Shown: piece after piece, positions 1 to 64,000 of the stretch | Layout of the letters: each line of letters starts with the position of its first letter | Position numbering within the stretch: position 1 is the first letter of the stretch | From: a virus | Length of the DNA stretch: 64,000 nucleotides | IMG/VR virus record: IMGVR_UViG_3300028920_000037 | Location: 76,496 to 140,495 of that record | Direction: 5' to 3' (one strand) | Translations under genes and position numbers: made by a program | The notes under the pieces: generated by a model | The model's input: only the letters and a program-made list of their open reading frames with translations | Told to the model about the DNA's origin: nothing | Database searches by the model: none

Positions 1-375
1 GCACAACGAACGTGGCAGCAGTACCTCGACTGGCAGACGAACAGGAACAGTGCTCGCCACGAGCTAGAAGCCCAGTTTGGGTATGATACGAAGCACGCGA
101 TGCACCTCATCAGGCTCATGCGGATGTGCAGGGAAATCCTGCTAGGAAAGGGTGTTATCGTCAAGCGTCCTGATGCCGAGGAGTTGCTCGAGATCCGCGC
201 CGGACGACGCTCGTACGAAGACGTTGTCGCAGAGGCAGAGAGCCTTAACGCTGAGTGCGACGAGCTCTACAAGACAACGTCCTACCTACCACATAAGCCT
301 GATGTCGCCGCCCTCGACGCCCAAGTCGTTGAAATGACGCTCAAGTATCACTTTCGAAAGGATTTTTCGCTTTGA
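1..375 (+). CDS. Predicted nucleotidyltransferase (RlaP/YcgL-like Pol-beta family), 5'-truncated
   Basis: Frame open from base 1; C-terminal signature 'RHELEAQFGYDTKHAMHLIRL...RPDAEELLEIRAG...LPHKPD'. Confidence 0.8.
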   Translation, partial: AQRTWQQYLDWQTNRNSARHELEAQFGYDTKHAMHLIRLMRMCREILLGKGVIVKRPDAEELLEIRAGRRSYEDVVAEAESLNAECDELYKTTSYLPHKPDVAALDAQVVEMTLKYHFRKDFSL

Positions 376-400
376 CCACTAAACCGAAGCACCAGACTAT

Positions 401-664
401 GTGTGGGAACACGACTGCTCAACGTCGATGACGCAGTCGCCAGAACCCATGCTGATGAAGGACGGCAAACCGTTCGAAGCGGTGAACGAGCTTCTGTGTG
501 TCATCGAAGCAGCATCCGGTGAGGAAGCGTCTGCAATCTTCAACCTTCGCATGGGCTTCGGAGCGTACCATCCGATGGGCGAATCGCAGGAGTGTCCAAG
601 GTGTGGAGCTTGGTTCTATCCGAGTGGTTCTGGACAGTGTTGGAGCTGCGGGCACTCGCAGTGA
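401..664 (+). CDS. Hypothetical protein with C-terminal Zn ribbon
   Basis: CPRC...CWSC. Confidence 0.55.
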   Translation: MWEHDCSTSMTQSPEPMLMKDGKPFEAVNELLCVIEAASGEEASAIFNLRMGFGAYHPMGESQECPRCGAWFYPSGSGQCWSCGHSQ

Positions 665-703
665 TCGTTTAACACGATGCATCTGCGTCTGCTATTTAGA
701 TGC

Positions 704-1696
704 ATGGACAACGTTGTCGACCCAGGAGCTCAGAGGATCCTCCGGCCGTTCATGCGCTACATCAGGACGGGAAACGTACCTCAGGAGTTCGATCACAATA
801 GCAAGTTTCGTGCGCTCGCTCAGGCGCTTCGTGACTCTGGACGCTGGGAAGGCTACAAGGACGAATATTCTTCGCTGTATAATGCGTGGATCAAGCAGGA
901 TGTTACTGCGAACATGAATGATTACAAGGAACTCGAGAAGGCGGCGATGCACGACATTGAGGATCTGCAGCTCAAGCAGCGCTTTGCTGTACGGCGCTTT
1001 GTGAACACGGCGCTGTACAAGGGTCTTGGCTCTGATGCGAATCCGGTGCTCGCAGCTGCGTGGGCCGCGACAGACTTCAACATGGGCAATAGGAACGAGC
1101 TTGAGAATTCTGTCGACGCGAGGTTGCTTACGTGGTTGAAGGACAACGCATACGACCTCGCTGAGCTCGCCGAAGAGTTCGGTCGTCAGGTGAATACGCT
1201 CATCTCGAGGTACGAAAACACGCCATCGGCGCAGTCGAACGGTGGGCTACGTCGGGCGATTGAACTCGCGAACGACTATCGCCATGCGAAGAACGTCTTT
1301 TACGATCTTACCCAGGGAATGATTCGTTCGGCGCGATCGTTTACACCCGATCGCGCTCGCGACATGGCCGCAGAGTTCTGGTCGTCTGCGGCCAGCGAGA
1401 GCGATCCAGGAAACGATACGAGGATCATGGCAGTGATTGAACCGTTACTTCCACAGAGCACGTCAGCATTATCCGACCTCATCTCGTTTCTTGAGGATGC
1501 GTACAACCAGGTAGTAAACATCTTGTATTTCGGAAACGATACGTCAGATGTCCTGCAAAAGCCAGAATCGTTGCTCGTCGCGTACCTCCTTGACAGAAAC
1601 AAGGACGAGCTCGTGCAGCGCTGGCAGCAATTTTTACCGATTGATGACCTTGAAACGATTGCAAACGCGTTCGGTGACACCGTCATGAATGCCTAG
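704..1696 (+). CDS. Hypothetical helical protein (likely late gene)
   Basis: Long ORF (677-1696); TATTTA at 693-698 favours ATG 704. Confidence 0.7.
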   Translation: MDNVVDPGAQRILRPFMRYIRTGNVPQEFDHNSKFRALAQALRDSGRWEGYKDEYSSLYNAWIKQDVTANMNDYKELEKAAMHDIEDLQLKQRFAVRRFVNTALYKGLGSDANPVLAAAWAATDFNMGNRNELENSVDARLLTWLKDNAYDLAELAEEFGRQVNTLISRYENTPSAQSNGGLRRAIELANDYRHAKNVFYDLTQGMIRSARSFTPDRARDMAAEFWSSAASESDPGNDTRIMAVIEPLLPQSTSALSDLISFLEDAYNQVVNILYFGNDTSDVLQKPESLLVAYLLDRNKDELVQRWQQFLPIDDLETIANAFGDTVMNA

Positions 1697-1928
1697 TGCA
1701 CTTCCGTTCGTCGAGCCATACTATTGGTTGAACATCCACGGTTGGAAGGATAAGATGAGCAAAGAGAAGAATACTACGCAACGTCCTGTAAGCGATCTAC
1801 GGCTGCAAAGTACCTCGCATTTCTTGAAAATGCTCCGCCAGTCGAACCTTGCGTTCTATGCGGAGCATGGAGAGGATCCTGAGGCACGTCGCAAGGCACA
1901 GAAGATCCTTGCAGGTGAACGTCTTTAA
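1689..1928 (+). CDS. Hypothetical protein
   Basis: Fills the gap between coupled ORFs. Confidence 0.45.
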   Translation: MPSALPFVEPYYWLNIHGWKDKMSKEKNTTQRPVSDLRLQSTSHFLKMLRQSNLAFYAEHGEDPEARRKAQKILAGERL

Positions 1929-1934
1929 GACGCT

Positions 1935-2876
1935 ATGAGAACTAAAACGATTCTCTTGCTTGTCGGACTTCCGGCGAGTGGCAAGTCAACATACGCTTTC
2001 GACCTGATGAAGAGGGAACGCAGGTGGAAGCGTGTTTCACGCGACGATATCAGGTTGATGCTCGATGGAGTCGAGTTCGATCCAAAGAACGAGTCATTCG
2101 TCACGAAGATTGAGGATGCCTCCGTCGAGGCGGTACTTCGTGCTGGATACGATGTTATCATCGATGCAACACATTTGAATGTGCAGTCGCGGAACAAGTG
2201 GTTGCAGTTCGCGGCGCACTTTGGTGACGTTAAGATCATTTCGAAGAACTTTGATATCAGTCTGGAAGATGCGCTGCGAAGGAACGATCTACGCAACCAA
2301 GCAGGTGCACAAAATGTTTCACCCGATGTCATTGAAAGGATGTACGATAGGTACGTCAAGAAAAACGGCCTTCCAAAGGAACTCGATGAATACTTCCCGA
2401 GTCCAGCATTCGTGCAGGCAGAGGTAGATGAATCGCTTCCTTATTGCGTCGTGTGCGACCTTGACGGGACGCTTGCGGACAACTCATGGAGGAACGTTTA
2501 CGAGGCTACCGATTGTGAGCGTGATCCAGTGATCAGATATGTTAAGGATGTGCTTTTTGCCGTACATGAAAAGTTCGGCGATTCAATCATATTTGTAACA
2601 GGTCGTGAGGAACAGTTTCGTGAAGGAACAGAAGAGTTCCTTACAAATGCTGGATTTATGTGGACCAGTAGTGACAGATCTATGCGGGCAAACGAGCTTC
2701 ATATGCGCTCCAACACAGATAAGCGCAAGGACTACGTTGTTAAAAAAGAAATTATCACTGAATTTCGCAAGAGGTTTAATATCAGGTTCTGCCTCGAGGA
2801 CAGGCCACGAAACTGTCGCATGATGCGGTACGAACTCGGCCTTCCGGTCCTCCAGGTTGCAGATGTGGAGTTCTGA
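1935..2876 (+). CDS. pseT: Polynucleotide 5'-kinase/3'-phosphatase (T4 Pnk-like)
   Basis: N-terminal P-loop GLPASGKST, SRDDIR, IIDAT; C-terminal HAD DLDGT, TGR, EDR. Confidence 0.93.
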   Translation: MRTKTILLLVGLPASGKSTYAFDLMKRERRWKRVSRDDIRLMLDGVEFDPKNESFVTKIEDASVEAVLRAGYDVIIDATHLNVQSRNKWLQFAAHFGDVKIISKNFDISLEDALRRNDLRNQAGAQNVSPDVIERMYDRYVKKNGLPKELDEYFPSPAFVQAEVDESLPYCVVCDLDGTLADNSWRNVYEATDCERDPVIRYVKDVLFAVHEKFGDSIIFVTGREEQFREGTEEFLTNAGFMWTSSDRSMRANELHMRSNTDKRKDYVVKKEIITEFRKRFNIRFCLEDRPRNCRMMRYELGLPVLQVADVEF

Positions 2877-3124
2877 TGCACGAAACAGTGAAGCAGATCA
2901 TCCTTAAAAGGTCATCGACACAGTATCTACTCGCCCTGAAGGTTCGTGCAAACAGGAACGGAGGCGAAGCCGTAGAATGCGGTGGGATTGTCATCTCAGT
3001 CGAAGAACTCAAGAAGGAGCTCGCTCTGAGGCCTCACATTCCAAATAAGGCGGAATCTCCGAGCGGCAGACGTCTGCCGCTCGGAGATCAAAGGAAAGAA
3101 AGAAGCGTCGATGAACATTATTGA
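2876..3124 (+). CDS. Hypothetical protein
   Basis: TGATG coupling to pseT. Confidence 0.55.
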   Translation: MHETVKQIILKRSSTQYLLALKVRANRNGGEAVECGGIVISVEELKKELALRPHIPNKAESPSGRRLPLGDQRKERSVDEHY

Positions 3125-3347
3125 ACGTGCCGTTGCAGGTGAGTTCGACGGGAAGCCCATTGACGAGCTCCTTGAGGCCATAGACGATGAGATTGACAAA
3201 TGGCACTCGCCTGAACACGATGACGATGATTCTAAACTTCATGAGTTCCTTGGCATGTCGTGGGAAGAGTACAAGTTCTTTGTAGAAAAGCCAACATACT
3301 TCATGAGTTCCTTGGTATGTCGTGGGAAGAGTACGGGTTCTTTGTAG
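3111..3347 (+). CDS. Hypothetical protein; C-terminus altered by tandem duplication
   Basis: 'IDKWH...LHEFLGMSWEEY'. Confidence 0.6.
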   Translation: MNIIERAVAGEFDGKPIDELLEAIDDEIDKWHSPEHDDDDSKLHEFLGMSWEEYKFFVEKPTYFMSSLVCRGKSTGSL

Positions 3348-3359
3348 AAAAGCCAACAT
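3236..3359. repeat. 62-bp tandem duplication (2 copies, 3 mismatches)
   Basis: acttcatgagttccttgg(c/t)atgtcgtgggaagagtac(aa/gg)gttctttgtagaaaagccaacat at 3236-3297 and 3298-3359. Confidence 0.95.
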
Positions 3360-3375
3360 CTAAAGAGGTTCAGCA

Positions 3376-3690
3376 ATGATTGAAAGCGACTTCTACGAAC
3401 AGAGTGTCAAGAACAAGGAAAAGTTCCCACAGAATGCAATGTACATCGCCCTTGTTTTTAAGCAGGGATCTCAACACGTTCCAGCGTATGATCGCCACGA
3501 TCCTCCTGAAGGCACGTACTGTCCAACGGAAGAGTGCGACGCGTATGTCTTTGGAGACAAGGAAACGCTCGACATGTTTGCCATGCGAGCGATGCACCTC
3601 AACATGAAGTACGTCATGTTTGAGCTAGGAAGCCAGCTTACAACGCATGTTACAGTCGACGTCAAACCGAAGATGGAGCCTACGCGATGA
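3376..3690 (+). CDS. Hypothetical protein
   Basis: SD-like gagg upstream; ATGA overlap with the ligase gene. Confidence 0.6.
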   Translation: MIESDFYEQSVKNKEKFPQNAMYIALVFKQGSQHVPAYDRHDPPEGTYCPTEECDAYVFGDKETLDMFAMRAMHLNMKYVMFELGSQLTTHVTVDVKPKMEPTR

Positions 3691-4487
3691 TTGTTAAGTA
3701 CCCGCGGACGCAACACGTCAGGGGCTCGCACCTTCAATACGGTGATGAGGACCTCGATGCGGTGTCGTTCGATGATCTGCGAGGCAAGCACCTCGTTGTC
3801 GAAGAAAAGATCGATGGAACAAACTCTGGAATCTCGTTCGAATCAGGACGACTCATGCTCCAGTCACGAGACCACTACCTACGTGGAGGCCCACGTGAAA
3901 AGCAGTTCGATCTTCTGAAGCAGTGGTCTAGCATGTGGCGGCAGGACCTGAACGACATCCTCGACGAGCGCTACGTGATGTACGGAGAGTGGATGTTCGC
4001 GAAGCACACATGTTTTTACGACATGCTTCCACACTACTTCATGGAGTTCGACGTTTGGGACAAGGAACGAGGCTTCTTTCTTGATACATCTTCTCGATAC
4101 GCGCTGTTGCGTAGCAGGAATCACGGTGTAAACATCGAACCTGTTCTTGTTGTCGCTGAAGGAATGTTCGGTTCGCTCGACGCCCTGAAGGAGCTGGTGT
4201 GTGATTCACACTTCAAGTCTCGGCAGTGGCGTGCTGACCTAACAAGGCAAGCGTTGCTCGCTGATGTCGATCCTGATGTTGCCAAATTTCACACCGACAT
4301 GAGTGACCTGATGGAAGGTCTCTACGTCAAGTGGGAAGAGGACGGCATCGTCAAGGGACGCTACAAGTTCGTACGTGAATCGTTTACGAACCACGTCCTC
4401 AGTCAGGACCAACACTGGCACGACAGGCCAATCATACAAAATTCGCTGCGTCCAGGTGCCTTTAACGCGATGTTTGGTACAATGTAG
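3687..4487 (+). CDS. ATP-dependent RNA ligase family protein
   Basis: KYPRTxH, motif I EEKIDG, YGEW, EFD, motif IV EGLYVK, motif V K. Confidence 0.88.
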   Translation: MIVKYPRTQHVRGSHLQYGDEDLDAVSFDDLRGKHLVVEEKIDGTNSGISFESGRLMLQSRDHYLRGGPREKQFDLLKQWSSMWRQDLNDILDERYVMYGEWMFAKHTCFYDMLPHYFMEFDVWDKERGFFLDTSSRYALLRSRNHGVNIEPVLVVAEGMFGSLDALKELVCDSHFKSRQWRADLTRQALLADVDPDVAKFHTDMSDLMEGLYVKWEEDGIVKGRYKFVRESFTNHVLSQDQHWHDRPIIQNSLRPGAFNAMFGTM

Positions 4488-4489
4488 CA

Positions 4490-5320
4490 ATGGCACGTTA
4501 CGCTTGGGCAACAGACGTACATCTAGATCACCTGAGAGACTCGTCTCAGGTGATTGCATTTGCAGAGATGATCGTCGCAACGAACTGCGACGGGGTCATC
4601 ATCTCAGGGGACATCTCGATCGCGAAGCATGTGACGTATCACCTTGCGGCGATCGAAAAGGTTCTTCAGAGGCCGATCTACTTCGTTCTTGGGAACCATG
4701 ACTACTATGGCGGGACGATCGAGGCAGTTCGCAAGGAGATGAGCAACCTTGCGAGGATCTCACCGTTCCTCAAGTACCTCCCATTGCAGAGCTACCACAT
4801 GCTCAACAGCTCGACGGCGATCGTCGGTCATGATTGTTGGTACGACGGGATCCTCGGCAACCCGCAGGGATCGAAGTTTCATCTGACCGATTGGAGCGCC
4901 ATCAGTGATTACAGGAACGACTACATGAATCCTCGAAAGTCCGAGGAAGAGAAGCGCAACCTGATCATCGGAACATCGAGGGACCTTGCGACCGAAGGCG
5001 TCATACACATCCAGAAGGGCATCAAGGACGCGTTCAGGTACGCTCGTAGGGTGATCGTCGTCAGCCACGTCCCGCCGTATGCTGAATCACACATCTACGA
5101 AGGCAAGATCGGCAACGACGATGCGATGCCGTGGTTCACATGCAAGCTGTTGGGCGACATGCTGTCTGATGCATCGAAGGCATTCCCAGACAGGAAGATT
5201 GTTTCGCTCTCGGGTCACACACATGGCCAGTACCAAGGCAAGAAGACAGACAACCTCGACGTCCTTGTTGGTGGTGCTAGGTACGGAAATCCAATGATCG
5301 AAACAATCATTGATATCTGA
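4490..5320 (+). CDS. Calcineurin-like metallophosphoesterase
   Basis: DVH, SGD, GNHD, SHVPP, GHTH. Confidence 0.92.
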   Translation: MARYAWATDVHLDHLRDSSQVIAFAEMIVATNCDGVIISGDISIAKHVTYHLAAIEKVLQRPIYFVLGNHDYYGGTIEAVRKEMSNLARISPFLKYLPLQSYHMLNSSTAIVGHDCWYDGILGNPQGSKFHLTDWSAISDYRNDYMNPRKSEEEKRNLIIGTSRDLATEGVIHIQKGIKDAFRYARRVIVVSHVPPYAESHIYEGKIGNDDAMPWFTCKLLGDMLSDASKAFPDRKIVSLSGHTHGQYQGKKTDNLDVLVGGARYGNPMIETIIDI

Positions 5321-6099
5321 TGACTGACGAGATTATCAGCGTCGATGGAGGCTGGCTTATCAAAGCAGATGCGGCGGTCCAACAGACCGTCTGGGACGTG
5401 CTCGACCTCGTCGGTCAGAATAGGTGGATGATCTACACAGATCCTCCTTACGGCAGCATCGTCAAGGAGGGCTGGGACGTCAAACTTCAGGGTGAGGAAC
5501 ACGGTGAGTGGATGCTCAACTGGACGAACATGTGGGCGCACCACCTCAATGAAGGAGCTGCGTTCTACGTTTGGGGAGGCGTGGGAAAGCACTTGAATAG
5601 GTCGTTCTTCTACTACGCTGCGAAGGTCGAGCACCGCACACAGCTCAAGATCCAGAACGTGATCACCTGGAAGAAGCGTCGAGGCATAGGGACGGCCTAC
5701 AATTATCTCTTCACGCGTGAGGAGTTGCTCTTTATGCTCAAGGAAGGCAAAAACGTGCAGCCTCTCGTGTTCAACGTGCCACTGCTAGATGAGCTCCGCG
5801 GCTATGCGGGTTACAACAACAAGTACCCAGCCAAGAGCCCGTACAAGAGGCGATCGAACGTTTGGACAGACGTCACCGAAATCCTTCGTGGTAAGAAACA
5901 CCCTGCACAGAAACCCGTTCGTCTCGCGGAGATCGCGATCGAGACATCATCCCATAGGAAGGACGTCGTTGTTGACCTTTTCGCTGGTTCGGGTTCTACG
6001 GGTGTCGCCGCTCACCGCTTAGGTCGCGATTTCGTCCTTGTAGAGAACGATGACGCTACGTTTGAAGAACTCAAGCGAACCTTCTCTTGTAAAGCGTAA
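5320..6099 (+). CDS. DNA amino-methyltransferase (N6A/N4C, beta class)
   Basis: DPPY precedes HPAQKP and DLFAGSGST. Confidence 0.92.
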   Translation: MTDEIISVDGGWLIKADAAVQQTVWDVLDLVGQNRWMIYTDPPYGSIVKEGWDVKLQGEEHGEWMLNWTNMWAHHLNEGAAFYVWGGVGKHLNRSFFYYAAKVEHRTQLKIQNVITWKKRRGIGTAYNYLFTREELLFMLKEGKNVQPLVFNVPLLDELRGYAGYNNKYPAKSPYKRRSNVWTDVTEILRGKKHPAQKPVRLAEIAIETSSHRKDVVVDLFAGSGSTGVAAHRLGRDFVLVENDDATFEELKRTFSCKA

Positions 6100-6115
6100 T
6101 GCGGTGTATTAGGGT
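6087..6115 (+). promoter_or_regulatory. Sigma70-like promoter, probably leaderless
   Basis: TTGTAA-17 nt-TAGGGT, then 6 nt to ATG 6122. Confidence 0.5.
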
Positions 6116-6121
6116 GTATCT

Positions 6122-6406
6122 ATGACGCCCGAACAGCACAAAGAGCGCGAGAATCAACAGGCACGCCTCAAGTGGCTCGAGGAGAACCTCGCTCAATCCA
6201 TCAAGGAGGAAGGCTTTGCACGTAGCCGCAAGGAACGCCAAGAAAAGCTCATGCTAAGGGTTGGTTACGCAAAGAAACCAAAACATAAGCAGGAACAGAT
6301 CAGGCGTAGGCACTATAATGCAACCGTTCAAGAATCCCAGTTGTCTGAAGTTGCCCAGCTCCTTGGTTCAGAGATCGGAGGCCTCCGTCGAGAAATCGAA
6401 GGCTGA
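6122..6406 (+). CDS. Hypothetical basic coiled-coil protein
   Basis: ORF directly behind the promoter. Confidence 0.55.
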   Translation: MTPEQHKERENQQARLKWLEENLAQSIKEEGFARSRKERQEKLMLRVGYAKKPKHKQEQIRRRHYNATVQESQLSEVAQLLGSEIGGLRREIEG

Positions 6407-7325
6407 GGATGACATCATAAAGGTCGAGTTTGACCTCCTCGAACCCCTGCGTGACGCGCCCAAGTGGGGAGTCGTCACAGAGATCATCGAGTCCGCAGCT
6501 CCGTACGGAGGGTTCCTTGCGGGAGGTTTTGCTTCGCAGCTGGCAAGGATAGCACTCGCACCAAATCGTCCTCGTCGGGCGCACCTCAAGGATCTCGAAT
6601 CAACGTACATTGATGTTGAAAAGGCATTTGGTCCTTCTGACATCGATATGTTTTTCGACGATAACGAATCTCTTGAGTGTTTTGTTTACACAAAACCGTT
6701 CACACGACCGAACAAGATCAACATTGTTGAAAGTTCGGGTGGAGAAGCGTACGAGTTCAAGGTCAAGGTCGGAAATGATCGTAATTCACCTCTATACGTA
6801 CGTTTCCAGCTGATCAAGCGTTGGCTTGGTACACCAAAGCACGTTGTGGGTGACTTTGACCTTGTGAACGCGATGGTTGGGTACAGGCGTCTCAAGAACA
6901 CCCACACGACGTTTGTTCACAAGGACTGGAAGAGGTATGAAGACGCTCGTCAGGTCCATGTTCTGAACTGGAACAGCCCGATGGTCATCAAGCGCGTCGT
7001 GAAGTACGTCAAACGCAAGGGTTACAGCGGGCTTTCGCAGGAGACCGCCGACCAGCTCAGTGCGGCATCGATGGAATTCATTAACGGGATACGTTCTGGA
7101 AAGTATTCGTTCGAGTTCTGTCCGACTGAATCGAGCTTTGCATCGAACCTGTCGACGCTCATGCCATACCTTTCGATCGATCAATTACTAACGTTGTCGA
7201 TGATCAATGTGAAGTTTGATGAGTACGAACGTGACAAGACGTTCCACGAGCGCGTAATGCGGACGATCGTCGATAGACATGCGCGCGAGCTCGAGGAGCG
7301 ACACGCTGCAGCAATCTCTGTGTGA
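6261..7325 (+). CDS. Pol-beta-superfamily nucleotidyltransferase-like protein (start uncertain)
   Basis: FLAGGF...SDIDMFF...FQLI...FDL pattern typical of phage tRNA-nucleotidyltransferase-like proteins. Confidence 0.6.
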   Translation: MVTQRNQNISRNRSGVGTIMQPFKNPSCLKLPSSLVQRSEASVEKSKAEDDIIKVEFDLLEPLRDAPKWGVVTEIIESAAPYGGFLAGGFASQLARIALAPNRPRRAHLKDLESTYIDVEKAFGPSDIDMFFDDNESLECFVYTKPFTRPNKINIVESSGGEAYEFKVKVGNDRNSPLYVRFQLIKRWLGTPKHVVGDFDLVNAMVGYRRLKNTHTTFVHKDWKRYEDARQVHVLNWNSPMVIKRVVKYVKRKGYSGLSQETADQLSAASMEFINGIRSGKYSFEFCPTESSFASNLSTLMPYLSIDQLLTLSMINVKFDEYERDKTFHERVMRTIVDRHARELEERHAAAISV

Positions 7326-7407
7326 ACAAGCTCGTTGTGTGTTGTAGATATCGATAGGGTGCGCCACACACCCGTCGTTGCTGCTTTGCAACGAAAAGGA
7401 GAGAACC

Positions 7408-7941
7408 GTGAAGCGCGCACTGCTGCTGAATGCAGACTACACACCGATGCACTTCGTTGACGAGGAAGAGGCAATCTACCTGCTCTACCTCAACAAGGCG
7501 GAGATGATCACAATGTTGAACGGTACGCCCAGCTCGTGGCCTGAGGGTCACGGTCTCGTGAACGGCGGAACGTTCCCAGCTGGAGCAACGCTCAGGCTCA
7601 TGGAACGTGTCACGAAGAAGTGGAAGTCACCTCGCTTCCGCAAGCGTGTCCTGTTCAACAGGGACGATTGGAAGTGCCAGTACTGTGGTACGCCAGTCAC
7701 AACGTCCACGGCGACGATCGAACACGTGTTTCCACAGTCAAGGGGCGGCATGACAACGTGGCAGAACTGCGTCACTGCGTGTTCACCGTGTAACAGACGG
7801 AAGAAGAACAGGACGCCAGAAGAGGCAGGAATGTGCCTGTTGTCGCAGCCAAAGGCTCCATCGCCGCTGCACTTCTGGGACCTGAGAAGGACGAGCACCT
7901 GGCACTCTGACTGGGATACGTTCCTTCGCGTTGACAACTGA
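7408..7941 (+). CDS. HNH endonuclease (McrA-like)
   Basis: LLLNADY, RDDWKCQYCG, TIEHVFPQSRGG, WQNCVTACSPCN; GTG start after aggag. Confidence 0.92.
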   Translation: MKRALLLNADYTPMHFVDEEEAIYLLYLNKAEMITMLNGTPSSWPEGHGLVNGGTFPAGATLRLMERVTKKWKSPRFRKRVLFNRDDWKCQYCGTPVTTSTATIEHVFPQSRGGMTTWQNCVTACSPCNRRKKNRTPEEAGMCLLSQPKAPSPLHFWDLRRTSTWHSDWDTFLRVDN

Positions 7942-7957
7942 TGCATACTTACTGGCT

Positions 7958-8335
7958 ATGAGGACGACCCTCAGCCAGGTTAGGAGTATCATCAGAGAGG
8001 AATTGGCCCGCCATCTTAATGAGGAATGGTGGGCTGAGTCATATTCTGGTAAGCTGTACGATGAGCCCGCGCTTGATCCAGAAAAAGAGACGCTCTGGAT
8101 CGAAAAGGATTCGAAGCGCAAGATCAAGAAGTGGATGAAGGACATGGGCCTCGCCGAGGCTGTGTCCAACAGAGACATCCTCGCAAGGCTTCAAAACCTG
8201 AGTGATAGCAATGTTGAGTACATAAAGGATCCCTTGAGCTATAGGGCCGGATCGCTCAGGTTCAACGAGCTCGAATACATCACGAGTAACGCTGATCCTA
8301 CTACGATCGCGTTGAAACAACACCCATCTGCCTAA
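7958..8335 (+). CDS. Hypothetical protein with leader 'VRSIIREEL..LNEE'
   Basis: TACTTA at 7946-7951, ATG 7958. Confidence 0.7.
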   Translation: MRTTLSQVRSIIREELARHLNEEWWAESYSGKLYDEPALDPEKETLWIEKDSKRKIKKWMKDMGLAEAVSNRDILARLQNLSDSNVEYIKDPLSYRAGSLRFNELEYITSNADPTTIALKQHPSA

Positions 8336-8632
8336 ACGTTTGGGCAGGCGATGATGAGTTGAAGTTTTATCTGAACGACGGTCGCCACCGCTGGTTGCCT
8401 GCACGGATGTACGGTGCGTCAAAGATACGTGCGGATGTCACGATCGACTATAGTGAGAATGATTCGATGCCGGTCGGTGTAATGACGATCGGAATTGCTT
8501 CCGATGATCTAGGACGATTGATCAAGATCGCAGACAAGGTCTACAGAAAGGACCGCGAAAGACCTCCCGATCGCTCTTTGAGGTTCAATTGAGCGCTCGC
8601 CCGAGTCGTTATACTTATAGCGAGGAGTCCTC

Positions 8633-9787
8633 ATGAAGTTGAAGCTGCAACAGCTGCGTGCCGTGGCACGCAGCACCTTGGTAGAAGTCAAGGCAACCGA
8701 GGCGCTGCGTAACGCTATGCCGAAGGTTTTTGGTCCTGCTATGCGCGTAGATGGTGACCTCAAGGTGCTCGCTCGTAGGGTAAACGAGCGCCTCGATGTC
8801 ATGGAGCGTACAGGAAACACCGCGATCATTGAGATTGCTACGGCGGTGCTTGCGCCGCTCGCAAGGAACCGATCAGCAGAAGTACGCAAGATGGTTGCAA
8901 GGCTTCTACCCAAGAACCTTACGACGAAGCTGTGTGAGGACAGGCATCCAGCTGTTAGGGCAGCAGTAGCTCGTAGGGTTCCATACGATGCGCTTTGTAA
9001 GATGTGTGAGAGGTTTCCAAACGACGACCAGCTGACAACCATCAAGGCAGAGCGCATCGACGAGGTGCTTGAACCCGTTGAAGAGCTTGATTCAAAAGCA
9101 ATAGGTGAGACAGTCATGACGAACGTCAGCGAGTTGTCGAAGCAGTGGTACATGGAGGCTGCGCGCAAGCTCCTTGAGGACTACGGCGAGTTTACGAGGA
9201 CTCCGGTACTCGCCGAACGTCACTGGAACCCGAAGGCGGTCGCTCGGTACTGTGCGAGCCTGAAGGCCTCGTGGGGCGTCGAGATCGATGCAAAGAAGCT
9301 TCAGGAGGCGGTCGATATGCTGCTTAGGGAGCTCGACGATCGCAGGGAGAATCAGTATGGAAACTCGCTGTCAGAGATCAAGAAGAACCTCGAACGTCTC
9401 GTTGAAAGTGACGACCGCGGCAAGCTTCCGATCATGCCAATCGTTGCTGAAGAGCGGACAGATCCGGTCAAGTCGTTGCTCGAGAACAGGTGCACGAACG
9501 CTGAGTACTTGAAGTTCTTTGAGTCAATGTTCAATGTTCGCAAGTCAACGATTCCAGCGACGATCAGGAAGTACAGACTCGGCGAAGGAATGTCAAAGGA
9601 GACGTTCGTTCCGATGAAGGCGCAGCTTCCACACGGTGTTTTGAATGAGGTGACTGAACAGGCGCTCAACAGGTACGTTGAGTGTTGGAACGCGGCGGTT
9701 GCGCTCGCTGGTGAGCCACTGAAGCTTGGTTGGAACATTGATCCGGCGAACATTGCGTCGGTCGGATTTGACCTGGAGCTCTTCTGA
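8633..9787 (+). CDS. Hypothetical protein with HEAT/LRV-like repeats and shared leader
   Basis: 'SAEVRKMVAR', 'DRHPAVRAAVARR'; TACTTA 8612-8617; SD gaggag. Confidence 0.75.
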   Translation: MKLKLQQLRAVARSTLVEVKATEALRNAMPKVFGPAMRVDGDLKVLARRVNERLDVMERTGNTAIIEIATAVLAPLARNRSAEVRKMVARLLPKNLTTKLCEDRHPAVRAAVARRVPYDALCKMCERFPNDDQLTTIKAERIDEVLEPVEELDSKAIGETVMTNVSELSKQWYMEAARKLLEDYGEFTRTPVLAERHWNPKAVARYCASLKASWGVEIDAKKLQEAVDMLLRELDDRRENQYGNSLSEIKKNLERLVESDDRGKLPIMPIVAEERTDPVKSLLENRCTNAEYLKFFESMFNVRKSTIPATIRKYRLGEGMSKETFVPMKAQLPHGVLNEVTEQALNRYVECWNAAVALAGEPLKLGWNIDPANIASVGFDLELF

Positions 9788-10341
9788 TGAGCAAAAAGAA
9801 CATTCTAGAATCGCTCGAAGCGCAGATCATGATTCCGCCCGATGCTGACGCAAAGCTTCAGAGCCTGCTGCAGCACTGGGAAAGCACGTACTACGGAGCG
9901 CTGTCTGTCCTGCTTGCAAACCTTCGCTTCCTTGCGCTCCTTCATCAGTTTCATCACTGGACGGTTTCCGGTAGCTCGTACTACGGTGACCATCTGCTGT
10001 TTCAACGCCTCTATGAGGGCGTCACTGAAGAGATTGACAGCCTTGCAGAAAGGGCAATCGGCCTGGGTTCAGAGTGCAACGTTGACCTCAGGATGCAGTT
10101 TGATACGATCTACGCGTTCATCAAGGACTACAGCATGGCTGGGGTCACGTACGCTCGTGACGGAGACCTTGCATACAAGTCACTCGATGCAGAGTACAAC
10201 TTCCTCCGTGTTGCTCAGGTAATCAGAGAGTATCTCGATGCGAACGGCATGCTGACAGGTGGCCTTGAGGACCTACTTCCTGCGATCGAAGGTAAGCACG
10301 AGGAACACATCTATCTTCTGAAACAAAGGGTTGGTGGATGA
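9787..10341 (+). CDS. dps: Dps-like ferritin family protein
   Basis: HWTVSG...HLLFQRLYE...EIDSLAER ferroxidase motif. Confidence 0.85.
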   Translation: MSKKNILESLEAQIMIPPDADAKLQSLLQHWESTYYGALSVLLANLRFLALLHQFHHWTVSGSSYYGDHLLFQRLYEGVTEEIDSLAERAIGLGSECNVDLRMQFDTIYAFIKDYSMAGVTYARDGDLAYKSLDAEYNFLRVAQVIREYLDANGMLTGGLEDLLPAIEGKHEEHIYLLKQRVGG

Positions 10342-10834
10342 CATGGAAGAGATTGCAGGAATCTGGGATGTATTAGCGCGACATGTCAAGTCGGACACAG
10401 GCAAGGAGCTGGATTCGCTTCAGCTCCAGCAGACGTTGGCCCCGTTTGATAGGCAGGACATCTCAGAAGAAGAACTTGCAAACATCGTTGCTGATGCTAT
10501 CTCAGGCGGCGGTTCGTGGTTCGAAACAGACACGATCATCCAGGACATGGAACTGATGGGATTTCTGCTTCCGACGACGATTGATACGTCTGCGGCGAAT
10601 CAGGTCTACACGCTCAACCTGACAGAGACGATTGACGTTGCGACAGCGTTGCTCCGTGAGAGGTTCGGTTGGCCGGTCAAGGCGACAGAACAGATGGTTG
10701 GAGTCGCTGACGAGGGCCCTGATGGAAAGACAACGTACGACGATGAGCCAAAGCCAGGAGATTGGGACGATTCTGTTTTTCGTGAGGACTTCAAGCGCTA
10801 CGTCAGGTTCATCGCCGCCAGTTTGAACGATTGA
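10331..10834 (+). CDS. Hypothetical acidic protein
   Basis: Coupled ORF. Confidence 0.6.
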   Translation: MVDDMEEIAGIWDVLARHVKSDTGKELDSLQLQQTLAPFDRQDISEEELANIVADAISGGGSWFETDTIIQDMELMGFLLPTTIDTSAANQVYTLNLTETIDVATALLRERFGWPVKATEQMVGVADEGPDGKTTYDDEPKPGDWDDSVFREDFKRYVRFIAASLND

Positions 10835-10859
10835 ACAGCGTGTGCTCGTAGCATAGAAT
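10831..10859 (+). promoter_or_regulatory. Sigma70-like promoter, leaderless
   Basis: TTGAAC-17 nt-TAGAAT, then 6 nt to ATG 10866. Confidence 0.7.
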
Positions 10860-10865
10860 CGGTCT

Positions 10866-11393
10866 ATGGAACACGACGAGGAACCGATCAACGCACTGTG
10901 TAGGACGGCAAACATGGTCGATGTGTTTGCTGTTCTGATCTACAAGCACGACCCGATGTCGCTCCAGTCTCCCGATCCACTCGAGTATGAATCTGAAGCG
11001 TTATCGATCACCGCACGGTTCATTGAGTCGGGCGTGCACGCTGCAAACGATGACGTTGCTGTGCCTGCTGCAGTCGAGATCGTAAGGAACGCGTTTATCT
11101 TCTGGTTTGAAGACGATGATGCAGCACTCAGCGCTCGTGCAAAGGGAGCGGACTACGGTCCGCTCGCAAAGGAGCTTGTTGAAGCGCTTCGCACAGAATT
11201 TGTGGAGGAGTTTGCAGAGCTCGATGAAGAATCGCCCACTGGCGTGCAGGCAGAGTTTGCTGCCGCTGTTGGCTTGAACGTTGAGTTTCCGCTGAGCGAA
11301 CGTACAACGCCCGGAACGCCTCGTGCCAAGGTCGTTGCAGAGGATAACATGGATCTTGATGGTCCACCAATCATCATCAGGGAGAAAAAGTGA
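10866..11393 (+). CDS. Hypothetical protein
   Basis: 'HDPMSL...EYESEA'; directly behind the promoter. Confidence 0.7.
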   Translation: MEHDEEPINALCRTANMVDVFAVLIYKHDPMSLQSPDPLEYESEALSITARFIESGVHAANDDVAVPAAVEIVRNAFIFWFEDDDAALSARAKGADYGPLAKELVEALRTEFVEEFAELDEESPTGVQAEFAAAVGLNVEFPLSERTTPGTPRAKVVAEDNMDLDGPPIIIREKK

Positions 11394-12367
11394 AGAACGT
11401 TCTCATCACCGGTGCCGCAGGGTTCCTAGGTAGTCACCTTGCCCAAAGGTTCATCAACAACGGAGACTTCGTCATAGGAGTCGACAACTTTTCGACGGCA
11501 CTCGGCGTAGATGCAATTCACTTCACTGCGCTTCAGGTGCAGAAGCACTTTGAGTTCTATAGGATGGACATCCGTGATCTTTTAAAGATCGGCACCCTCA
11601 TCGCAAGGTTCAAGCCGTCGCTCATCCTGAACTTTGCGTGTCCAGCATCACCACCAAGGTACCAGGCTGAACCGATCCAAACCTTGATGACGAGCGTTCA
11701 GGGACTAAACAACGTGCTTTCGGCCGTCAGGCTGGCCTGTATCAGGCCCACGATCATCCACGCGTCGACCAGCGAGGTCTATGGAGACCCAGAGATGTCT
11801 CCACAACCTGAGACGTACTTCGGTCGCGTGAACTCGTATGGACCGCGTAGCTGCTACGATGAGGGCAAGCGTGCTGCAGAGGCACTGTGTTTCGACTATG
11901 CGAACCTGGGTATGGATATCAGGCCGGTCCGCATCTTCAACACCTATGGTCCTCACATGGACCCCGATGACGGCCGCGTCGTCAGCAATTTCATCTGCCA
12001 GATGCTTCGCGACGAACCGATGACAATCTACGGCGACGGTGAGCAGACGCGTTCGTTTTGCTACGTTGACGACCTCGTAGAAGGGATCTATCGTGTCAGT
12101 GAGCTTCCTGTCGGAGTATTGAACGGACCGATCAACCTGGGGAATCCAAACGAGTTCACGATCAAGGAACTCGCGTTCAAGGTTGCAAAGGCACTTGGCA
12201 AGAAGCCTCAGATCACGTTTGACGCGTTTCCCATCAACGACCCGCTTCAGCGCAAGCCTGACATCACGCTTGCGAAACAATTTCTCAATGGGTGGGGACC
12301 AAAGGTCCAGCTCGACGATGGACTTCCTCCGACGATTGAGTGGTTTAAGAATCTTCTAGAGAAGTGA
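11390..12367 (+). CDS. UDP-glucuronate decarboxylase (UDP-xylose synthase)-like SDR
   Basis: GAAGFLG, ACPASP, STSEVYGDP, RSCYDEGKR, RIFNTYGP, DGRVVSNF, QTRSFCYV. Confidence 0.9.
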   Translation: MKNVLITGAAGFLGSHLAQRFINNGDFVIGVDNFSTALGVDAIHFTALQVQKHFEFYRMDIRDLLKIGTLIARFKPSLILNFACPASPPRYQAEPIQTLMTSVQGLNNVLSAVRLACIRPTIIHASTSEVYGDPEMSPQPETYFGRVNSYGPRSCYDEGKRAAEALCFDYANLGMDIRPVRIFNTYGPHMDPDDGRVVSNFICQMLRDEPMTIYGDGEQTRSFCYVDDLVEGIYRVSELPVGVLNGPINLGNPNEFTIKELAFKVAKALGKKPQITFDAFPINDPLQRKPDITLAKQFLNGWGPKVQLDDGLPPTIEWFKNLLEK

Positions 12368-12500
12368 CGTCTTCGTAGGTACAACGTAGGAATGACCCGT
12401 CCCGCCCGAGAAGCTAGACGTGAAGCCGCCAGTAGGTACGATTCTGAGCGTCACGGAGGTGGTAGAAATTGATGCTTGGCACACCGTGAGCTCCGGGTGC

Positions 12501-12920
12501 TCAAGCATGGACATAGTAGGACACGTGGACCGTCACCCCAGCGAGAGCGTAGGAGGATTCAGCTTCTGACATATTAGGAATGTGTCCCTCTGCGAGCAAG
12601 CGGAAGCCCAGGTCGATCCCGCGGAGGCGCGACGCACTCCCAGGAACCATCTTGACCTTGCAGATTGAGACGACATCGAGTTCCAAGAGCGCGTCGCTCG
12701 CCACCTGGCAGGTTGGATGTTGAGGGTCGAGCCAGTGTTGCGCAGCCTCTTCAACCAACTCAGCGGTATCAGGCCGCCGGTCGAGCAACAATTCATAATC
12801 ACGCGGCGTGTACTGAATCACAGCGTCGGTTTCGTTGAGTTGGTGGTCAGCGGCGAGTATCTTTCGCTTTGATCTCTTAGAGAGCCTGTTCGCCGCGTAC
12901 AGGATTTTAAGCATGGTCAA
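12501..12920 (-). CDS. Hypothetical protein
   Basis: Only sizeable ORF in the gap; TACAAT just upstream on the - strand. Confidence 0.55.
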   Translation of the reverse strand: MTMLKILYAANRLSKRSKRKILAADHQLNETDAVIQYTPRDYELLLDRRPDTAELVEEAAQHWLDPQHPTCQVASDALLELDVVSICKVKMVPGSASRLRGIDLGFRLLAEGHIPNMSEAESSYALAGVTVHVSYYVHA

Positions 12921-12936
12921 TTGTAGGCCTTACGCA

Positions 12937-12965
12937 GTGTAGCTGCACCTCACGTATGGTAGTGT
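12937..12965 (+). promoter_or_regulatory. Sigma70-like promoter, leaderless
   Basis: GTGTAG-17 nt-TAGTGT, then 6 nt to ATG 12972. Confidence 0.5.
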
Positions 12966-12971
12966 TGTTGC

Positions 12972-13175
12972 ATGGTCTATGAATACAAGTGTGCATCTTG
13001 TGGGAAGATGCACGAGATCGAACATGCAATCAGCGAAGAACCTCGAACAGTGTGTCCTGCGTGTGGTAAAGATTCACTTAGGAGGCAGATCAGTGGAGCA
13101 CCCAGGTTTATCCTGAAGGGTCGTGGGTGGGCGTCAGACGGATATTCTTTGCCAGAAAAGGTGTCCTCTGACTGA
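12972..13175 (+). CDS. FmdB-family zinc-ribbon protein
   Basis: YEYKCASCG...CPACG...LKGRGW. Confidence 0.88.
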   Translation: MVYEYKCASCGKMHEIEHAISEEPRTVCPACGKDSLRRQISGAPRFILKGRGWASDGYSLPEKVSSD

Positions 13176-13213
13176 TCGAACTACAGCCCTGTGGCTGCAT
13201 AGAGGAACGCTCA

Positions 13214-13558
13214 ATGTTTGTTCCAATCCTAAGCACAGAAGAAGCACTAGTTCGGATTGCGTTGTTCTGGATGAAAATGGATAACTTGGGTCTGTGTCGA
13301 CCTTACAACCATGTAGCTCAGCTTTGTGTTGAATCCGCGCTGGCTCGTGGTGATCAAAAAAGTGCGGAAACCTTGGTTGTTGATAACCAGCCAAGATGCA
13401 ATGTTAAGCAGATTTCTAGGTTTGTCCCTGGAAGACACTACTATGCGCTTGATCGTAAGTTTTTAACCTACGATTTGGCTGTGACGTATTTACGAGATCG
13501 TGGATATACAGTTCATCCTGAGGTGTTTGAGTACAGAATCCTTAGAGAAGGAGATTGA
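13214..13558 (+). CDS. Hypothetical protein (AT-rich)
   Basis: ORF with gagga SD. Confidence 0.55.
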   Translation: MFVPILSTEEALVRIALFWMKMDNLGLCRPYNHVAQLCVESALARGDQKSAETLVVDNQPRCNVKQISRFVPGRHYYALDRKFLTYDLAVTYLRDRGYTVHPEVFEYRILREGD

Positions 13559-13604
13559 TTTGGATGCTTACGGGATAAGCAAGGAAGAACGAACATGGCA
13601 ATGT

Positions 13605-13627
13605 CAGGGGACCTTCTTGGTCCCCTG
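13605..13627. other. GC-rich intergenic hairpin
   Basis: caggggacc-ttctt-ggtcccctg, perfect 9-bp stem, no U-tract. Confidence 0.6.
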
Positions 13628-13821
13628 CGTCGTATGCAGGCGATGATGCAGTGACGTATAATCAAGCTATGGTACACAGATACCTACGGACGACGTTCAG
13701 GATAGATTGACACTTGAAAAGTTTAGGAAGCTTGAAGAATTTGCTTGTCAGTTGTGAACATCCGCGTCATCTACGGTTTGTCAATTCATATTTCTCCAGG
13801 AACACTTTCAAAACTTGTTAG

Positions 13822-14256
13822 GTGCAGATGATATCAAACGAAAAAGAACCTCCTCACACCCTTCGGGCGTGCGAGAACCATCCAACAGTACAGAAGATCA
13901 ACAAGCTCTGTGAAGTCGCTCAAGAGCTCGGTGTCTACGTTCAGTTCTTTGGGCACCGTACGTTTGTTACTGACAAAGAATTTCCTGGTCGCCTTTACGA
14001 TATCAGCGACATTGGGAATTCAGACGAAGCGATCAGCGATTTCCCACCTCAGCTTGACTACAAGCTTACGTTTGAGAATCCAAAGTGGACGAACTGGAAC
14101 AATGAAAATAACGCTCGCCGCGAAAAAGAACGTAGACAGGCTGAGGCTGAGGAGCGACGCGTTCGCGAGGAAGAAGAACGTCAAAAGGCACGAGCTCTCG
14201 AAGAGCGTGAGCGGCAAGAACTCGCTCGTCTGAAGGAGAAGTATAGAGATGAGTAG
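13822..14256 (+). CDS. Hypothetical protein with charged coiled-coil tail
   Basis: E/R-rich C-terminus. Confidence 0.65.
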   Translation: MQMISNEKEPPHTLRACENHPTVQKINKLCEVAQELGVYVQFFGHRTFVTDKEFPGRLYDISDIGNSDEAISDFPPQLDYKLTFENPKWTNWNNENNARREKERRQAEAEERRVREEEERQKARALEERERQELARLKEKYRDE

Positions 14257-14746
14257 CATGAAGCACAAGTTCAGGTTTCCTGTCGGTGACTGGTCGGGTG
14301 ACGGTCATGGTAAGTGTGAATGGTTTCAAGTTCGAAGCAACCAACCTGTCGAGAAATGGCGTGAGGCGTACTTTGCATCATTGATCAAATTCAATGAACA
14401 CGACATCGCACCTGATAGTCACCACAATGGCAGGAAGGATAGAGGCTGGCCTCTGCACAAGATGCGTGAGCTCGTTGGTTTCAAATTTCCAAATACCGAT
14501 TATGACTGGCAGTATGACCAGCAAAGGGGAGAAAAGATCGAAGTCATACAAGATATTCCAAGGGTTGGATTTCCGGATCCGAAGGACGCCGTAGGGTACA
14601 CGCTCGCGTTCTGCCAGGCGTCTGATTCGTCGCTGAAGTTCGAGATCATTGAAAAAGAAACTGAGATGTTTCAGTTCTACGGTTTCGACGAGCAGGAAAG
14701 GCACATCGGTCACATCGGTTACGAAATCTTCATGGATGGTTGGTGA
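14249..14746 (+). CDS. Hypothetical protein
   Basis: 'GDWSGDGHG' start, 'IGY' end. Confidence 0.7.
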   Translation: MSSMKHKFRFPVGDWSGDGHGKCEWFQVRSNQPVEKWREAYFASLIKFNEHDIAPDSHHNGRKDRGWPLHKMRELVGFKFPNTDYDWQYDQQRGEKIEVIQDIPRVGFPDPKDAVGYTLAFCQASDSSLKFEIIEKETEMFQFYGFDEQERHIGHIGYEIFMDGW

Positions 14747-14815
14747 TGAATTCCGTGTCATATGCGTGTACAATCGTCAGTCCACAGGAGATATTGAAGA
14801 TCTGCGGAGGTACAC

Positions 14816-15037
14816 ATGAAAGCAACGGCTGAATTCACGATCATCGAGCTAGAGCCAGGTACGTATTTTTCAGGATACGTCGGTACGTTGCCTCTTACGA
14901 TTGAGTGGGCAAGCGTCGGTAACCCGCTGCTTGCGACAAGAGCACAACCAGGGTCGCTCGATGCTATTAAGGAAATGTTTCCGCATGCAAGGTACATGAG
15001 GGTCGAGGCAACCGCAGAGTGCGAGTACTATGAGTGA
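14816..15037 (+). CDS. Hypothetical protein
   Basis: SD ggagg; coupled to dnaE. Confidence 0.55.
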   Translation: MKATAEFTIIELEPGTYFSGYVGTLPLTIEWASVGNPLLATRAQPGSLDAIKEMFPHARYMRVEATAECEYYE

Positions 15038-17297
15038 GAAAACAATCAAGCGTGGTGCTCGAGTTGTCGATCCTGAATGCGTTTTACCGAAACGATTTGT
15101 TTCGCTTCATAACCATAGTGGATTTTCCACATATGATGGTTTGGGACCTCCGGAAGCTCACTTTGATTTTTGTATGGAAAATGGCTTAGATGCTCATGCC
15201 ATTACGGATCATGGCCATATGAATGGGTATGCAGCATCTCAATTGTACTATGAGAAGCTTAAGGATCAAGGGAGAGATTTTAAGTTCATACCTGGATGTG
15301 AATTTTATGTCCATCCTGACCTCGATGACTGGGCTCGCTACAGAGCACAGGAAGAGCAGAACAAGGAAGAGCGCAAGAAGGCTGAGCGTGCTGCGAGGAA
15401 ACGTGGTGATGCTCCTGATAACGATGTTGACAATGCAAATGCATTGACAGTTGAGAACGAAGAGGCGTCTAAGACCAATAAGTACCGTGACCCATTGAAG
15501 CGCCGCCATCACCTTGTGGTGCTGCCTAAGAACACAGCAGGCCTCAAGAAAATCTTTTCACTGGTCTCCTATGGCTACTTGGATGGGTTTTATCGGTTCC
15601 CTAGGATTGACATCAAGAGGATAAAGGCTGTCGCAGATGATGACATCATCCTCTCGTCGGCATGCATCGGTGGGCCCCTAGCATACGAGATCTTCGGTGT
15701 ATTTGCAGACGCACAGTGGGATGAGATGGGCCCACACCTGCTCAACGACTCATCGAACTACGAAAAGGTGATGCGTGCCCTGGGCAACGCACACGACATG
15801 TACGCTGACTCTGTGGGTGTTCACAACATGTTCCTCGAGCTGCAGTTCAACAAGATGCCACAGCAGGACCTAGTAAACCTAGCGCTGCTCAGATACGCAG
15901 TCGCAAACGGCATACAGGATCAGCTCATCGTCACATGCGACGCCCACTATCCAGGACCAGACCTCTGGCGTCAGAGGATCATGTACAAGAAGCTTGGGTA
16001 CCTGAACTACACAGAGATCGATCCGTCGGCGATCCCTAAGTCGAAGGACGAGCTCGAGTGTGAACTCTATCCCAAAAATGCCCAGCAGCTCTGGGAGGAG
16101 TATGTGGGTTGTAAGGCTAGGTCGTCCGAGTACGAGGCGATCGAGGGCATCGATGAGATCGTCTGTGCCGCCGTAGAGCGTACGTACGACATCGCTCATA
16201 CTGTCATAGACGAGCTTCCTCCAGACAGAGAGGCAAAGTTTCCTCACATCAGTGCAGAGGGTGATAAGCCATTCAACTACCTCGTTCAGATGTGCAAGAA
16301 GGGCTTGAAGAAGCGTGGACACGCCCACAAGCTCGAATATGTTGATCGCCTAAAGGAAGAGCTCGGGGTCATGAAGGAGCTCGGAGTCTCGAGGTACTTC
16401 AACACCCTTGCTGTCGTCATGCAGCTTGCACGTACGAAGGTGCTTACGGGACCGTGCAGAGGATCTGGTGGTGGTTCGCTCGTGAACTACTGCCTGTACA
16501 TCACGGATGTCGATCCGATCAAGTACGACCTGTACTTCTCGAGGTTCATGTCGGTGTACCGAAAGGGTATGCCTGACGTTGACATCGACATCGATGATCG
16601 CGATACTGTCCTTGACCTGTTGCGCAGCGAGTTTGGCTACACAAACGTCGTTCCGATCTCAAACTATAACCTCTTGAAGCTCAAGAGCCTGACAAAGGAT
16701 GTGTGCAAGTTCTTTGGCGTGCCGTTCGAAGAGGTGAATGCCGCGATGCGTACCGTCGAGGACGACGTCAGGAAGTCGACCCTCAAGGAAGGCGACGACA
16801 AAAACCTGTTTCAGCTGACGTTTGACGAGGCGATGGAACATTCGCCGAGTTATCGCGAGTTCATCGAAAAGCTTGCCGAAGACTTCCCAGAGGCCGTGGA
16901 GTCAATCCAGGCGCTCTATAAAGAACAACGTTCGCTCGGACGCCATGCGGGTGGAGTCCTTGTTGTTGACGATCTGCGAGACAAGATGCCTCTCATTACC
17001 TCGGGTGGCGAACCACAGTCGCCGTGGGTCGAAGGCATGGCCGTAAAACATTTAGAAAAAATTGGTAATTTCATCAAATACGATTTATTGGGTCTACTTA
17101 CTCTTCGTTTGATTAGGCGAACAATTGAATTAGTGCTTGAGAAACAGGTTCGAATTGATATTGACGGTCAAACGTTGTTTCTTGCGCCCGAGGAAAAGGT
17201 CGAACTTACAGCAGGCATGTTCAAAAAAGCCAAAGATATCATAGAAGGTGATGAAATTGACGACGATTGGCTCAGAACTTACACAGAAGGTGCTTGA
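15030..17297 (+). CDS. dnaE: DNA polymerase III alpha, fragment 1 (PHP + palm/thumb)
   Basis: SLHNHS..S..DG, ITDHG, GCEFY, CRGSGGGSLV, MPDVDIDID, RHAGG, KYDLLGL; ends with about 49 non-DnaE residues. Confidence 0.95.
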   Translation: MSEKTIKRGARVVDPECVLPKRFVSLHNHSGFSTYDGLGPPEAHFDFCMENGLDAHAITDHGHMNGYAASQLYYEKLKDQGRDFKFIPGCEFYVHPDLDDWARYRAQEEQNKEERKKAERAARKRGDAPDNDVDNANALTVENEEASKTNKYRDPLKRRHHLVVLPKNTAGLKKIFSLVSYGYLDGFYRFPRIDIKRIKAVADDDIILSSACIGGPLAYEIFGVFADAQWDEMGPHLLNDSSNYEKVMRALGNAHDMYADSVGVHNMFLELQFNKMPQQDLVNLALLRYAVANGIQDQLIVTCDAHYPGPDLWRQRIMYKKLGYLNYTEIDPSAIPKSKDELECELYPKNAQQLWEEYVGCKARSSEYEAIEGIDEIVCAAVERTYDIAHTVIDELPPDREAKFPHISAEGDKPFNYLVQMCKKGLKKRGHAHKLEYVDRLKEELGVMKELGVSRYFNTLAVVMQLARTKVLTGPCRGSGGGSLVNYCLYITDVDPIKYDLYFSRFMSVYRKGMPDVDIDIDDRDTVLDLLRSEFGYTNVVPISNYNLLKLKSLTKDVCKFFGVPFEEVNAAMRTVEDDVRKSTLKEGDDKNLFQLTFDEAMEHSPSYREFIEKLAEDFPEAVESIQALYKEQRSLGRHAGGVLVVDDLRDKMPLITSGGEPQSPWVEGMAVKHLEKIGNFIKYDLLGLLTLRLIRRTIELVLEKQVRIDIDGQTLFLAPEEKVELTAGMFKKAKDIIEGDEIDDDWLRTYTEGA

Positions 17298-19212
17298 CGC
17301 CTCTACACGGCACACATCTGCAAACGCGATCGCCCGCGAGCTTGGAACGTCTGCATATAAGGTGCGAAGGGTCCTGAGCGATAATAACGTAACGCTTAAG
17401 CAGCACATCGATCCAAACGCGATTCCAGAACACGAACATGAGCATGTTGTTGAACTACTTCGTGGTGGTATGTCGCGTGTTGACGTTGCAAAGAGGTTCA
17501 ATTCGACCATCAATGCCGTCAAAAAGGTACAAGATACCACGGGGTTTCGCAAACGTGCCGTAAGTCAGCCCAAGCGTTCCAATCACCTCGACGGCAAAGA
17601 ACGCCAGATTATTGTGATGTATGAGTCTGGTTGTTCCGTCAATGAGATCGTCACCGCGCTTACAACGACAAAGACGTTTTTGAGACACAAGTTTCAAGAG
17701 CTTGGCATTATGCCATCGGAACGTCGAAAAAGAAAGGCCTTGACGAAGGCGGAGATGCTGGAATGTATCTCCCTTCGTTTGACCACCAAGGAGTCAATCA
17801 AAAGGTTGAAGACTACTCCAGCGGTGTTTCGCAAGTTCAGAAAGAAGTACGAGTTGTCATTTAGATACGATCTTGCGCCTAAGGGCGAGGACTTAGATCG
17901 TCTTATTGCGTTGTTCAAACTTGGTAAAACTGCGCATGAAATTGCTGTTGAGATTTCATCGACTCCATCCTTGGTTACACGAGCCGCACGTCAGCAAGGA
18001 TTGATTTTTCGTGATCGTGTCAAGCAGAGGAAGATCATTCCAGAACATAGGATCAAAGATTTTAAACGCTTGTTCGAACGTGGGGATACAAAGCAACAGC
18101 TCGCAACCACGTTTAAAACGACGACATATGTTGTCAATGCGACTGTTGCCCACATTGGACTGTCATTTGATGCTCGTGATGTACAGATTGCGCGTAACAA
18201 CGCAGTTGAGCGCATAAACACGTTCGAACATTTAAACGTCATTGATGCGTCAGCATACAGGACGATGTACGGCCTCGACATACACGTTGAGTGTCTCAAA
18301 TGTGGCCATAAATGGTGGGACTGCTACAATACGCTTCGAAATGGATTCTGTAGAGGGTGTTCTGTTAGGAGCAAACCGGAACTGGAAATATCACAGTTCA
18401 TCGATTCGATCGAAGGTATCTCTGTCGTTCGAAACACTCGAACGATCATTTCACCGCTCGAACTCGATGTCTATGTACCTGAACTTAAGCTTGCTGTTGA
18501 GTTCAACGGGATATACTGGCATTCTGAAAAGGCAGGTACACCAAATAACTACCACGATCAAAAGATGCGTCGATGTCTAGAAAAAGGCATCATGCTTCTG
18601 CAATTTTTTGAAGATGAATGGTGGCACAAGCGTAACATTGTTGAAAGCATGATTATGCATCGTTTGGGGCGCTCAACGCGACGCGTGTTTGCAAGAAAGA
18701 CCAGTGTAGTTGAAGTTCATAGCAAACAAAGGCAGGAGTTTTTTGCTCGAAATCACATAGATGGAGACGTCCCAGCAACAAAGGCGTGGGGGCTTGAATT
18801 AGATGGTGAACTCGTATCTGTGATCAGCGTGCGGCAGCCAAAACACAAGAAATACAATAACGCGATTGAAATCGCACGTTTTGCGTCAGTGTTGGGAACC
18901 GTCGTACCCGGTGCGCTCGGCAGGTTGATGGTGCGTGTTTGTGAATTTTCTAATGACATGAACATTTCACAGATTGTTACATATGTCGATCTACGCCACG
19001 GTACAGGTAGGGGATACGAAGGCGTTGGATTTAGGCTCGATCATCTGACACCACCCAGATTTTGGTGGACAGACTTCAAACAACGCTATGATAGGTTCAA
19101 GTTCAAGGCAGACAAGGAGAATAATCTGACGCAGGAACAGGTCGCTAAGACCGCTGGAGTATGGCGAATTTTTGGTTGTTCGAATGCTTTGTATATCATG
19201 GATGTGCGCTAG
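17248..19212 (+). CDS. Free-standing Hef-like homing endonuclease with multiple N-terminal HTH repeats
   Basis: HTH repeats (AIARELG, DVAKRFN, EIAVEI), CLKCGH..CRGC, ELDVYVPELKLAVEFNGIYWH, C-terminal 'VFARK..NHIDG..EIARF..YVDLR..GY..GF' domain. Confidence 0.8.
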   Translation: MMKLTTIGSELTQKVLDASTRHTSANAIARELGTSAYKVRRVLSDNNVTLKQHIDPNAIPEHEHEHVVELLRGGMSRVDVAKRFNSTINAVKKVQDTTGFRKRAVSQPKRSNHLDGKERQIIVMYESGCSVNEIVTALTTTKTFLRHKFQELGIMPSERRKRKALTKAEMLECISLRLTTKESIKRLKTTPAVFRKFRKKYELSFRYDLAPKGEDLDRLIALFKLGKTAHEIAVEISSTPSLVTRAARQQGLIFRDRVKQRKIIPEHRIKDFKRLFERGDTKQQLATTFKTTTYVVNATVAHIGLSFDARDVQIARNNAVERINTFEHLNVIDASAYRTMYGLDIHVECLKCGHKWWDCYNTLRNGFCRGCSVRSKPELEISQFIDSIEGISVVRNTRTIISPLELDVYVPELKLAVEFNGIYWHSEKAGTPNNYHDQKMRRCLEKGIMLLQFFEDEWWHKRNIVESMIMHRLGRSTRRVFARKTSVVEVHSKQRQEFFARNHIDGDVPATKAWGLELDGELVSVISVRQPKHKKYNNAIEIARFASVLGTVVPGALGRLMVRVCEFSNDMNISQIVTYVDLRHGTGRGYEGVGFRLDHLTPPRFWWTDFKQRYDRFKFKADKENNLTQEQVAKTAGVWRIFGCSNALYIMDVR

Positions 19213-19252
19213 TTAAAATAACACTGTGTGATATACCCCCAATCAGGAACGT

Positions 19253-19912
19253 TTGATGATCATACCGAGTGGAAAGAAGCACGTTGTCTGGGCACGTATA
19301 GCAAAGACGGGTTCTATGTCAACAGAAAGAACGCTCACTGCATTGGGTGTGTTTATGCCACTGCGAAACGTGCTTCGTCGCCGAGAGGCGTACAAACCAA
19401 ACAAGCACATCCTTGTCGTTGATGACCTTGGAAAGCTAGCTGACGTCGGCGTGAACGTTGACGATTGCTTCATCTTTACGATCGTTCGATCGCCTTACTC
19501 ACGTGCGATGTCAGCGTGGTGTGGACACACCTTCTTCAAGGAAAAGAACAGGGACAACTTTGCCGACTGCATCAGGAACCCTCCCCAGCGTCCAGACAAG
19601 GGCTACAGAGAGCTTGGGAACAAGAAGGAAAAGGCTATCGAGGGCGCATGGAGACATTTCACAAAAACGATGTCGCAGTCGACGTCAATAGACGGTGCCT
19701 TACGCGTTGACAGGATCATCAAGCTCGAGGACTACAAGAACGGGCTGACTGCGGTGCTCGAAGAGCTAGGATTCAAGAAGATCAAGTTCTTCAAGGAGAA
19801 CAAGAGTCGCTTTCGCAAGAAGCGTGACCTGAAGCCGGAAGAGATCAGGCTCATCAATGCAAACTATTCTGAAGACTTCGACAATTTCAAATACGAAAAG
19901 AAAGAGGGCTGA
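19253..19912 (+). CDS. Sulfotransferase family 2-like protein
   Basis: RIAKTGSMS (5'-PAPS-binding-like), FTIVRSPYSRAMSAW, terminal YSEDF..FKY. Confidence 0.78.
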   Translation: MMIIPSGKKHVVWARIAKTGSMSTERTLTALGVFMPLRNVLRRREAYKPNKHILVVDDLGKLADVGVNVDDCFIFTIVRSPYSRAMSAWCGHTFFKEKNRDNFADCIRNPPQRPDKGYRELGNKKEKAIEGAWRHFTKTMSQSTSIDGALRVDRIIKLEDYKNGLTAVLEELGFKKIKFFKENKSRFRKKRDLKPEEIRLINANYSEDFDNFKYEKKEG

Positions 19913-20167
19913 CTGCATTGTACCCGGTGACATCGTCGGCGATGAAGATGTCACCGTTGGTCCTCGCTTGTTCCTTGTGCTTTCAGTCGTGCCACGTATG
20001 TGGATGATCGATTTTACCGTGTTGAACCCTTTGGGTGGAACGCAGATATGCTGTTCAACGCCTTACAAAGGACACAAAGTCCTTTAGGGACTTACCCAAC
20101 ATTCCAGTTGCATACAACGCAACGCCTCAGCTGCTCAGTGGAACGTACATTACTGAAGATTAACACA

Positions 20168-20196
20168 GTGTAGATCGTGCCGTCGTATTGTAGGAT
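20168..20196 (+). promoter_or_regulatory. Sigma70-like promoter for dnaE fragment 2, leaderless
   Basis: GTGTAG-17 nt-TAGGAT, then 6 nt to ATG 20203. Confidence 0.6.
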
Positions 20197-20202
20197 AAAC
20201 AC

Positions 20203-21129
20203 ATGGCTCTAGTAAAAGCTGTCAGGACGAGTACGCCCGACTTTCCTGAGATCCAGACGTTCTACAACGAACACCTTCATCCAGATGTGATCGACTTTGA
20301 AGACCAAGACGTCTACAAGTATGTTTTTCACGGCGGACGTTGGGCTGGCATCTTTCAGGCAACACAGAGGCCGACACAGAACTTCTTCGTCCAGTGCAAG
20401 CCGACGACCGTAACAGACCTTGCAGCGATCACATCAATCTGGCGTCCGGGTCCACTCGCCGGCAAGATGCACGAGCTGTACGTCGATGCAAAGTTCAACA
20501 AACCGTACGATTGGGGACATCCACTCCTGAACGAGACACTGGCAGATACGTACGGTCTCTTGATCTTTCAGGAGCAGATCATGCTCCTTGCAAACAAGGT
20601 TGCTGGGTATGACATGGCCCAATGTGACCAGGTCCGCCGCGCAATCCTAAAGCGCTCTCTCGCGACAGGTGAAGCAGCAAAAAAGGAGGCAGCTGAGCTC
20701 GAGGAGAGCTTTACGGACGGCTGCGTGAAGAACGGTGTGCCCCTCACCGTTGCAAAGAAGCTCTATCAAAACATCCTTGCTTGGGGTGGGTACGGTTTCA
20801 ATAAAAGTCTGTGTAGAGAGGATATGGTGATAGTTAATAACTATGAAACCAAACAACTCGATCAAGTTATTCCTGGCGACCAAGTCCTTACCCGAGACGA
20901 AGAGAGCGGACAAAACGTTTATACAGAGGTGCAAGAAGTCCATGACCATGGTACGCTTGAGCTCGTGGAGGTTGAACTAGACACAGGAGAAACGATCAGG
21001 TGTACGTTGGATCACAAGTTCAGGACGAAGGAGACGGGAGAGATGCTTCCTCTATGGTTGATAGCGAAGCAGCAGTACAGCATCGTTGTAGACGATGCGG
21101 CAAAGAATTCAAATCAGATATCTGGCTGA
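20203..21129 (+). CDS. dnaE: DNA polymerase III alpha, fragment 2 (fingers) fused to split-intein N half
   Basis: GIFQ, RPGP, TYGLLIFQEQIM, VRRAI, YGFNK followed by intein. Confidence 0.93.
   Translation: MALVKAVRTSTPDFPEIQTFYNEHLHPDVIDFEDQDVYKYVFHGGRWAGIFQATQRPTQNFFVQCKPTTVTDLAAITSIWRPGPLAGKMHELYVDAKFNKPYDWGHPLLNETLADTYGLLIFQEQIMLLANKVAGYDMAQCDQVRRAILKRSLATGEAAKKEAAELEESFTDGCVKNGVPLTVAKKLYQNILAWGGYGFNKSLCREDMVIVNNYETKQLDQVIPGDQVLTRDEESGQNVYTEVQEVHDHGTLELVEVELDTGETIRCTLDHKFRTKETGEMLPLWLIAKQQYSIVVDDAAKNSNQISG
20806..21126 (+). mobile_element. Split intein N-fragment (IntN, 107 aa, Ser1)
   Basis: FNK|SLCREDMV (block A register), PGDQV, block B IRCTLDHKF (TxxH). Confidence 0.88.
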
Positions 21130-22112
21130 ACAAACACGAAGCCAGGTGCAATGAACCCATCTACCTTCCTGAGGAAGAAGGAAAGAAGTGGGTTGCTTGC
21201 AAAATCTGTGGTCACAAAGGCGTTCGCATTGGTAAACACCTGAAATCTGCGCACGGGCTGACGACCAAAGAATACACAGCACAATTCCCAGATGCTTTGA
21301 CGTCAGCGCTCGATGAAATTCAGAAGATGAGTGAGGCGTGCAACTGGATTGATCGTGCCAAAGAAAACGGCGACGATCTCAGCGAGTATCGTCAACGAAT
21401 GGGTGCTGCAGTTTCTCAGTCGATCATGTCAAATCCAGAAGAGCGAGCTCGTCGCTCGGTCCAGATGGCCGTGAACAACCAAACACCTGAAGCTCGTGAA
21501 AAGTCACGTGTTACCGCAAAGAAGACATCTCAGCGTCAAGATATACTTGATCAACGTACACATAATCTTGCAAATTGGCGTGAAAAACATCCTGATGATT
21601 TTGCAAAGTGTACAAACGCGATGTTACAAACTAGTGTTTCATCACCAGAGCTTGAGTTGTTTTACATTATTGATGTTTTATCCTCAATGAAAGTTATTTG
21701 TTGTGATGTGAAACGTCAACAAAGGATTCAAGATGTTAGTTTTACAGCAAGTAAAACACATATGTTTTGTGTTGACATTACCTGCATTTTTCAAAACGTA
21801 TGTGTTCATATTGAGATTGATGGTATCCATCATTTTCAACAAATTGCAAGTTTTGATCTCAACAAACGACAACGACGTGATCAAGAATTTGAAAACTGGA
21901 TCAATGCTCGAAATGATGTGATGCTTGTTCGATTGTCATACGATACGTGGGAAACACGTCGCTGGCAAGAAAACAAAGAAAAGATGAGTAGGACATTTTT
22001 CTCCCAACCTGCTCTCGAGGCCCTCTTCAGCCTTCTCAAGAATCCTAAACCTGGCGTCCACTGTATCGGCCAGGCATACGGTGAAAGGAACCTGCTGTGT
22101 GGAAGCCAATAA
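21054..22112 (+). CDS. Free-standing homing endonuclease (C2H2 fingers + Vsr/DUF559-like PD-(D/E)xK domain)
   Basis: CRRC..HEARC, CKIC..HLKSAH, SSPE..., VDI..IEIDGIHH..RDQE; AT-rich; lies between the intein halves. Confidence 0.8.
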   Translation: MVDSEAAVQHRCRRCGKEFKSDIWLNKHEARCNEPIYLPEEEGKKWVACKICGHKGVRIGKHLKSAHGLTTKEYTAQFPDALTSALDEIQKMSEACNWIDRAKENGDDLSEYRQRMGAAVSQSIMSNPEERARRSVQMAVNNQTPEAREKSRVTAKKTSQRQDILDQRTHNLANWREKHPDDFAKCTNAMLQTSVSSPELELFYIIDVLSSMKVICCDVKRQQRIQDVSFTASKTHMFCVDITCIFQNVCVHIEIDGIHHFQQIASFDLNKRQRRDQEFENWINARNDVMLVRLSYDTWETRRWQENKEKMSRTFFSQPALEALFSLLKNPKPGVHCIGQAYGERNLLCGSQ

Positions 22113-22284
22113 GCTCAATTCCTAGGAAAAAGTGTTTCGTTTTAACGCGACGGATGCACATCATTACAGTAATTCCAGATGCTGACGGTTCATGGTGCAT
22201 TCCAACATCGTCGGGGTGGGAAGAGGTTTCAATTGAAAACGATCTTGCTTGGTCACCGTTTCCTGATATGGAAGAATTTGCATC

Positions 22285-23613
22285 ATGCCTGAGCCTGTTG
22301 ACAAAGAACAGTTGAAGACATTCCTTGGCGCCCTCGGCGAGGCGATCGCAAAGGGTGATTTTCCTGATTCTGACATTGTGAATGACACGTCGTTGTCAGA
22401 GGAAGAATTTGAACGTATTCTAAAAGAACGTGTTGCGGCGAGGTACAACAGACCCCGCAAGAAGCTAACGATTGAAGAGATCGAACTTGCGGTTTTAAAA
22501 GGTCCACAGCCTACAGGTAGGATCGTTTCGATCAGAGAGGTCGGCGAGCATCCTACCCGAGACCTATCTGTGGCGCATCCAGATCATCAGTTCTACCTTG
22601 CAAACGGCGTGTTAACAAGCAACAGCCATGCCACGGGATACGCGATGATCTCGTACCAGTGTGCCTACCTCATGACGTATTACGAGGCGGAATGGCTGTG
22701 TTCATACCTCGAATCGATGAGCGGGAACGAGAACTCTCGCGCAAAGGCATTCGCGGAGGTCAGGTCACTCGGATACAACATCGTTCCGATCGACATCAAT
22801 TCGGCACGTGTAGGGTGGACAAGCATTCTCGGAAAGAAGTTCATGCCCTCGTTCACAACGTGCAAGGGAGTAGGTGCCGCTGCTGTCCAGGAGATCGTCG
22901 AGGCTCGCCCGTACGAGAAGTTCGAAGATGTTCTCTGGGACGACGAAGGAAATTGGCGTCACAGCAAGTTCAACAAGAGGGCGTTCGAGGCGTTGGTAAA
23001 TATCGGAGCGTTTGCGAGCCTCGACTGTGTAGGTGAAGGTAAGCTCTTTGAATCGTACGCCCAGATGCACTGGGTTCTGTTTGGTTCTCACACGGCGAAG
23101 GTCAAGAAGAAGCGCAAAGGCGCTGAGGTCGAAGTGGAGAAGAAGTTCGACCATTTTGCCTGGATCAAACGTAATCCAACAATGGATCCTCACGAAGGTC
23201 GTAGGAACTTCTACGAGCTCATCAGGATGTCAAGCGGACAGATCGAACCTTGGACGCGGAGGGAGTGGGCTCTGAAGAACATCGAGCACTTCGGCTCACT
23301 CGACGTTCGAAGCCTCGTGGAGCCAAGCGTCCTTGAAGTCTTTGAAGAGAAGGGTCTACGTTCAATCGATGAGTACGAGGACGAGGACGTCTACTGGTTT
23401 TGCATTGTCAAGGTCGAAAAGAAGACAACACGGAACGGTAAGAAGTACCTCCTGTTGTACGCCCAAGGACCTGCAGGGAAGGTCTTCAGGATATACGCCT
23501 GGGGGTGGAACGGAAAGCGTATAGTTGACCTCTACGCGGTCTGTTTTGCCGAACTTAAGAAGTCGGACTTTGGGTTCGCAACGAGCATGTACAAGCTGCG
23601 TGAGCTTGAGTAG
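22285..23613 (+). CDS. dnaE: Split-intein C half fused to DNA polymerase III alpha fragment 3 (HhH + OB)
   Basis: ...VLTSN|SHATGYAMISYQCAYL, DINS, KGVG, ALVNIGAF, OB-fold KTTRNGKKY. Confidence 0.93.
   Translation: MPEPVDKEQLKTFLGALGEAIAKGDFPDSDIVNDTSLSEEEFERILKERVAARYNRPRKKLTIEEIELAVLKGPQPTGRIVSIREVGEHPTRDLSVAHPDHQFYLANGVLTSNSHATGYAMISYQCAYLMTYYEAEWLCSYLESMSGNENSRAKAFAEVRSLGYNIVPIDINSARVGWTSILGKKFMPSFTTCKGVGAAAVQEIVEARPYEKFEDVLWDDEGNWRHSKFNKRAFEALVNIGAFASLDCVGEGKLFESYAQMHWVLFGSHTAKVKKKRKGAEVEVEKKFDHFAWIKRNPTMDPHEGRRNFYELIRMSSGQIEPWTRREWALKNIEHFGSLDVRSLVEPSVLEVFEEKGLRSIDEYEDEDVYWFCIVKVEKKTTRNGKKYLLLYAQGPAGKVFRIYAWGWNGKRIVDLYAVCFAELKKSDFGFATSMYKLRELE
22516..22623 (+). mobile_element. Split intein C-fragment (IntC)
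   Basis: GRIVSIREVGEHPTRDLSVAHPDHQFYLANGVLTSN; blocks F/G, terminal Asn, +1 Ser. Confidence 0.92.
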
Positions 23614-23632
23614 GACGATACTTAACTCTGCC

Positions 23633-23878
23633 ATGGCAGACAAGAAGATCGTTAGGCTGACAGAAGGTCAGCTTCGCAACATCATCCGCAAGGTCCTCAA
23701 TGAGGACATCGTACAGTCGAACGACATCATTGACACGATCGATACGATCGAGGATACTGATACGCTCGTTGCAATCAACGACAAGATCAAAGCGAGGTAT
23801 GGGTACCTCATGCGCCTCTCACGTTCGCAGCGCCAAACGTCTCGCAAGCCTCCCCCTCCGCCTCAAAGGCGACGTTGA
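23633..23878 (+). CDS. Small protein with leader 'LTEGQLRNIIRKVLNE'
   Basis: TACTTA at 23619-23624. Confidence 0.72.
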   Translation: MADKKIVRLTEGQLRNIIRKVLNEDIVQSNDIIDTIDTIEDTDTLVAINDKIKARYGYLMRLSRSQRQTSRKPPPPPQRRR

Positions 23879-24177
23879 GCAGGCGGACACGTCAGCACCT
23901 GCTTGACTTCCTGGCGTTTGGACTACCAGGAGTTTTACTCCTGGGTCTGGATGGATACCTTTGGGTTGCGACGAACGCCGATGTCAACGGTCTTGTTGGG
24001 ACGCTCATCTGTTCTTTGGCGTCCATTGGCATCTACTGCCTTGTTCTGCGTCACAGTTTGCAGTGGCGCATATTTAGGCATCATGCAGACAACGATCGGA
24101 AAGATCAGAGGGCTCGTCAGAAAGACGCTGATACTGACAGAGATGAGAGGTCCAACAGGAAACCTCCGCCGCGTTAG
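23875..24177 (+). CDS. Possible small 2-TM membrane protein
   Basis: Two hydrophobic segments and a charged tail; overlaps the next gene by 95 nt. Confidence 0.35.
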   Translation: MSRRTRQHLLDFLAFGLPGVLLLGLDGYLWVATNADVNGLVGTLICSLASIGIYCLVLRHSLQWRIFRHHADNDRKDQRARQKDADTDRDERSNRKPPPR

Positions 24178-24472
24178 GAGCGGCGGCCAGCGGCACAAGA
24201 TCGGAAAGATTGAAGATGAGAACAGGGAGGTTTCGTTCGCTGAAGCCGAGATGTTGTTTCCAGGTTCGACGAACGCATGGGCAGAGATCGTTCCAGAGCT
24301 GTTCCCACAGTTCCCGTTTGACGATCCGTTCTCCATTAAGAGGAATTCCGTTTTCTTCAAGGAAGGAGACGGGTTAACGGTCGCGTTTGCTGACCACCCA
24401 CAGTTCAATCTCGCTACGTGGGATCCAACCAGAGAAGATTGGATCGAAAACGAGCTCGCCGGCACGGGCTGA
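24083..24472 (+). CDS. Hypothetical protein with leader 'IRGLVRKTLILTE'
   Basis: TATTTA at 24071-24076. Confidence 0.7.
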   Translation: MQTTIGKIRGLVRKTLILTEMRGPTGNLRRVRSGGQRHKIGKIEDENREVSFAEAEMLFPGSTNAWAEIVPELFPQFPFDDPFSIKRNSVFFKEGDGLTVAFADHPQFNLATWDPTREDWIENELAGTG

Positions 24473-24480
24473 TGCAAACC

Positions 24481-24506
24481 ACGTCCACTTATTGTAAAGT
24501 GGACGT
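24481..24506. promoter_or_regulatory. Perfect 10-bp inverted repeat overlapping a promoter-like element
   Basis: acgtccactt-attgta-aagtggacgt; ATGCAA-17 nt-TAAAGT then 6 nt to ATG 24507. Confidence 0.55.
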
Positions 24507-24758
24507 ATGGGCTTCTTTAAGAGATGGTTCGGCTACGTGCGAGTCGAGCTGTTTAAATGCGCTGGCGTCGTAACTCTTTGGAATGATGCACCGGGGTGAC
24601 CACTCAATGAAACCATTTGATGGAACATCGTGGTCGCTGCACCTCGGTGTCTATCTGTCGTTCTGGGTATGGGGAAGAGCTGACGATGCCATCGAGTATG
24701 ATGGCATCGTAATTCCAAATTGGGGCTTCGGTCCCCTGTTCCTCTTCAATTACTACTG

Positions 24759-25316
24759 ATGGAACAAATGCCAAAGACACGTCAACACATCATCTGCTTC
24801 GTCGGTCCTGATATGACCGGCAAGACAAACATCTCTCGTGAGCTTTCGCGTAGGACGAGCATCCCGCGGTTCAAGGCGTCATCCGAACACATGACGTTCA
24901 CCGATGAACAGGATCGTTTCCTTACTCAGCTTCGCGTTGCGGACGTCAGGCAGCTCGACCTCCTGCAGCAGGTCGGATTTTCGATGATCATGGACCGTGG
25001 TTGGCCGTGTGAATACGTGTATGCGAAGTTCTTCGATAGGACAACTGACATCGAACAGCTTCGTTCGAACGATAGGAGCTACGCAGCGCTCGGAGCACAG
25101 GTCGTCTTCTGTTATCACGATGATTATAATGGATTCCGTGACGATCTCAATCCAAAAATCGGTCCCGCTGAACTGAGGCGACTACACGACCTGTATGAAG
25201 AATTCTTTGAGCTAACTAGGTGTCCAGTAGTGCGGCTATGTGTGGATGACCTGAACCTCGATCGTCAGATGCGCGATCTAAGGGATGGGCTTCACATCGA
25301 ACTTGTAAGGAAGTGA
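24759..25316 (+). CDS. Thymidylate/dNMP kinase-like P-loop protein
   Basis: FVGPDMTGKT, MDRGW..EYVY. Confidence 0.8.
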   Translation: MEQMPKTRQHIICFVGPDMTGKTNISRELSRRTSIPRFKASSEHMTFTDEQDRFLTQLRVADVRQLDLLQQVGFSMIMDRGWPCEYVYAKFFDRTTDIEQLRSNDRSYAALGAQVVFCYHDDYNGFRDDLNPKIGPAELRRLHDLYEEFFELTRCPVVRLCVDDLNLDRQMRDLRDGLHIELVRK

Positions 25317-25678
25317 TCATGTCAGAAAGAGTGATTCACTGGAGCAACTGGGCGTCTCAGCCGTGCATACAGATCGCGTGTACAGGTGAGACGTTTCATC
25401 CTTGGGGGTGCGACAGCACGTTGCCGAAGGATGTCTTCAATGCTGATTTGAAGTTTCATCCTGAAATTCTCTATGCATTCGATGAGTCCCTCGTGACGTG
25501 CAACAAGTGCAAGAAGATCGATGGCTTTCAAGAGGGGCTCGATCGCGTCCTTGCGTACAGGCAGAAGGTCAGGGAGTCCGGGTTGACCGAACGTGAATAC
25601 GCAGAGCGCGAAACACGTAGGACACTCAAAATGCTGCGTGAGAAAGGAAGACTTGTACATGATGTTCTAGGAGGGTAG
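25313..25678 (+). CDS. Hypothetical protein
   Basis: Coupled ORF; VTCNKC. Confidence 0.55.
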   Translation: MIMSERVIHWSNWASQPCIQIACTGETFHPWGCDSTLPKDVFNADLKFHPEILYAFDESLVTCNKCKKIDGFQEGLDRVLAYRQKVRESGLTEREYAERETRRTLKMLREKGRLVHDVLGG

Positions 25679-25688
25679 GTTTTCATGC

Positions 25689-26239
25689 ATGGAAGTCTAC
25701 TTTTCGCGTGACGTCGAGGCAGACGGGCCGATCCCTGGTCCAAATTCAATGCTGTCGCTTGGATGTGCGGCGTTCAAGGACGACAGGCTGCAGAATACAT
25801 TCAGCGTCAACCTCGAGTTTCTCGACGGGGCAACGCCAGACGAACACACGACGGAGGAATTCTGGGACAGGAATAAATCGGCGTACGCCGCAACGAGGAC
25901 AATCTCAAACGCCCCAGCACTGCGATGTTGATGTTTGTGAAGTGGGTAGAGTCGTTCAACGGGAGACCCGTGTTTGTAGGTTACCCGGCGACGTATGATT
26001 TCATGTTTGTCTACTGGTACCTGATGCGTTTCGCAGGCAGGAGCCCGTTCTCGTTCAGCGGTCTGGACATCAAGACGATGGCTATGGTGATGCTAAAGAA
26101 GGAGTTTCGGGCATCTACAAAGCGAAACATGCCGAAGCGCTGGTTTTCAAGGTCGCCTCATACGCACGTCGCTGTCGATGATGCAATCGAGCAGGGTGAG
26201 ATGTTCTGCAACATGAGACAGGAGCTGTTTGGACGATGA
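25689..26239 (+). pseudogene. DEDDh 3'-5' exonuclease (Rv2179c-like) interrupted by a 1-nt frameshift near 25900
   Basis: DVEADGP in ORF 25689-25931; YDF and HVAVDDA in ORF 25925-26239; one added nt joins the frames. Confidence 0.75.
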
Positions 26240-26442
26240 ACGACTTAGATGTTGTTATCACTGTTCGTGCAGAAGGACATGGTAATACATTTAAGATCGC
26301 AAAAATCCTTGAAGAAGTGGGCGGACTTACTGTATACACGGTGCTAAACACGACACATACGATCTTTGGGCACTGCGATAAGTCAGTGTTTGTCTTGCTG
26401 TCCGCCCACCCGAGCGTTGAGCGAATCGAAGAGAATGAGTAG
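26236..26442 (+). CDS. Hypothetical protein
   Basis: ATGA coupling. Confidence 0.5.
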
Positions 26443-26598
26443 CTACTGTGATCCAGGCGCAGACAGAGCGGTTCTTTTGGAGATGAAGTTCGGCCAGACT
26501 TCGGTACGTTTTCGAAAAAACGTGTTGAGGATCTATGCTGGATGGTGGGTCATCTCTACGCTGTGTGAGATCAACGATGCAGTATCACGAGTACTGTT

Positions 26599-26823
26599 TT
26601 AGTCGTCGGACTTCTTTTCATCCTCTGCCTGAGGGGCGATCAGGATCGTGTCAGTCGGTCCTTGGATCCATGCTATGTTGTCGTTTGTTTCGGCAACGAC
26701 CATGCCATGCGTTTCATGAAAGATCGCTCGGATGACAGTACAAATTACGTCGATGTCGTCGCTTTCGATCGTGACGACGTCTGGCACCTTCTTAAGCAGG
26801 TTGTACTTCATCCTTACTTTCAT
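26599..26823 (-). CDS. Hypothetical protein
   Basis: TACTTA on the - strand at 26832-26837 upstream of ATG 26823. Confidence 0.55.
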   Translation of the reverse strand: MKVRMKYNLLKKVPDVVTIESDDIDVICTVIRAIFHETHGMVVAETNDNIAWIQGPTDTILIAPQAEDEKKSDD

Positions 26824-26860
26824 CTCAATCATAAGTAAGCAACAACGTTAGGCAAACAAC

Positions 26861-27226
26861 ATGCGATTGACTGTACTGAAGAGTAAGATCCACGGCGCCA
26901 TTGTTACGGGAGCAAACCAAGAGTACATGGGGAGCATCTCGATCGATCCTGTTCTCATGGAGGGCGCAAACATCCTATCGAACGAGCAGGTACACGTCTG
27001 GAACGTCACAAACGGTGAGCGCATCATTACGTATGCGATTCCGGCGTCTGAACAGCAAGGTTCGATCTGCATCAACGGCGCAGCTGCACACCTGTTCTCG
27101 TCTGGCGACAAGGTGATCATCGCTACGTTCTGTGAGATGGACGCCTGGAAGGCGAACGAATACACACCTATCGTTTTAATCATGGATGGGCTGAACAGCA
27201 ACCGCGTTAAGGAGAAGCGTCAGTGA
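26861..27226 (+). CDS. panD: Aspartate 1-decarboxylase (pyruvoyl)
   Basis: LKSKIH, YMG|SISID self-cleavage site, NGERI.TY, GSICINGAAAH, GDKVII. Confidence 0.95.
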   Translation: MRLTVLKSKIHGAIVTGANQEYMGSISIDPVLMEGANILSNEQVHVWNVTNGERIITYAIPASEQQGSICINGAAAHLFSSGDKVIIATFCEMDAWKANEYTPIVLIMDGLNSNRVKEKRQ

Positions 27227-27468
27227 TGAATGTCTTTGAAGACGATGAAGAGCCTCACGACCGCGTTGCCGACGCCGTGTTCGAACTCATTGTACATGCG
27301 TCGAGAGATGGTGAAAATGTGTGGAAGCAGATGTGGTTGAAACTGACGCCGTCTGAGGTTAGAAACGTCATCGAAGATCCTGATGCGTACACAAAGATGA
27401 TCGAATCGCTCGCACCCAGGATCCACGACCAACTCGAGTCGATCGTGGACAAGATCGAGTACGTATGA
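27223..27468 (+). CDS. Hypothetical acidic protein
   Basis: Coupled ORF. Confidence 0.55.
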   Translation: MMNVFEDDEEPHDRVADAVFELIVHASRDGENVWKQMWLKLTPSEVRNVIEDPDAYTKMIESLAPRIHDQLESIVDKIEYV

Positions 27469-27649
27469 AACCAACAGACGAAAGAGGAAGCATGAAGAAG
27501 CTTCTGGCGCAATTTGTGTTGCAAACTGATATTGTTGTTGAAATCAAATCAATCAACAACTAAAATACGCAAGTGATGCAATATCGTTTGGAAGGACATC
27601 AACGTGCCATTTCCCAACGATTGAAATTGATCGTGGATTTCCATAGAAA

Positions 27650-28952
27650 CATGAAGAAATTACTGATACAAACACAATTAAGCAACTACGATACACAAGG
27701 TAAATTTATCCTTGAGTGCGATAGCGGGTACAACATGATGATGGGTAGAACTAGAGTTCTCCTTCAACAAGTTCCTGACTTGAAGGTCTTCATCACAGGT
27801 CCTCAGCTAAACCAATGTAGAACCTCGCCGTATGATCTCAACGCCGATCTGTTCAATGATTTTGGCAACAGGTTGAAGTACATCCCGCTGCTGCTGATCC
27901 CGAACGCCCTTGCTACGCGTTACGATTTTGTGTTCGAAGACATCGCACGAGCGTTGGACCTGGGCGAAGATGGGCATGAACCATTTACACACGTCTTCAT
28001 CAACGATCCGATGTTGTTGAGGAACTTTCAGGCCCTGTTCTTCCTCAAGGGAAAGTACAGACCGAAGTACATCGTCCATTCGCACTTCATCGACAATCCA
28101 GAGTGTCCGAAGTTCCCGACCGAGGCTTCGCTCTGGATGGGACAGATGGAAGCAGCGTTCAAGGCTGACTTCAACTTCTGGCAGTGCGAATCGTCGCTGC
28201 AGGTGTTCCTCAAATCTGCGATGAACTGGCTGTGTGAGGACCTGGTCGCTGTGATCAGGCACAAGTCACTTCCTTGGGACGATGGGTACAGCAGTGAGGA
28301 GATAAACTCTCCAATCAATATGAACAACGTCAGGTTTGATGTAAATGACCTAGCACGAAAGACGGTAGGCAAGACTGTCGTTTTCGTACCGAACAGGATC
28401 GGTGGTTTTGGTCGCAGCAGCGACTACACGAACTGTGGAAGGTTCATGTTTGAGACGGTACCTCGTGTGCGGAAGATGAGGGACGACTTCGTCGTCATCG
28501 CTGGAAATCCGAGCCAGAAGATCCTGAACCACGAGCTCGAGGAGCTATGTCCGGCGTTCCTCAACCTTGTTCCGGATGCATTGAACAGAGACGAGTACAA
28601 GTACGTTGCAAGGCACATTCAGGACATCAGTGTCGGACTCTACAACCAGGACAGCTACGGTGGCACGGCAGCTCGTGAGCTCTGCGACGTAGGAACGATC
28701 CCACTGTGGGTCGACAACTATGAGTACACCCAGATTGCGCTCCTTGCCGGTTTACCGAAGGACATGATGATCGCTCCTGACCTCTCCAATATGGATGAGA
28801 CGCTCGTGTTTATGCTTGACTGGATTTCTCAAGTCAAGCATGATGCTCCTGAAGAGATCAAAGGCTGGCATGATCGTCTTAGCGATGTTGTCTACAGGCG
28901 TTGTTCATACGAGGCGACATCCGACGAGGCGATCCGGCACATGGGTCTTTGA
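27650..28952 (+). CDS. Putative GT-B fold glycosyltransferase
   Basis: Two Rossmann-like halves; VFVPNRI, RDDFVVIAGNP, LNRDEY, DSYGGTAARE..GTIP; next to epimerase and TS-like genes. Confidence 0.6.
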
Positions 28953-28977
28953 ACACCGTGTGCGTGAGTTGTACAAT
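28949..28977 (+). promoter_or_regulatory. Sigma70-like promoter
   Basis: TTGAAC-17 nt-TACAAT, then 8 nt to ATG 28986. Confidence 0.7.
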
Positions 28978-28985
28978 ATTCATGT

Positions 28986-29945
28986 ATGTCAAAACGTGTC
29001 TTGATCACAGGTGGCGCGGGCTTCATCGGTAGCAACCTAGCCCGTCGCTGTGTTGATGAAGGATATAAGGTTGTCGTAGTCGATAACCTTTCAAATGGCC
29101 ATAGGGAGTTCCTGCCCTATGGTCTCGATGAGTTTTGGGAGGACGACTTCTCGGCGGAGTGGGTCCTTGGCGTCGTCTCATCGGGGGTGTTTGATACCAT
29201 TTTCCACGTCGCGGCTGTACCGCGTGTCAGCTACTCGGTCGAACACCCGATTGAGACGAACGAGACGAACGTATCGAAGACACTCGCTTTGATAGACGCT
29301 GCAAAAGAGAAGACGCGAAGGTTCATCTTTTCGTCCTCGTCAAGCGTCTACGGCGGAGCAGACGTGCTGCCGACGCCAGAGACCGAACCGTTCAACGCAA
29401 AATCACCTTACGCGTTGCAGAAGGTCATCATTGAGCAGTACCTGAAACTGTATCACGACATCTACGGGCTCGATAGCTGCAGCCTGCGCTACTTCAACGT
29501 CTTCGGACCGAACCAGCTAGGAGATTCTCCTTACGCGACTGCTGTAAGCGCGTGGTTGACGGCGATCTTCAAGGGAGGTGAATGCCGAAGTGATGGCAAC
29601 GGTGGGCAGTCAAGGGATATGTGCTATGTTGACAACGTTGTTGAAGCAAACATGCTTGCGATGAAGAAGTCAAGCTACCTCGGTGCAGAATCATACAACG
29701 TTGCGTGTGGCGACAGTACGACGAATAACGAGATCCTTGAACACCTCAAGGAACGCTTCGGTAACAAGGTCAAGGTCAAGAACGCACCGTGGCGACCCGG
29801 CGATGTCATGCACACCCAGGCTGACATCACAAAGATCCACAACGACCTTGGATACGATGTGAAGGTTAGGTTTTGGGACGGCCTCGACAGGACAATCGCG
29901 TGGTTCGAGGGTTCGAAGCTTGCAAAGCTTAACGGGAAGGTGTAG
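28986..29945 (+). CDS. NAD-dependent nucleotide-sugar 4-epimerase (GalE/WbpP-like)
   Basis: GGAGFIGS, SSSSVYG, SPYALQK, LRYFNVFGP, QSRD..YV.NV, RPGDV. Confidence 0.92.
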   Translation: MSKRVLITGGAGFIGSNLARRCVDEGYKVVVVDNLSNGHREFLPYGLDEFWEDDFSAEWVLGVVSSGVFDTIFHVAAVPRVSYSVEHPIETNETNVSKTLALIDAAKEKTRRFIFSSSSSVYGGADVLPTPETEPFNAKSPYALQKVIIEQYLKLYHDIYGLDSCSLRYFNVFGPNQLGDSPYATAVSAWLTAIFKGGECRSDGNGGQSRDMCYVDNVVEANMLAMKKSSYLGAESYNVACGDSTTNNEILEHLKERFGNKVKVKNAPWRPGDVMHTQADITKIHNDLGYDVKVRFWDGLDRTIAWFEGSKLAKLNGKV

Positions 29946-29954
29946 GTTGTAAGC

Positions 29955-30194
29955 ATGTCCGCTGAGCTGCTCTCCATGCTCGATGGCAAGAGAGGTACGT
30001 CTGTTTTGCTGTCAATGAACGTACACGGATACGCGTTCCTGACGCTCATGGAACCGATTGGACTCGATATGTCTCCGGGAGGAAGCATTTCGTATACGTT
30101 CGCTCCAGATGAGGACGGCCTGAGAAACGCTCGATCGTTTGTTGAATCGCTACAACAGTGGATCGAGCACATCGAGTTAACGGAAAAGAAATGA
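29955..30194 (+). CDS. Hypothetical protein
   Basis: TAGGTT then 6 nt to ATG. Confidence 0.5.
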   Translation: MSAELLSMLDGKRGTSVLLSMNVHGYAFLTLMEPIGLDMSPGGSISYTFAPDEDGLRNARSFVESLQQWIEHIELTEKK

Positions 30195-30400
30195 GCACAT
30201 ACGTGACAAGTGATGCGTGGCATCGTCTCTGCTGTGAGTTAGACCTTCGAAAAGCTGTCTTTGAAACGCTTGCAAACATTGGCAGCGAAATGAATTTTCA
30301 GCTTCCACCAGAAGAGTTACTAAAACTTGTGATGAAACGTTCGAAGGGAACATTGGATCCTGCGGTCGCAAAGACGTACATTGAAGGGCTTTACAAATGA
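30191..30400 (+). CDS. Hypothetical protein
   Basis: ATGA coupling on both sides. Confidence 0.5.
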   Translation: MSTYVTSDAWHRLCCELDLRKAVFETLANIGSEMNFQLPPEELLKLVMKRSKGTLDPAVAKTYIEGLYK

Positions 30401-31428
30401 CGTTGCACATATATGAAAACTTCACCGATGCATACCGTGGCCTTCTTGAGGACGTCTATTCTTCTCCTGAATTTGTTTGCGCGCCGCGCGCGCAAAAGAT
30501 AAAGGAAAAGCTCGGTGTTCGATTCGTGATTACGAATCCACTCGCCAGGCTTCCATTCATCAGACCCCGCGACTTTGCAGTCAACTACATTGTCGCTGAA
30601 GGTATCTGGTACTTCGCCGGTATTGAGCTCACAGAGTGGATCTCGTACTACAGCAAGTTCTGGGAAAAGATCAGCGATGACGGTAGGAACGCGAATTCTG
30701 CGTACGGCGCGAGGATATTCAAACCTCACAAACGAGCGGGAAAAGATCCAACAAACCAGCTTGATAGCTGGACACAGTGGGACTGGTGCATTAAGGAGCT
30801 GGTGAACGATAACGACTCGCGTAGGGCGGTCGTGCACATCAGGAACCCTCTCGATTCTCGGTACGCTGTGAAGGATGTTCCTTGTACCCTCACGTTGCAG
30901 TTTTTCCTGAGGGACGACAAGGTCCACCTCTGTGTGGCGATGCGATCGTCTGACCTTTGGTTGGGCATCGCAAATGACGTTCCGGCGTTCACGCTCTTTC
31001 AAGAGCTAATGGCGATCGACCTTGAAAAAAGGCTTCGTCGTCCAATCGACGTCGGCACGTACACCCACATCAGCAACTCACTGCACATCTACGAACGTAA
31101 CTTCAAGAAAGTTGAAGAGGTGATCGAGGAACCAGAATCCGAGCGCTCTGGGTCGATATCTATGCCCAAGATGCCGTCAGCCCCGCCGCTTGAAATGCTT
31201 CTCATAGCAGAACAGGACATTCGAGGTGCTACGTCTACCGAAGAGGTTGGACGTCATGTCGCTGTCTTCTCTGATCTGGCAGCGTTGCATGGGACCATCG
31301 AACGCTACTGGGTCGATTGGATCAAGGTGCTTGCAAGTCATCGCTGCGGCAAGCTCGACGACAAAGATGCTCAGAGGCGTTTTCTTGATGAAACATCATG
31401 GGAAGGCTACCACTTCTTCGACAGGTGA
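30397..31428 (+). CDS. Thymidylate synthase superfamily, dCMP hydroxymethylase-like
   Basis: NSAYG.RI, DSRRAV, KDVPCT (catalytic Cys), MRSSDLWLGIAND, SLHIYE; Asp at the specificity position. Confidence 0.85.
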   Translation: MTLHIYENFTDAYRGLLEDVYSSPEFVCAPRAQKIKEKLGVRFVITNPLARLPFIRPRDFAVNYIVAEGIWYFAGIELTEWISYYSKFWEKISDDGRNANSAYGARIFKPHKRAGKDPTNQLDSWTQWDWCIKELVNDNDSRRAVVHIRNPLDSRYAVKDVPCTLTLQFFLRDDKVHLCVAMRSSDLWLGIANDVPAFTLFQELMAIDLEKRLRRPIDVGTYTHISNSLHIYERNFKKVEEVIEEPESERSGSISMPKMPSAPPLEMLLIAEQDIRGATSTEEVGRHVAVFSDLAALHGTIERYWVDWIKVLASHRCGKLDDKDAQRRFLDETSWEGYHFFDR

Positions 31429-31431
31429 CAC

Positions 31432-32013
31432 ATGACATGCATCATTGGGCTTGAGTGCGACGGCGAGGTCTACGTTGGAACCGACAGTGCGTTGAGTGAC
31501 ACATGGACGATCTCGTCACTTGCGGCTCGTGAGAAGGTTTTCGTCAAGCACGACATGATCTTCGGAGTCTGTGGCTCGATGAGGTTGGCGCAGCTGCTAC
31601 ACCACGCCTTGGAGGTTCCAGAGCACGAGGAAGAAAAGGATGTCATGTCATACCTTGTTGTTGACTTTGTCGACTCTCTGAGGGAGATGCTCAAGGACAA
31701 GGGAACTCTGTACACGTCGGATGATGAAGGCAAAGTTGAGTACCTGCCGAACTCAGCGTTCATCCTTGGATACGGTGGCAAGGTCTATGTCGTTGATGAG
31801 GACATGCAGGTGTCTCGTTCGGTCGGTGGGTTCATGTGCGAAGGCTCGGGCAAGGAGGTCGCAACCGGAGCGATGCAGGTCCTAAAGGACAGGCACGACC
31901 TCACGCCCGAGGATAAGATCAGAAAGGCGCTCGAGGCGAGTGCCCTTCACACGTGCTATGTCCAAGGACCCTTCCATGTCATGAAACTGTCGGACGATGA
32001 CGATGACGACTGA
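31432..32013 (+). CDS. Ntn-hydrolase (HslV/proteasome beta-like) peptidase
   Basis: N-terminal Thr (MTCIIG), GTDS, KVF, EGSG.EVA.GA. Confidence 0.8.
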   Translation: MTCIIGLECDGEVYVGTDSALSDTWTISSLAAREKVFVKHDMIFGVCGSMRLAQLLHHALEVPEHEEEKDVMSYLVVDFVDSLREMLKDKGTLYTSDDEGKVEYLPNSAFILGYGGKVYVVDEDMQVSRSVGGFMCEGSGKEVATGAMQVLKDRHDLTPEDKIRKALEASALHTCYVQGPFHVMKLSDDDDDD

Positions 32014-32281
32014 TATTTGTGGCGTTTGTGGAGCCTTGCTGTTACGAAACAGTGGCTACAGTCTACCTTCGGACGAGATGTGTAGGGCGTCAGGGAAAAG
32101 GGGCGGTGAGCTGAAGATCTGCGCTGACGGATCGATCAAGATCTGGCACTATGGGCTACGTAAGTGGGTCGAGACCGAACCTTGCGGCACGTACGGATGC
32201 GCAAGGTTGAAGGTAAACGACCTTCTGTCGGTCGTGCATCAAAGAATACCTGGAAGATCCAGATGCATTCAAGTGAGATGA
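31997..32281 (+). CDS. Hypothetical Cys-rich protein
   Basis: Fills the gap. Confidence 0.4.
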   Translation: MTMTTDICGVCGALLLRNSGYSLPSDEMCRASGKRGGELKICADGSIKIWHYGLRKWVETEPCGTYGCARLKVNDLLSVVHQRIPGRSRCIQVR

Positions 32282-32282
32282 G

Positions 32283-32852
32283 ATGAATCCTGAGTTCATA
32301 ATTTATTGTGGCCCAATGTTTTCGACGAAGACCACTTCAATGTTCTTACGTCTAGAACGCTTTGAGCTCCAACATAGAGCCACACGGCTCTTCAAACCGA
32401 TCGGCGATGAACGGTATAGCACCGACGAGGTCGTTACGCACTCTGGCTGGAAACGTCCGGCAACAAGGGTCTCTAAGGGCCTTGACATCCTGAAGCAGAT
32501 CGAAGAGGACCCGCCGAGCATTGTTGCAGTCGATGAGGCGTTTATGATACAGGACGTCTACAAGGTCCTCCCGTGGTTGTTCAAGAACGGTGTGACGATT
32601 GTCGTCGCTAGTCTTGATCTTGCGTTCAACGGAAAGTCGTTCAAGGAGGTCGAAAAGATGCTGCCGTGGGCGACAGAGGTACACAAGTGTCCTGCGGTAT
32701 GTACTGTCTGTGGCGCAAATGCGTTTTATACGCATAGAAAGACGTCTGACGATGAAGACATCATCGTAGGGGGCGCTGAGATGTACGAACCTAGATGTTT
32801 TTCTCATCACCCTGTTATAAATGAGGGATTTGGAAATGTTTCTTCGCGTTGA
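32283..32852 (+). CDS. tdk: Thymidine kinase
   Basis: GPMFSTKTT, VDEAF, SLDL.F, CTVCG, GGAEMYEPRC. Confidence 0.93.
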   Translation: MNPEFIIYCGPMFSTKTTSMFLRLERFELQHRATRLFKPIGDERYSTDEVVTHSGWKRPATRVSKGLDILKQIEEDPPSIVAVDEAFMIQDVYKVLPWLFKNGVTIVVASLDLAFNGKSFKEVEKMLPWATEVHKCPAVCTVCGANAFYTHRKTSDDEDIIVGGAEMYEPRCFSHHPVINEGFGNVSSR

Positions 32853-34074
32853 AAAGAATGGTCGCAAAAAGAAGCATATTATCAAATGCGATAACTGTGG
32901 TATCGAAGTTGAACGTTACGCCGCACATGCAAAAGGCAATGTTCACTTTTGCTCTAGAAGATGTAGCAATGCGGCAAAACGAGCGTCGATTCTCGTAACA
33001 AAAGCGTGTGAAACTTGCGGAAAAGAATTTATAAGGATCCCATCACTTTCTGGTCGCTATTGTTCCAAATCATGCGCAATAAAGTCACGATACGTCAACA
33101 AGTCAACTTGGACAAAGGTTGCTTGTGACACGTGTGGGAAAACAATCGAAAAACGTAAGATCCACGTTGGCCAACGTTCATACTGTTCACGAGAGTGTTT
33201 GAGTATTGGGCATGCTAAGACTCACTCTTCACATAACGTTCGATGTAACAAGGCAAAGGGTATAAAACGTGGAATCTATTTAACACTTGATGGTCGTTCG
33301 ATCAAGTATGATTCTTCGTATGAACTTCGTCGTATGCGAGAATACGACTACATCATCGATGATGAACTTGAATCATGGGAACGATGTGATCTAATCGTAC
33401 CTTACATCGATGTGAACGGCAAAAAGAGAAGTTATAATCCAGATTTTTTGCTTCGATACACTGATGGTTCTGTTGTTATCGAAGAAGTTAAGGGGCGTTT
33501 AACAGACAATGATGTTTTGAAATTCAACGCGTTGATTTCGTATTGTGCACATCAAGGAGATAACGTACAGGCTAGGATGTTTTCAAATCCAGATTTTGAT
33601 GATATTGAGGTCAAAACAAGCGTGTACAAAAACGATTACGGTGTGTTTTCTAGGCCGACATTAGAGTACATCTTTATAAAGATGGCGCTTCTTCTCGCAG
33701 AACGTTCAACATGCCTTCGAAAGAAGGTAGGTGTTGTGTTTACAGATTCAGAGATGCGTCATGCGTACTGCGTTGGTTATAACGGAGATGAAAAGGGTGG
33801 CAAAAATCAATGTGAATCCCTTGATCCCGGGAAGTGTAACTGCATACACGCAGAAATTAACGCATTGACGAAGAATAATATTGACATTACAGGATGTACG
33901 TGTTTTGTCACCCTGGCACCATGTCCGGTTTGTGCTAAGGTTTTGATTAATCGTGGCGTCAAAAAAGTGATTTATCACGAAGCATATAGAAATTCGAGAG
34001 GATTACAACTGCTTCATCAGCGTGGTGTTGAAGTCGTAAAGTATGCTTCTTTAGAAACAACGTCTGGTTCCTAG
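32836..34074 (+). CDS. Fusion: Zn-finger repeats + TnsA-like PD-(D/E)xK endonuclease + dCMP deaminase
   Basis: Three CxxCG..(F/Y)CSxxC repeats; DSSYE..Y..YNPDF..EEVKG; RPT..RSTC..VG..GYNG..HAE.NA..PCPVC. Confidence 0.88.
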   Translation: MFLRVEKNGRKKKHIIKCDNCGIEVERYAAHAKGNVHFCSRRCSNAAKRASILVTKACETCGKEFIRIPSLSGRYCSKSCAIKSRYVNKSTWTKVACDTCGKTIEKRKIHVGQRSYCSRECLSIGHAKTHSSHNVRCNKAKGIKRGIYLTLDGRSIKYDSSYELRRMREYDYIIDDELESWERCDLIVPYIDVNGKKRSYNPDFLLRYTDGSVVIEEVKGRLTDNDVLKFNALISYCAHQGDNVQARMFSNPDFDDIEVKTSVYKNDYGVFSRPTLEYIFIKMALLLAERSTCLRKKVGVVFTDSEMRHAYCVGYNGDEKGGKNQCESLDPGKCNCIHAEINALTKNNIDITGCTCFVTLAPCPVCAKVLINRGVKKVIYHEAYRNSRGLQLLHQRGVEVVKYASLETTSGS

Positions 34075-34089
34075 TAGGTAAGTACTTCT

Positions 34090-34410
34090 ATGCAACTAGA
34101 TGAGGGTGTTGTCATCAGGATCATCCGCGAGGAGTATTCTCAACAGGTCGCTGAGGCGCTGAACGCTATCAAGTCTGTTTCCGGTGAGGACAAGAACGTC
34201 CTTGACGCGGGCCTGAAGCTCAAGCTAAAGAAGAACGATACAGAACGGAAGCTTCCGAAGGGCACGCTGTATACCATCAAGTCGGTCGGAAACGACGGGG
34301 TCGTTGTCATTCGTATTAAGTCTGACGAGGAACCCGAGGTCGACTCATACGAGGCAAAGGAACGAGTAGTTTCATACGAAGACCTCGAACGTGACTTTGA
34401 ACTCGACTGA
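34090..34410 (+). CDS. Hypothetical protein with leader 'IRIIREE'
   Basis: ORF with shared leader. Confidence 0.65.
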   Translation: MQLDEGVVIRIIREEYSQQVAEALNAIKSVSGEDKNVLDAGLKLKLKKNDTERKLPKGTLYTIKSVGNDGVVVIRIKSDEEPEVDSYEAKERVVSYEDLERDFELD

Positions 34411-34431
34411 CGCGCTATTTAAGGTGAGGAC

Positions 34432-35157
34432 ATGGGCAAGAAAAAAAACGATGAACGTCCTGTCGTGAGCATCAGTGACAACAAACTGAGGCAGTTCGTT
34501 AAGGACGCGGTATCCAAGCACGGAAACCTGAGTCCATTGGAGGAAGCGTACGTCTCTGAACCAAAGCCATTCAAGCAGGTTACAGACATGGTTTCTCAAC
34601 GAACCAAGGACGGGCACCAGGAACTCTATAAGGGGTACGTTGACGCGTTGAACAGGACAGTCGCCGAGCTTGAGGCGATCGAAACGACCGGTGCAAACGC
34701 GATGCATTCCGAATATAGGTCCGCTCGCCTTGATGAAACGTATAACCTGAACGCAAAGTGGCTGCATGAACTTTACTTTGCGAACTGCTTTGACCCGAAT
34801 AGCAACGTCTATATGGACTCTCAGGCGTTTATCAGGTTATCGCGCGACTTCGGAAACTTCGAACGTTGGCAGAAGGATTTCATCGCGTGTGCTCTAAGCG
34901 CCGGCGAAGGCTGGGCAGTCTGCGGCTACAACATGCACTTGAGGCGTTACACCAACACGTTCATCAGCCACCATTCTGGTGATGTGATGCTTGGGATGTT
35001 CCCGATCGTCGTCCTCGACATGTGGTCGCATGCGTATCATAAGGACTACGTCATCGACAGGCAGAGCTACATTGTTGCAATGATGCGAGAGCTGAATTGG
35101 AATGTCATTGAGGACAGGATCGGTGTGGCCGAAAAGATCGCAGGAGTATTGAAGTGA
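34432..35157 (+). CDS. sod: Fe/Mn superoxide dismutase-like protein with N-terminal extension
   Basis: H..LY.GYV, LHELYF, DFG.FE.W, GWAV, LDMWSHAY..DY; TATTTA 34416-34421. Confidence 0.85.
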   Translation: MGKKKNDERPVVSISDNKLRQFVKDAVSKHGNLSPLEEAYVSEPKPFKQVTDMVSQRTKDGHQELYKGYVDALNRTVAELEAIETTGANAMHSEYRSARLDETYNLNAKWLHELYFANCFDPNSNVYMDSQAFIRLSRDFGNFERWQKDFIACALSAGEGWAVCGYNMHLRRYTNTFISHHSGDVMLGMFPIVVLDMWSHAYHKDYVIDRQSYIVAMMRELNWNVIEDRIGVAEKIAGVLK

Positions 35158-35795
35158 AGACACTGAGCTTTGTAAAGCAGTACCTCAAGGACATGGTCCT
35201 CAAGGACATGGTCCTCAAAGAAGCTGATGAGGGTGACGATGCCGTAACAGCTCCTGAACCTCCATCGACTGTTGAAGGCAACGATTCTCTCGATGTCCAG
35301 GTCGATGGTTACCTTTCAGGGTACGAACAGGAAGCAGCTGAGATGGCTGCTACGGCCGAGGACCCCGGATCGCAGCTTGAGCACGTCGATTTCAGGCAAA
35401 TGACGCGTGAGTTCCTGTTTGAGGCACCTGAGGACGAACAACCCGACGCCGCCGAACAGCAGGACGAAGAAGAACCAACGGGTGATGAGGAAGGCGACAC
35501 CCATGTCGCTCCACCCGAGCCTCAAAAAAAGACACTCGGTGAAATCGACGTGCGAACATACGCTGAAAGCGTCTCACGGCTCATTGAGAACATCAACAGC
35601 TTGATCGAGGTCAGGAATACTGTTCTGCGCCGAGCGATCAATCACCTCGGAAAGACGTACGACGAATCTGTGCAGGGGCAGCTTGAGATCGTACTTGAAG
35701 AGGAATTTGGACTTGCAGTAGGCAAGTCACAGAAGGACCTCGAGGACGAAATTCAAGCCCCTCCAGCGGCGAACGCAGGCCCGTTGGGAGGGTGA
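35154..35795 (+). CDS. Acidic hypothetical protein (head-internal/scaffold-like)
   Basis: E/D/P-rich; LKEA and LFEA sites. Confidence 0.65.
   Translation: MKTLSFVKQYLKDMVLKDMVLKEADEGDDAVTAPEPPSTVEGNDSLDVQVDGYLSGYEQEAAEMAATAEDPGSQLEHVDFRQMTREFLFEAPEDEQPDAAEQQDEEEPTGDEEGDTHVAPPEPQKKTLGEIDVRTYAESVSRLIENINSLIEVRNTVLRRAINHLGKTYDESVQGQLEIVLEEEFGLAVGKSQKDLEDEIQAPPAANAGPLGG
35183..35218. repeat. 15-bp in-frame tandem repeat
   Basis: cctcaaggacatggt x2 plus cctcaa (LKDMV LKDMV LK). Confidence 0.9.
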
Positions 35796-35799
35796 CAAA

Positions 35800-36108
35800 T
35801 TGCGAACCGATCTTTTTCAAGATCGAAAGTGCGTGCATGTAAAGCTCGAGAAGGAAACACACGCAGCGTTTCGTACGAGGTTGTTCACACATAACCTGAG
35901 CATGCAGGAAGTGTTTGACGCCTTTGCAAAGCTTGTTGTCGGTGGGGACAGCAGGGCGACAAGGATAATCGAAGACATCGTCGTCAAGAAGGTCGAAGCG
36001 CAGGTCAACGGAAAGATCAAGAGGCGACGTAAAAAGAACCATGTCTCTGAAAATGACAGGGACGTGCTGTATAACATGATAGAAGGGCAGGGACAATGCC
36101 AGGTTTGA
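35800..36108 (+). CDS. Possible ribbon-helix-helix DNA-binding protein
   Basis: 'VHVKLEKETHAAFR...LSMQEVF'. Confidence 0.5.
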   Translation: MRTDLFQDRKCVHVKLEKETHAAFRTRLFTHNLSMQEVFDAFAKLVVGGDSRATRIIEDIVVKKVEAQVNGKIKRRRKKNHVSENDRDVLYNMIEGQGQCQV

Positions 36109-36410
36109 TGGACAGGGCGAAATCGCTGGTTGAAGGAGCACGAAATAGAGTCGAGGTTGCTACCTTTCATGTGCTGAGGCACGTTCCAGGGTTTCGCGCC
36201 ATCTACGTCGACATCATGCGTCTTGCATACGGCGTGCAGTCGACGACTCAAGCTATCCAACACAATCACGCAATGATGGTGCGCCTCTTCAAGGAGGTTG
36301 CCGAGGCTCGAGATATGACGCAGCTCGTCCTGCGCAAGCTAGACGATGTATCGACAGACACCTCATTGCCACAGCTCTCCTCTGACAAGGTCGAGGATAA
36401 ACCGAATTGA
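36096..36410 (+). CDS. Hypothetical protein
   Basis: Coupled ORF. Confidence 0.55.
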   Translation: MPGLMDRAKSLVEGARNRVEVATFHVLRHVPGFRAIYVDIMRLAYGVQSTTQAIQHNHAMMVRLFKEVAEARDMTQLVLRKLDDVSTDTSLPQLSSDKVEDKPN

Positions 36411-36814
36411 GGTGTCTTATGCTACTTTGGTGGAAGAAGTTTTGGGTTGACGCCAAGAAGTACTGGCAGTTGATTGCGCTTGGGTTGGGTCTCGTCGTCA
36501 CGATGCTTTTGCTACGCACTCAGCGTACGAACTTTGCTGATAGGCTTAAGGAGATCAACGACGCCCACAAGGACGAGGTCGACCGGATCAACACCATCCG
36601 TGACACCGAACGCAAAAGGTACGAAGAGAATAGGGTCGAGCTCGAAAAGAAGCTGACAAGCATCAAACGCCAGTACGAAAAGAGGATCGCCGAGCTCGAC
36701 GTGAAGACGCAGCAACGTGCTGAACAGATCCTCAAAGAAAACGAATCAGATCCAGACAGGCTTGCTGCAAAACTGTCGCAGGTACTTGGGTTCGAGATCG
36801 AAACAGGAGGTTGA
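36407..36814 (+). CDS. Putative inner-membrane spanin-like protein
   Basis: Single N-terminal TM followed by a long coiled coil. Confidence 0.55.
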   Translation: MRCLMLLWWKKFWVDAKKYWQLIALGLGLVVTMLLLRTQRTNFADRLKEINDAHKDEVDRINTIRDTERKRYEENRVELEKKLTSIKRQYEKRIAELDVKTQQRAEQILKENESDPDRLAAKLSQVLGFEIETGG

Positions 36815-36815
36815 A

Positions 36816-37289
36816 GTGAAGAAGTTTATCGCTGCTGTACTGATTGCGTTGACGTTGCTGTCACCTGCGACGGCATTCGCCGATCCACCCGTCCAACCAC
36901 CGGGAAAGATCGCCCCACTACATGAAACAGACCCCGCACCGTTCGACGGCGTGTTGTTTTCTGCAGAAGCTGTGGCGTGGGTCGCCGCACAGTCAGAATC
37001 ATTTGAGGAACGCGTTCAGATCGAACGTCAGGATGCGACCGCTCAGGCCACAGCACACTGCGACCGCAGGATCGCTGATGCTGATGCCAGATCTGAGGCG
37101 GACCGCGCAACGATGCAGGCGCAGCTGGACGCCCAACAGGCCCGACTCGAGACGATGGAACGGGCGCTTCGAGACGAAGAAAAGAAGCGCAAACCCGGTA
37201 CGATTGCGCTCTGGACATCACTTGGCACCGGCGGAGGTATCCTACTTACGCTGGGAACCATCTTTCTGGTAAACCAGGCGACCAAGTGA
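36816..37289 (+). CDS. Exported coiled-coil protein with C-terminal TM (spanin-partner-like)
   Basis: SD aggagg, signal peptide ..PATAFA, coiled coil, C-terminal hydrophobic helix. Confidence 0.6.
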   Translation: MKKFIAAVLIALTLLSPATAFADPPVQPPGKIAPLHETDPAPFDGVLFSAEAVAWVAAQSESFEERVQIERQDATAQATAHCDRRIADADARSEADRATMQAQLDAQQARLETMERALRDEEKKRKPGTIALWTSLGTGGGILLTLGTIFLVNQATK

Positions 37290-37322
37290 GCCAGTGCTGC
37301 CTATTTAGACCTGAGGCAGCAC

Positions 37323-37643
37323 ATGTCTGAAGAAACAAAAGAAGAGACGGCAGTCGTTCCTGCCGACGAAGTAAAAGTGCCAGACACCTGGTTCTGGATC
37401 CGTGACAGCAAGGGCTACGGCTCGGTTACAGTCACGTTCGTCACGATCGCGTTCTGGGTTACGACCCTCGCATACGTGGCGTCGATCTTTTCGAAGATCG
37501 GGCCCGTTGAGATCAGGCCTTTCGATGTCGCTGCGTGCAGCGCGTACTTCATCCCAATTTTGACCCTATACTTCGGTCGCAAGTTCACTGAAGCGAAGTG
37601 GGGACACGGTCCAGGGCCAGGGAGCACCAACAAGGCAGAGTGA
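37323..37643 (+). CDS. 2-TM holin-like membrane protein
   Basis: Two TM helices, LYFGRK; TATTTA at 37302-37307. Confidence 0.55.
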   Translation: MSEETKEETAVVPADEVKVPDTWFWIRDSKGYGSVTVTFVTIAFWVTTLAYVASIFSKIGPVEIRPFDVAACSAYFIPILTLYFGRKFTEAKWGHGPGPGSTNKAE

Positions 37644-38731
37644 TGCACGGGATCACGGTCACTGAGGGTGCGATCAGAAAACTCGTCAGGAAGGCGCTTA
37701 ATGGAACACAACGGCTTGCTGAGATGGGTGGACTACAACCTCAGGAACCAGTCAGGGTCGTCAATGTTGTCGACCCTCAGGCTGCAGAAACAGACCCAAA
37801 GAATCCGAGGTACCTTCCTCAAGATAAGGTAGAATTTACTGTAGCGATACGCCAGCTCCTGGATGCAAACCCAGAGGCTGACTACCAAGAGATTTTCCGA
37901 ATCGTCAAGATGAAGCTCGACGACGATGAGGGCGGAGGAGAAACAATGAACGTCAAGGAACAGGTGGAGGCAGCTCTTCGCAGGAAGGTTCGAGCTGTCA
38001 TCAAGGAGGCGATGCCGGCGTACGCGCGAGGCGGCCAGTACGGTCAGGAAGACTTCGAACGCGACAAGGCGTGGTTGCAGCGTAAGTTTGGAGAAGAGGA
38101 AGAGCCTGAAGGCAAGGACAACTACACGCCGAAACGTGTCCGCGGAAGCAAAAATAACGACGAACAAGCGTCACAGATCATTCGGGTGCTGAACTCTGAG
38201 TTCGGCATCGATATGAAGGGTTCGCAGTTCCAGTCGTTCGACAAAGCAACGAAGCTTCGTTGGTTTGCGACTGCGTACATCTCGGAACACGATCCTCGGT
38301 TCCTGGAACGCACAGTCGCCGACTACATCGAAGCGCTCGAAGAGGCCGCGGATGAGTCGGGCGTCCTAGACGATACACTCATCGAGGAATTGAAGGACCT
38401 TGAGAGGGAACTGCTGAAGAATCCGTCGATCTCTGATGCGTTCTCAGAGTACCTCCAACAAGAGGTCCAGACGACGATCAACTCGATGGATCCAGAGCAG
38501 TACAAGACGTTCATGGGTCTAGCACAGCTCGCGTTCGACGATGTACCAGGCGGCATCATGAAGTTTGGTGCCGGCGGCGCTGAGAAGCCAGAGGATGTAC
38601 GTACCTGGGCAGCTCGTCGTCAATCGAGCAAGCAGTTCACAGGAGGCGGAGATCCGAAGACCGGTGGCGGAAGCGCAGTTGACAGATTCAGAGCGGCCGT
38701 TGATCATCCGGCGGTCCCACCAGAGAAGTAG
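37643..38731 (+). CDS. Hypothetical protein with two copies of the shared leader motif
   Basis: 'TEGAIRKLVRKAL..LAE' and internal 'LRRKVRAVIKEA'. Confidence 0.7.
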   Translation: MHGITVTEGAIRKLVRKALNGTQRLAEMGGLQPQEPVRVVNVVDPQAAETDPKNPRYLPQDKVEFTVAIRQLLDANPEADYQEIFRIVKMKLDDDEGGGETMNVKEQVEAALRRKVRAVIKEAMPAYARGGQYGQEDFERDKAWLQRKFGEEEEPEGKDNYTPKRVRGSKNNDEQASQIIRVLNSEFGIDMKGSQFQSFDKATKLRWFATAYISEHDPRFLERTVADYIEALEEAADESGVLDDTLIEELKDLERELLKNPSISDAFSEYLQQEVQTTINSMDPEQYKTFMGLAQLAFDDVPGGIMKFGAGGAEKPEDVRTWAARRQSSKQFTGGGDPKTGGGSAVDRFRAAVDHPAVPPEK

Positions 38732-38747
38732 GTGATTTTTCACCTGG

Positions 38748-39182
38748 ATGCAAGACGAGGGATCTATGGGCGTGTTGTTGGAGATGCATGAGCGGCTCGC
38801 TTCCGACGTAGGAAGCACAATAGCACCCAGGTTTCCAGTCGTTCCACAGAATCCTTCTGCGCCTGTTGTGAAGACGAACAGGTGGATCGTCTCTCGTGAT
38901 GATGTCATGGGCGGTGTTCAGAAGCTCAGCAAGACGTACGACTTTGATGATTCGTTCCAACGAAACATGTTTGTCAGTGAGCTGTTTTCGTACGAAGAAC
39001 GTACGCAGCACCGTGCAGACATCTCCATCAGGAACAACGAAGACTCTCCAATGTTCACGGTCGCTGTGACGCTGTGGACGAGAAACATCGGCCAGGTGAC
39101 AAACCTCGACAAGGAATACGCAGCCTACGCTGATTCCATTTACCGCGAGGTGATGTACAATCTAATGAATGAATCGATCTGA
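38748..39182 (+). CDS. Pterin-4-alpha-carbinolamine dehydratase-like protein
   Basis: KLSKTYDF..F...FV.....EERTQH.ADI...V.LWT....VT.LD...A...D; HH motif degenerate. Confidence 0.7.
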   Translation: MQDEGSMGVLLEMHERLASDVGSTIAPRFPVVPQNPSAPVVKTNRWIVSRDDVMGGVQKLSKTYDFDDSFQRNMFVSELFSYEERTQHRADISIRNNEDSPMFTVAVTLWTRNIGQVTNLDKEYAAYADSIYREVMYNLMNESI

Positions 39183-39609
39183 AGTTAGGCCTGATGCCGA
39201 TTCGTCGCTCCTCATGTCGCAGGAACTGTACGACGAGATCGACCTAGAGGATGGAGCGAAGGAGCTCATCCAGGCGCGGTCGAAGATCATCGTCCTGAAG
39301 ATCAAGACGAAGGACGGCAAGAACGACCTTGTTCTTGCTCCACTTCGTGGTATGGGGTCCGCAATCGAGGACGAGCTGCTTACGCTCGAGCTCGAGCTTC
39401 CAGAGGCCCAGGCTCTCGAGTTCCTCCTTGACATTCGTAGCGGTGGGACAGGTATTTACGGGATCGACATGCACTGGCGTCAGGATGTTGTCACGATCCT
39501 TAAGGAGAGCGACGAACGCTACAGTATACAGAAGGTGAACATCTACGATGTCTCTGTAGAATCAGAGGCATCTACGTTGGTCATCGTGCTCAATGATGCG
39601 TTTCATTGA
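39169..39609 (+). CDS. Hypothetical protein
   Basis: Coupled ORF. Confidence 0.6.
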   Translation: MNRSEVRPDADSSLLMSQELYDEIDLEDGAKELIQARSKIIVLKIKTKDGKNDLVLAPLRGMGSAIEDELLTLELELPEAQALEFLLDIRSGGTGIYGIDMHWRQDVVTILKESDERYSIQKVNIYDVSVESEASTLVIVLNDAFH

Positions 39610-39640
39610 AGGTCGGCCTATTTAGAGATCACGGGTCATC

Positions 39641-39841
39641 ATGTTAGAAGAAGGTACACAGTTTGATAAGTTCATGGACGATATCCTCATAAAAGAGGCT
39701 CGTCAGGTCAAGCGCGATGCAAAGGAAGAGGAACTACCTCTACATGTCAGAGCAAACGGTCTTCGTCGCGAGAATCCAGGTCACCTGATCAGGTACGGTG
39801 GAACATTCTCCAGGCATCCTGGGATCAGGTACAGAGGGTGA
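39641..39841 (+). CDS. Small hypothetical protein
   Basis: TATTTA at 39619-39624. Confidence 0.6.
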   Translation: MLEEGTQFDKFMDDILIKEARQVKRDAKEEELPLHVRANGLRRENPGHLIRYGGTFSRHPGIRYRG

Positions 39842-40383
39842 ACCGAGTGGAACTCAGAACGGCAAAATCGATCGAGCAATTCATCGATGGGATCACTACG
39901 TCTGTGCTGCGGCATCGGCTACGGGAAGGTCTAGACGATGACCTAAAGGTCATTAAGCCCGACGTAAAGAAGGACCCCAACACCGCGAATGTCAGCGGAC
40001 AGGCAAAGACTGTCGGCGATGAGCGCGACGGTGAGATCATGTCTCAGGGAGACGTTGAGGTCGGTGACATCATCGAAAAGCTCAACGCAATCAGGGCAGG
40101 ACGTTCGGTCCGCAACCCGGCCATCGCTCAGGAGCTCGAAACGTACTTTGGCGACCTCGACGCTGAAGAGAGGATCGCCTTGTTTGCGTATTTGAAGGGA
40201 ATCGCTGAAGTCGTAAGTGGCGAGCATCCTGGTAAGAGTGCCGAAGAACCCAGCGATCCAGACCCTAGGATCGAAATGGACCGCGAAGGTGGATCGTCTG
40301 ACAAGGCCCGGGTGACAGTCAAGTCAGGAGGCGGGGGCGAAGATACGTCTCCTCCTGTGCCTATTGCGGTGAAAAATCGATAG
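39838..40383 (+). CDS. Hypothetical protein
   Basis: GTGA coupling; 'KLNAIRAGRS'. Confidence 0.65.
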   Translation: MNRVELRTAKSIEQFIDGITTSVLRHRLREGLDDDLKVIKPDVKKDPNTANVSGQAKTVGDERDGEIMSQGDVEVGDIIEKLNAIRAGRSVRNPAIAQELETYFGDLDAEERIALFAYLKGIAEVVSGEHPGKSAEEPSDPDPRIEMDREGGSSDKARVTVKSGGGGEDTSPPVPIAVKNR

Positions 40384-40396
40384 CTTGGAAAGTAGA

Positions 40397-40612
40397 ATGG
40401 TAGAAATGGAAGCTAGAAAGATCAACCTGCCAAAGGGTGAGACGCTCGAAATCGAGATGGATCCAAAGTTCTTGAGCTATGTGGCCCGGCATTTTGGTCT
40501 TCCTGGGACTTCTGCTGTGAAGGATGATCACATCCGAATGTTCATCTGGGGAGCCACCAAGAATGCCATCGACAAGTCCGAAAAACAGCAAGCGATCGCC
40601 CATGTCAGGTAG
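40397..40612 (+). CDS. Hypothetical protein
   Basis: TAGAAT-type -10 upstream; start may be 40406. Confidence 0.55.
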   Translation: MVEMEARKINLPKGETLEIEMDPKFLSYVARHFGLPGTSAVKDDHIRMFIWGATKNAIDKSEKQQAIAHVR

Positions 40613-41840
40613 TCGAACAAAGACAAGCATCGATCACATCTACTGCAATTCAACCCTCACGCTTCAGGACGTGAAGGACATCACATGGCTCGCCTTACGA
40701 GGCAAGCTCAATACTCCGACGGAGAAGGTTGATGGAAGCAACTTGTATGTGACGTACGACGGACACGCTGTCTACGTTGCACGCAGGAAGCAAGATATCA
40801 TCGATGGAGGGCTTGATTCATCGAGGATCAATGAGTTGTACAAGGACCACCCGAAGGTCCGAGACGCGTTTCTCCACGCGATGGAAACAGTCGAGCTTGC
40901 GATCAAACGACTCTTACCAAGGTTCATTGGGCACCTCACCGAGGACGTCTTTGCAAACGGTGATCGTTGGTTATCGATCGAGGTCGTCTATCCCAACCTA
41001 GATCACATCATTGCATACGACAAGAACTGCGTGATCGTACATCGCACTCCAACGCTTTTCTTCTATGACGGTGAGGTCGTAGTTGAGGACAGCAATATGA
41101 GCGCGTTGAACCTGCTGTTGAACATGCTGTACGACGAAGAAGAACGTAGCTTTGACATGTTCCAAGTTGAGAACGGATGGTTCTTCTCAGGACCGTTGAT
41201 CGCCGAGCTCACCGACCTGGGCGAAGAGCTTGCGAGCTCATACACAGACGGGTTGGACGCAGCGATGCGTATCGTCGGTGCAACGAACGACGATACGATC
41301 AAGGATTTCATCATCGCTTGCGCGACAAACACGATCAAGAAGACGATCGTCAACGACGAAGCAGTCGCTCGCAAGGTTGCAGAACGCTTCGCAGGGTTCC
41401 CAGGCGGCCCGAACGTACGTGCGTTGAAGAAGCTGTTCGAGGAGAAGGGCTACGATCCAAACGTCATCGATGAGCTCAGGGCGAATCAGAACGACGTCGC
41501 TCGTATGTTCAGGGCAACGCTTGAGCTGTTCGTCCACGCGGTTGCGCTCGAAGTCCTGAGCCACGTCAAGCCGTCACTAAAGTCGAACGTTGACTCTGTC
41601 AAGCGCACCCTTCTCAAGGTCATCGAAAGGCTGACAGCAGCCCCACGTGGTACCATCGTTGCCCTCACGCGGCAGCTAGAAAAATTGGGACCCATCGAGG
41701 GTATTGTTCCCCTTGAGGGCATCGTATTTTTCTACAATGGTCACCAGTATAAGCTCACTGGGAACTTTGCTCCTGCGAACCAGATCATGAACATTTACCG
41801 TCGAGCCGTTAGGGAAGGCTACGTCCAGGCGCTCGCGTAG
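40602..41840 (+). CDS. Ligase-like covalent nucleotidyltransferase (DUF6267-like)
   Basis: TEKVDG.N (KxDG), EGIVF, YKLTGNFAPANQ. Confidence 0.65.
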   Translation: MSGSRTKTSIDHIYCNSTLTLQDVKDITWLALRGKLNTPTEKVDGSNLYVTYDGHAVYVARRKQDIIDGGLDSSRINELYKDHPKVRDAFLHAMETVELAIKRLLPRFIGHLTEDVFANGDRWLSIEVVYPNLDHIIAYDKNCVIVHRTPTLFFYDGEVVVEDSNMSALNLLLNMLYDEEERSFDMFQVENGWFFSGPLIAELTDLGEELASSYTDGLDAAMRIVGATNDDTIKDFIIACATNTIKKTIVNDEAVARKVAERFAGFPGGPNVRALKKLFEEKGYDPNVIDELRANQNDVARMFRATLELFVHAVALEVLSHVKPSLKSNVDSVKRTLLKVIERLTAAPRGTIVALTRQLEKLGPIEGIVPLEGIVFFYNGHQYKLTGNFAPANQIMNIYRRAVREGYVQALA

Positions 41841-41853
41841 CAAGGAGTGAAAC

Positions 41854-42708
41854 ATGGGCGGAAATGCTTTCGGGAGCGTGTCATCGATTGACGTTGACAC
41901 GCTCCGCGAGGAGTACAGGCGCATCGTCATCTTCCTCGAAGGCCATGGATTCAGTAACGTAAATGCGATCGGTTCGACGTTCAAAAAGGACGTCATGAGC
42001 GACGTAGACGTTGTTGCCGAGTTCGATGGAACGCGTGACGATGCGTACGCCGAGCTCCTCAAAGACATGTCCGAAGATCAGCTTCGTCGCATCGGATCGA
42101 ACATCGTTAGCATCGCTTGGCAGCGCGCCGATGAGAAGTGGGTTCAGGTTGACATCGTTGTTGGAAATGTTGATCTTGTCAAATGGACAAGGTTCGGACC
42201 CTTCGACTCGAACTTCAAGGGCACGATGCGTCAGGTTTTCCTGTCTGCGATCCTTACAGCAATGTCTGAGAGGGACTTTGGTAAGGAGTGGACGGATGAT
42301 CACCGTATGAAGTACGTGCTCGATCTCGACAACGGAATGTTCAAGGTCGTTCAGACAAAGCGCGGCGTCCGCGGAGGTATGCTTCGTAAGTGGAAGACGA
42401 TCAAACGTGAGTTGGTGTCTCGCTCTCCTCGAGACATTGTTAGGATCGTCTTTCACGGTGGCGTGATGCCCGAGGATGTGTTATCCTTTGAAAGTGCTGT
42501 TTACGAATCCAAAAAGTCTGCCCAGCTGCGACCCATCGAGACAAGGATTGTTGAGATCTTTTGTGAGGATGTGGATGAAATTGCGAAAAAACAACCCTTG
42601 CGTATCGCAAGGACACGGAACGATGCACTTGCTCAGGCTTTCGTTGCAAAACAGCTATTGAAGGACTCTATCATGAAAAAACCAAGTTCGGTCGGAGGTT
42701 CACAGTGA
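41854..42708 (+). CDS. Pol-beta-family nucleotidyltransferase ('MGGN' type)
   Basis: MGGNAF, IGSTFKK, SDVDV, VQVD. Confidence 0.7.
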   Translation: MGGNAFGSVSSIDVDTLREEYRRIVIFLEGHGFSNVNAIGSTFKKDVMSDVDVVAEFDGTRDDAYAELLKDMSEDQLRRIGSNIVSIAWQRADEKWVQVDIVVGNVDLVKWTRFGPFDSNFKGTMRQVFLSAILTAMSERDFGKEWTDDHRMKYVLDLDNGMFKVVQTKRGVRGGMLRKWKTIKRELVSRSPRDIVRIVFHGGVMPEDVLSFESAVYESKKSAQLRPIETRIVEIFCEDVDEIAKKQPLRIARTRNDALAQAFVAKQLLKDSIMKKPSSVGGSQ

Positions 42709-42980
42709 ACGCTAAATGTCCACTCTGCAATGCTACCCTCTACAACGAGCGTCGCAAAGAACATCATTCCATCGATTACCAGGCACCCGCGTTGGCGGTC
42801 AGTTGGATTTGTGCTGGTTGTGGAGTCGAGGTCACCGCTCAGCGCGGTTGCGTTCCTTGTTCGCAACTTCCACCAACAATCGTAGCTGCGGCGAAACGCC
42901 CAGGTGAGTTAGGCGACAGGGGTAGCAAATGGCCAGCTGTGTGGTTTGAGGAGAGAGGTGACCTGCATGGACCATTTTAG
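42705..42980 (+). CDS. Small Cys-rich protein
   Basis: Three CxxC. Confidence 0.4.
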   Translation: MNAKCPLCNATLYNERRKEHHSIDYQAPALAVSWICAGCGVEVTAQRGCVPCSQLPPTIVAAAKRPGELGDRGSKWPAVWFEERGDLHGPF

Positions 42981-43001
42981 GCAACCTTATGGAGGTAACA
43001 G

Positions 43002-44903
43002 GTGATAGTCGATAAAAAGGTTATACCTCAACTCGATTTTTCGGTCTACAAACCAAAAGAAGAGTACTTCAAGGCGTATGCTGAGCTCGGCAAGGCACAG
43101 GCGGCCCGGCAGCTGATCGGTGAGATCAAGTTTGCGTATTTGAATGTCTATTCACACCTGAGGTCGACGTTCCTCGACGGCGAAGAGTTGAAGCCAAACG
43201 ATGAGATCATCACGAGGGTGTATTCTGGCAAACACCTCGTTATCTTGGACGATGACAAGCTCGTAAAGTACACAAACTTCCTGCGTGACAACTGGCCCAA
43301 GCGCGGAACCACGCTCGTGAACTCATCGTCAACGCTCTTTGACATCAAGAAGGCGGTTACGAGTTCGACAAGACGCGTCCCAGAATACAAGCAACACCCC
43401 AAGGCAGGTGAACCTGTCGTCTACAAGTCGACGAACAAGGCAAAGGGATACGTAAAAGGCGAGCAGCAGGTTGACAAGGATGGAAATCCAAAGTTCTATC
43501 CAATGAAGGTGAAGACAGGCTGGCGGTACGTGATCGACAGAAAAGCGATCCGTTTGTGGCTCGATATGTGGAGCCGACAGGAGGAACTCCTTGATGCTGA
43601 AGTCCACAACAGGACTCACGCTGTAGATACTGTTGTCAAGGCGATCGACAAGTTTGAAGTGAATACCGGCAGCATCAAATTCGAACGCAACGCGTCGACG
43701 GATGTGAAGCCTCCGGACCCGCGAGCACACAGGTGGATCTCACTTGCCGGCCTTGTTCCACTGATGTGGTATGAGTGGCCGAAGGGCATCGACATCTACT
43801 CTGACACAAGGTTCAGATCGTCAGAATCGGGCATCGGCGCGGGAGAAAGGTGGCTTGGGTTCCTCCTCGGTGCACAGGTCCAGGGCCCAACAATTACGTT
43901 TGATCTCGCAGTTCCTGGAGAGGCAGGGTTCGACTCATGGGAGGTCAAGGAGTACGATGAAAAGATCAGAGTCGTCAGGTTGGGTTCGTGTGGCACTGAT
44001 ACCGTTGCCGCAATGGCCGATGATGTCTCTGACATCATCAGGCAGATTAAGAACATCGTCACTGCATACGATACGCTTAATATTCGCAGCGTCTATGGTC
44101 CCGAGACGTGGTTGGGTAGGTTCGTTATAAGCCTCAACGACTATATCGATGAACGATACAAGAAGATCGTCATCCGCGGCGAGCTAGGCAACTCTGAGCT
44201 CCGTGAGCTGCAGTACGTAGCGAACGGCGTTGCCAAGATGTTCAGGTTGATCCACGAGAACCACGCTGTCTCAATAGACACCGTCAAGGTCAGAGAGCAG
44301 AGGATCAACCTGACACCGTCACAGTACGCGCGGATGCTCTACCTCGTACACAGCGAAGAACCGATGGCGCTCTCGCACGATGAACGGATGTTCGCGTTTG
44401 GATCATGCGTGGAACACGCATTGCTCAAGGGCGAGATGACATTCGACGACTACCTACATGAGTGGTTGTCTACGCTGAAGCCTAGCGATGCGTTCGGAAA
44501 CGTCAAGGGTGTGTTCCTCGTCAACAAGAAGGGATTCATGCTCGTCCCGAACGACAGGTTGAACGATGTCTTCAGTTACTACAGGATGTCCCAAGGTCGT
44601 CGATTAAACTTCAAGGTGAACAACATCCCATCGCTGGATGAAGCGATACAGTTATCGAGCATGTTGCCGCTGTCTGGCATGTTTGAGTACCCGCCAGTAG
44701 ACGTTGACAGCGGCATATTTGAAGGTATCGACGAATATGTACTCGCAGGAGGACCTCCAATGCCGTCCGAAGAGTCGCCTTGGTTTGAGCCTGAGTTTGT
44801 TTGGACGATCCGAGAAGAGGATTTCGTCGTGCTGCCCTTCGACGATGAGACGTTGCTCTACGATCCACGCAGGTTCGTCAATGTTGATGCATTCTTGCAT
44901 TGA
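43002..44903 (+). CDS. Large hypothetical protein with possible PD-(D/E)xK nuclease core
   Basis: GIGAGE...FDL...WEVK; SD ggagg. Confidence 0.55.
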   Translation: MIVDKKVIPQLDFSVYKPKEEYFKAYAELGKAQAARQLIGEIKFAYLNVYSHLRSTFLDGEELKPNDEIITRVYSGKHLVILDDDKLVKYTNFLRDNWPKRGTTLVNSSSTLFDIKKAVTSSTRRVPEYKQHPKAGEPVVYKSTNKAKGYVKGEQQVDKDGNPKFYPMKVKTGWRYVIDRKAIRLWLDMWSRQEELLDAEVHNRTHAVDTVVKAIDKFEVNTGSIKFERNASTDVKPPDPRAHRWISLAGLVPLMWYEWPKGIDIYSDTRFRSSESGIGAGERWLGFLLGAQVQGPTITFDLAVPGEAGFDSWEVKEYDEKIRVVRLGSCGTDTVAAMADDVSDIIRQIKNIVTAYDTLNIRSVYGPETWLGRFVISLNDYIDERYKKIVIRGELGNSELRELQYVANGVAKMFRLIHENHAVSIDTVKVREQRINLTPSQYARMLYLVHSEEPMALSHDERMFAFGSCVEHALLKGEMTFDDYLHEWLSTLKPSDAFGNVKGVFLVNKKGFMLVPNDRLNDVFSYYRMSQGRRLNFKVNNIPSLDEAIQLSSMLPLSGMFEYPPVDVDSGIFEGIDEYVLAGGPPMPSEESPWFEPEFVWTIREEDFVVLPFDDETLLYDPRRFVNVDAFLH

Positions 44904-45462
44904 TGACACGAGCGTGGAGCTTGCACCAGATCGCGTGCTTCTCGCTTTCGTTGAGCACATCAGGTAGGTTCGTTTTGAACGACGCCTCGTCGCTGTTCCA
45001 CAGGAACCGTCGCATCATCGTTCCAGAGATGTTGCTTGTCTCTGACCGCGGGACCCTGCGAACGCTGACGCGCTCGACGATGTCTGGTACGTAGCGCCTG
45101 AAGTGTTCTGTCGAAAATTTTTGTTCAACGTCGGTATCGTCACCTACGAAGATCAAGATCTCTAGGTCCTTGGATTCCAACGTGCCAAGCTCAGCTATGT
45201 TGCCGAGCGCGCTCCATGTTTTTCTGATGGGTGAAACCTCGCTGAGGTAAACGGTGACGTTTCCTGGGATGTGATGAAGGATGTACTCTTGCCAGATGTC
45301 CTCCATGTCTCGTCCAAGGATCGTGTGTTCGCCACGCCGCACCCTATCGGTCGTGGAGACAAAGACGATGACGCTTTCACATTCTGTTGCGGCTGTAACA
45401 ATCAGGTTGTGATGCCCACGTTGGTAGGGTTTTGCCGACATCGGTATAAGACCTAGCTTCAT
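44878..45462 (-). CDS. HIGH-superfamily cytidyltransferase-like protein
   Basis: PMSAKPYQRGH (HxGH variant), ISGTMMR; TATAGT then 7 nt to ATG. Confidence 0.8.
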   Translation of the reverse strand: MKLGLIPMSAKPYQRGHHNLIVTAATECESVIVFVSTTDRVRRGEHTILGRDMEDIWQEYILHHIPGNVTVYLSEVSPIRKTWSALGNIAELGTLESKDLEILIFVGDDTDVEQKFSTEHFRRYVPDIVERVSVRRVPRSETSNISGTMMRRFLWNSDEASFKTNLPDVLNESEKHAIWCKLHARVINARMHQH

Positions 45463-45481
45463 GTGTTGTACTATACAACAG

Positions 45482-45763
45482 ATGGTTGAGCGCGACACAC
45501 GAGTTGATGAAGAGATTATCGATGCAATGAATTTATTTTGCGGTTACGCCCCCTTCGTCAACTCGTGGATCGACGTCAAAAAGAACCTGCTGTTGTTGCT
45601 GCCGCCGAAGAAACGTTCGTTGTTCTCACGCAGGGACGAGAAAACAAAGCAGCAGATTCCCAACGCGATGGAATATGAACTGATGCAGATGTGGGCCGAC
45701 CTCACGGGTCGTCCGGTCATATTTACCAATGATGGACAACATGGACAGATCGATCCTACGTGA
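45482..45763 (+). CDS. Hypothetical protein
   Basis: Divergent from the previous gene. Confidence 0.5.
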   Translation: MVERDTRVDEEIIDAMNLFCGYAPFVNSWIDVKKNLLLLLPPKKRSLFSRRDEKTKQQIPNAMEYELMQMWADLTGRPVIFTNDGQHGQIDPT

Positions 45764-46895
45764 GTACGTCCGTTCTGTCATCGTTGAGGACGGTGACGGC
45801 GGTGGAGCCGGTGACGGCTTCGGCGGCTGGGGAGGCATGGGCGGTTACGGCGGTGGAATGGGAGGCATGGGCGGAGGTTTTGGCATCGGTGATGACGTCA
45901 TCTATAGGACGTTTGTCGCTGGGTGGGTTGACCTCTTCAAGACTGCTACGTCTGCAACGAAATCGGTCCTCGGCTCAGCGTATGCCACTGCACGAGTTGT
46001 CTTTGATTCAATCGCATCATCTGTGATCCCTTTCTACAGATCGAGGTACAAGGCGATCGCTGAACAACACCGCGAGACGCAAGAACAAATCAGGAACGAA
46101 CACCATGCGGCGTATAGCTCGATCACGAGCGCCCTCGTCAGCAACGATGACTTCCTGGTCAGTGCATTCATGTTCGATCCGGCGAGGTTCTTTAAGACTG
46201 CGTTGTCGAACCCATCGGCGTTCGTTACAGCAGTAGGCGTAGCAAACGCACCTGACGCGATCGCAAATACGTTTGACGTCCTGTCGGGTGGTGGGATGCT
46301 CGGCAGGATTATCAAGCGTGCCCACGCTGAGAAGTCGGATTGGGAGTCGATTCAAGACAAGCTCAAGCATGTCCTTGGTGAAAAGACGCTTAGGGGCATG
46401 TTCGGAGAGTCAACCGGCAGGCGAGTGAATCCAAGCCAGTTTATCATCGTTGAAGAAGACGCTCCGCGAAAGCGCGACAAGGAACCCGAAAAGGGGCAAA
46501 ACCTTGAAGAGGACCAACTCGACGTCATCAAAATCCTGCTCGATCCAGCGGTGATCGACATGGTCATGCAGGGTCGTGAGGCTGAAGCGATGTCAAGGGA
46601 CATGCGCAAGGCAACAGAGAAGTTCCTTAAAAAGATCGTTGAAACCGTGGAGCAGTCACGGCAGATCAGGTCCCTCGATGATGTCCAAAAGATCACCGGC
46701 AAGCCGATCAAGGGTGACGAAGACTTGACGCCTGAGGTTGAGGAACGCATGGTTCAAGAGACGAAGAAATCGATCAAGAAGATGTACGCTGAGATGCTTG
46801 CTGCGGAGGCGAAACATGTCGCGAAAGTGCTCGATCCTGATCACGATATGGTGAAGGCATACAAGGTGGCGCTCAAGGCGATACACGACGCGTGA
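45729..46895 (+). CDS. Gly-rich protein with leader 'LREYVRSVIVE'
   Basis: TATTTA at 45720-45725; GGxGG tract. Confidence 0.75.
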   Translation: MMDNMDRSILREYVRSVIVEDGDGGGAGDGFGGWGGMGGYGGGMGGMGGGFGIGDDVIYRTFVAGWVDLFKTATSATKSVLGSAYATARVVFDSIASSVIPFYRSRYKAIAEQHRETQEQIRNEHHAAYSSITSALVSNDDFLVSAFMFDPARFFKTALSNPSAFVTAVGVANAPDAIANTFDVLSGGGMLGRIIKRAHAEKSDWESIQDKLKHVLGEKTLRGMFGESTGRRVNPSQFIIVEEDAPRKRDKEPEKGQNLEEDQLDVIKILLDPAVIDMVMQGREAEAMSRDMRKATEKFLKKIVETVEQSRQIRSLDDVQKITGKPIKGDEDLTPEVEERMVQETKKSIKKMYAEMLAAEAKHVAKVLDPDHDMVKAYKVALKAIHDA

Positions 46896-46913
46896 CTGTT
46901 GTAGGATCGGAGC

Positions 46914-47207
46914 ATGGCTAGAGTGGCTAAGAAGGCTCCGAAGCAGTACAACATCGCGAACCTCCAACCCGATGAGATCAACGACCTGCGTCGTGTGGTG
47001 CGTGAGTACGCGCAACGCAAACAGAACATTTTAAACGAGATTGAAACTCTCAAGGAGGACCTCAAGACGCTGGACCAGGAGTTCGCCGAGAAGCTCGACC
47101 TGAAGACGTTAAAGCTTGTCGAACGACACCTCAACGTGATGCAAGGCGTTGCTCACAAGGATACCTTCGATCTTTTTGTTGAGGCATTGGAGGATCAAAT
47201 ATGCTAA
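46914..47207 (+). CDS. GapR/T4 DsbA-like dsDNA-binding protein
   Basis: 'LRRVV.....I..EIE.LKED.K.L..E....LD.KTLK'; TG-TAGGAT then 6 nt to ATG. Confidence 0.6.
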   Translation: MARVAKKAPKQYNIANLQPDEINDLRRVVREYAQRKQNILNEIETLKEDLKTLDQEFAEKLDLKTLKLVERHLNVMQGVAHKDTFDLFVEALEDQIC

Positions 47208-47725
47208 CAGAGACAACCGGATCGCTGCCGGTTGATCGCTCTACGAGCGAAGGTCCAACGCTCCTGTCTGTTGCACAGGAGCCCAACGGCGGGTGGTCGT
47301 TTGGGATTCCACCCGTGCCAAACATCAATGTCGAAGAAGAAGTATCAGTTCCAGACACCGTTTACGAACCGATCAGGGAACCGCGAAGCCTTCATATACT
47401 CAGGTTGACGACAGTCGAGCTCATACACCTACGTGACATCCTTAGCATCGCCCTACCACCCGCGCTCGAAAAGACAGTGTCTCAGGCACTCGCTGAGAAG
47501 GAAAACCACGTGCTTTCGGAAGCAAACCTTTGGAAGAAGGTCACCTCCGCGTGCGTAGACGCGGAGGTGCCGATCAACGACAACGCACCTGACTTTATCG
47601 TTGCACCTGGTGGGATGCCTGAGATGCGTGTTTTTGAGATCTCAGCAGAACCTATGGATCAGTCAGATGAAGGTTCGGGTCTTGTTGTCGACCCGTTCGG
47701 GTCGAAGAAGGGAAGCGATGATTAG
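47201..47725 (+). CDS. Hypothetical protein
   Basis: SD ggagg. Confidence 0.6.
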   Translation: MLTETTGSLPVDRSTSEGPTLLSVAQEPNGGWSFGIPPVPNINVEEEVSVPDTVYEPIREPRSLHILRLTTVELIHLRDILSIALPPALEKTVSQALAEKENHVLSEANLWKKVTSACVDAEVPINDNAPDFIVAPGGMPEMRVFEISAEPMDQSDEGSGLVVDPFGSKKGSDD

Positions 47726-48167
47726 GTTAAAGGTTGGGCAGATCGTCTACGTCCTGTTCGAAGAGCACAGGACCGTGCTCCCCGCGCGGGTCGTTGCTGA
47801 GAACAGGGCAAAGACCCTTGAAGGGACAAAGATCACATACGAGATCGTCCTAGGTGCTGGTGACCAACGTAAGGAGATGCAGGTCAACGATTCGAACTGT
47901 GAACGTGTCTTTGATTCTGCAAAGAAGGTCCAAAACTACCTGACGCAGCAGGCGACGACTTCGATCGGTGAGATCGTTTCTCAGGCAGAGAACCTTGCCG
48001 AGGAGTGGTACGGGGGTGATGCTCCTGCGTCTGCGGACGATGATGAAGAAGACGAACAACCTCGCAAACCTCTTACTCCCACCCGACCCATGCATCCTGG
48101 GCCAAAGGTCGATCTTGGCAATGGTCAGGTTGCTAACATCATTGTCAGTGAGCCTCGCTCAGAATAA
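47718..48167 (+). CDS. Hypothetical protein (SH3/KOW-like start)
   Basis: LKVGQIVYV. Confidence 0.6.
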   Translation: MIRLKVGQIVYVLFEEHRTVLPARVVAENRAKTLEGTKITYEIVLGAGDQRKEMQVNDSNCERVFDSAKKVQNYLTQQATTSIGEIVSQAENLAEEWYGGDAPASADDDEEDEQPRKPLTPTRPMHPGPKVDLGNGQVANIIVSEPRSE

Positions 48168-48170
48168 CGA

Positions 48171-48199
48171 GTGTAGCACTACGAGGCTCGGTGTAGAAT
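48171..48199 (+). promoter_or_regulatory. Sigma70-like promoter, leaderless
   Basis: GTGTAG-17 nt-TAGAAT, then 7 nt to ATG 48207. Confidence 0.6.
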
Positions 48200-48206
48200 G
48201 GTCGAG

Positions 48207-48644
48207 ATGGCCACAATTGAAGCCGACCAACACTACAAGAACGTAAAACAGCAGGTTATGGCGTGGCATAGGACGATGCTTTGTCAGCCTTCGTGGGATG
48301 AGGTAAGAGAGTTCCATGCGATCATGGTGCTCGGCTACTACACGATGTCGATGAAGTCGTTCGAGCCGAAGATACAGGTGATTGAAAAGGGTTACGTCAA
48401 GGCGCTTGAATGGATTGCAAGGTGTAAGCAACACGGTATCTGGATCTTTGGAATTTACGATACCGCAGCAATAAACTACGAGACAGAATATGGGCCACGC
48501 GATGTGTGGCCGCTCGAACCCGCGTCGGCATTCACAGATGTGAATGGATCGATCGTTGAATTAAGACAAAGCTACAGAAAGAACCTGCGAGAGGCAACGA
48601 AGGAACATGGCAGTACTACTGAAAAGGGTAAGATACGCAGTTAG
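48207..48644 (+). CDS. Hypothetical protein
   Basis: ORF behind the promoter. Confidence 0.55.
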   Translation: MATIEADQHYKNVKQQVMAWHRTMLCQPSWDEVREFHAIMVLGYYTMSMKSFEPKIQVIEKGYVKALEWIARCKQHGIWIFGIYDTAAINYETEYGPRDVWPLEPASAFTDVNGSIVELRQSYRKNLREATKEHGSTTEKGKIRS

Positions 48645-49716
48645 GAAGCCGATGTCTGACACTGACATCAACGGAGATAGCATCACGTCGGTGCCGACGT
48701 TTCCGTACAATCCAGAGTCAAAGACGCAGCCAACGACCGCAAAACGTTGGGCAACGTCGGGTTGGATGATCGGAGGAGCCAAATTCGTTGCACCGGAGGT
48801 TGAGTTCAACAACGACCCATTCTCAGTTCGCATCATCGCGCTCGACAAGCGTGCCGAAGGCGGTCGAGCGTACAAGGTCATTGACGATCAGGGACGTAAG
48901 TTTGACCTCCGTGAAGATCAGCTGATGGAGGCGATCAGGCTTGGAGGCATCGAGGCAGGTGGTCAGATCATCGGTGGTTTCGTCTGGGGAATTCGTGGTA
49001 GCCAGATGACGCTGACGTTCCACGGAGGTAGGCTTTACGAGGAGATGAAGGCCGAACTCGACAAGAGAGAGAGCAAGAAGACGCCCGAAGGAAAGAAGAG
49101 CCTGATTACGGCACGAAATGTGGTTGCTGGTGGAATTTACCTTGGGAAGCAAAGGCGCTATGGTACAGACGCCTTCATCTACGTCGGCAGGTTGAGGATC
49201 CCCGGTGAGAAGACACCCAAACATGCTGTTGTCGAGTTCTACAATACCATGCACAGAAACGACGGGCGGTACGTCTGGCAGGACAAGGTTCCGGCTGATA
49301 TTGATATATCAAAGCTAACAGACGAGCAGCTCTTCAAATACGTATGTGAGTTCGACAAAAGATTCATCAATGAGCGACTACAGTCGACCCAACGTGGTCC
49401 ACACTTCTACTGCCTCTACCTTCGCGGAAACGTTTCGTTTGAGGAACAGGTCGGTAAAGTCAACGATGTAACACCGCTCAGGGAGCTCGCGGCGGCTGGA
49501 ACGATGCAGTTTACAAACGGTCACCACAATGACTATGCTAAAAAGGCATACATTGCAAACAAGAGTGAAGAAGATCCCAAGCCTGATGGCAGCGCACCAC
49601 CCTACCAGGGGTGGAGCAGCCACGTCTACGAACGTTATCGAAAAAACACGGCTTTTTGGGAAGAGCACGCAAAGGCGTGGTTCATCGAGAACATGCAATG
49701 GGCAGACAAGAAGTGA
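48607..49716 (+). CDS. Hypothetical protein
   Basis: 369-aa ORF; 'GGRAYKV...FDLRED'. Confidence 0.7.
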   Translation: MAVLLKRVRYAVRKPMSDTDINGDSITSVPTFPYNPESKTQPTTAKRWATSGWMIGGAKFVAPEVEFNNDPFSVRIIALDKRAEGGRAYKVIDDQGRKFDLREDQLMEAIRLGGIEAGGQIIGGFVWGIRGSQMTLTFHGGRLYEEMKAELDKRESKKTPEGKKSLITARNVVAGGIYLGKQRRYGTDAFIYVGRLRIPGEKTPKHAVVEFYNTMHRNDGRYVWQDKVPADIDISKLTDEQLFKYVCEFDKRFINERLQSTQRGPHFYCLYLRGNVSFEEQVGKVNDVTPLRELAAAGTMQFTNGHHNDYAKKAYIANKSEEDPKPDGSAPPYQGWSSHVYERYRKNTAFWEEHAKAWFIENMQWADKK

Positions 49717-50111
49717 ACGATCCAGAGCTGCTGCGGGCAATGACACTGTTTGTTTCGGCGATCAGGCGATCTACAGAGACTAGATACGTTTGGTACGACA
49801 AACACACGATCGTCATGGCGTGTGCTGAGAACTCTGAAAAGGTTGATGACGTCGATCCTGCGTGTCATCCGCTACAGGCGCTCGTCAACCTCGCTCACAC
49901 GCACAACTACGAGTATGCAGCAAGCACGCTGTCACACGAGATGTCGATTGCCCTCGTTGCAGGACTCATCAGCCGGGAGTGTCCGACGTACACACACTTC
50001 ATCGTCAGGATCTCACCAAGGCTCGCGAACAAGTACCTCTCTGGGCCTGATGAGCGGGAACTCGCGCTCAAGATCGTAAAGAGATACTTCGAGGAGATCA
50101 AGACAAGATGA
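49713..50111 (+). CDS. Hypothetical protein
   Basis: GTGA/ATGA coupling. Confidence 0.5.
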   Translation: MNDPELLRAMTLFVSAIRRSTETRYVWYDKHTIVMACAENSEKVDDVDPACHPLQALVNLAHTHNYEYAASTLSHEMSIALVAGLISRECPTYTHFIVRISPRLANKYLSGPDERELALKIVKRYFEEIKTR

Positions 50112-50971
50112 CGGTCCTCATCATCGACGGTCACAACTTCATACACCGTGCCCGAACTGGATTCGGCAAGGGCGAGTTCAACGTTGTCTTCAACTTCTTC
50201 AGGAACCTACGATACTTTGTTGGGCTTATGAAGCCAACGCGTGTCATCTTCCCGCTCGAAGGACACCCGCAGCATCGTTATGACCTGCTACCCGAGTACA
50301 AGGGAAACAGGATCGTCGTCGAAGGGACACCTGCTCACGAGGAGCTGGCGGACTTCCACCGCCAAAAGGACCTGATCGTCGACCTGATGATGAGGCACTT
50401 TCCTGTCTCAATCATGCGGCATCCACGGTTCGAGTGTGACGATGTTGTCTTCAACATCATCAACAACGCAGCGACATCAACTCAGTTCGTCGTCGCATCG
50501 AACGATAGCGATTTTATTCAATTGCTGCAGCATTTCGACAACGTCCGATTGTACAACCCGATGCAGAAGAAGTACATTGATGAAGGTCCGCCGTACGACT
50601 ACGTCTCGTGGAAGGCGCTCGTAGGAGACGGTAGCGACAATATCGATGGCTTCAAGAGCATAGGAGGCAAGCGTGCTAAGGCTCTTCTGGATGATAATCA
50701 GCTTCTTGAGAGGTTTTTTCGCGAGGATCCTACACGGGCTACGAAGTTCCTGCGAAACAGAAAACTCATCAAGTTCGCAAGGTGGTCCGAGTCAGACGCA
50801 ATGGAAGCAACCAGTTCGAATCCAACCCGAAACTGGGACGTTGTTCGAACAACGTTCTACAGGTGGGGATTCAACTCGATCGCAAATGACAAGTCCTGGG
50901 CAAAGTACGTTTCAACATTCGATCCACTCTGGGGTGAGGAAGAGGCTGTACAACGATCCGAAGATGGCTGA
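50108..50971 (+). CDS. 5'-3' exonuclease / flap endonuclease (T4 RNase H-like)
   Basis: IIDGHN, YKGNR, ECDD, SNDSDF, GDGSDNI.G..IG.K. Confidence 0.92.
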   Translation: MTVLIIDGHNFIHRARTGFGKGEFNVVFNFFRNLRYFVGLMKPTRVIFPLEGHPQHRYDLLPEYKGNRIVVEGTPAHEELADFHRQKDLIVDLMMRHFPVSIMRHPRFECDDVVFNIINNAATSTQFVVASNDSDFIQLLQHFDNVRLYNPMQKKYIDEGPPYDYVSWKALVGDGSDNIDGFKSIGGKRAKALLDDNQLLERFFREDPTRATKFLRNRKLIKFARWSESDAMEATSSNPTRNWDVVRTTFYRWGFNSIANDKSWAKYVSTFDPLWGEEEAVQRSEDG

Positions 50972-51137
50972 GCGCGAGCGTTGGATTAAGCTGCATAATA
51001 ACCTGACAGATGAGAAGCGCGCAGCAGCAAAGTGTAAGTGTTGCAGCGACACCGGTGTCGTGATTGCATTCTCTATATTTGGTTCTTCTGCGATGGCGAC
51101 GTGCACATGTTCTGCATCAAAGAACGTGTTGCACTGA

Positions 51138-51167
51138 AAAGGACGATCTATCGCAGTCCTTTAATTT
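51138..51167 (+). terminator. Possible intrinsic terminator
   Basis: aaaggac...gtccttt stem followed by an AT-rich tail. Confidence 0.4.
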
Positions 51168-51191
51168 AGTTAATGATCGGAGGTTGAAGCA

Positions 51192-51710
51192 ATGTGGAAC
51201 AAGGTACTGAGCGTACTTGGATACCTGAACGCTTCACCGATCACGCTGATCGGGTTCATCTACGTGCTGTTCTGCACCATGATGGGATGGTTCAGATTCG
51301 TCGGATCAAAGGAACACGCACTCGTTTGGGCGACATGTCCAGAAAACATGCCCAAGTGGTTGTACAGGCGTTGGGAAGGTGAGAAGTTCGACCTCTACGG
51401 TCGGTGTATCGGTAACGTTGTTATTCTCGATTCGAGTGACTTCAAGATCGATAGCCCAAACGACATCAAGAACATCAGAACATTCACGCACGAGATGGGT
51501 CACGTGATCCAGTGCATGAGGATGGGAATTTTTCAGCCGATCTTCTATGGGTTGAATTGGCTTGGGATTAAGTGGGGTTGTCCGAACTCACATGCGTACT
51601 ATGATCTGACATTTGAAATCGACGCTCGACGACGAGCGTGTCAGACGATCGATGTTGTAGGTGTCAGGAAGAAGCTTGATGAGAAGCTTCAAAGAAATGC
51701 AAAATCGTAA
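51192..51710 (+). CDS. Membrane-anchored zincin-like protein
   Basis: N-terminal TM; THEMGH..Q, FEIDA. Confidence 0.65.
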   Translation: MWNKVLSVLGYLNASPITLIGFIYVLFCTMMGWFRFVGSKEHALVWATCPENMPKWLYRRWEGEKFDLYGRCIGNVVILDSSDFKIDSPNDIKNIRTFTHEMGHVIQCMRMGIFQPIFYGLNWLGIKWGCPNSHAYYDLTFEIDARRRACQTIDVVGVRKKLDEKLQRNAKS

Positions 51711-51777
51711 GTAACGGAAATGTTTATCATAATGTTGTAATCCAAAAATCCACATATTATGATAAACGAATATAAAG

Positions 51778-52209
51778 TTGTCGTCGCGTAAAGCAGTATT
51801 TGTTATAGCAGTGCTGACGTCTGTGTTGGTGACGTGTTGTTTACAATCTTCAATTAGGAGGATGCCCGCGCCAGCAGCGACGGTGTGTGATCCACATCAT
51901 ACGCCAGAGCAGACACATCTTGCCAGGATACTTTGGAACGTTCAGTTTGAGTGTCCGGCTGCGATAAACATTAGGATTGAAAAGATCGATGAATGCACGT
52001 GTGAATCAAATGGTGCCCTGTGGTGCGTGGGAAAGTGTCTCGACAAACAAATCATAATTGACCCTAGAATATCAGAAGAGTTTGTTGATCTTCTCATCGC
52101 ACATGAGGTGGGTCATGCGCTCGGAAGACACCATTCAAAGTCAGTGTGTTCCGTAATGTATCCCATAATTGATAAGATCGATCGTCGGTGCGTACGAGAT
52201 GTTGAGTGA
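51778..52209 (+). CDS. Metzincin (matrixin-like) metallopeptidase, exported
   Basis: HEVGHALGRHH + SVMYP Met-turn; hydrophobic N-terminus. Confidence 0.8.
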   Translation: MSSRKAVFVIAVLTSVLVTCCLQSSIRRMPAPAATVCDPHHTPEQTHLARILWNVQFECPAAINIRIEKIDECTCESNGALWCVGKCLDKQIIIDPRISEEFVDLLIAHEVGHALGRHHSKSVCSVMYPIIDKIDRRCVRDVE

Positions 52210-52433
52210 CATGAACCCGTATCGCACCAACGCAGCCCCGCGACGGCCGCAATGTATAAAAACGCTTTCGAATAGAATTAGACGGTTCAAGCGTAAGGTC
52301 CTACTCTTTGAGAATGGGAATCAGCGCGCTTTTCTGTTGCAGCAGACAAACAGGTTACGCTACTAAACGTAGACGCTATGAAGGATGACGACATTAATGC
52401 AGCCCATCGGCGGCTGTAGTAGTAGTATGCCAT

Positions 52434-52829
52434 ATGCTGATTCTAAATGGTATTCAAAGCTACAGTGATCCTCGGCAGGAGACGTTTCGTGTCGCTATCG
52501 ATGAAATCGAGAAGAATTTTGATGAGCTTCCACCCGTCTCAGTTGCAAACGTCCAAGTTGGATTTCCGGCATCGTGCGTTGACCTTGGCTGGTTGAAGGA
52601 CAAGATCCTAACGTTCTGGCGAGAGGCCTACAATGATGTAACTCGTGATGAGCTGTGCGTCCTGCTACGGAGGGAACTACCGTACGCCGTCCAACGTTTA
52701 AAGTACCTCAGCGTAAGGCTAGATGTTAATGTGGTGCGTATCGTTCTCAAGACGAAGGACGATATGGGTTGGTATGCCTATGAATTCAATGTTGCTCTCA
52801 ATGTACCACACCTACGTCTCGTCAAGTAA
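52434..52829 (+). CDS. Hypothetical protein
   Basis: 131-aa ORF. Confidence 0.55.
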   Translation: MLILNGIQSYSDPRQETFRVAIDEIEKNFDELPPVSVANVQVGFPASCVDLGWLKDKILTFWREAYNDVTRDELCVLLRRELPYAVQRLKYLSVRLDVNVVRIVLKTKDDMGWYAYEFNVALNVPHLRLVK

Positions 52830-52884
52830 ACAAAAAAGTTTCTCTGACAACACGTCATTGATTTATCAGTGTGTTAGGTAAGAA

Positions 52885-53526
52885 ATGTCCGAAGAACCCA
52901 AGAACGTGACTAGGCTCATATTCGGAAAACAACACATCACAATCCTCAGTGATGAACGTAATCCTCGAGTCATAGAACGACCCAAGCGTTCATCACCATG
53001 TAACTGTTCAGTGATCTCCATGCCGGCAAAAGGGCGACGGTCGGTTGCTTATAAATTGTACCAGCGCGCGATGATCCTCGATGAGAATCCTACAACTGTA
53101 GACGAAGCAGAACGCCTTTACAAGGAGGTAATTCAACTTGATCCATGGTTAGATCTTGCCTATACTAACTTAGGCAAGATCAAATACGATTATTATCACG
53201 ATTTGCAGAGCGCTAGGGAATGGTTCCAGAAGGCTATTTCAATAAATCCCAAACAGGCCGAGGCGTTGTACAACCTTGGTCATGTGTTGAACAGTCAGGG
53301 AGACAATAAACAGGCAATTTTACTGTTGCTAGATGCCATAGCTCTTGATCCAAGTTTTGCCGACGCACACTACAACCTTGCGGTGGCATACGATCAAATT
53401 GGAGACTACAGACAAGCTCGACCATATTGGGAATCCTTCATTGAGCTTTCTCGAAAGAATCAAAGTGTTGATCGATACGTTGAACATGCAAAAATGACGC
53501 TGTCAAGGACAGCCTATAGGTTTTGA
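52885..53526 (+). CDS. TPR-repeat protein
   Basis: AYTNLG, ALYNLG, AHYNLA TPR units with P turns. Confidence 0.9.
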   Translation: MSEEPKNVTRLIFGKQHITILSDERNPRVIERPKRSSPCNCSVISMPAKGRRSVAYKLYQRAMILDENPTTVDEAERLYKEVIQLDPWLDLAYTNLGKIKYDYYHDLQSAREWFQKAISINPKQAEALYNLGHVLNSQGDNKQAILLLLDAIALDPSFADAHYNLAVAYDQIGDYRQARPYWESFIELSRKNQSVDRYVEHAKMTLSRTAYRF

Positions 53527-53675
53527 ACGTCTTCTTGCAGAAGGTGGCATAGTTGTCGTCGGTCATTGGTACAGCTATTTGGCAACTTTGGCAGCAATTT
53601 TGTTGATTCTGAACATGTGTTTCAACCTGTTTTAGAAGGATTACAATTTATTGGGTATGATTTGAAGGGCAACAC

Positions 53676-54860
53676 ATGACAAGTCCTAGCGACATTAGAT
53701 GGGGCAAATACACTGACAGCAAGGGAACGAAGTTCGAGGGCCCGTACTTTCATGGCAACTGGAAGTTCGAGCTCTCGGAATCTCCTACGATCAATGAATG
53801 TATCGTCTATGCGATCACCGCTACAGAGGGCGGCACGTATGATGCCGTAAACATGTACGACGTGTGCGTGATGACAGTGGGTGTCGTGCAGTGGTGCGAC
53901 AGATTCCACCTCGTCTCAAAGATGCTTGGATACGTTGCTGACAAGTGTGGCGTTCAGGCAGTGTCTGTCCCACTTGCGGACGCCATGTCAGCTTCAGGCG
54001 CGATATTTAAGAGGAACAGAAACGCACAGTGGAGGTTCTTTCAACACGGTGTTGAGTGCTCAACACCGTCTCAATTGAGGAACCTCTACTTCGGCGGGTC
54101 GTCAGGTTTGCTTGGGCAATGGACAGAATCGCAGAAGCTCATTGCACGAAAATGGGCCGCGGGGATGGCGAACATCTGGAACGATGAGAAGGCTCGTGTC
54201 GCTCAGCTCGAATACACAAAGTCTCGGATCTCGATGTTTACGCTTGAGGACAGCAGGAAGATCATGCTCGACTCGAACGACTCCTGGGAAGGGCTCGTCG
54301 GTGCGACCAAGGCAATCTACATTTCGTATTCCGCGAATAATCCTACGACGGCTGATGGGCTTGTGAAGGCGGCTGTGTTCGAGCTTGAGGGTACGCCTGA
54401 GTGGTCGGAGGACTGGTGCGTCGGGATCATCAAGAAGCTAGCACTCGATTCAAGCATCAGGATCTGGCCTGGACGCTACGACAAGGTCAGCAAGGCGGTG
54501 AACAAGATCTTCGGAACAAAGCTTCCAGAGAGTCACAATGTCCTTGCTACGTGGACGCCTTCACAGCCAGACCCGCTACTCGAGTTAGAGCCGATCGATA
54601 AACCAGTTCTTCCAGATGTTGAGCCCGACACTGAACCTGAACCTCCGTCATTCGACGTTAACGTTCCAGGCATCGATCAAGTTGTAGATACGCAACCTAG
54701 CATCGATGTACTAGAGATCCCAGAGGAACACGAACAGCACGATACTGACCCTTCACCTGCTCCGATTGTCCGGTACAGAAGCGGGTGGAGCATTATCGAT
54801 TTTATCGTGATGTTCATCAGGAAGATTTTTGAGACCTGGGTACATTCAAGGAATAGGTGA
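53676..54860 (+). CDS. Putative lysozyme-fold peptidoglycan hydrolase (endolysin candidate)
   Basis: ATEGG.YDAVNMYD...TVGVVQW; Pro/acidic linker; amphipathic C-terminal helix. Confidence 0.55.
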   Translation: MTSPSDIRWGKYTDSKGTKFEGPYFHGNWKFELSESPTINECIVYAITATEGGTYDAVNMYDVCVMTVGVVQWCDRFHLVSKMLGYVADKCGVQAVSVPLADAMSASGAIFKRNRNAQWRFFQHGVECSTPSQLRNLYFGGSSGLLGQWTESQKLIARKWAAGMANIWNDEKARVAQLEYTKSRISMFTLEDSRKIMLDSNDSWEGLVGATKAIYISYSANNPTTADGLVKAAVFELEGTPEWSEDWCVGIIKKLALDSSIRIWPGRYDKVSKAVNKIFGTKLPESHNVLATWTPSQPDPLLELEPIDKPVLPDVEPDTEPEPPSFDVNVPGIDQVVDTQPSIDVLEIPEEHEQHDTDPSPAPIVRYRSGWSIIDFIVMFIRKIFETWVHSRNR

Positions 54861-54891
54861 TCGAGCACGATCGGACATACTTAGATACAGT

Positions 54892-55662
54892 ATGTCCATC
54901 AAGCCGAAACTAGATTCCTGGCTGCTTGATCCAGAACCGAGCAGCATGCACCCAGCGTATGAGGACAAGGCGGCCGGTGTCGTCATTGTTGAAGGAAGTT
55001 CAACCGAGGTTGACCTTCGAAAGTTCGCCTCGCCCGTCGAAGACCAGCGTTGGCTGAACTCGTGCGTCGGCAACGCCGTGGTCGGAGGCCTTGAGCTTCT
55101 GCGGCTCGCCTCTGGTCACGATCACGTTGACCTTTCAAGGTTGTTCGTCTACTACAATGCTCGCAATGAGCACAGCGCGCAGACACTCGACAAGGGTACA
55201 TACATTCGCTCTGCGATGCTGACGCTTCAGAAGCTTGGCGTTTGTAAGGAAGAAACCTGGGCGTACAACATGAACAAGGTCTTCGTCAGGCCATCGTGGA
55301 ATTCGTATAGGGAGGCGTACCTCAACAAGATCGATGACTACTACAGGATCAGGTCGTATGGATCGAGCAGGCTCGATGCCATCGAGACAGCGCTTCGCGC
55401 TCGGCATCCGGTTGCGTTCGGTATGAAGGTCGATGATAAGTTTGTCGAGAACAGAGACGGTCATCCGAAGTTCACTTCGTCGAGCAAGTGGGAAGGTCGT
55501 CACGCGATGTTGATTGTTGGGTTCAATAAAACATCAAAAACCTTGATCGTTAGGAATTCGTGGGGCACAAGTTGGGGTGACGACGGCTACTGCTACCTTC
55601 CGTACGACGCGCTCCAGGCAGCCGAGAGCGATGATTTTTGGGTGATGACGGGACTCTCGTGA
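54892..55662 (+). CDS. Papain-like C1 cysteine peptidase
   Basis: VDLR..PVEDQ..NSCVGNA, LSRLFVYY, RHAM.IVG, RNSWG..WG..GY; TACTTA 54878-54883. Confidence 0.93.
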   Translation: MSIKPKLDSWLLDPEPSSMHPAYEDKAAGVVIVEGSSTEVDLRKFASPVEDQRWLNSCVGNAVVGGLELLRLASGHDHVDLSRLFVYYNARNEHSAQTLDKGTYIRSAMLTLQKLGVCKEETWAYNMNKVFVRPSWNSYREAYLNKIDDYYRIRSYGSSRLDAIETALRARHPVAFGMKVDDKFVENRDGHPKFTSSSKWEGRHAMLIVGFNKTSKTLIVRNSWGTSWGDDGYCYLPYDALQAAESDDFWVMTGLS

Positions 55663-55663
55663 G

Positions 55664-55891
55664 GTGTTCAAAAAGGTCAAAAACACCGATGTTTTTGAGG
55701 TCTTTGGACGAACGTACGCCCTGCTAGGTGTCAGTGGCAAGCCGAAGAAGATTCCATCGTGGTTGATAAAACCGGGCTGGTTGTTTACGATGAACGAATC
55801 GGGAAGCGTGATATTCATGTGGAACCGAAGACGTTCTGGCGTGGAGATGTTGGCACTCGATGTGCTGGACAATCTAGAAGATTACGTTTGA
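55664..55891 (+). CDS. Hypothetical protein
   Basis: Short ORF. Confidence 0.45.
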   Translation: MFKKVKNTDVFEVFGRTYALLGVSGKPKKIPSWLIKPGWLFTMNESGSVIFMWNRRRSGVEMLALDVLDNLEDYV

Positions 55892-55932
55892 TAAACTGTG
55901 CAGCTCGCGCCCTCGTGATGTACTGTTGCTAC

Positions 55933-56130
55933 ATGAACAAGGCAACAGACACATCATTTCATGACACCATAAACGTAGACATGGCGAACGAGGTCTTTTT
56001 ACGACCAACGTTGCCCAACACCCCCGCCGCCAAGAAGGCAAAATCGCCTGAGTACTCGCTCGGTGCAAGCGGCGAACTCGTCGATAGGTACACGCAGATT
56101 AACACGAGAAACATCAAAAACAGAAGGTAG
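55933..56130 (+). CDS. Hypothetical protein
   Basis: TACTGT then 6 nt to ATG. Confidence 0.45.
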   Translation: MNKATDTSFHDTINVDMANEVFLRPTLPNTPAAKKAKSPEYSLGASGELVDRYTQINTRNIKNRR

Positions 56131-56230
56131 GAGTGGCTGTCGTCGACCAATCCACGTATGTTGTGTGTATACGTACGCGATTTCCTTTGAAGTTGTACAA
56201 TATGTACGTACGACATTATATTTGGTCACG

Positions 56231-56689
56231 ATGACGAAGCGAAATACAAGAAGGTGGTTGCAGAGGTTGGTTGCGGCGCTTGGACCGATTGCACTCGGGT
56301 TCACGCTGTCGACGGCCTCGTGCGGTCCAAAGAAGCCTCGAACGCCGACAGACGAGGACTTCTATGTTCCTGGTCCACCTCCACCAGTGTTACCTACGCA
56401 CGATTGTGGTACTGCTTGTCAGAACCTTCGGGACCTCAAGTGTGTGCAGGGAGAGGATCTGAACATGGATGTCACGTGTGAGACATTCTGCGAGGAGACG
56501 ATCAGGAACGGCGTCTGGTTGGATCCAGACTGCGTTTCAACGCTTACAGACGAGGACGTTACCCCGCCCGAGTGTCCTGAGATTGAAGAGTGTGCCGTCA
56601 GAGACGATAGGGATCCTGTCTCGGCACCACCACCTGCGTACGGCAACCAGGTTGTGATCGAGGAACCAGTGACAATCATCGAAAAATGA
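56231..56689 (+). CDS. Cys-rich lipoprotein
   Basis: Basic N-terminus, hydrophobic core, TASC lipobox; Pro tract; CxxxC..C..CxxxC. Confidence 0.7.
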   Translation: MTKRNTRRWLQRLVAALGPIALGFTLSTASCGPKKPRTPTDEDFYVPGPPPPVLPTHDCGTACQNLRDLKCVQGEDLNMDVTCETFCEETIRNGVWLDPDCVSTLTDEDVTPPECPEIEECAVRDDRDPVSAPPPAYGNQVVIEEPVTIIEK

Positions 56690-57246
56690 AGTTCCTCAGG
56701 CAGTACATCAGGACGCTCATCTGTGAGGCGGTCATGTCGTGGCCGTCGATTACGCACCCGCGCCACATCAAGTCACAGCCGTTCGAAATGAATCACTATG
56801 ACAATCAGGTCTGGAGCGCTGCGACACGTCCAAACGCGGGCCACATACCGACAGAGCCCCTACGAGCAGCGTGCTGCCTTATCATTCACCCTGATAACGG
56901 GAAGATTCTCGCAGTTTCTCGAAAGGATGACCCAAATGACTGGGGAATGCCTGGTGGGCACGTGGATCCGGGCGAAACTCCGGAAGCAGCGGCTGCACGT
57001 GAGCTCAAGGAAGAAACTGGGCTTGCTGCGACAGCATTGAAGCCAGTGTTCACGCTTCTAGACGATCATGGATTTGAGACATCAACGTTTCAATGTGATT
57101 ATATTGGAGAATTTTTCACAGATGAAACGGGCAGGATCGCGTGGGTCGATCCGAGCGTGCTCGTAAGTTCAAAGAGCTCACAGTTTGCCAGCTACAACGT
57201 TGAACTCTTTCAGCACATCGGGATCGATCCTACAACAACTGCATGA
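56686..57246 (+). CDS. Nudix hydrolase with shared leader
   Basis: GGHVDPGETPEAAAARELKEETG; N-terminal LRQYIRTLICEA. Confidence 0.92.
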   Translation: MKFLRQYIRTLICEAVMSWPSITHPRHIKSQPFEMNHYDNQVWSAATRPNAGHIPTEPLRAACCLIIHPDNGKILAVSRKDDPNDWGMPGGHVDPGETPEAAAARELKEETGLAATALKPVFTLLDDHGFETSTFQCDYIGEFFTDETGRIAWVDPSVLVSSKSSQFASYNVELFQHIGIDPTTTA

Positions 57247-57400
57247 TCGAAAACGGTTCCGGTAACAAAAACATCCCGACTCGGGCGGCAATTGCTGTTC
57301 TAGGGGCGAATGGCCTACTGGAGACGAAGTAGAAAGAAACATTGTCTGTGCAGGCACTTTGAAGTATGATTGTAACCTTGAGTAAGGTAGGCCAGTGTTT

Positions 57401-57429
57401 TTGTAAACCGGCGTATTAAATCGTATGAT
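57401..57429 (+). promoter_or_regulatory. Sigma70-like promoter
   Basis: TTGTAA-17 nt-TATGAT, then 9 nt to ATG 57439. Confidence 0.6.
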
Positions 57430-57438
57430 CTTTGTATC

Positions 57439-58011
57439 ATGTTAGACGATTCAGTAGATACTACCAAGACACGTAAATTCATCTGCCCGCTCGATGTCGA
57501 AACGACGGGTCTCGATCCCGAAATTCACCAGATCACGGAGCTGTGCTTCGTGAGGATGTCATTCGTACCGGGAACTGATTGGTTTTCAACGTTGAAGGAA
57601 GAGGCTCGTGTCTGTCACAAGACGCTGCTGCGTCCGGGGACGTTCGTTGATCCAACGGTCGCAAGCATCAACAAGTACGATCCGGAGGTATGGGCAAAGG
57701 AGGCGATTCACCTTGCCGATGCACTCAGCCAGGCGCTCCCGCTTCTAAGGGACGCGTATCCGATAGCGAGCAAACCTCAGTTCGACATGGGTTTCATCGC
57801 AAAGGCGGTTAAAGATCTCTGCTGGCAGATGCCTAGGATGGCGGGTCATCACCCCATCGACATAACTAGCGCGTTTGTACGTCTCTACTTTGAAGGTAAG
57901 ATCGATCGCATCGGGCAGGATTACGTGACGCGGCTCCTCTTCAACAAGACGGCCGATCACCTCGCAGAACCTGATGTTGATGATATGATCAAGCTGATGT
58001 CTCATGTCTGA
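57439..58011 (+). CDS. DnaQ/epsilon-like DEDDh 3'-5' exonuclease
   Basis: LDVETTGLDP..HQITE, FD, HLAEPD. Confidence 0.85.
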   Translation: MLDDSVDTTKTRKFICPLDVETTGLDPEIHQITELCFVRMSFVPGTDWFSTLKEEARVCHKTLLRPGTFVDPTVASINKYDPEVWAKEAIHLADALSQALPLLRDAYPIASKPQFDMGFIAKAVKDLCWQMPRMAGHHPIDITSAFVRLYFEGKIDRIGQDYVTRLLFNKTADHLAEPDVDDMIKLMSHV

Positions 58012-58237
58012 ATTCATTGTATCTCTTTGCGCCGGTCTCCTGCTCCTCGCAACGCACGTCATCGTGTGGATGTGGGGGTACGCTGCTGCGTGTAACGCGT
58101 GGGCAGCGATCGCAAACACAGGCAAGTTCATCGTTTGGGATGAGAGTGAATTCCGTGTCCAGTACAACAATATTGACCACGAACTGGATAAGTGTTTGAG
58201 AAACATTCCAGAGGAAGAAGAGCATGGATCCCAATAA
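58004..58237 (+). CDS. Small membrane protein
   Basis: N-terminal TM. Confidence 0.45.
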   Translation: MSEFIVSLCAGLLLLATHVIVWMWGYAAACNAWAAIANTGKFIVWDESEFRVQYNNIDHELDKCLRNIPEEEEHGSQ

Positions 58238-58539
58238 ACACGACAGTGACTCTTCCGTTGATAGCATTTGTTGAGCGACACTCGCGCTACCGCGCCTATG
58301 CTGAGCTAAAACGTCGAGGCTATTCACACAACCAGGCACGGCAGATGGCTAACAAGAAATACAGGATAGCGATATGGTCAACATCGTAAAAAAAGGATGT
58401 TCTGATTGTCCATTTAGGCGGACGCAGCATCCCTACGGGTGTTGGGCAGGTGGAAAGGTTTCCGTCTACTCAAATACAGTCGGTGATGATTGTCCGCTTC
58501 TGGTTGAACCTGTTGCTGTATCACTTGGCGCTCAACGCA

Positions 58540-58968
58540 ATGATTCCACCCCGTAGTCCATTTTCTCTGATCCAAGAAGACCTTTGGCCGTCGACGTGGC
58601 TCGTGCTCGTCTCGTGCATCCTGCTGAACTGTACGTCTCGAAAGCAGGTCCAGCGGGTGATGCCAAGGTTCATCGACGAGTGGGATACGCCAGCAAGGTT
58701 TCTCGATGCAGATGAAGGAACAGTCAAGGAACACATCAGGTTGCTCGGGTTCTCTAATCGACGGCTCGATCGTCTCAGGAGACTTGCACGAGACCTTGCC
58801 GCAGGACATTGGACAGATCCTCGACACCTATCAGGCGTTGGAGAATACGCTGCAAGAGCATACGAGATCTTCTGTAGATGTGAATTGGGCGAAGACGCAC
58901 CGAACGACGGAAGCCTTGCAACGTACTGGCGATGGGCAAAGAAGAATTATGAAGCCCAAGCGCTGTAA
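58540..58968 (+). CDS. MBD4-like HhH-GPD DNA glycosylase domain
   Basis: PPRSPFSLIQE..W...LLN.T...LG...R..L.GVGEYA..Y.IF...PND..L..YW.W. Confidence 0.85.
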   Translation: MIPPRSPFSLIQEDLWPSTWLVLVSCILLNCTSRKQVQRVMPRFIDEWDTPARFLDADEGTVKEHIRLLGFSNRRLDRLRRLARDLAAGHWTDPRHLSGVGEYAARAYEIFCRCELGEDAPNDGSLATYWRWAKKNYEAQAL

Positions 58969-59203
58969 GCTATACCGGATCCGTTCAGACGTGAAGTTAT
59001 TCGCGTCGATTGCATTCCTCGTTATAGACGGATCGATCGAGGATCTAGAAGGAAGGGAGTTCGGTCGCATCAAGCTTGAGCCGAACGAACCCGTACTCCT
59101 CATCGACAGGTACTATAGCACAAGCTGGTACGTCTGCCTTATGCGCAACAAGATTGTTGTAGTCAACAAGTTGGACCTCTGTGATGGTAAAGAAAGACGA
59201 TAA
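58949..59203 (+). CDS. Hypothetical protein
   Basis: Coupled ORF. Confidence 0.45.
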   Translation: MKPKRCKLYRIRSDVKLFASIAFLVIDGSIEDLEGREFGRIKLEPNEPVLLIDRYYSTSWYVCLMRNKIVVVNKLDLCDGKERR

Positions 59204-60005
59204 GAAGTCGAACTCGCCGTACAGGCATGTCCCGCTGTGGGGGCCTACACGCAAGACGATCAAGATCACACCTCAGAACTCTGGTAGCTTTGTCGACGCT
59301 GTCGTCAGAGACGAGGACGGTAACAAGAAGCTCGACGCCGGCGTGGGTGACAGGATCATCGTCCAAAGGTTCAACTCTCTTGCAGATTCGAGGATGGACC
59401 TCAACGAAGGGATCATCGTTGGTCTGGGAGACGACGGGCTCGTAAGGTGGTTCGACGAGGTACGCGAGCAGTGGTTCTTCTTCTACTGGAACATTGAAAA
59501 GCGTCCGTTGCTGCTCAAACGCGTTGATTCGAGCGGCGTAACACGGCAGAAAGGCCGACGTCGGAGGAGGAAGGTCGATGATGCGCCTAAGGCGTCTGAA
59601 AAAGAAGTCGTCAGCTACGATAGGCTCGATCATCCGATGGGATCGTTCGTATTCGACCCTCCGATGACAGTCGAATTCAAGCTCGGAAACAACGACAACG
59701 GAATCAATGGGGCAATCAAAGAAATCGATTTGCCCGTTGCCGGCGAGGGGGCTGAATCCCTACACGATGACATCGGCCTGAAGCTGAACTTCATCTGGGA
59801 CCGTTTCTGCGTACCTGATCCGTTGACGCTCGACGAGGCACAGGTCGCTCTTCGCGAAAGATTTTTAACATTTGCCAGGAAGGTTGACAAGGAGGAACAT
59901 GTCACCAAAGTACGAGACATTGCCAATAAGGACGACAAGGTACAAGCTGAAGAGCGTCCTAGCACACTTCAGGAGCAGCAAGGCGCAGCAGGTCATCAAG
60001 ACTAG
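59181..60005 (+). CDS. Hypothetical protein
   Basis: 274-aa ORF. Confidence 0.6.
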   Translation: MMVKKDDKKSNSPYRHVPLWGPTRKTIKITPQNSGSFVDAVVRDEDGNKKLDAGVGDRIIVQRFNSLADSRMDLNEGIIVGLGDDGLVRWFDEVREQWFFFYWNIEKRPLLLKRVDSSGVTRQKGRRRRRKVDDAPKASEKEVVSYDRLDHPMGSFVFDPPMTVEFKLGNNDNGINGAIKEIDLPVAGEGAESLHDDIGLKLNFIWDRFCVPDPLTLDEAQVALRERFLTFARKVDKEEHVTKVRDIANKDDKVQAEERPSTLQEQQGAAGHQD

Positions 60006-61197
60006 CGCGTTCATCTTTCACGCACTGAACAACTTCACCCAGAAGCCCGGCATCTTTGCGTTCGGTACGCTCGTAACAAGCGTGGCGGAACACTTCATCG
60101 ATGGATCATATAGGTACGCTAACGTTAGCTTCTTCACAGATATGGGATGGGTGAAGGGATTCTCGAACTCGATCGGTGCGTTGATAGCGCAGGAGTGTAT
60201 GGGATACGTGTACGATACGTATGAGTTTTCGGATTCGACGACGTTTGTTGCAAAGTTCGCTGAGTTGGAAGGTGTCAAGTTCGGGTGGATCGAGGTGAGG
60301 GAATCATTATCGAAAACAAAGTTCATGTATGACGATGATGGGGCGAACATCTTCATTGAAGCAAACATGCTTGAGCGCGCGCATGAGGTGATCAGGGCGC
60401 TCTTCTGGCGCAAGTTCCAGGACAAATCGATCGTGCTCAATCAGGACTTTGATCCGTTCTTTAGACACACGAAGATGAAGTTCAACGTGGACGAGCTCGT
60501 AGGCGCACTACCGTCAAGACTTGCAGAAGAGTACGCTGATGATTTCAGGCAGGCGTTTGCTGTCAACGAGTCCCGTGCGCTGATGCTGTACGGACCTCCT
60601 GGATCAGGGAAGTCAACGATCGCTCGCCAGGTCGCGGACATGCTGAAACTTCGTAGCTTTAGGTTGAGGGTCGATAGCCTTGACAACGATTCTGAACTGC
60701 TGTACAACGTCATCGAGCTCTTCAGACCTGACTGCATCATTCTTGATGATTTTGATCGTGTTAACAACCAGGAACACCTCCTCGAGATGATCTCGAAGAT
60801 CAGGAAGTTCGTCAAGCTGATCATCGCTACAGCAAATAACAGATCGAACATCGACGAGGCGATTATGAGGCCAGAACGCTTTGACGAGCTGGGATACGTC
60901 AAGTGCCTCGACGATGACGTTGTCAGAAACATGCTTGGAGACGCAGGACACATGTTCGAAGCAGTCGCTGGATGGCCGATCGCGTTCATCTCAGAACTTC
61001 GTCGTCGCCAAAAGTGGCAGACCCCAGAGAAGGCAGCATCCTCCATCGCCGAGCTTGCGGGTAGGGTCGAACGCCTGAAGGCGTACGAGGATGACGACAA
61101 CTATGTGAATATCGCAAGGAAGTCGGGTACGAAGAAGCTAGCGACCTGCGAGGTGTACGAAAAGTGCGAATCAACCAGCAGAGAATCGTCGAGGTAA
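59899..61197 (+). CDS. AAA+ ATPase
   Basis: YGPPGSGKS, IILDD, TAN, RPERFD; SD aggagg. Confidence 0.9.
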   Translation: MSPKYETLPIRTTRYKLKSVLAHFRSSKAQQVIKTSAFIFHALNNFTQKPGIFAFGTLVTSVAEHFIDGSYRYANVSFFTDMGWVKGFSNSIGALIAQECMGYVYDTYEFSDSTTFVAKFAELEGVKFGWIEVRESLSKTKFMYDDDGANIFIEANMLERAHEVIRALFWRKFQDKSIVLNQDFDPFFRHTKMKFNVDELVGALPSRLAEEYADDFRQAFAVNESRALMLYGPPGSGKSTIARQVADMLKLRSFRLRVDSLDNDSELLYNVIELFRPDCIILDDFDRVNNQEHLLEMISKIRKFVKLIIATANNRSNIDEAIMRPERFDELGYVKCLDDDVVRNMLGDAGHMFEAVAGWPIAFISELRRRQKWQTPEKAASSIAELAGRVERLKAYEDDDNYVNIARKSGTKKLATCEVYEKCESTSRESSR

Positions 61198-61300
61198 AGT
61201 CCCTGAACGTTGACAGCTAGACAAGGTGCAACAAGCGTCCTCTTAAGATACGATATAACCGCTAAGAGGGCATTTGTTGCCTTTTACGCAAAAGGAAACC

Positions 61301-61609
61301 ATGTTAGTTGCGCTCGAAGCAATCATCGTCCTCTGTCTTTTGGCAGCCATAATCGAAGTCGTCCAGGGGTTCAACCGACGTAGCATGAAGCGCCTAGAGC
61401 AGAAGGACCAGGCGATCAGGCTCGCCCTCAGGGCGTTGGAATCTACGAACCCTGCGAATGTCAAGAGGACGTTCCACGTTGCGGGTGAGTTGATGCCCGA
61501 CGATACGAAAGCTGCTCTCGAAGAACACCTGAACGACCTTGAGTTCGGTGACCACGACTACGTAAGGCGCCTCGAGGCAGCGGTCGAAAGGTCACGGCAA
61601 GAAAAATGA
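61301..61609 (+). CDS. Membrane-anchored hypothetical protein
   Basis: N-terminal TM. Confidence 0.55.
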   Translation: MLVALEAIIVLCLLAAIIEVVQGFNRRSMKRLEQKDQAIRLALRALESTNPANVKRTFHVAGELMPDDTKAALEEHLNDLEFGDHDYVRRLEAAVERSRQEK

Positions 61610-61926
61610 TCAGCTACCATGCATGTGATGTACTCAGGCACGTCGGACCCGCGTCCTGTTTGCATTTTTTGCCGGGAGACCTCGTTGAACTTAGATGGAA
61701 GGATCCAGGCGCCACGCGCGGCATCATCGTCAACATAAGTTCAGATGAGATGGTAGCGTGTGTCCTTTGGGCGAAGAAAAAGAAGGACTGGAGGGCTGGA
61801 TTGAGTACTTTGTCTTTCCTATCGAAGGGTGAAGTTTCCTTCATTCCGATGACAATGCCGTTTGGTTCGCTGTTCTACACGCATTACAAATACGGAGCCA
61901 ATAAGGATGATAAGGACGTACAGTGA
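61606..61926 (+). CDS. Hypothetical protein
   Basis: PGDLV..GIIV..VLW. Confidence 0.5.
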   Translation: MISYHACDVLRHVGPASCLHFLPGDLVELRWKDPGATRGIIVNISSDEMVACVLWAKKKKDWRAGLSTLSFLSKGEVSFIPMTMPFGSLFYTHYKYGANKDDKDVQ

Positions 61927-62320
61927 CGTCACAAGCGTAACGCCTGTCGAAGAAAAAAGACTGCTACGATACAGTGAAATCATCGAGCCTGGAACGATGG
62001 TGAGGTGGTGGCTCGATTTCTTTAAGAAGACGTGTGGGATGGCCATTGCCCAGTCAGAACGTGGTATCACGGTTATCTGGGCTTGTCCACCTTCAAAGGA
62101 CGTCGAAATACTAACTCCGAGTGCTTTTGCTAACCTTAATGGCTATGATTCACACAGCGCTGGTGTTCCTAAAAGAAGCTTCAGAAAAGCTGATTTTGGT
62201 GACACCATTGATAACGAATACGACTTCAAGATGAAGATCATGAAGAAGCGAACCATTACTTCGCCGTTCAATATCTTCATAGATGATGGGGCACGTGCAC
62301 TTTACACCAGCACGACGTAG
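61907..62320 (+). CDS. Hypothetical protein
   Basis: PGTMV..GMAI..VIW, resembles the previous ORF. Confidence 0.5.
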   Translation: MIRTYSDVTSVTPVEEKRLLRYSEIIEPGTMVRWWLDFFKKTCGMAIAQSERGITVIWACPPSKDVEILTPSAFANLNGYDSHSAGVPKRSFRKADFGDTIDNEYDFKMKIMKKRTITSPFNIFIDDGARALYTSTT

Positions 62321-62332
62321 AACGTCTACGGC

Positions 62333-62902
62333 ATGAGGTTTCCGCTACCACGCCAGAGGATCGTTGCCATCGTTGATCGTTCGGGGTCGATGCGACCGAT
62401 CGCTGAAGAAGTCGTTGCGGCACACAACGAGTTCATCACTTCTCAACGCCATACAGCGCCGGGTGGTTTGACGCGAGTGCTGTTCAGCAGCATGTGCGAA
62501 GTTGATGCGATTGACGTTGATATCAATGATAAATGTGCGTTGCTTGATATCGACGCGTATGCCCCCAGTGGAAAGACAGCGCTCTTTGACGCGATCGGTG
62601 TCGGCATTGAGTTAGGTTCTCGAGCAAACGAACCCGTCATCGTGTTCGTTGTCACCGATGGGTTCGATAACATGTCAAAGACCTACGGGAGGAACAGCCT
62701 GAAGGCACTCATTGATGAATGCAAGGAAGCAGGCTGGAAGTTCTTCTTCATGGGTGGAGGGGATGTAGACGCCCAGCGCGACCAGGCCCGAGAAATTGGG
62801 ATCGACGATTACGAGGGATTTGAGATGAACGCTGGATCGCTCAGGTCCGCAAGTAGGACGATTTCGGAGAGGATCTCCGCTGCGCGATCAGGCTCCGAAT
62901 AG
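62333..62902 (+). CDS. VWA domain protein
   Basis: MIDAS DRSGSM, TALFDA, VTDG. Confidence 0.9.
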   Translation: MRFPLPRQRIVAIVDRSGSMRPIAEEVVAAHNEFITSQRHTAPGGLTRVLFSSMCEVDAIDVDINDKCALLDIDAYAPSGKTALFDAIGVGIELGSRANEPVIVFVVTDGFDNMSKTYGRNSLKALIDECKEAGWKFFFMGGGDVDAQRDQAREIGIDDYEGFEMNAGSLRSASRTISERISAARSGSE

Positions 62903-63913
62903 GCCGACGTCTGAGATGACGAGTTCGCCCGTATCGGGACGTACCATGATGTTCGATTCGTGCAGGTCGTGCCACTCGAACTCGTACGTCTCTTCGAGGT
63001 ACTCGAGCGTGCGTACAAGCGACTGGACGTTTCTATCATCGATAAACGACTTTGCAAGTTGCGGGTTGTCGCCGTAGCGCCTCGACGTCGGGAAGATGCG
63101 ACCTAACACAATGTTCAGCAACATGCCCTTTAGGATGTGGGAGAACTCGTTCCAGTCAAAGTCATCGTCTATGAACGCTCCTGCTTCGCTACCTGCGTGC
63201 TTTACGTTCGTTGAGACATAGAAGTCAACGATGTTGGAGATCTCGTCCGGCTTCGTACCCGGTTCGTAGAGCTCGTCGGCTATCGTTAGATCGTCTATCG
63301 TAGACACAACAACGTTCCTGACGAACGGGCTAAGGGCTTCGTCTGCGTGCATCGAGGATAACACGCCCTTTGTCAACTTATTTAGCAGGCTCGAGTTCTT
63401 CGTAAGTCCAGACATCCTCTTTTGGGTGATGTCCGCCCTTGTGTCCTTGCTTTTTGATTTCCACAACGAGCTGGCGACGTTCCTCGGGACCGGGATGAGG
63501 TACTCAACAAGCACACATCTGTTGAACTCCTTGTTGTATACGTCCCCAGCTTCACGTGTTGTTTTTTCATCAACATTGAAGATTTCGAATATCGTAGGAA
63601 GGTGACGCCCGTAGACACGCGGCACGTGTTGTTTGATCTCCATCGCCTTTGTGTAAATCGGCGATTCGTTCGTTGGAATGAACTTTGCAACATGCCTCTT
63701 TCCGCGCCAAACAACCTCGTACGCTCGGGCGGCGATACCCTTGCCAAGGAACGAGTCTTTTTCTCCTGATGGAATCGGCACGATATCGTGCGAAATGAGC
63801 CAGTGCACGAGCGGATCGTCCGATCCTTCGGCCCACTGCCGCAACATGTCGACGTTGCCCTTCTCCTCGAGAAGCACTGAGAGGATGTAGTGGCGTACGA
63901 GGCTGTTGTCCAT
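62888..63913 (-). CDS. Protein kinase-like (Hanks-fold) protein with shared leader
   Basis: LGKGIAARAY, VAK, VEY, HDLHESN, SDVG; ATG 63913 behind TAGTTA (63922-63927). Confidence 0.82.
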   Translation of the reverse strand: MDNSLVRHYILSVLLEEKGNVDMLRQWAEGSDDPLVHWLISHDIVPIPSGEKDSFLGKGIAARAYEVVWRGKRHVAKFIPTNESPIYTKAMEIKQHVPRVYGRHLPTIFEIFNVDEKTTREAGDVYNKEFNRCVLVEYLIPVPRNVASSLWKSKSKDTRADITQKRMSGLTKNSSLLNKLTKGVLSSMHADEALSPFVRNVVVSTIDDLTIADELYEPGTKPDEISNIVDFYVSTNVKHAGSEAGAFIDDDFDWNEFSHILKGMLLNIVLGRIFPTSRRYGDNPQLAKSFIDDRNVQSLVRTLEYLEETYEFEWHDLHESNIMVRPDTGELVISDVGLFGA

Positions 63914-64000
63914 TGTTAGATTAACTACCCTGTAAATCATGCCTTTTGTAGATGCACATAAGGTTGGTTGGTAGTATAATAATTCCAATACCTTGGAACG

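Follow-up and report, generated by a model that had tools for sequence, protein, structure and literature searches.

The window analyzed here is a stretch of 64,000 nucleotides from an uncultured giant T4-related phage, in which about a dozen unrelated proteins, including a superoxide dismutase (SOD) and a Nudix hydrolase, carry a common leader of approximately 17 residues. The leader consensus is M-(K/R)-(I/L)-(T/K)-x-x-x-L-R-x-(I/L)-(I/V)-(R/K)-E-x-(L/V)-x-E, and its helix pattern places hydrophobic residues at -1, +2, +3, and +7, Arg or Lys at 0 and +4, and Glu at +5. The genes concerned and the promoter-like elements that precede some of them are as follows (window positions).

7945..7951, plus strand: ATAYTTA promoter-like element, one of five before tagged genes in the window (the other four at 8611, 23618, 24070, and 45719)
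7958..8335, plus strand: tagged protein of 125 aa with no known family; leader ..LSQVRSIIREELARHLNE; ATAYTTA 6 nt before the ATG
8633..9787, plus strand: tagged protein of 384 aa with weak HEAT/LRV-like repeats; leader MKLKLQQLRAVARSTLVE
23633..23878, plus strand: tagged protein of 81 aa; leader ..LTEGQLRNIIRKVLNE, then an acidic stretch; ATAYTTA 8 nt upstream
24083..24472, plus strand: tagged protein of 129 aa; leader MQTTIGKIRGLVRKTLILTE; ATAYTTA 6 nt upstream
34090..34410, plus strand: protein of 106 aa; variant leader VIRIIREE, one residue shorter and below the HMM threshold
34432..35157, plus strand: Fe/Mn SOD (Pfam Sod_Fe_C); 38-residue leader
35154..35795, plus strand: tagged protein of 213 aa; leader ..FVKQYLKDMVLKDMVLKE, then an acidic linker
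37643..38731, plus strand: tagged protein of 362 aa; leader ..TEGAIRKLVRKALNGTQRLAE; second, internal tag-like copy at ~37988
45729..46895, plus strand: tagged protein of 388 aa; type-B leader ..SILREYVRSVIVE, then a Gly-rich linker; ATAYTTA 3 nt before the ATG
46914..47207, plus strand: coiled-coil-like protein of 97 aa; weak tag-like LRRVVREY at residue 25, with low HMM scores
56686..57246, plus strand: Nudix hydrolase (Pfam NUDIX); type-B leader MKFLRQYIRTLICE
62888..63913, minus strand: orphan of 341 aa with kinase-like motifs; leader MDNSLVRHYILSVLLEE

An earlier, sequence-only reading of this DNA had listed the leader segments, except that of the 46914 protein, as lying at or near N-termini. 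All 12 leader sites were confirmed, each within approximately 20 residues of a start codon, with the site at 63913 on the minus strand; every listed segment was located, although the copy at ~37988 proved to be internal to the 37643 gene. Both the N-terminal and the internal copy are present in the 483-aa orthologue encoded by G001, a 309-kb, 91%-complete relative. The 7958 protein matched no Pfam or PHROG family. A G001 gene whose leader, MKTLTEADVLRIMREE, resembles that of the 34090 protein (orthology is assumed) sits after an ATAYTTA element. Membership of the tag family is doubtful for the 46914 protein, which shares 53% identity with its G001 counterpart.

Distribution of the leader

The expression h-[RK]-x-h-h-[RK]-x-x-h was counted in the first 45 residues and elsewhere in the 194 called ORFs of the 140-kb contig, giving 14 and 9 matches, respectively (binomial P = 1.5e-5). 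Shuffled N-termini gave 1.9 ± 1.4 matches with a maximum of 9 (2000 shuffles), which bears out the earlier observation. Leu and Arg within the motif are encoded by 4 to 6 different synonymous codons, indicating that conservation acts on the protein and not on the DNA.

The leader behaves as a module. When 39 tagged proteins were stripped of their leaders, they fell into 34 similarity groups, and the only links among them joined orthologues from different genomes, apart from one that led to a 1019-aa protein of G001, in agreement with the suggestion that one tag is carried by unrelated proteins. The earlier reading had not seen it on the replication enzymes, which held and extended to nucleotide enzymes: DnaE, PNKP, a thymidylate-synthase homologue, dCMP deaminase, and an AAA ATPase all lack it.

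A profile HMM was built from nine of the listed sites, all in this genome. The tag is not confined to the window, since the profile found three additional N-terminal sites on the contig beyond it (genome positions 3034, 39422, and 59363); this continuation, and the presence of the tag on two conserved small head-module proteins, had been missed by the earlier reading. With this single-genome profile, the leader was detected at the N-termini of approximately 30 proteins of G001, where the best 12 matches were all N-terminal, and on 23 ORFs of the 484-kb uncultured phage LR756508. The cultured Flavobacterium phage immuto carries three leaders (MKKSQLREIIRKE, MKKSQLRQIIKEA, and MKKSQIVKAVQEVLEE), and the leader is conserved across genomes of 40% to 55% GC. 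Nearly all of the 192 representative homologues of the 8633 protein begin with the same leader.

A prohead protease and candidate cut sites

The genome encodes a gp21-type prohead protease (Peptidase_S77, PF03420; genome positions 1529-2182; 94.6 bits, E = 3.7e-28), in which the motifs with the catalytic His (GELDHP) and Ser (GISSRGVGS) can be aligned with those of T4 gp21. T4 gp21 cleaves after L/I-X-E (PMC9026906). In the major capsid protein, (V/L/I)(L/I)(K/R)E followed by Ser or Ala is found in all 45 listed of 77 aligned relatives, approximately 30 residues before a conserved VRR motif; the T4 gp23 site, LTE|AEIGG, lies 36 residues before that motif. The capsid protein retains (L/I)-(K/R)-E where T4 gp23 is cut.

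The leaders were claimed to end in (L/I)-x-E, and this was largely but not uniformly the case: [LIVM]-x-E occurs within 24 residues in 34 of 39 leaders, whereas the 8633 family has Glu at P1 in only 67 of 116 members (58%), with Asp in a further 15 of 116. Glu at +6 to +12 is found in 59% of leaders and 12% of untagged N-termini. These counts for the leaders are not fully independent, because the HMM used to define the tag set already includes, in part, the E at +9. Orthologues in G001 retain TLAE (8633 protein), L-R-E followed by A (35154 protein), and VLKE followed by G (45729 protein). The helix is better conserved than the Glu in the 8633 family, and the frequency of Glu there suggests that cutting may not be universal; in T4, a signal with Asp is blocked in cutting but not in targeting (PMC9026906).

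The SOD provides a candidate junction. Its identity, and that of the Nudix hydrolase, were supported by Pfam: the SOD matches PF02777 (Sod_Fe_C; 2.6e-19), with PF00081 (Sod_Fe_N; 0.0012) under its cut-off, and the Nudix hydrolase matches PF00293 (2.1e-20) over residues 60-146. The tag helix of the SOD spans residues 16-29, and the cut is predicted after Glu38 (window positions 34543-34545), before AYV; a rough extrapolation of the Pfam match places this predicted product start at about the start of ordinary SODs. The AF2 model (pLDDT 88.8) shows this helix apart from the fold. Among 120 orthologues, P3 is hydrophobic in 119, P1 is Glu in all, and P1' is Ala or Ser in all, while P2 accepts 13 residue types; the leader ranges from 24 to 137 residues, with a spacer variable in both length and sequence. 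Of 67 Nudix homologues, 42 share LLRxYIxEVL, and (I/L/V)-x-E is present in 40 of these. Tag types are exchanged among the Nudix orthologues, some of which bear a type-A leader instead of type-B.

The third enzyme named by the earlier reading, a kinase, is tentative. The 62888..63913 protein contains, by eye, GKGIAARAY..VAK, HDLHESN, and DVG, but Pfam and PDB searches gave no match, and a search of 5.8 billion proteins returned only the protein itself. Its ESM Atlas neighbours, a language-model lead, are partly kinase clusters, with Pkinase annotated for 12% of members and T7 kinase for 10%, and its single-sequence fold has a pLDDT of 38. We treat it as a candidate protein kinase, which would be eukaryotic-like or T7 gp0.7-like.

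Head-module genes and the proposed role of the helix

Beside the protease gene lie the genes of two conserved small head-module proteins (genome positions 3034-3483 and 3562-3861). The leader is present on the first in 39 related loci and on the second in 21, and these are the strongest and best conserved leaders. The ATAYTTA element shows a strand bias (coding versus other, 12:1 and 25:6) and also precedes the tail sheath gene and the scaffold, tube, baseplate (wedge), and adaptor genes of G001. In this genome, it lies before 5 of 11 tagged and 5 of 183 untagged ORFs (P = 5e-5); the link is weak in G001 (3 of 20 tagged versus 18 of 430 untagged; P = 0.06).

We consider it fairly probable that the shared helix is a T4-type capsid-targeting leader, longer and far more widely used. 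Late in infection, the tagged proteins would be made alongside the head proteins, and the amphipathic helix would dock them onto the assembling scaffold core, which would itself include the two small proteins bearing the same helix. The gp21-type prohead protease would cut after the hydrophobic-x-Glu that ends the leader or spacer, freeing the mature protein within the head, and at least some of the cargo (SOD, Nudix, and the kinase-like protein, for instance) would accompany the DNA into the host. The tagged proteins are thus probably loaded into the capsid and clipped there, like the few internal proteins of T4. The earlier interpretation is partly supported: all of the tests run agree with a modular tag that a prohead protease of the T4 type would process, while entry into the head, cleavage, presence in the virion, and injection are what we infer from these data.

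The same leader could instead take proteins into the prohead core, most of them as accessory core or scaffold parts that are degraded and expelled at maturation, like T4 gp67, gp68, and gp22. The leaders of the two head-module proteins beside the protease are in keeping with such a role, and the core proteins of T4 are cleaved to pieces that exit the head (PMC9026906). Two thirds of the tagged proteins are 170 residues or shorter, acidic, and without known domains; minus their leaders, tagged proteins have a median of -3 charges per 100 residues. Because they are acidic, unlike the basic internal proteins of T4, many may indeed be expelled core components and not injected cargo. However, no role in a scaffold is evident for the SOD, the Nudix hydrolase, or the kinase-like protein, all of them enzymes, and the single invariant site of the SOD family lies at about the natural N-terminus of the enzyme, which fits release of an intact enzyme and not degradation. 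We regard this alternative as unlikely to account for most of the tagged proteins.

It is more doubtful still that the helix is a general interaction or localization module acting outside the capsid, such as a membrane-binding amphipathic segment or a dock for another assembly or chaperone, with the Glu being simply part of the helix pattern. The tag segment is strongly amphipathic, with a mean hydrophobic moment of 0.48 compared with 0.26 in the same window of other N-termini, and the helix outlasts the Glu in the 8633 family. Amphipathicity alone is not distinctive, however, because among 20 windows in ordinary N-termini the best one has a similar moment, 0.45. Such a module also leaves unexplained the invariant hydrophobic-x-Glu and following Ala/Ser of the SODs after a variable spacer, the tag on the head-module proteins, and the promoter-like element common to structural genes. 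A recognition sequence for a modifying enzyme, as in RiPPs, where one N-terminal sequence on many unrelated small proteins is the leader-peptide pattern, is very improbable, since large enzymes are tagged as well as small proteins and no radical-SAM domain was found in this contig, G001, or LR756508.

Beyond capsid targeting as such, we entertain, while leaning somewhat against it in this full form, a loading code shared by the clade: one 17-residue helix would be used across hundreds of contigs of uncultured giant T4-related phages, the core proteins would themselves carry it, and any enzyme that gains the helix would be co-assembled, clipped to its native N-terminus, and injected, yielding a changeable kit of 20-30 proteins.

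Comparison with known systems and implications

The leader resembles the T4 capsid-targeting sequence in being a short modular N-terminal address on unrelated proteins, with a hydrophobic-x-Glu end and a protease of the gp21 family, but it has approximately 17 residues compared with 10 in T4 (PMC9026906). The tag HMM did not match T4 gp67, gp68, gp21, gp22, or the gp23 N-terminus (the T4 IP genes were not among these sequences). In contrast to the T4 signal, a spacer often precedes the candidate cut site, the leader occurs on approximately 20-30 proteins per genome instead of a handful, and it also marks conserved core proteins. The putative cargo includes SOD and Nudix and is mostly acidic, whereas the T4 internal proteins are basic. 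On this sequence evidence, the system extends the T4 capsid-targeting sequence in a new and greatly enlarged form.

Encapsulin cargo-loading peptides likewise send diverse enzymes into an HK97-fold shell by a short terminal peptide; these generally sit at the C-terminus, no protease cleaves them off, and the shell is a cellular compartment without delivery to another cell. The giant phages phiKZ, 201phi2-1, and SPN3US are reported to have propeptide-bearing inner-body and ejection proteins cut by gp175/gp245; in these phages a diverged gp21 homologue cleaves numerous head proteins behind the Glu of a short motif, and many proteins are packaged with the DNA (PMC9026906, PMC5694885, PMC7411985). 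The clade studied here has a capsid protein of the T4 type and is no relative of phiKZ. Chlorovirus PBCV-1 is described as carrying a late-expressed Cu/Zn SOD in its particle, which is thought to lower superoxide early in infection (PMC7019647). That virus is eukaryotic and its SOD belongs to the Cu/Zn and not the Fe/Mn family; the available text of the report mentions no targeting leader.

Since cultured phage immuto carries three such leaders, the idea is open to bench test. If it is true, the leader would add a second and unrelated tag with which foreign proteins could be brought into phage heads. It would be a portable protein-delivery signal, with a kit that would include an antioxidant enzyme, a Nudix hydrolase, and a kinase-like protein, and it would suggest that an Fe/Mn SOD is carried in a phage particle. 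Approximately 5-7% of the genes of a giant phage would encode capsid cargo, mostly of unknown function yet recognizable from sequence alone, offering a way to spot proteins of first-minute host takeover and anti-defence in metagenomic phage genomes. Protein injection by T4-type phages would then be a large, evolvable system and not a curiosity of three internal proteins.

The leader and the proteins that carry it

All twelve leader sequences listed in the sequence-only reading were found at their positions, and the enrichment that it proposed over shuffled N-termini was borne out: the pattern h-[RK]-x-h-h-[RK]-x-x-h matched 14 times in the N-terminal 45 residues of 194 ORFs, against 1.9±1.4 matches when the same N-termini were shuffled. 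A profile built from nine of these sites retrieved three more leaders, also N-terminal, from the other half of the contig, and its best matches in an independent genome, the related 309-kb contig G001, were N-terminal in 12 of 12 cases. Iteration of the profile placed the leader on approximately 14 proteins of the contig and 30 of G001, with the consensus M-(K/R)-(I/L)-(T/K)-x-x-x-L-R-x-(I/L)-(I/V)-(R/K)-E-x-(L/V)-x-E. A second flavour (type B, as opposed to the main type A), LLR(E/Q)Y(I/V)(R/Q)(E/S)V(L/I), is found on the Nudix protein, a kinase-like protein and the protein encoded at window position 45729. Four to six synonymous forms are in use for the Leu and Arg codons of the leader, indicating selection on the peptide. 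When the leader was removed, 39 tagged proteins fell into 34 similarity groups, connected only through cross-genome orthologues and by a single link to a 1019-aa protein of G001.

Pfam confirmed two of the enzyme assignments made earlier, SOD (2.6e-19) and Nudix hydrolase (2.1e-20), whose domains begin about 40–60 residues into the proteins. The kinase assignment is tentative. The protein has a Gly-rich loop with VAK, as well as HDLHESN and DVG, and kinase clusters are among its language-model neighbours; however, it is an orphan with neither a profile match nor a PDB match, and its single-sequence fold (pLDDT 38) was unusable. Its putative kinase identity is a lead only. The observation that replication enzymes lack the tag was upheld, since DnaE, PNKP, the thymidylate-synthase homologue, the dCMP deaminase and the AAA ATPase of the window are all untagged. 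None of the other tagged proteins belongs to a Pfam or PHROG family, and a PHROG search of six tagged proteins gave no family.

Orthologues of the Nudix protein mostly carry a type-B leader and some carry type A, while that of G001 has an unrelated domain at its N-terminus; such leader swapping is the behaviour of a swappable module. In this family (window 56686–57246 and homologues), a conserved Gly-rich spacer, GFGNK..GKDGVAGN.., followed by an acidic run, lies between the leader and the catalytic domain.

Duplicated leaders were also observed. The gene at window 37643–38731 has a second, internal tag-like copy at window 37988 (..RRKVRAVIKE then A), about 115 residues in. The G001 orthologue likewise contains an internal copy, with LTE then A at its end, so the gene may encode a protein in two parts with two cleavage sites. 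A 118-aa ORF at genome 39314–39670 (L002:19314–19670; L001 and L002 are pieces of the contig outside the window, and genome positions count along the whole contig) bears tandem leaders: the N-terminal one (..LDAKQLGALVTGIVKEE) is a variant, and the one from residue 36 (MTEANLRRIVREELTE) is canonical.

The head module and the predicted cut site

The window is the final 64 kb of a 140,495-bp IMG/VR viral contig with an estimated completeness of 39% (CheckV), in which one strand bears nearly all genes; a 331-kb contig elsewhere carries the same proteins. By its gene content, the head module of the contig is T4-type:

Genome 1529–2182: Peptidase_S77 (gp21-like) prohead protease
Genome 3034–3483 and 3562–3861: two small tagged head-module proteins, between the protease and scaffold genes
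Genome 4549–6435 (L001): scaffold-like protein, 628 aa, acidic, directly upstream of the capsid gene
Genome 6463–8355: gp23-like major capsid protein
Genome 31866–34931 and 35198–38200 (L002): a tandem pair of tail sheath paralogues, each about 1000 residues long; G001 has them too

A peptide deformylase gene (Pfam, 2e-35) at genome 2432–3037 (L001) lies in this module between the prohead protease and a tagged core protein.

We consider the leaders a well-supported instance of a shared tag, which is probably a capsid-targeting signal removed by proteolysis, and presence of the tagged proteins in the particle is predicted. Leader conservation is highest in the two small head-module proteins, where it spans 39 and 21 related loci, suggesting that the tag is native to the prohead core. 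The protease of the contig aligns with T4 gp21 across the catalytic motifs. T4 gp21 cleaves after L/I-X-E, and the 10 N-terminal residues of IPIII suffice for incorporation into the T4 head (PMC9026906). In 34 of the 39 leaders, [LIVM]-x-E occurs within 24 residues of the anchor Arg (position 0). Glu is present at +6 to +12 in 59% of leaders, compared with 12% for N-termini lacking the tag and 11% for internal positions, an enrichment that is partly circular because the tag profile itself includes that Glu.

The SOD family provides the strongest line of evidence for the predicted targeting and proteolytic removal. An N-terminal extension of 24–137 residues, free to vary in both helix and spacer, is present in all of the best 120 homologues. 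The junction is constant, with L/V/I/M/F at P3 in 119/120, Glu at P1 in 120/120 and Ala/Ser at P1' in 120/120, the P2 position between them being occupied by 13 different residues. The predicted product starts AYV, and when the Pfam match is roughly extrapolated, the SOD profile begins close to this point. AlphaFold models the leader as a helix of its own (residues 16–29; pLDDT of the model 88.8), with the Glu38/Ala39 junction in the coil that comes next. In the capsid protein, all 45 displayed of 77 aligned relatives retain (V/L/I)(L/I)(K/R)E then S/A, about 30 residues ahead of a conserved VRR motif; the corresponding T4 site, LTE followed across the cut by AEIGG, is 36 ahead.

The family of the protein at window 8633, sampled by 192 representatives, has a conserved helix at the extreme N-terminus, but P1 is Glu in only 67/116 and Asp in 15. 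In T4, Asp at the cut position stops cleavage but not targeting (PMC9026906). Because the P1 Glu is missing in part of this family, some leaders may stay attached.

Two thirds of the tagged proteins have at most 170 residues. It is quite possible that most of the small ones are core components that are expelled, a variant of the same mechanism: in contrast to the T4 internal proteins, which are basic, the tagged proteins are acidic on average and in this respect closer to expelled core proteins. The tag profile gave no match to any of the T4 head-core proteins tested.

The N-terminus of the capsid protein itself (MK.FTLDQLAQGIRE) resembles the tag by eye, and was dropped as a tag since the tag HMM gave at most 1.7 bits. 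At residues 34–49 of the scaffold-like protein, relatives share a conserved helix, TPRIRDLIEKELL, with the hydrophobic spacing of the tag and, by eye, charges swapped at +4/+5 (E-K replacing R-E), making it a possible docking partner. Co-folding of scaffold residues 1–240 (41-row alignment) with the tag (28-row alignment), run without controls, scored 0.00 and is evidence neither way.

A promoter-like element and other readings of the leader

The contig has 12 coding-strand copies of the element ATAYTTA against a single copy on the opposite strand, and G001 has 25 against 6.

Window 7945, 8611, 23618, 24070, 45719, 54877: ATAYTTA
Genome 17631, 20440, 31825, 42902, 59352: ATAYTTA

It lies 3–38 nt upstream of start codons, usually 3–8 nt before the ATG, so that transcripts of several of these genes would be nearly leaderless. 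The genes behind it encode tail sheath, tail tube, baseplate wedge, head-tail adaptor, scaffold and many tagged proteins. In the contig it precedes 5/11 tagged versus 5/183 untagged ORFs (P = 5e-5); the link in G001 is weak (3/20 versus 18/430, P = 0.06). Because it stands ahead of structural and tagged genes, ATAYTTA is a candidate for the late promoter of the clade. The TATAAATA of T4 has no copy on the coding strand of the contig and one on the other.

An untagged 256-aa peptidase-like protein (window 54892–55662; PHROG 16701, 5e-15) also lies behind ATAYTTA. A 213-aa gene at genome 12513–13154 (L001), among the few on the minus strand, starts with a type-B leader, MSSLLERYVRVLVAE, and has a near-match of the element (CATATGTAAATGC) upstream.

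An amphipathic helix unrelated to the capsid does not explain these data, as it leaves the SOD junction, the tagged head-module proteins and the shared promoter element unaccounted for. A RiPP-type leader with a radical-SAM partner was rejected because no radical-SAM enzyme was found in the contig, G001 or the uncultured phage LR756508.

Distribution of the leader among phages

More than 576 IMG/VR contigs, including G001 (91% complete), encode a related capsid protein, with 59–79% identity in the best 80 loci. Similarity to GenBank records is much lower, the nearest being Microcystis phage Mel-JY01, LR756508 (484 kb), the cultured Flavobacterium phage immuto and Rhodothermus phage RM378. Membership in the bS21 huge-phage clade (PMC9723584) was rejected, since the S21 gene is absent from the contig and G001.

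Many ORFs near the capsid genes of the 80 related loci begin with the leader. In LR756508, of which a sampled 80 kb has a GC content of 40% versus about 51% in this contig, 23 small ORFs in the surroundings of the head module start with the same leader, as do three immuto proteins, gp176, gp190 and gp198, the last in the head module. The tag profile had no match in RM378 or the Rak2-like phage CBB. Among GenBank phages, two cargo proteins had no homologues and SOD had only distant matches. We found no paper on the leader, on its use across the clade or on SOD and Nudix proteins as cargo, which appear to be undescribed in the literature searched; the packaging principle that they would follow is already textbook knowledge for T4.

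Follow-up and report, generated by a model that had tools for sequence, protein, structure and literature searches.

The means by which an essential gene withstands cutting by a selfish endonuclease are still an open subject in mobile-element biology, and the phage DNA analysed here (the window, a stretch of 64,000 nucleotides) raises the question for a replicative polymerase. Its dnaE is split over three collinear plus-strand ORFs, F1 (15030-17297), F2 (20203-21129) and F3 (22285-23613), leaving two junctions across which an enzyme would have to be restored. The source of this three-piece DnaE is a large phage from marine sediment. The parts of the locus, in window positions, are the following.

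15030-17297, plus strand: F1, dnaE fragment 1 (755 aa), with PHP (PF02811), palm (PF07733, E 1.8e-49) and the first fingers helix
17148-17294, plus strand: acidic tail of F1 (49 aa, net charge -7), a putative half-Hint remnant equivalent to an N-intein's C-terminal half, TxxH lost
17248-19212, plus strand: homing endonuclease 1 (654 aa), phrog_3339 "homing endonuclease" (E 5.8e-75)
19253-19912, plus strand: sulfotransferase-like passenger ORF of gap 1 (219 aa), PF03567 (E 2e-12), phrog_3347
19913-20202, no strand: spacer of 290 nt in which no gene, RNA family or sigma-70-type promoter is recognised
20203-20232, plus strand: basic head of F2 (MALVKAVRTS), similar to the first strand of C-inteins
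20233-20811, plus strand: F2 extein, the first part of the fingers (PF17657), last residues GYGFNK
20812-21129, plus strand: N-intein (105 aa) and stop codon, with Ser1 and block B TLDH
21054 (alternative GTG start 21000)-22112, plus strand: homing endonuclease 2 (352-370 aa), with a zinc-finger N-terminal part and a Vsr-like core
22285-22512, plus strand: F3 leader (76 aa) before the C-intein; the closest relatives, P0242-P0244, have leaders of 75-91 aa
22513-22623, plus strand: C-intein (37 aa), ending ..DHQFYLANGVLTSN and followed by Ser+1, with a weak alignment to the Npu DnaE C-intein
22624-23613, plus strand: F3 extein, with Ser+1, the remaining fingers, the HhH region and the C-terminal part; HHH_6 (PF14579)

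The initial annotation had read the PHP/palm, fingers and HhH parts as separate collinear ORFs, and the ORF positions and Pfam/NCBIfam domains bear this out. F1 is 67% identical to the intact homologue P0002 and its palm retains the catalytic motifs PDVDID and KYDLLGL; F2 combines the PF17657 fingers (E 2.7e-33) with a weak Hint N-part; and the F3 extein is matched by NCBIfam DnaE models from about position 750 on (~750-895). The sequence is a metagenomic contig, and its three-piece arrangement could be an assembly artefact, the misassembly that the initial annotation had asked to be checked. Against this, the independent Logan assembly, probably of the same sample, yields an identical 77-kb contig at depth 19 with zero differences over 14000-24500, and relatives from other samples and studies show equal architecture; we regard the chance of an artefact as practically negligible. 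Alternatively, these could be the remains of a decaying dnaE, replication being left to another polymerase, either the host's or one from the unsampled part of the genome. In favour of decay, the record is about 39% complete, and a weak family-A polymerase-like ORF, below the cut-off, lies elsewhere in it (G000:C1:57713-58330). The 140-kb record, however, holds a single dnaE and so no intact second copy, its catalytic motifs are intact, and pN is 0.21-0.29 across all three fragments (0.21 in F1), far below a saturated pS. The intein residues are moreover invariant, and about one-third of the F2-type homologues, from many metagenomes, have the identical three-piece layout, so that we consider decay very unlikely.

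How, then, are the pieces brought back together? By its sequence hallmarks, all of which are present, junction 2, between F2 and F3, is a predicted trans-splicing split intein whose halves enclose a free-standing endonuclease. The N-intein is matched in phmmer by the DnaE inteins 7qil, 2keq and 4kl5 (E 3e-8 to 5e-7); its Ser1 stands directly after GYGFNK, where relatives have Ser or Cys, and its TLDH aligns with the TKDH of Npu and halophilic DnaE inteins. On the other side, the C-intein has blocks F and G, and SN followed by Ser+1 occurs in 110 of 110 F3-type homologues, the penultimate residue being Ser, not His. A bare 37-aa C-intein, lacking a leader, is found in 83 of these 110 homologues, while P0242-P0244 have 112-128 residues ahead of Ser+1. 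Excision of everything between GYGFNK and SHATGYA gives the GYGFNK(S/A)HA.(A/G)YA of about 40 full-length homologues, and the corresponding intein and endonuclease pair is present in the relative L010. Because the catalytic residues are intact, we infer that the N-intein of F2 and the C-intein of F3 would associate and trans-splice, producing a chain of some 532 aa in which the native GYGFNK-SHATGYA is restored, and that the 76-aa leader of F3 would leave together with the intein.

Dassa et al. 2009 (PMC2677866) described "fractured genes" in which split intein halves surround a free-standing Vsr-like or GIY-YIG endonuclease, three metagenomic DnaE loci included. Junction 2 resembles them in having an N-intein upstream, a same-strand Vsr-like ORF overlapping its end and a C-intein downstream, all in a phage-type dnaE; it differs in its Ser1/Ser+1 pair at GYGFNK/SH (the slash marks the junction), in the leader of its F3 half and in the presence of a second break of another kind in the gene. 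With the cyanobacterial split DnaE intein (Ssp, Npu) it shares the host protein and, at the E-values given above, a related N-intein; the DnaE model NF007079 matches through the junction-2 N-intein part, and NF007079 and NF005616 likewise match through the intein parts of this junction. The nucleophiles, however, are Ser here and Cys there, and the halves are adjacent here, with an endonuclease between them, whereas there they lie at separate loci. The Ssp/Npu DnaE junction, which we take to be ..AEY/CFNKSH.., would put the insertion point here about four residues downstream.

Each gap contains one endonuclease ORF (17248-19212 and 21054-22112), as had been proposed, and both are Vsr-like, sharing with I-Bth0305I endonucleases (PMC3239194) a ..D..(x)..E-x-(D/N)-G-I-x-x-H core that reads ..VHIEIDGIHH.. 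in endonuclease 2. In endonuclease 1 a multi-HTH N-terminal part is followed by a Vsr-like PD-(D/E)XK nuclease and then by a C-terminal domain; the protein's very large size, its many HTH repeats and this extra domain set it apart from I-Bth0305I (PDB 3r3p), to which it has a weak match (E 0.013, residues 376-457). An ortholog of this ORF occupies the equivalent place in the relative L004 (E 1e-38). Endonuclease 2 shares 39% identity (E 6e-55) with the ORF that lies between the corresponding intein halves in L010, and its Vsr-like assignment, which draws on the motif and on phrog_559 at E 6e-4 only, is weaker than that of endonuclease 1; BLASTP detects no similarity between the two endonucleases. 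The claim that both ORFs begin within the upstream fragment holds for the longest ORFs and otherwise depends on the start. For endonuclease 1, the candidate starts 17248, 17251 and 17257, the last being that of the gene caller, overlap the end of F1, whereas the gene caller starts endonuclease 2 at 21297, which does not overlap F2. The early, overlapping start of endonuclease 2 is favoured because the zinc-finger part upstream of 21297 recurs in the endonuclease of a relative (L012). The sulfotransferase-like ORF is absent at the corresponding position in L004, L005 and L011. An in-frame TAG (20191-20193) closes the F2 frame upstream, and the promoter-like element once credited to F2 was not recovered, no sigma-70-type site being found upstream of 20203 on the plus strand.

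At junction 1, F1 ends in an acidic tail and F2 begins with a basic head, and both resemble parts of an intein. Comparison by hhalign of 44 tails, drawn from 120 F1 homologues, with N-inteins found the match in N-intein columns 54-91 of 97 (Prob 96.7, E 4.2e-10), with a score of 52.3 against at most 15.6 in 30 column shuffles, and MAFFT, unprompted, aligned site-C N-inteins onto the tail. In an AF2 model of a natural in-frame fusion (a segment of P0043) the insert has pLDDT 84-90. In an unbiased fold search of the PDB (48,161 chains) the tail models match almost exclusively inteins, which stand in the top ten, the best match being residues 51-97 of the Npu DnaE N-intein (Z 4.1, rmsd 2.3 Å); Z values in this search are low (at most 4.3), as expected for some 45 residues, and the weight lies in the uniform identity of the matches. 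The model of the window's own tail reaches pLDDT 82-85 over the strands, and its top 22 matches are all Hint-fold proteins. The 82 homologous heads have a common motif, M-[AKP]-K-[VI]-x-[SK]-[VI], and their similarity to site-C C-inteins is short and moderately significant (hhalign, P 1.1e-5; 21.5 against at most 11.1 in shuffles). The charges are opposite, with a mean of -3.0 for tails (86% negative) and of +1.5 for heads (79% positive).

The residues that splicing would use are missing from this module. No conserved Cys, Ser or Thr starts the 44 tails (..EKQ/VRIDID in the window), no Thr or His of the tail consensus stands opposite the CT.DH of N-inteins (APEE in the window), and the C-part has no terminal Asn, H-N boundary or +1 nucleophile, the heads running from M-x-K-V-x-S-V into the extein P-x-F. 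Also lacking are blocks F and G and the N-intein's first ~50 residues, which leaves a putative half-Hint. Judged by their homology and by these residues, tail and head together are best read as a truncated, catalytically dead remnant of a split intein, carried on a mobile cassette. The initial annotation had taken the junction-1 break to be unspliced, and the lack of splicing residues agrees with it; the one refinement is that this break, which it had likened to Aeh1 nrdA/mobE, is not an unrelated solution of that type, given the apparent intein origin of tail and head.

The mobility of the cassette is seen in its distribution. Tail, endonuclease and head are scattered over the phage DnaE tree (120 proteins), on which supported branches force at least 21 changes of tail state. 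A filled locus (L011) and an empty one (L012) agree at 95.5% identity as far as the site and cease to match after it, and tail and head are absent from full-length relatives; the coding sequence of the tails therefore came with the inserted element and is no part of the ancestral gene. The tails travel with several endonucleases, Vsr-like in the window and L004, NUMOD1-bearing in L005 and GIY-YIG-looking in L011. Across 44 divergent sequences with different endonucleases the tail keeps a steady length (~45-55 aa), its strand pattern, its Gly/Asp positions and its acidity.

Precedents exist for an enzyme that works in two chains. In Aeh1, nrdA is split by mobE, and assembly depends on the insertion-derived tails (Crona et al. 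2011, PMC3045599). Junction 1 is similar in that a free-standing endonuclease interrupts an essential gene, which is left unspliced, and in that both pieces carry tails from inserted DNA, C-terminal on the upstream and N-terminal on the downstream piece; it is unlike Aeh1 in that its tails can be recognised as a truncated split intein and form a large conserved family at one site with several endonuclease types, their role in assembly being predicted. The family-B polymerase gp43 of T4-like Aeromonas phages is encoded by two genes giving two working chains, according to the citation of Petrov and Karam in PMC2677866. There, too, a replicative polymerase lies in two genes with an endonuclease-bearing insert between them, although the polymerase family is another. 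We know of no report of an intein-derived module for split gp43.

Is junction 1 then left open, and what would hold the chains together? A simple answer is that it is a plain break, with the chains held solely by the native palm-fingers interface, which alone might suffice, and with tail and head as inert intein leftovers or read-through; split polymerases and ribonucleotide reductases do work unspliced (Aeh1 NrdA and T4-like gp43, as cited in PMC2677866). Inert read-through would, however, be expected to decay or shorten, whereas tail length, strand pattern and charge persist in the 44 divergent sequences, the tail is predicted to fold, the head motif is kept in 82 sequences, and the comparable tails of Aeh1 were essential (PMC3045599); we therefore hold a plain break to be unlikely, if still worth considering. 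Repair before or during translation, by a group I/II intron, a trans-splicing RNA or ribosomal bypass, could be suspected from the unexplained 290-nt spacer before F2 and from the residence of Vsr-like endonucleases in group I introns as well (I-Bth0305I, PMC3239194). Yet an Rfam search of 14500-24000, group I intron models included, found no family at E up to 1, and L004, L005 and L011 have no room for an intron because their three ORFs abut or overlap. Tail and head are, besides, conserved at the protein level, and known bypasses cover tens of bases against 2.9 kb here (PMC2677866), which makes such repair highly improbable. It is just as hard to credit that tail and head, although clearly intein-derived, are an unconventional element that still ligates proteins: the conserved N-junction Cys/Ser/Thr, TxxH, terminal Asn/Gln and blocks F and G are all lacking, an N-part of ~50 aa and a C-part of ~10 aa are far smaller than any known Hint domain, and P0043 and P0107 retain the module in frame within the protein.

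The remaining reading, a two-chain enzyme with a docking module, is the one that we favour. In L004 and L005 dnaE has no break other than that of junction 1, and as the ORFs there abut or overlap, these relatives leave a two-chain enzyme as the sole interpretation. Two rejoining modes in one gene and a two-chain mature enzyme, both anticipated by the initial annotation, accord with the splicing hallmarks of junction 2, the lack of splicing residues or a detectable intron at junction 1, and these relatives. Considering gene anatomy, homology, predicted fold, mobility and purifying selection, we think it reasonably likely that junction 2 is trans-spliced, that F1 is a separate chain clasped by a dead intein remnant, and that mobile cassettes underlie the arrangement, with splicing activity, docking and polymerase activity as its predicted parts. 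DnaE would be built from three translated pieces, each required, and each break would be kept by a free-standing Vsr-like homing endonuclease. F1 would remain separate, its tail being the C-terminal half of an N-intein minus block A, the junction nucleophile and TxxH, and the basic N-terminal strand of F2 would be what is left of the matching C-intein. The remnant is probably a docking clasp that clips the two chains together: tail and head would pair like intein halves, by charge-assisted strand addition, thereby holding F1 and the spliced F2-F3 chain together next to the native palm-fingers interface, so that the mature enzyme would consist of two chains.

The junction-1 cassette moves among phage dnaE alleles as a single unit. 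Whether it is a mobile element of a class not yet described, a "non-splicing split intein" driven by a homing endonuclease, which mends the cut gene through non-covalent clasping instead of ligation and spreads by homing within a large family of environmental jumbo-phage dnaE genes while swapping endonuclease types, is in our estimate evenly balanced. Such an element may have discarded the splicing chemistry and kept the N-intein part and first C-intein strand by which the halves find each other. As by-products, the locus offers a conserved Ser1/Ser+1 split intein whose catalytic positions are free of cysteine, with more than 100 natural variants, and small acidic/basic half-Hint pairs that might act as orthogonal, non-covalent protein connectors.

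For the cutting of an essential gene two known answers exist, trans-splicing of the protein and assembly tails derived from the insertion, and the hallmarks of both are seen here in one polymerase. Our results suggest that they are linked, the "tails" of junction 1 descending from an intein that lost its chemistry and apparently kept its docking half. This is a testable route from a splicing to a non-splicing element, and it would explain why a break at the junction-1 site is tolerated in so many phages. If true, the cassette would be a natural pair of small heterodimerising tags and an evolutionary bridge from split inteins to tails of the Aeh1 type.

The region 15030-23613 is occupied by six ORFs, all on the + strand, and their domain matches bear out the initial annotation's reading of three collinear dnaE pieces (F1, F2 and F3), broken between F1 and F2 at junction 1 and between F2 and F3 at junction 2.

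Features of the interrupted dnaE region (window coordinates).
15030-17297, + strand: F1, 755 aa; PHP and Pol III alpha palm (PF07733, E 1.8e-49), catalytic PDVDID and KYDLLGL intact
17248-19212, + strand, gap 1: endonuclease 1, 654 aa; HTH repeats and nuclease (phrog_3339 "homing endonuclease", E 5.8e-75)
19253-19912, + strand: sulfotransferase-like ORF, 219 aa (PF03567, E 2e-12; phrog_3347)
Gap 1, after the sulfotransferase-like ORF: spacer, 290 nt
20203-21129, + strand: F2, 308 aa; fingers (PF17657, E 2.7e-33), weak Hint N-part
21054 (or 21000)-22112, + strand, gap 2: endonuclease 2, 352-370 aa; zinc-finger part and Vsr-like core (..VHIEIDGIHH..)
22285-23613, + strand: F3, 442 aa; HHH_6, NCBIfam DnaE models aligned from about position 750 on

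Endonuclease 1 weakly matches the I-Bth0305I structure 3r3p (E 0.013), and the two endonucleases show no similarity to each other by BLASTP (E 0.64). With the early starts, both overlap the upstream piece, as had been claimed; the gene-caller start at 17257 keeps this overlap for endonuclease 1, whereas that at 21297 removes it for endonuclease 2, for which the early start is favoured because a relative's endonuclease shares the zinc-finger segment lying 5' of 21297. Gene callers place the F1 start at Met64 (P0001, 692 aa), equivalent to the start of its homologue P0002; this choice removes the first PHP motif, HNHSGFS, which the ATG at 15030 regains, the Pfam PHP match then starting at residue 26. 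The spacer 3' of the sulfotransferase-like ORF holds a small hairpin at about 20066-20083.

At junction 2, F2 reads ..GYGFNK and then SLCRED.., and F3 reads ..DHQFYLANGVLTSN and then SHATGYA, while about 40 uninterrupted homologues carry GYGFNK(S/A)HA.(A/G)YA at this position (site C), such that removal of the intein would give back the exact host sequence. The N-intein (105 aa, block B TLDH) matches halophilic and Npu DnaE inteins (E 3e-8 to 5e-7), the cyanobacterial split-DnaE models NF007079 and NF005616 match F2 and F3 across the intein parts, and the C-intein ends in SN followed by Ser in 110 of 110 F3-type homologues, being a bare 37-aa element in 83 of them. In the window, a 76-aa leader (22285-22512) precedes the 37-aa C-intein of F3 and would leave along with the intein upon splicing; leaders of 75-91 aa are found in the three closest relatives (P0242-P0244) and of about 58 aa in roughly nine other F3-type homologues. 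A small ORF upstream of F3 in the related locus L010 resembles this leader by eye, a likeness that is not significant (E 0.2). L010 carries this intein at the identical site, with an endonuclease homologous to endonuclease 2 (39% identity, E 6e-55) between the halves. Judged by its sequence, junction 2 is a split intein, in the same "fractured gene" arrangement described by Dassa et al. in 2009 (PMC2677866), and is thus a further case of an already known arrangement; that study already included three DnaE loci from metagenomes and also introduced the family of Vsr-like endonucleases.

At junction 1, F1 continues past its last conserved helix (..TIELVLEKQ) for 49 additional residues, an acidic tail, before its stop codon. 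F2 begins MALVKAVRTS, a basic head, with the host sequence resuming at TPDF.., where full-length relatives read ..K.G-NP.PTF..; a TAG in frame, four codons before the F2 start, closes the frame on the 5' side. Three related loci (L004, L005 and L011) pack F1, the endonuclease and the piece that follows edge to edge or with overlaps, so that no intron would fit between them; L004 and L005 encode the last piece as one uninterrupted F2-F3 of about 510 aa, and the L011 contig stops within F2. These compact ORFs and contiguous F2-F3 pieces indicate that a two-chain enzyme is normal in many relatives, and on such gene organization junction 1 does not appear to splice. The initial annotation's proposal of two modes in one gene, yielding a two-chain enzyme, is consequently supported by intein hallmarks at junction 2 and by ORF packing in relatives at junction 1, and the comparative synteny that it called for agrees, with the junction-1 break recurring in L004, L005 and L011 and the junction-2 intein with its endonuclease in L010. 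The promoter-like element that it assigned to F2 could not be confirmed: a sigma-70 and terminator scan, whose counts scarcely exceed shuffled controls, detected nothing promoter-like on the + strand ahead of either F2 or F3, and F2 in particular has no sigma-70-type promoter in front of it. By 8-mer recurrence and alignment, the upstream spacers of F2 and F3 share no regulatory motif except one 10-mer, ACATCGTCGG, at 19930-19939 and 22205-22214, respectively, and are otherwise dissimilar; Rfam over 14500-24000 returned zero families at E up to 1.

Tails of 45-55 aa occur at exactly the junction-1 position (site A) in 44 of 120 F1 homologues, and two further proteins, P0043 and P0107, keep the tail/head module in frame within a longer protein. 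Aligned with N-inteins of another site in the same protein family, the tails give a highly significant match (hhalign Prob 96.7, E 4.2e-10; score 52.3, against at most 15.6 in 30 column-shuffled controls), in which tail columns 7-45 fall on N-intein columns 54-91 of 97, the block-B half; the match to site-C N-inteins is weak (E 3e-4, Prob 39). MAFFT, unprompted, set the site-C N-inteins carried by F2 proteins onto the tail; that alignment (A2) was discarded and left out of folding, as its F2 rows sat on the tail via their N-inteins. AlphaFold2 modeling of the natural fusion, using an alignment with tails and without inteins, gave an insert of four to five strands with pLDDT 84-90; in alignment A3, three short head rows are misaligned, and the head region of the model depends on one row. 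Compared with 48,161 PDB chains (without Foldseek), the fusion model has inteins in its first ten ranks, headed by residues 51-97 of the Npu DnaE N-intein (Z 4.1, rmsd 2.3 Å over 45 residues), and the window tail model (mean pLDDT 76.8) finds Hint-fold proteins in 22 of its 22 best fold matches; such Z scores are low, as is unavoidable at about 45 residues, and the weight lies in the uniformity of the matches.

The heads of 82 F2-type homologues share the motif M-[AKP]-K-[VI]-x-[SK]-[VI], and C-inteins of this family begin alike (MAKVKAY.., MSNIKSI..), the two being matched by hhalign at P 1.1e-5 (score 21.5, shuffles at most 11.1). Tails carry a mean charge of -3.0 (-7 in the window) and heads of +1.5. 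Natural split inteins have the same polarity, with an acidic N-part and a basic C-part, and the first encounter of their halves brings the C-terminal half of the N-part together with the N-terminal half of the C-part. The Thr and His of the intein CT.DH have no counterpart in the tails, the window tail having APEE there, and the module holds no conserved nucleophile, TxxH or terminal Asn, which places it outside the active inteins. From sequence and predicted fold, the most fitting description of the tail/head module is a split-intein remnant that is truncated and dead.

This remnant travels with its endonuclease, as a cassette of tail, endonuclease and head. On an F1-core tree built with tail columns excluded, the tail state requires 29-31 changes, at least 21 of them forced by supported branches, and dnaE is intact (1143 aa) in P0002, the relative closest to the window at 67% identity, which sits on a 324-kb contig. 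L011, with tail, small GIY-YIG-looking endonuclease and head, is 95.5% identical in DNA to the empty site of L012 up to the insertion point and has no blastn match beyond it, indicating that tail and head come with the inserted DNA. The tail family is constant although the endonuclease type varies among cassettes, from HTH plus Vsr-like (window and L004, E 1e-38) to NUMOD1-bearing (L005) and GIY-YIG-looking (L011). A site-A head and a site-C N-intein occur together in about 45 of 120 F2-type homologues, so the window's three-piece layout is common in metagenomes.

Several loci show further variation. The sulfotransferase-like ORF rides within the junction-1 cassette of the window, a passenger that L004, L005 and L011 do not have. 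P0107 (L006, 6001-10996), besides its in-frame junction-1 module, carries a split intein in a third position (..IFQ|C..): the N-intein continues in frame into a long C-terminal PD-(D/E)XK-endonuclease-like part, and the following ORF bears the C-intein. The dnaE of L007 (626-4262) combines the in-frame module with split inteins at two sites, FQ|C and GFNK|C; at FQ|C, the available DNA shows the halves with no endonuclease gene separating them. Near the L011 contig end (8290-8335), F2 enters an apparent fourth insertion site (..KKTY then SCLTGDAKV..).

The three pieces are unlikely to be decaying remains of a polymerase gene, as pN (0.21-0.29) lies far under pS (0.78-0.87, saturated) in all three against P0002. 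Nor do they seem to be an assembly artifact: a 77-kb Logan contig of depth 19 is identical to the window across 14000-24500, an independent assembly and not independent data, since it probably stems from the same sample. Run X2 holds just small identical fragments at low depth, its two loose ends each coming from single contigs. The intact second dnaE that would have undercut the initial annotation is absent from the 140-kb record (~39% of the genome), in which models of the DnaE palm, the fingers and the intein each match once and no family-B polymerase is found. A second polymerase could still lie in the missing 60% of the genome, and outside the window a 416-aa frame (57713-58330 of the record, L013) gives a below-cut-off family-A DNA polymerase match (28 bits against 34.3), so DnaE may not be the sole polymerase-like gene. 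The completeness of this 140,495-bp IMG/VR record (~39%, CheckV), of which the window spans bases 76496-140495, together with an exact copy of F2 on a 331-kb contig, points to a probable jumbo phage with a genome of roughly 330-360 kb; the window sequence occurs in runs from marine sediment metagenomes. Against phages, megablast of the region gave no match, a viral_contigs peptide scan found no relative, and cultured phages reach ~26% identity at best (tblastn), which by sequence sets this phage far from them.

Alongside the anatomy, homology, predicted fold, mobility and selection observed here, we infer splicing, docking and polymerase activity. F2 and F3 would trans-splice into a single chain of ~532 aa, with F1 staying a separate chain, and the acidic half-Hint tail of F1 would pair with the basic head strand, clasping F1 to the spliced F2-F3 beside the native palm-fingers contacts. 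Both endonucleases would maintain and spread their own cassettes by homing into intact alleles. Junction 1 may thereby work like Aeh1 NrdA/mobE, in which insertion-derived tails are essential (PMC3045599). Full-text searches brought up no account of a non-splicing intein remnant as a fractured-gene connector, which is not proof of absence. The putative dead-intein connector at junction 1 differs from Aeh1-type tails in its traceable origin, its large conserved family and its mobile, endonuclease-swapping cassette.

What the first reader, a model, noticed from the sequence alone, without database searches (positions are those of the whole stretch)
17148..20232. DnaE break flanked by a catalytically dead 'half-Hint' module: a possible non-splicing protein clasp
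Seen: DnaE similarity stops at ...KYDLLGLLTLRLIRRTIELVLEKQ and resumes 3 kb later at TPDFPEIQTFY...GIFQ. Fragment 1 ends with an added tail, VRIDIDGQTLFLAPEEKVELTAGMFKKAKDIIEGDEI. Fragment 2 starts with an added MALVKAVRT. The tail aligns by eye with the second half of an IntN (compare the real one in this window: VEVELDTGETIRCTLDHKFRT; general pattern 'G..k.a.dl..GD.i'). However, TxxH has become APEE and there is no block A nucleophile. The head resembles only the first IntC strand (cf. GRIVSIRE), with no block F/G or terminal Asn. Established: Hint domains have two pseudo-symmetric halves, and natural split inteins break just after the GD.I strand. Inference: an eroded split intein was reduced to one half-domain that joins the polymerase pieces by beta-strand complementation without splicing. 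That would be a distinct way to tolerate a homing-endonuclease insertion.
Basis: partly seen in the sequence, partly recalled or inferred. Interest (0 to 1): 0.9.

Follow-up and report, generated by a model that had tools for sequence, protein, structure and literature searches.

The report
Splicing-dead half-intein clasp in split DnaE
A large phage's replicative DNA polymerase gene is cut in two by a mobile endonuclease cassette, and the cassette's flanks encode the middle part of a split intein that has lost every splicing residue and most likely only zips the two protein halves together; the same cassette recurs in many related polymerases and in at least three other phage genes.

Summary
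DnaE homology stops at residue 706 of the ORF at 15030-17297. It resumes at residue 11 of the ORF at 20203-21129. The 49-aa tail and 10-aa head are absent from the closest unsplit homologue.

The homology reading is strongly supported. A profile of 43 such tails hits solved inteins (NrdJ-1, E 1.9e-6) over block B up to the natural split point. In 1.8 billion proteins it hits inteins, usually twice per intein. The block B Thr/His pair occurs in 69/70 of 74 real split-intein N-fragments but in 2/0 of 43 tails. Block A, blocks F/G, the terminal Asn and a +1 nucleophile are missing.

The element is not a local erosion. It is a mobile cassette (tail, stop, endonuclease, start, head):
- It is present in 46 of 120 DnaE relatives and scattered over their tree.
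- An occupied/empty allele pair shows a co-conversion gradient.
- The endonuclease is swapped or lost in some loci.
- Two proteins carry the module re-fused in frame.
- Equivalent tail/head pairs split an RNR gene and two other genes.

The clasp function (acidic tail strand against basic head strand) is inferred, not shown. Structure predictions did not settle it.

This scan has reached the same reading on other genomes. Crona et al. 2011 speculated about it for phage Aeh1 NrdA.

The parts
15030..17147 (+). DnaE fragment 1, polymerase part (PHP, palm/thumb, first finger helix; residues 1-706)
   Evidence: Pfam PHP 3.4e-25 and DNA_pol3_alpha 1.8e-49; 50-67% identity to about 1200-aa unsplit DnaE homologues
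17148..17297 (+). Tail: 49 codons plus stop. Homologous to the C-terminal part of a split-intein N-fragment (strand before block B, dead block B, DG turn, GD-x-I strand), followed by a short D-rich/W extension
   Evidence: Absent from P0002. Tail-family profile hits NrdJ-1 intein at E 1.9e-6 and a DnaE intein at 0.002. Real-intein-only profile hits this tail at E 8.5e-4, second best of 856 ORFs. Thr/His of block B replaced
17248..19212 (+). Free-standing homing endonuclease gene (multi-HTH N-terminus, nuclease C-terminus); its start overlaps the tail codons
   Evidence: phrog_3339 homing endonuclease 5.8e-75 and HTH_7 4e-9. A similar multi-HTH ORF (609 aa, my reading; only a faint HTH_28 hit on record, not compared directly) sits at the same place in L001
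19253..19912 (+). Passenger gene inside the break: sulfotransferase-family protein
   Evidence: Pfam Sulfotransfer_2 2e-12; phrog_3347 1.6e-7. Not present in the breaks of L001-L004
20192..20195 (+). AGGA Shine-Dalgarno-like motif 7 nt before the start of fragment 2
   Evidence: Read directly from the sequence
20203..20232 (+). Head: 10 codons. Basic strand with alternating hydrophobic residues, patterned like the first strand of a split-intein C-fragment, plus a short linker
   Evidence: P0002 alignment begins at residue 11. 58 partner fragments share the M-[AK]-K-[VI]-x-S-[VI]-K pattern with mean net charge +2.1
20233..20805 (+). DnaE fragment 2, finger-domain part up to GYGFNK
   Evidence: Pfam DNA_pol3_finger 2.7e-33; BLASTP to P0002
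20806..22623 (+). Second, genuine split intein of the same gene: IntN 20806-21126, endonuclease-like ORF 21000-22112, IntC 22285-22623. Serves as an internal positive control
   Evidence: Hint/Intein_splicing hits on fragment 2 residues 207-276. Real-intein profile E 2e-8 with CTLDH intact. P0002 reads through GYGFNK-AHATGYA
22624..23613 (+). DnaE fragment 3 (HhH and C-terminal part)
   Evidence: Pfam HHH_6 3.1e-10

Best explanation
The break is caused by a mobile cassette made of tail codons, a stop codon, a free-standing homing endonuclease gene (here plus a passenger sulfotransferase), a ribosome-binding site with start codon, and head codons.

The tail and head are the endonuclease-proximal parts of a former split intein. 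The tail is the strand preceding block B, a catalytically dead block B, and the small globular part up to the natural split point. The head is the first strand of the C-fragment.

Everything needed for splicing is gone: block A with its nucleophile, Thr/His of block B, blocks F/G, the terminal Asn and a +1 nucleophile. The two DnaE pieces are therefore made as separate proteins and stay separate.

What was kept are the two antiparallel strands that in real split inteins form the electrostatic 'charge zipper' of the capture step, acidic in the tail and basic in the head. Most likely the module works as a non-covalent clasp. The head strand pairs with the tail, closing a small beta domain that bulges from a surface loop of the finger domain and holds the two halves of that domain in register.

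Shown: homology, loss of catalytic residues, mobility, and recurrence in other genes.
Inferred: that pairing occurs and is needed. Also inferred is the origin, by ectopic movement of an endonuclease gene together with its nearest intein flanks.
For: (1) Homology.
- The profile of 43 tails (A1) against PDB sequences gives NrdJ-1 intein E 1.9e-6 over chain 75-109, a DnaE intein at 0.002 and several Npu DnaE inteins at 0.03-0.06.
- Against 1.84e9 representatives it gives 1700 hits at E<=1e-3. The hits I inspected carry inteins, and most inteins are matched twice about 50 aa apart, on both pseudo-symmetric halves.

(2) Fold.
- AF2 of the in-frame form P0043:690-775 gives a beta core with pLDDT 76-91.
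- Of 48,161 PDB representatives only 30 reach Z>=2, and 29 of them are inteins, Hedgehog or BIL domains. Examples are 5bkh_A (Z 4.3, rmsd 1.5 A over 44 residues) and 2jnq_A (rmsd 1.3 A over 42).
- Foldseek's top rows are inteins, but only at E about 0.3.

(3) Catalytic loss with structural retention.
- Thr at profile position 21: 69/74 real N-fragments versus 2/43 tails. His at position 24: 70/74 versus 0/43.
- E9, E11, D14-G15, V26, G31, A36, L39 and the D43-D44-I45 run are shared.
- Heads end in variable 3-8 aa linkers with no conserved Asn or nucleophile.

(4) Charge complementarity. The first tail strand has mean net charge -1.9 and the first 9 head residues +2.1. This matches the beta3/beta6 charge zipper of gp41-1 and Npu DnaE (10.1101/546465; PMC11766414).

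(5) Mobility.
- The module is present in 46 of 120 DnaE rows. At least 24 gains or losses are forced by well-supported branches, against a shuffled mean of 36.7.
- L004 (occupied) and L005 (empty) are mostly 99-100% identical at the DNA level over the preceding kilobases, including the first 1.4 kb of dnaE.
- Identity then falls to 93, 86, 73 and 71% in the last 800 nt before the insertion, and is 85% after it.

(6) Life cycle.
- The same site holds endonuclease ORFs of at least three different kinds.
- P0043 and P0107 carry the module in frame, and P0107 keeps the former start Met-Ala of the head.

(7) Generality. Dead tails with matching M-[AK]-[IK]-V-type heads split three other genes:
- an RNR large subunit (L006, 10-nt spacer, no endonuclease);
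- a P-loop ATPase near a T4-type portal gene (L007, 26-nt spacer);
- a phrog_7293 protein (L008, HNH endonuclease between the halves).
Against: - No experiment or confident model shows that head and tail touch. In the AF2 model of P0043 the head region has pLDDT about 50-60. In P0107 everything after the GD-x-V strand is modelled as one long helix at pLDDT 61-78. The head columns had almost no alignment depth, so this is weak evidence.
- The two DnaE pieces are halves of one finger domain and might associate without any help. In the Aeh1 NrdA precedent the tails were not needed for heterodimer formation, only for higher assembly and activity (PMC3045599).
- Part of the sequence conservation could reflect spread by homing rather than selection on function.
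- The window's own tail is one of the more divergent members (E 8.5e-4 with the real-intein profile).
Confidence: 0.68

Rival explanations
1. Neutral relic. The tail and head are leftovers of a dead split intein with no role. The two polymerase pieces reassemble through the native finger-domain interface, and the relic persists only because precise deletion is rare.
For: The halves belong to one domain. The Aeh1 tails were dispensable for heterodimer formation (PMC3045599). AF2 does not place the head with confidence.
Against: Tails average only 26% column identity yet keep the structural positions and lose only the catalytic ones. Tail and head keep opposite charges. The pair is retained after endonuclease loss in L006 and L007 and after re-fusion in P0043 and P0107. 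The same pair is kept in four unrelated host genes.
Confidence: 0.22
2. Cryptic protein splicing. The roughly 60-aa module is a minimal or unconventional intein that still ligates the exteins by unknown chemistry.
For: It is derived from an intein, sits in frame and behaves genetically like one.
Against: There is no conserved nucleophile at either junction. Thr is present in 2 of 43 tails and His in 0 of 43. There is no block A, F or G and no terminal Asn. Linkers between head and extein vary in length. About 60 residues is well under half of the smallest intein chains matched here (101-150 residues).
Confidence: 0.03
3. Removal at the RNA or ribosome level. The 3 kb is a group I/II intron or a bypassed gap, and the tail and head are not part of the mature protein.
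For: Endonuclease genes often sit in introns, and T4 gene 60 shows that ribosomes can hop.
Against: No Rfam family matches at E<=1 in 14500-24000. Tail and head are conserved as protein, with stop, RBS and ATG in every locus. Endonuclease-free loci have only 10-26 nt between stop and start, in different frames.
Confidence: 0.02
4. Ordinary insertion domain. The module is a lineage-specific loop domain of this DnaE family that an endonuclease gene happened to hit.
For: P0043 and P0107 carry it in frame within an unsplit stretch.
Against: It is absent from the closest relatives (P0002, P0003) and scattered across the tree. It arrives together with diverged flanks in an otherwise nearly identical genome. 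P0107 retains the head's Met-Ala, which marks a secondary fusion. The same module occurs in unrelated genes.
Confidence: 0.05

Closest known systems
'Fractured genes': split inteins flanking a free-standing homing endonuclease in phage-like metagenomic loci, including DnaE (Dassa et al. 2009, PMC2677866)
   Same: Adjacent gene halves with an endonuclease gene (GIY-YIG or Vsr-like) between them. The tail ends at the same point as those N-inteins. The sequence class is the same as NrdJ-1/gp41-1. The exposed long strands carry complementary charges.
   Different: Those inteins have all six Hint motifs and the five catalytic residues, and they splice. Here only the endonuclease-proximal parts remain (about 49 + 10 aa instead of 88-105 + about 36-40), none of the catalytic residues is conserved, and the product must stay in two chains.
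Aeromonas phage Aeh1 nrdA-a / mobE / nrdA-b with essential C- and N-terminal tails (Crona et al. 2011, PMC3045599)
   Same: An endonuclease insertion splits an essential gene. The unique tails are absent from unsplit homologues, oppositely charged and not processed. The authors proposed them as a third solution beside RNA and protein splicing and speculated that they are a degenerate intein. The RNR example found here (L006) is split in the loop after the active-site C-E-I-x-L-P-T motif. Aeh1 also appears to be split between the active-site Cys/Glu and the next conserved Cys (my reading of the paper's residue numbers).
   Different: Database searches with the Aeh1 tails found nothing, so their origin is unknown. 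Here the intein origin is statistically supported. The Aeh1 tails act on dimerisation of heterodimers. No function has been tested here.
T4 MobA element splitting topoisomerase II (gp39/gp60), with CTE/NTE tails and a bypass cassette (bioRxiv 10.1101/2022.08.31.505936)
   Same: The life cycle matches: endonuclease replaced by other families, endonuclease lost while the tails are kept, and secondary fusion.
   Different: The MobA tails are not reported there as Hint-derived, and that element also carries the 50-nt translational bypass. Nothing comparable is seen here.
Charge zipper / 'capture and collapse' of natural split inteins (gp41-1 structure, bioRxiv 10.1101/546465; review PMC11766414)
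   Same: The module keeps the counterparts of beta3 (tail) and beta6 (head), the antiparallel strands whose opposite charges start fragment association. The polarity is as in Npu DnaE: the N-side strand is acidic and the C-side strand basic.
   Different: In inteins this capture is followed by collapse of the remaining parts into a full Hint fold and by splicing. Here the remaining parts do not exist.

Membership tests
Intein (protein-splicing Hint domain) | Sequence and fold homology to the Hint domain | tested here: met
   Met for part of the domain only. Profile against PDB gives NrdJ-1 intein at 1.9e-6. 1700 hits in 1.84e9 proteins, the inspected ones inteins. 29 of the 30 structural matches with Z>=2 are Hint proteins.
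Intein (protein-splicing Hint domain) | Block A with an N-terminal Cys/Ser nucleophile (or the class 2/3 equivalents) | tested here: not met
   The tail starts directly at the strand before block B. The roughly 50 residues that precede it in real N-inteins are absent. Junction residues vary (G, V, I, K).
Intein (protein-splicing Hint domain) | Block B Thr-x-x-His | tested here: not met
   Thr in 2 of 43 and His in 0 of 43 tails, versus 69 and 70 of 74 real N-fragments. The window has A-P-E-E at this place.
Intein (protein-splicing Hint domain) | Blocks F/G with a terminal Asn, and Cys/Ser/Thr at +1 | tested here: not met
   Heads are 11-16 aa up to the conserved extein Phe. They have variable linkers and no conserved Asn or nucleophile. 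Real C-inteins of the same DnaE family carry ...HNF...VHN|C.
Intein (protein-splicing Hint domain) | In-frame insertion that is sporadic among homologues (mobile) | tested here: met
   Present in 46 of 120 rows with at least 24 changes on the tree. Occupied/empty pair with a co-conversion gradient.
Fractured-gene arrangement (Dassa 2009) | Gene halves adjacent on one strand with a free-standing homing endonuclease gene between them | tested here: met
   Window 15030-17297 / 17248-19212 / 20203-21129. The layout is the same in L001-L004.
Fractured-gene arrangement (Dassa 2009) | Complete split-intein halves with catalytic residues | tested here: not met
   See the intein rows above. The second break of the same gene (20806-22623) does meet this feature.
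Tail-assisted genes-in-pieces (Aeh1 NrdA; T4 gp39/gp60 CTE/NTE) | Extra C- and N-terminal peptides at the break that are absent from unsplit homologues and arrive with the endonuclease | tested here: met
Tail-assisted genes-in-pieces (Aeh1 NrdA; T4 gp39/gp60 CTE/NTE) | Oppositely charged tails | tested here: met
   Mean net charge -1.9 for the tail strand and +2.1 for the head.
Tail-assisted genes-in-pieces (Aeh1 NrdA; T4 gp39/gp60 CTE/NTE) | Tails remain on the mature proteins and are required for activity | not testable with these tools
   Needs mass spectrometry and deletion mutants.
Group I / group II intron carrying an endonuclease ORF | Match to an intron covariance model and exon junctions that restore the ORF | tested here: not met
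   No Rfam match at E<=1 in 14500-24000. Tail and head are conserved as protein. Endonuclease-free loci have 10-26 nt spacers.

The most novel reading that the evidence does not exclude
Free-standing homing endonucleases of phages carry a portable, splicing-independent protein zipper made from the two endonuclease-proximal stubs of a split intein. This would let them colonise essential genes at sites where no intein or intron exists, and it would be a third general 'safe-insertion' device beside introns and inteins. It would be traceable by sequence and present in polymerases, RNR and other genes, with the Aeh1 and T4 tails possibly being further-eroded members. A more remote extension is that two such half modules pair between polymerase molecules to rebuild a whole Hint-like fold.
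Probability: 0.4. Interest if true: 0.85.

Novelty: new variant of a known kind. Interest (0 to 1): 0.72.

Why it matters
Introns and inteins are the textbook ways in which selfish endonuclease genes avoid killing the gene they invade. A third way, tails that re-assemble the split protein, rests on one biochemically studied case (Aeh1 NrdA) whose tails had no detectable relatives.

Here the tails can be traced by sequence to a split intein. That gives the third way an origin, a searchable signature and hundreds of natural variants. It shows which part of a split intein may suffice for association without chemistry. This is of direct interest for engineering small orthogonal, non-covalent split-protein tags. 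It also shows how an intein can decay without being excised.

It is also a caution for annotation. 'Truncated' polymerase, RNR and other phage genes with such tails are probably functional two-chain enzymes.

Tried and rejected
- Complex prediction of the tail (A1) with the head (A3, residues 1-30) gave no verdict: score 0.24 against a mark of 0.32, and the controls were not run. It counts neither for nor against binding.
- The search for related loci in viral contigs with fragment 1 found nothing.
- megablast of 15000-24000 against phages found nothing.
- tblastn of fragment 1 against phages found only relatives at about 26% identity.
- tblastn of a tail against phages found nothing.
- A per-tail Pfam scan gave only faint Hint/Vint hits at about 0.07. 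Single tails are too short, and the family profile was needed.
- Foldseek against PDB listed inteins first but at E about 0.3, which is not significant by itself.
- MAFFT could not align heads and tails to the in-frame forms together. It stacked the heads on the tails' last strand (A2) or the tails' last strand on the head (A5). The AF2 jobs therefore used tails-only alignments, which left the head without depth.
- Salmonella phage S16 uvsW, hit by the RNR tail query, turned out to be a genuine split intein with Cys1, T-x-x-H and HN|C. It is not a half module.
- A tree of the 44 shared columns of tails and real N-inteins groups most dead modules together (4 changes), but only 7 branches are well supported and the catalytic columns bias it. 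A single versus multiple origin cannot be told.
- A search of the window's own 140-kb record with the tail profile found only this tail.
- The paper by Shah et al. 2013 on capture and collapse is not held. It is cited only through PMC11766414 and 10.1101/546465.
Full report
**Anatomy**

On the + strand the window encodes one DnaE-type polymerase in three pieces.
- Piece 1 (15030-17297, 755 aa) has the PHP and DNA_pol3_alpha domains. After the KYDLLGL motif and one helix ending ...LEKQ (residue 706), it continues for 49 residues that no unsplit homologue has.
- A 654-aa homing endonuclease follows (17248-19212; phrog_3339 5.8e-75, N-terminal HTH repeats). Its start overlaps the tail codons.
- Next come a sulfotransferase-family gene (19253-19912) and a 290-nt spacer that ends in AGGA 7 nt before an ATG.
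- Piece 2 (20203-21129) matches the finger domain from profile position 12.
- Pieces 2 and 3 are joined by a genuine split intein (20806-22623) with an endonuclease-like ORF between its halves.

BLASTP against the closest unsplit relative, P0002 (1143 aa, 67% identical to piece 1), starts at residue 11 of piece 2. In P0002 three residues stand where the window has tail, 2.9 kb of DNA and head.

An identical piece-2 protein is on record with a 331-kb longest contig. The window's own record is a 140-kb virus fragment that CheckV estimates at 39% complete. This points to a jumbo phage.

**The tail and head are a family, not an accident**

Among the 120 best homologues of piece 1, 44 end within 100 residues of the KYDLLGL motif (41 picked up by the first motif pattern, the rest after relaxing it). 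They carry a tail of the same pattern: an acidic strand, a D-G turn, two short strands, a second D/N-G turn and a D-D-[IV] strand.

Two proteins, P0043 and P0107, carry the module in frame, followed directly by the polymerase sequence. P0107 even keeps the Met-Ala of the former head start.

A search with piece 2 returned about 90 partner fragments. They begin M-[AK]-K-[VI]-x-S-[VI]-K, continue with a 3-8 residue variable linker, and then show the conserved extein motif P-[TE]-F..[VI]K.WY. Real C-inteins that sit about 45 residues downstream in other members of the same DnaE family begin with the same kind of strand and then continue into ...HNF...VHN|C.

**Homology to inteins**

- A profile of 43 tails (A1, 52 positions) was searched against all PDB sequences.
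  - It finds the NrdJ-1 split intein at E 1.9e-6. The alignment runs from block B to the natural split point (chain 75-109).
  - It also finds a DnaE intein at 0.002, several Npu DnaE inteins at 0.03-0.06, a VWA-domain protein (8r2c) at 0.0025 and Sonic hedgehog at 0.17.
- Against 1.84 billion representatives it finds 1700 proteins at E<=1e-3.
  - The hits I inspected carry inteins.
  - Most inteins are matched twice about 50 residues apart: profile positions 19-47 on the block-A half and 3-47 on the block-B half. This is the known pseudo-two-fold symmetry of the Hint fold.
- In the control free of circularity, a profile of 69 real split-intein N-fragments ranks the window's genuine IntN first (2e-8) and this tail second (8.5e-4) among the 856 ORFs of the window.
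- AF2 of the in-frame module of P0043 gives a four- to five-strand core at pLDDT 76-91.
  - In an exhaustive structural comparison only 30 of 48,161 chains reach Z>=2, and 29 of them are inteins, Hedgehog or BIL domains.
  - The best superpositions are 1.3-1.5 A over 42-44 residues, but Z is at most 4.7 because the domain is so small.

**What is kept and what is lost**

I aligned 43 tails with 74 real split-intein N-fragments from the search.
- The block B Thr is present in 69 of 74 real fragments and 2 of 43 tails. The His is present in 70 of 74 and 0 of 43.
- The structural positions (two Glu of the first strand, D-G, V, G, A, L, D-D-I) have the same preferences in both sets.
- Both sets end within a few residues of the same column.
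- The roughly 50 residues that precede this region in a real N-intein (block A with the nucleophile) are absent.
- The head lacks blocks F and G, the terminal Asn and any conserved +1 nucleophile.

In the terms of the gp41-1 crystal structure (10.1101/546465), the tail corresponds to beta3, beta4 and the globular part of the second C2 unit. The head corresponds to beta6. 'Half-Hint' is thus a fair approximation but not exact.

Beta3 and beta6 are the antiparallel strands described there as a charge zipper. They are the strands that start fragment association in the capture-and-collapse model (PMC11766414). The first tail strand has mean net charge -1.9 and the first nine head residues +2.1.

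Because the two strands are antiparallel, the entry and exit points of the module lie side by side. That is what an insertion in a surface loop needs (my inference).

**It is a mobile cassette**

- On a tree of the polymerase part, with the module columns excluded, module presence needs 29 changes. At least 24 are forced by well-supported branches, close to the 36.7 of shuffled labels.
- The window's own four-member clade holds two occupied and two empty genes.
- L004 (occupied) and L005 (empty) come from nearly identical phages.
  - They are mostly 99-100% identical at the DNA level over the preceding kilobases, including the first 1.4 kb of dnaE.
  - Identity then falls to 93, 86, 73 and 71% over the last 800 nt before the insertion point, and is 85% beyond it.
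  - This is the pattern expected from homing with co-conversion of flanks from a diverged donor.
- The endonuclease is exchangeable.
  - The window has a multi-HTH endonuclease, and L001 has a 609-aa ORF that looks to be of the same multi-HTH type.
  - L002 and L003 have 383-387-aa proteins with NUMOD-type hits and what I read as a GIY-YIG-like N-terminal motif.
  - L004 has a 185-aa protein with a similar N-terminal motif but no family match.
- In these loci the stop, the endonuclease ORF and the next start are tightly packed or overlap.

**Other host genes**

Among the 148 best profile hits I looked for C-terminal matches that lack Thr/His and an upstream block A. I found three.
- An RNR large subunit (P0152, L006) is split in the loop after C-E-I-x-L-P-T. 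The partner gene starts 10 nt later with M-K-I-V-K-K and continues the RNR barrel at profile position 223, after 213 in the first half.
- A P-loop ATPase about 3.3 kb upstream of a T4-type portal gene, possibly a terminase (P0162, L007), has a partner starting 26 nt later with M-A-I-V-S-K-I-K.
- A phrog_7293 protein with a CxxxCxxC motif (P0146, L008) has an HNH endonuclease between the halves and a partner starting M-I-V-K-K-V.

A fourth protein (P0224) ends in a full-length but catalytically dead N-intein-like region.

**Mechanism and origin (inferred)**

The retained parts are exactly the intein codons that abut the endonuclease gene on either side. The most economical origin is therefore ectopic movement of an endonuclease gene together with its nearest flanks, including the stop codon, RBS and start codon. 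Two independent in-frame deletions are less likely. Only insertions whose flanks still let the host protein reassemble would survive in an essential gene.

The module would then act as a small two-chain beta domain bulging from the finger domain.

This function is not shown.
- The one complex prediction gave no verdict (listed under Tried and rejected only).
- Both AF2 models leave the head at low or middling confidence. One draws it as part of a long helix.
- The alternative that the module is a tolerated relic keeps about one chance in five.

**Comparison with what is known**

- The arrangement is that of the fractured genes of Dassa et al. 2009 (PMC2677866), but those inteins are complete and catalytic.
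- The functional precedent is Aeh1 NrdA. Its tails, brought by mobE, are essential, unprocessed and oppositely charged. Its authors found no database match and speculated about a degenerate intein (PMC3045599).
- The MobA element of T4-like phages shows the same life cycle of endonuclease replacement, endonuclease loss with tail retention, and re-fusion (10.1101/2022.08.31.505936).
- Full-text searches for degenerate or remnant inteins found no description of such a Hint-derived tail/head pair.
- Earlier follow-ups of this scan reached the same reading on other genomes, in DnaE of phages and phage-plasmids and in UvsW. I did not re-test those.

**Verdict**

This is a real, well-supported feature. 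It is a new variant of known kinds (fractured genes; tail-assisted genes in pieces), with a demonstrable intein origin and wide distribution. Its proposed clasp function awaits a simple biochemical test.

Noticed in passing
window 20806-22623: The second break of the same dnaE is a genuine split intein at GYGFNK|S-H-A. Compared with P0002, the intein starts with Ser (S-L-C-R-E-D) and the C-extein with Ser. Block B reads C-T-L-D-H and the C-terminus reads ...L-T-S-N, so the penultimate residue is Ser rather than His. The C-intein ORF has a 77-aa N-terminal extension.
   Followed up: partly
window 19253-19912: A sulfotransferase-family gene (Pfam 2e-12) sits as a passenger inside the dnaE break, followed by a 290-nt spacer. 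None of the four related breaks examined (L001-L004) carries it.
   Followed up: no
window 20413-20592 (fragment 2 residues 71-130): Sixty consecutive residues are 100% identical to P0002, although the two polymerases are only 58-67% identical overall. This suggests a recent recombination patch or very strong constraint.
   Followed up: no
L006:2335-4903: This RNR large subunit is in at least three pieces. The first ORF ends with what looks like a very short (about 15 aa) atypical N-intein starting with Cys. The next ORF starts with a long C-intein-like region, then contains a further Hint region that ends in VHN|C and looks like a cis intein, and ends in the dead half-module.
   Followed up: no
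P0224 (727 aa): This non-DnaE protein ends in a full-length N-intein-like region. Both pseudo-symmetric halves are present, but Cys1 is missing and block B reads L-T-S-N-Q. It may be an intermediate stage of intein decay.
   Followed up: no
L009 (Salmonella phage S16, NC_020416.1 104626-107352): uvsW of this cultured T4-like phage is split by a genuine split intein (Cys1, T-G-N-H, ...AHN|C), with a 291-aa unannotated ORF (gp114.1) between the halves. It is annotated only as two 'DNA helicase' genes.
   Followed up: partly
window 17268-17294; also the tails of P0004, P0008, P0097 and the linker of P0107: A subset of tails carries an extra D-[DE]-W-[LI]-x-x motif after the D-D-I strand, at the point where the endonuclease ORF begins to overlap. 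In P0107 this extension forms part of the linker of the re-fused gene. Other tails instead end in [VI]-x-P-[IL]-E-x-[RK].
   Followed up: no
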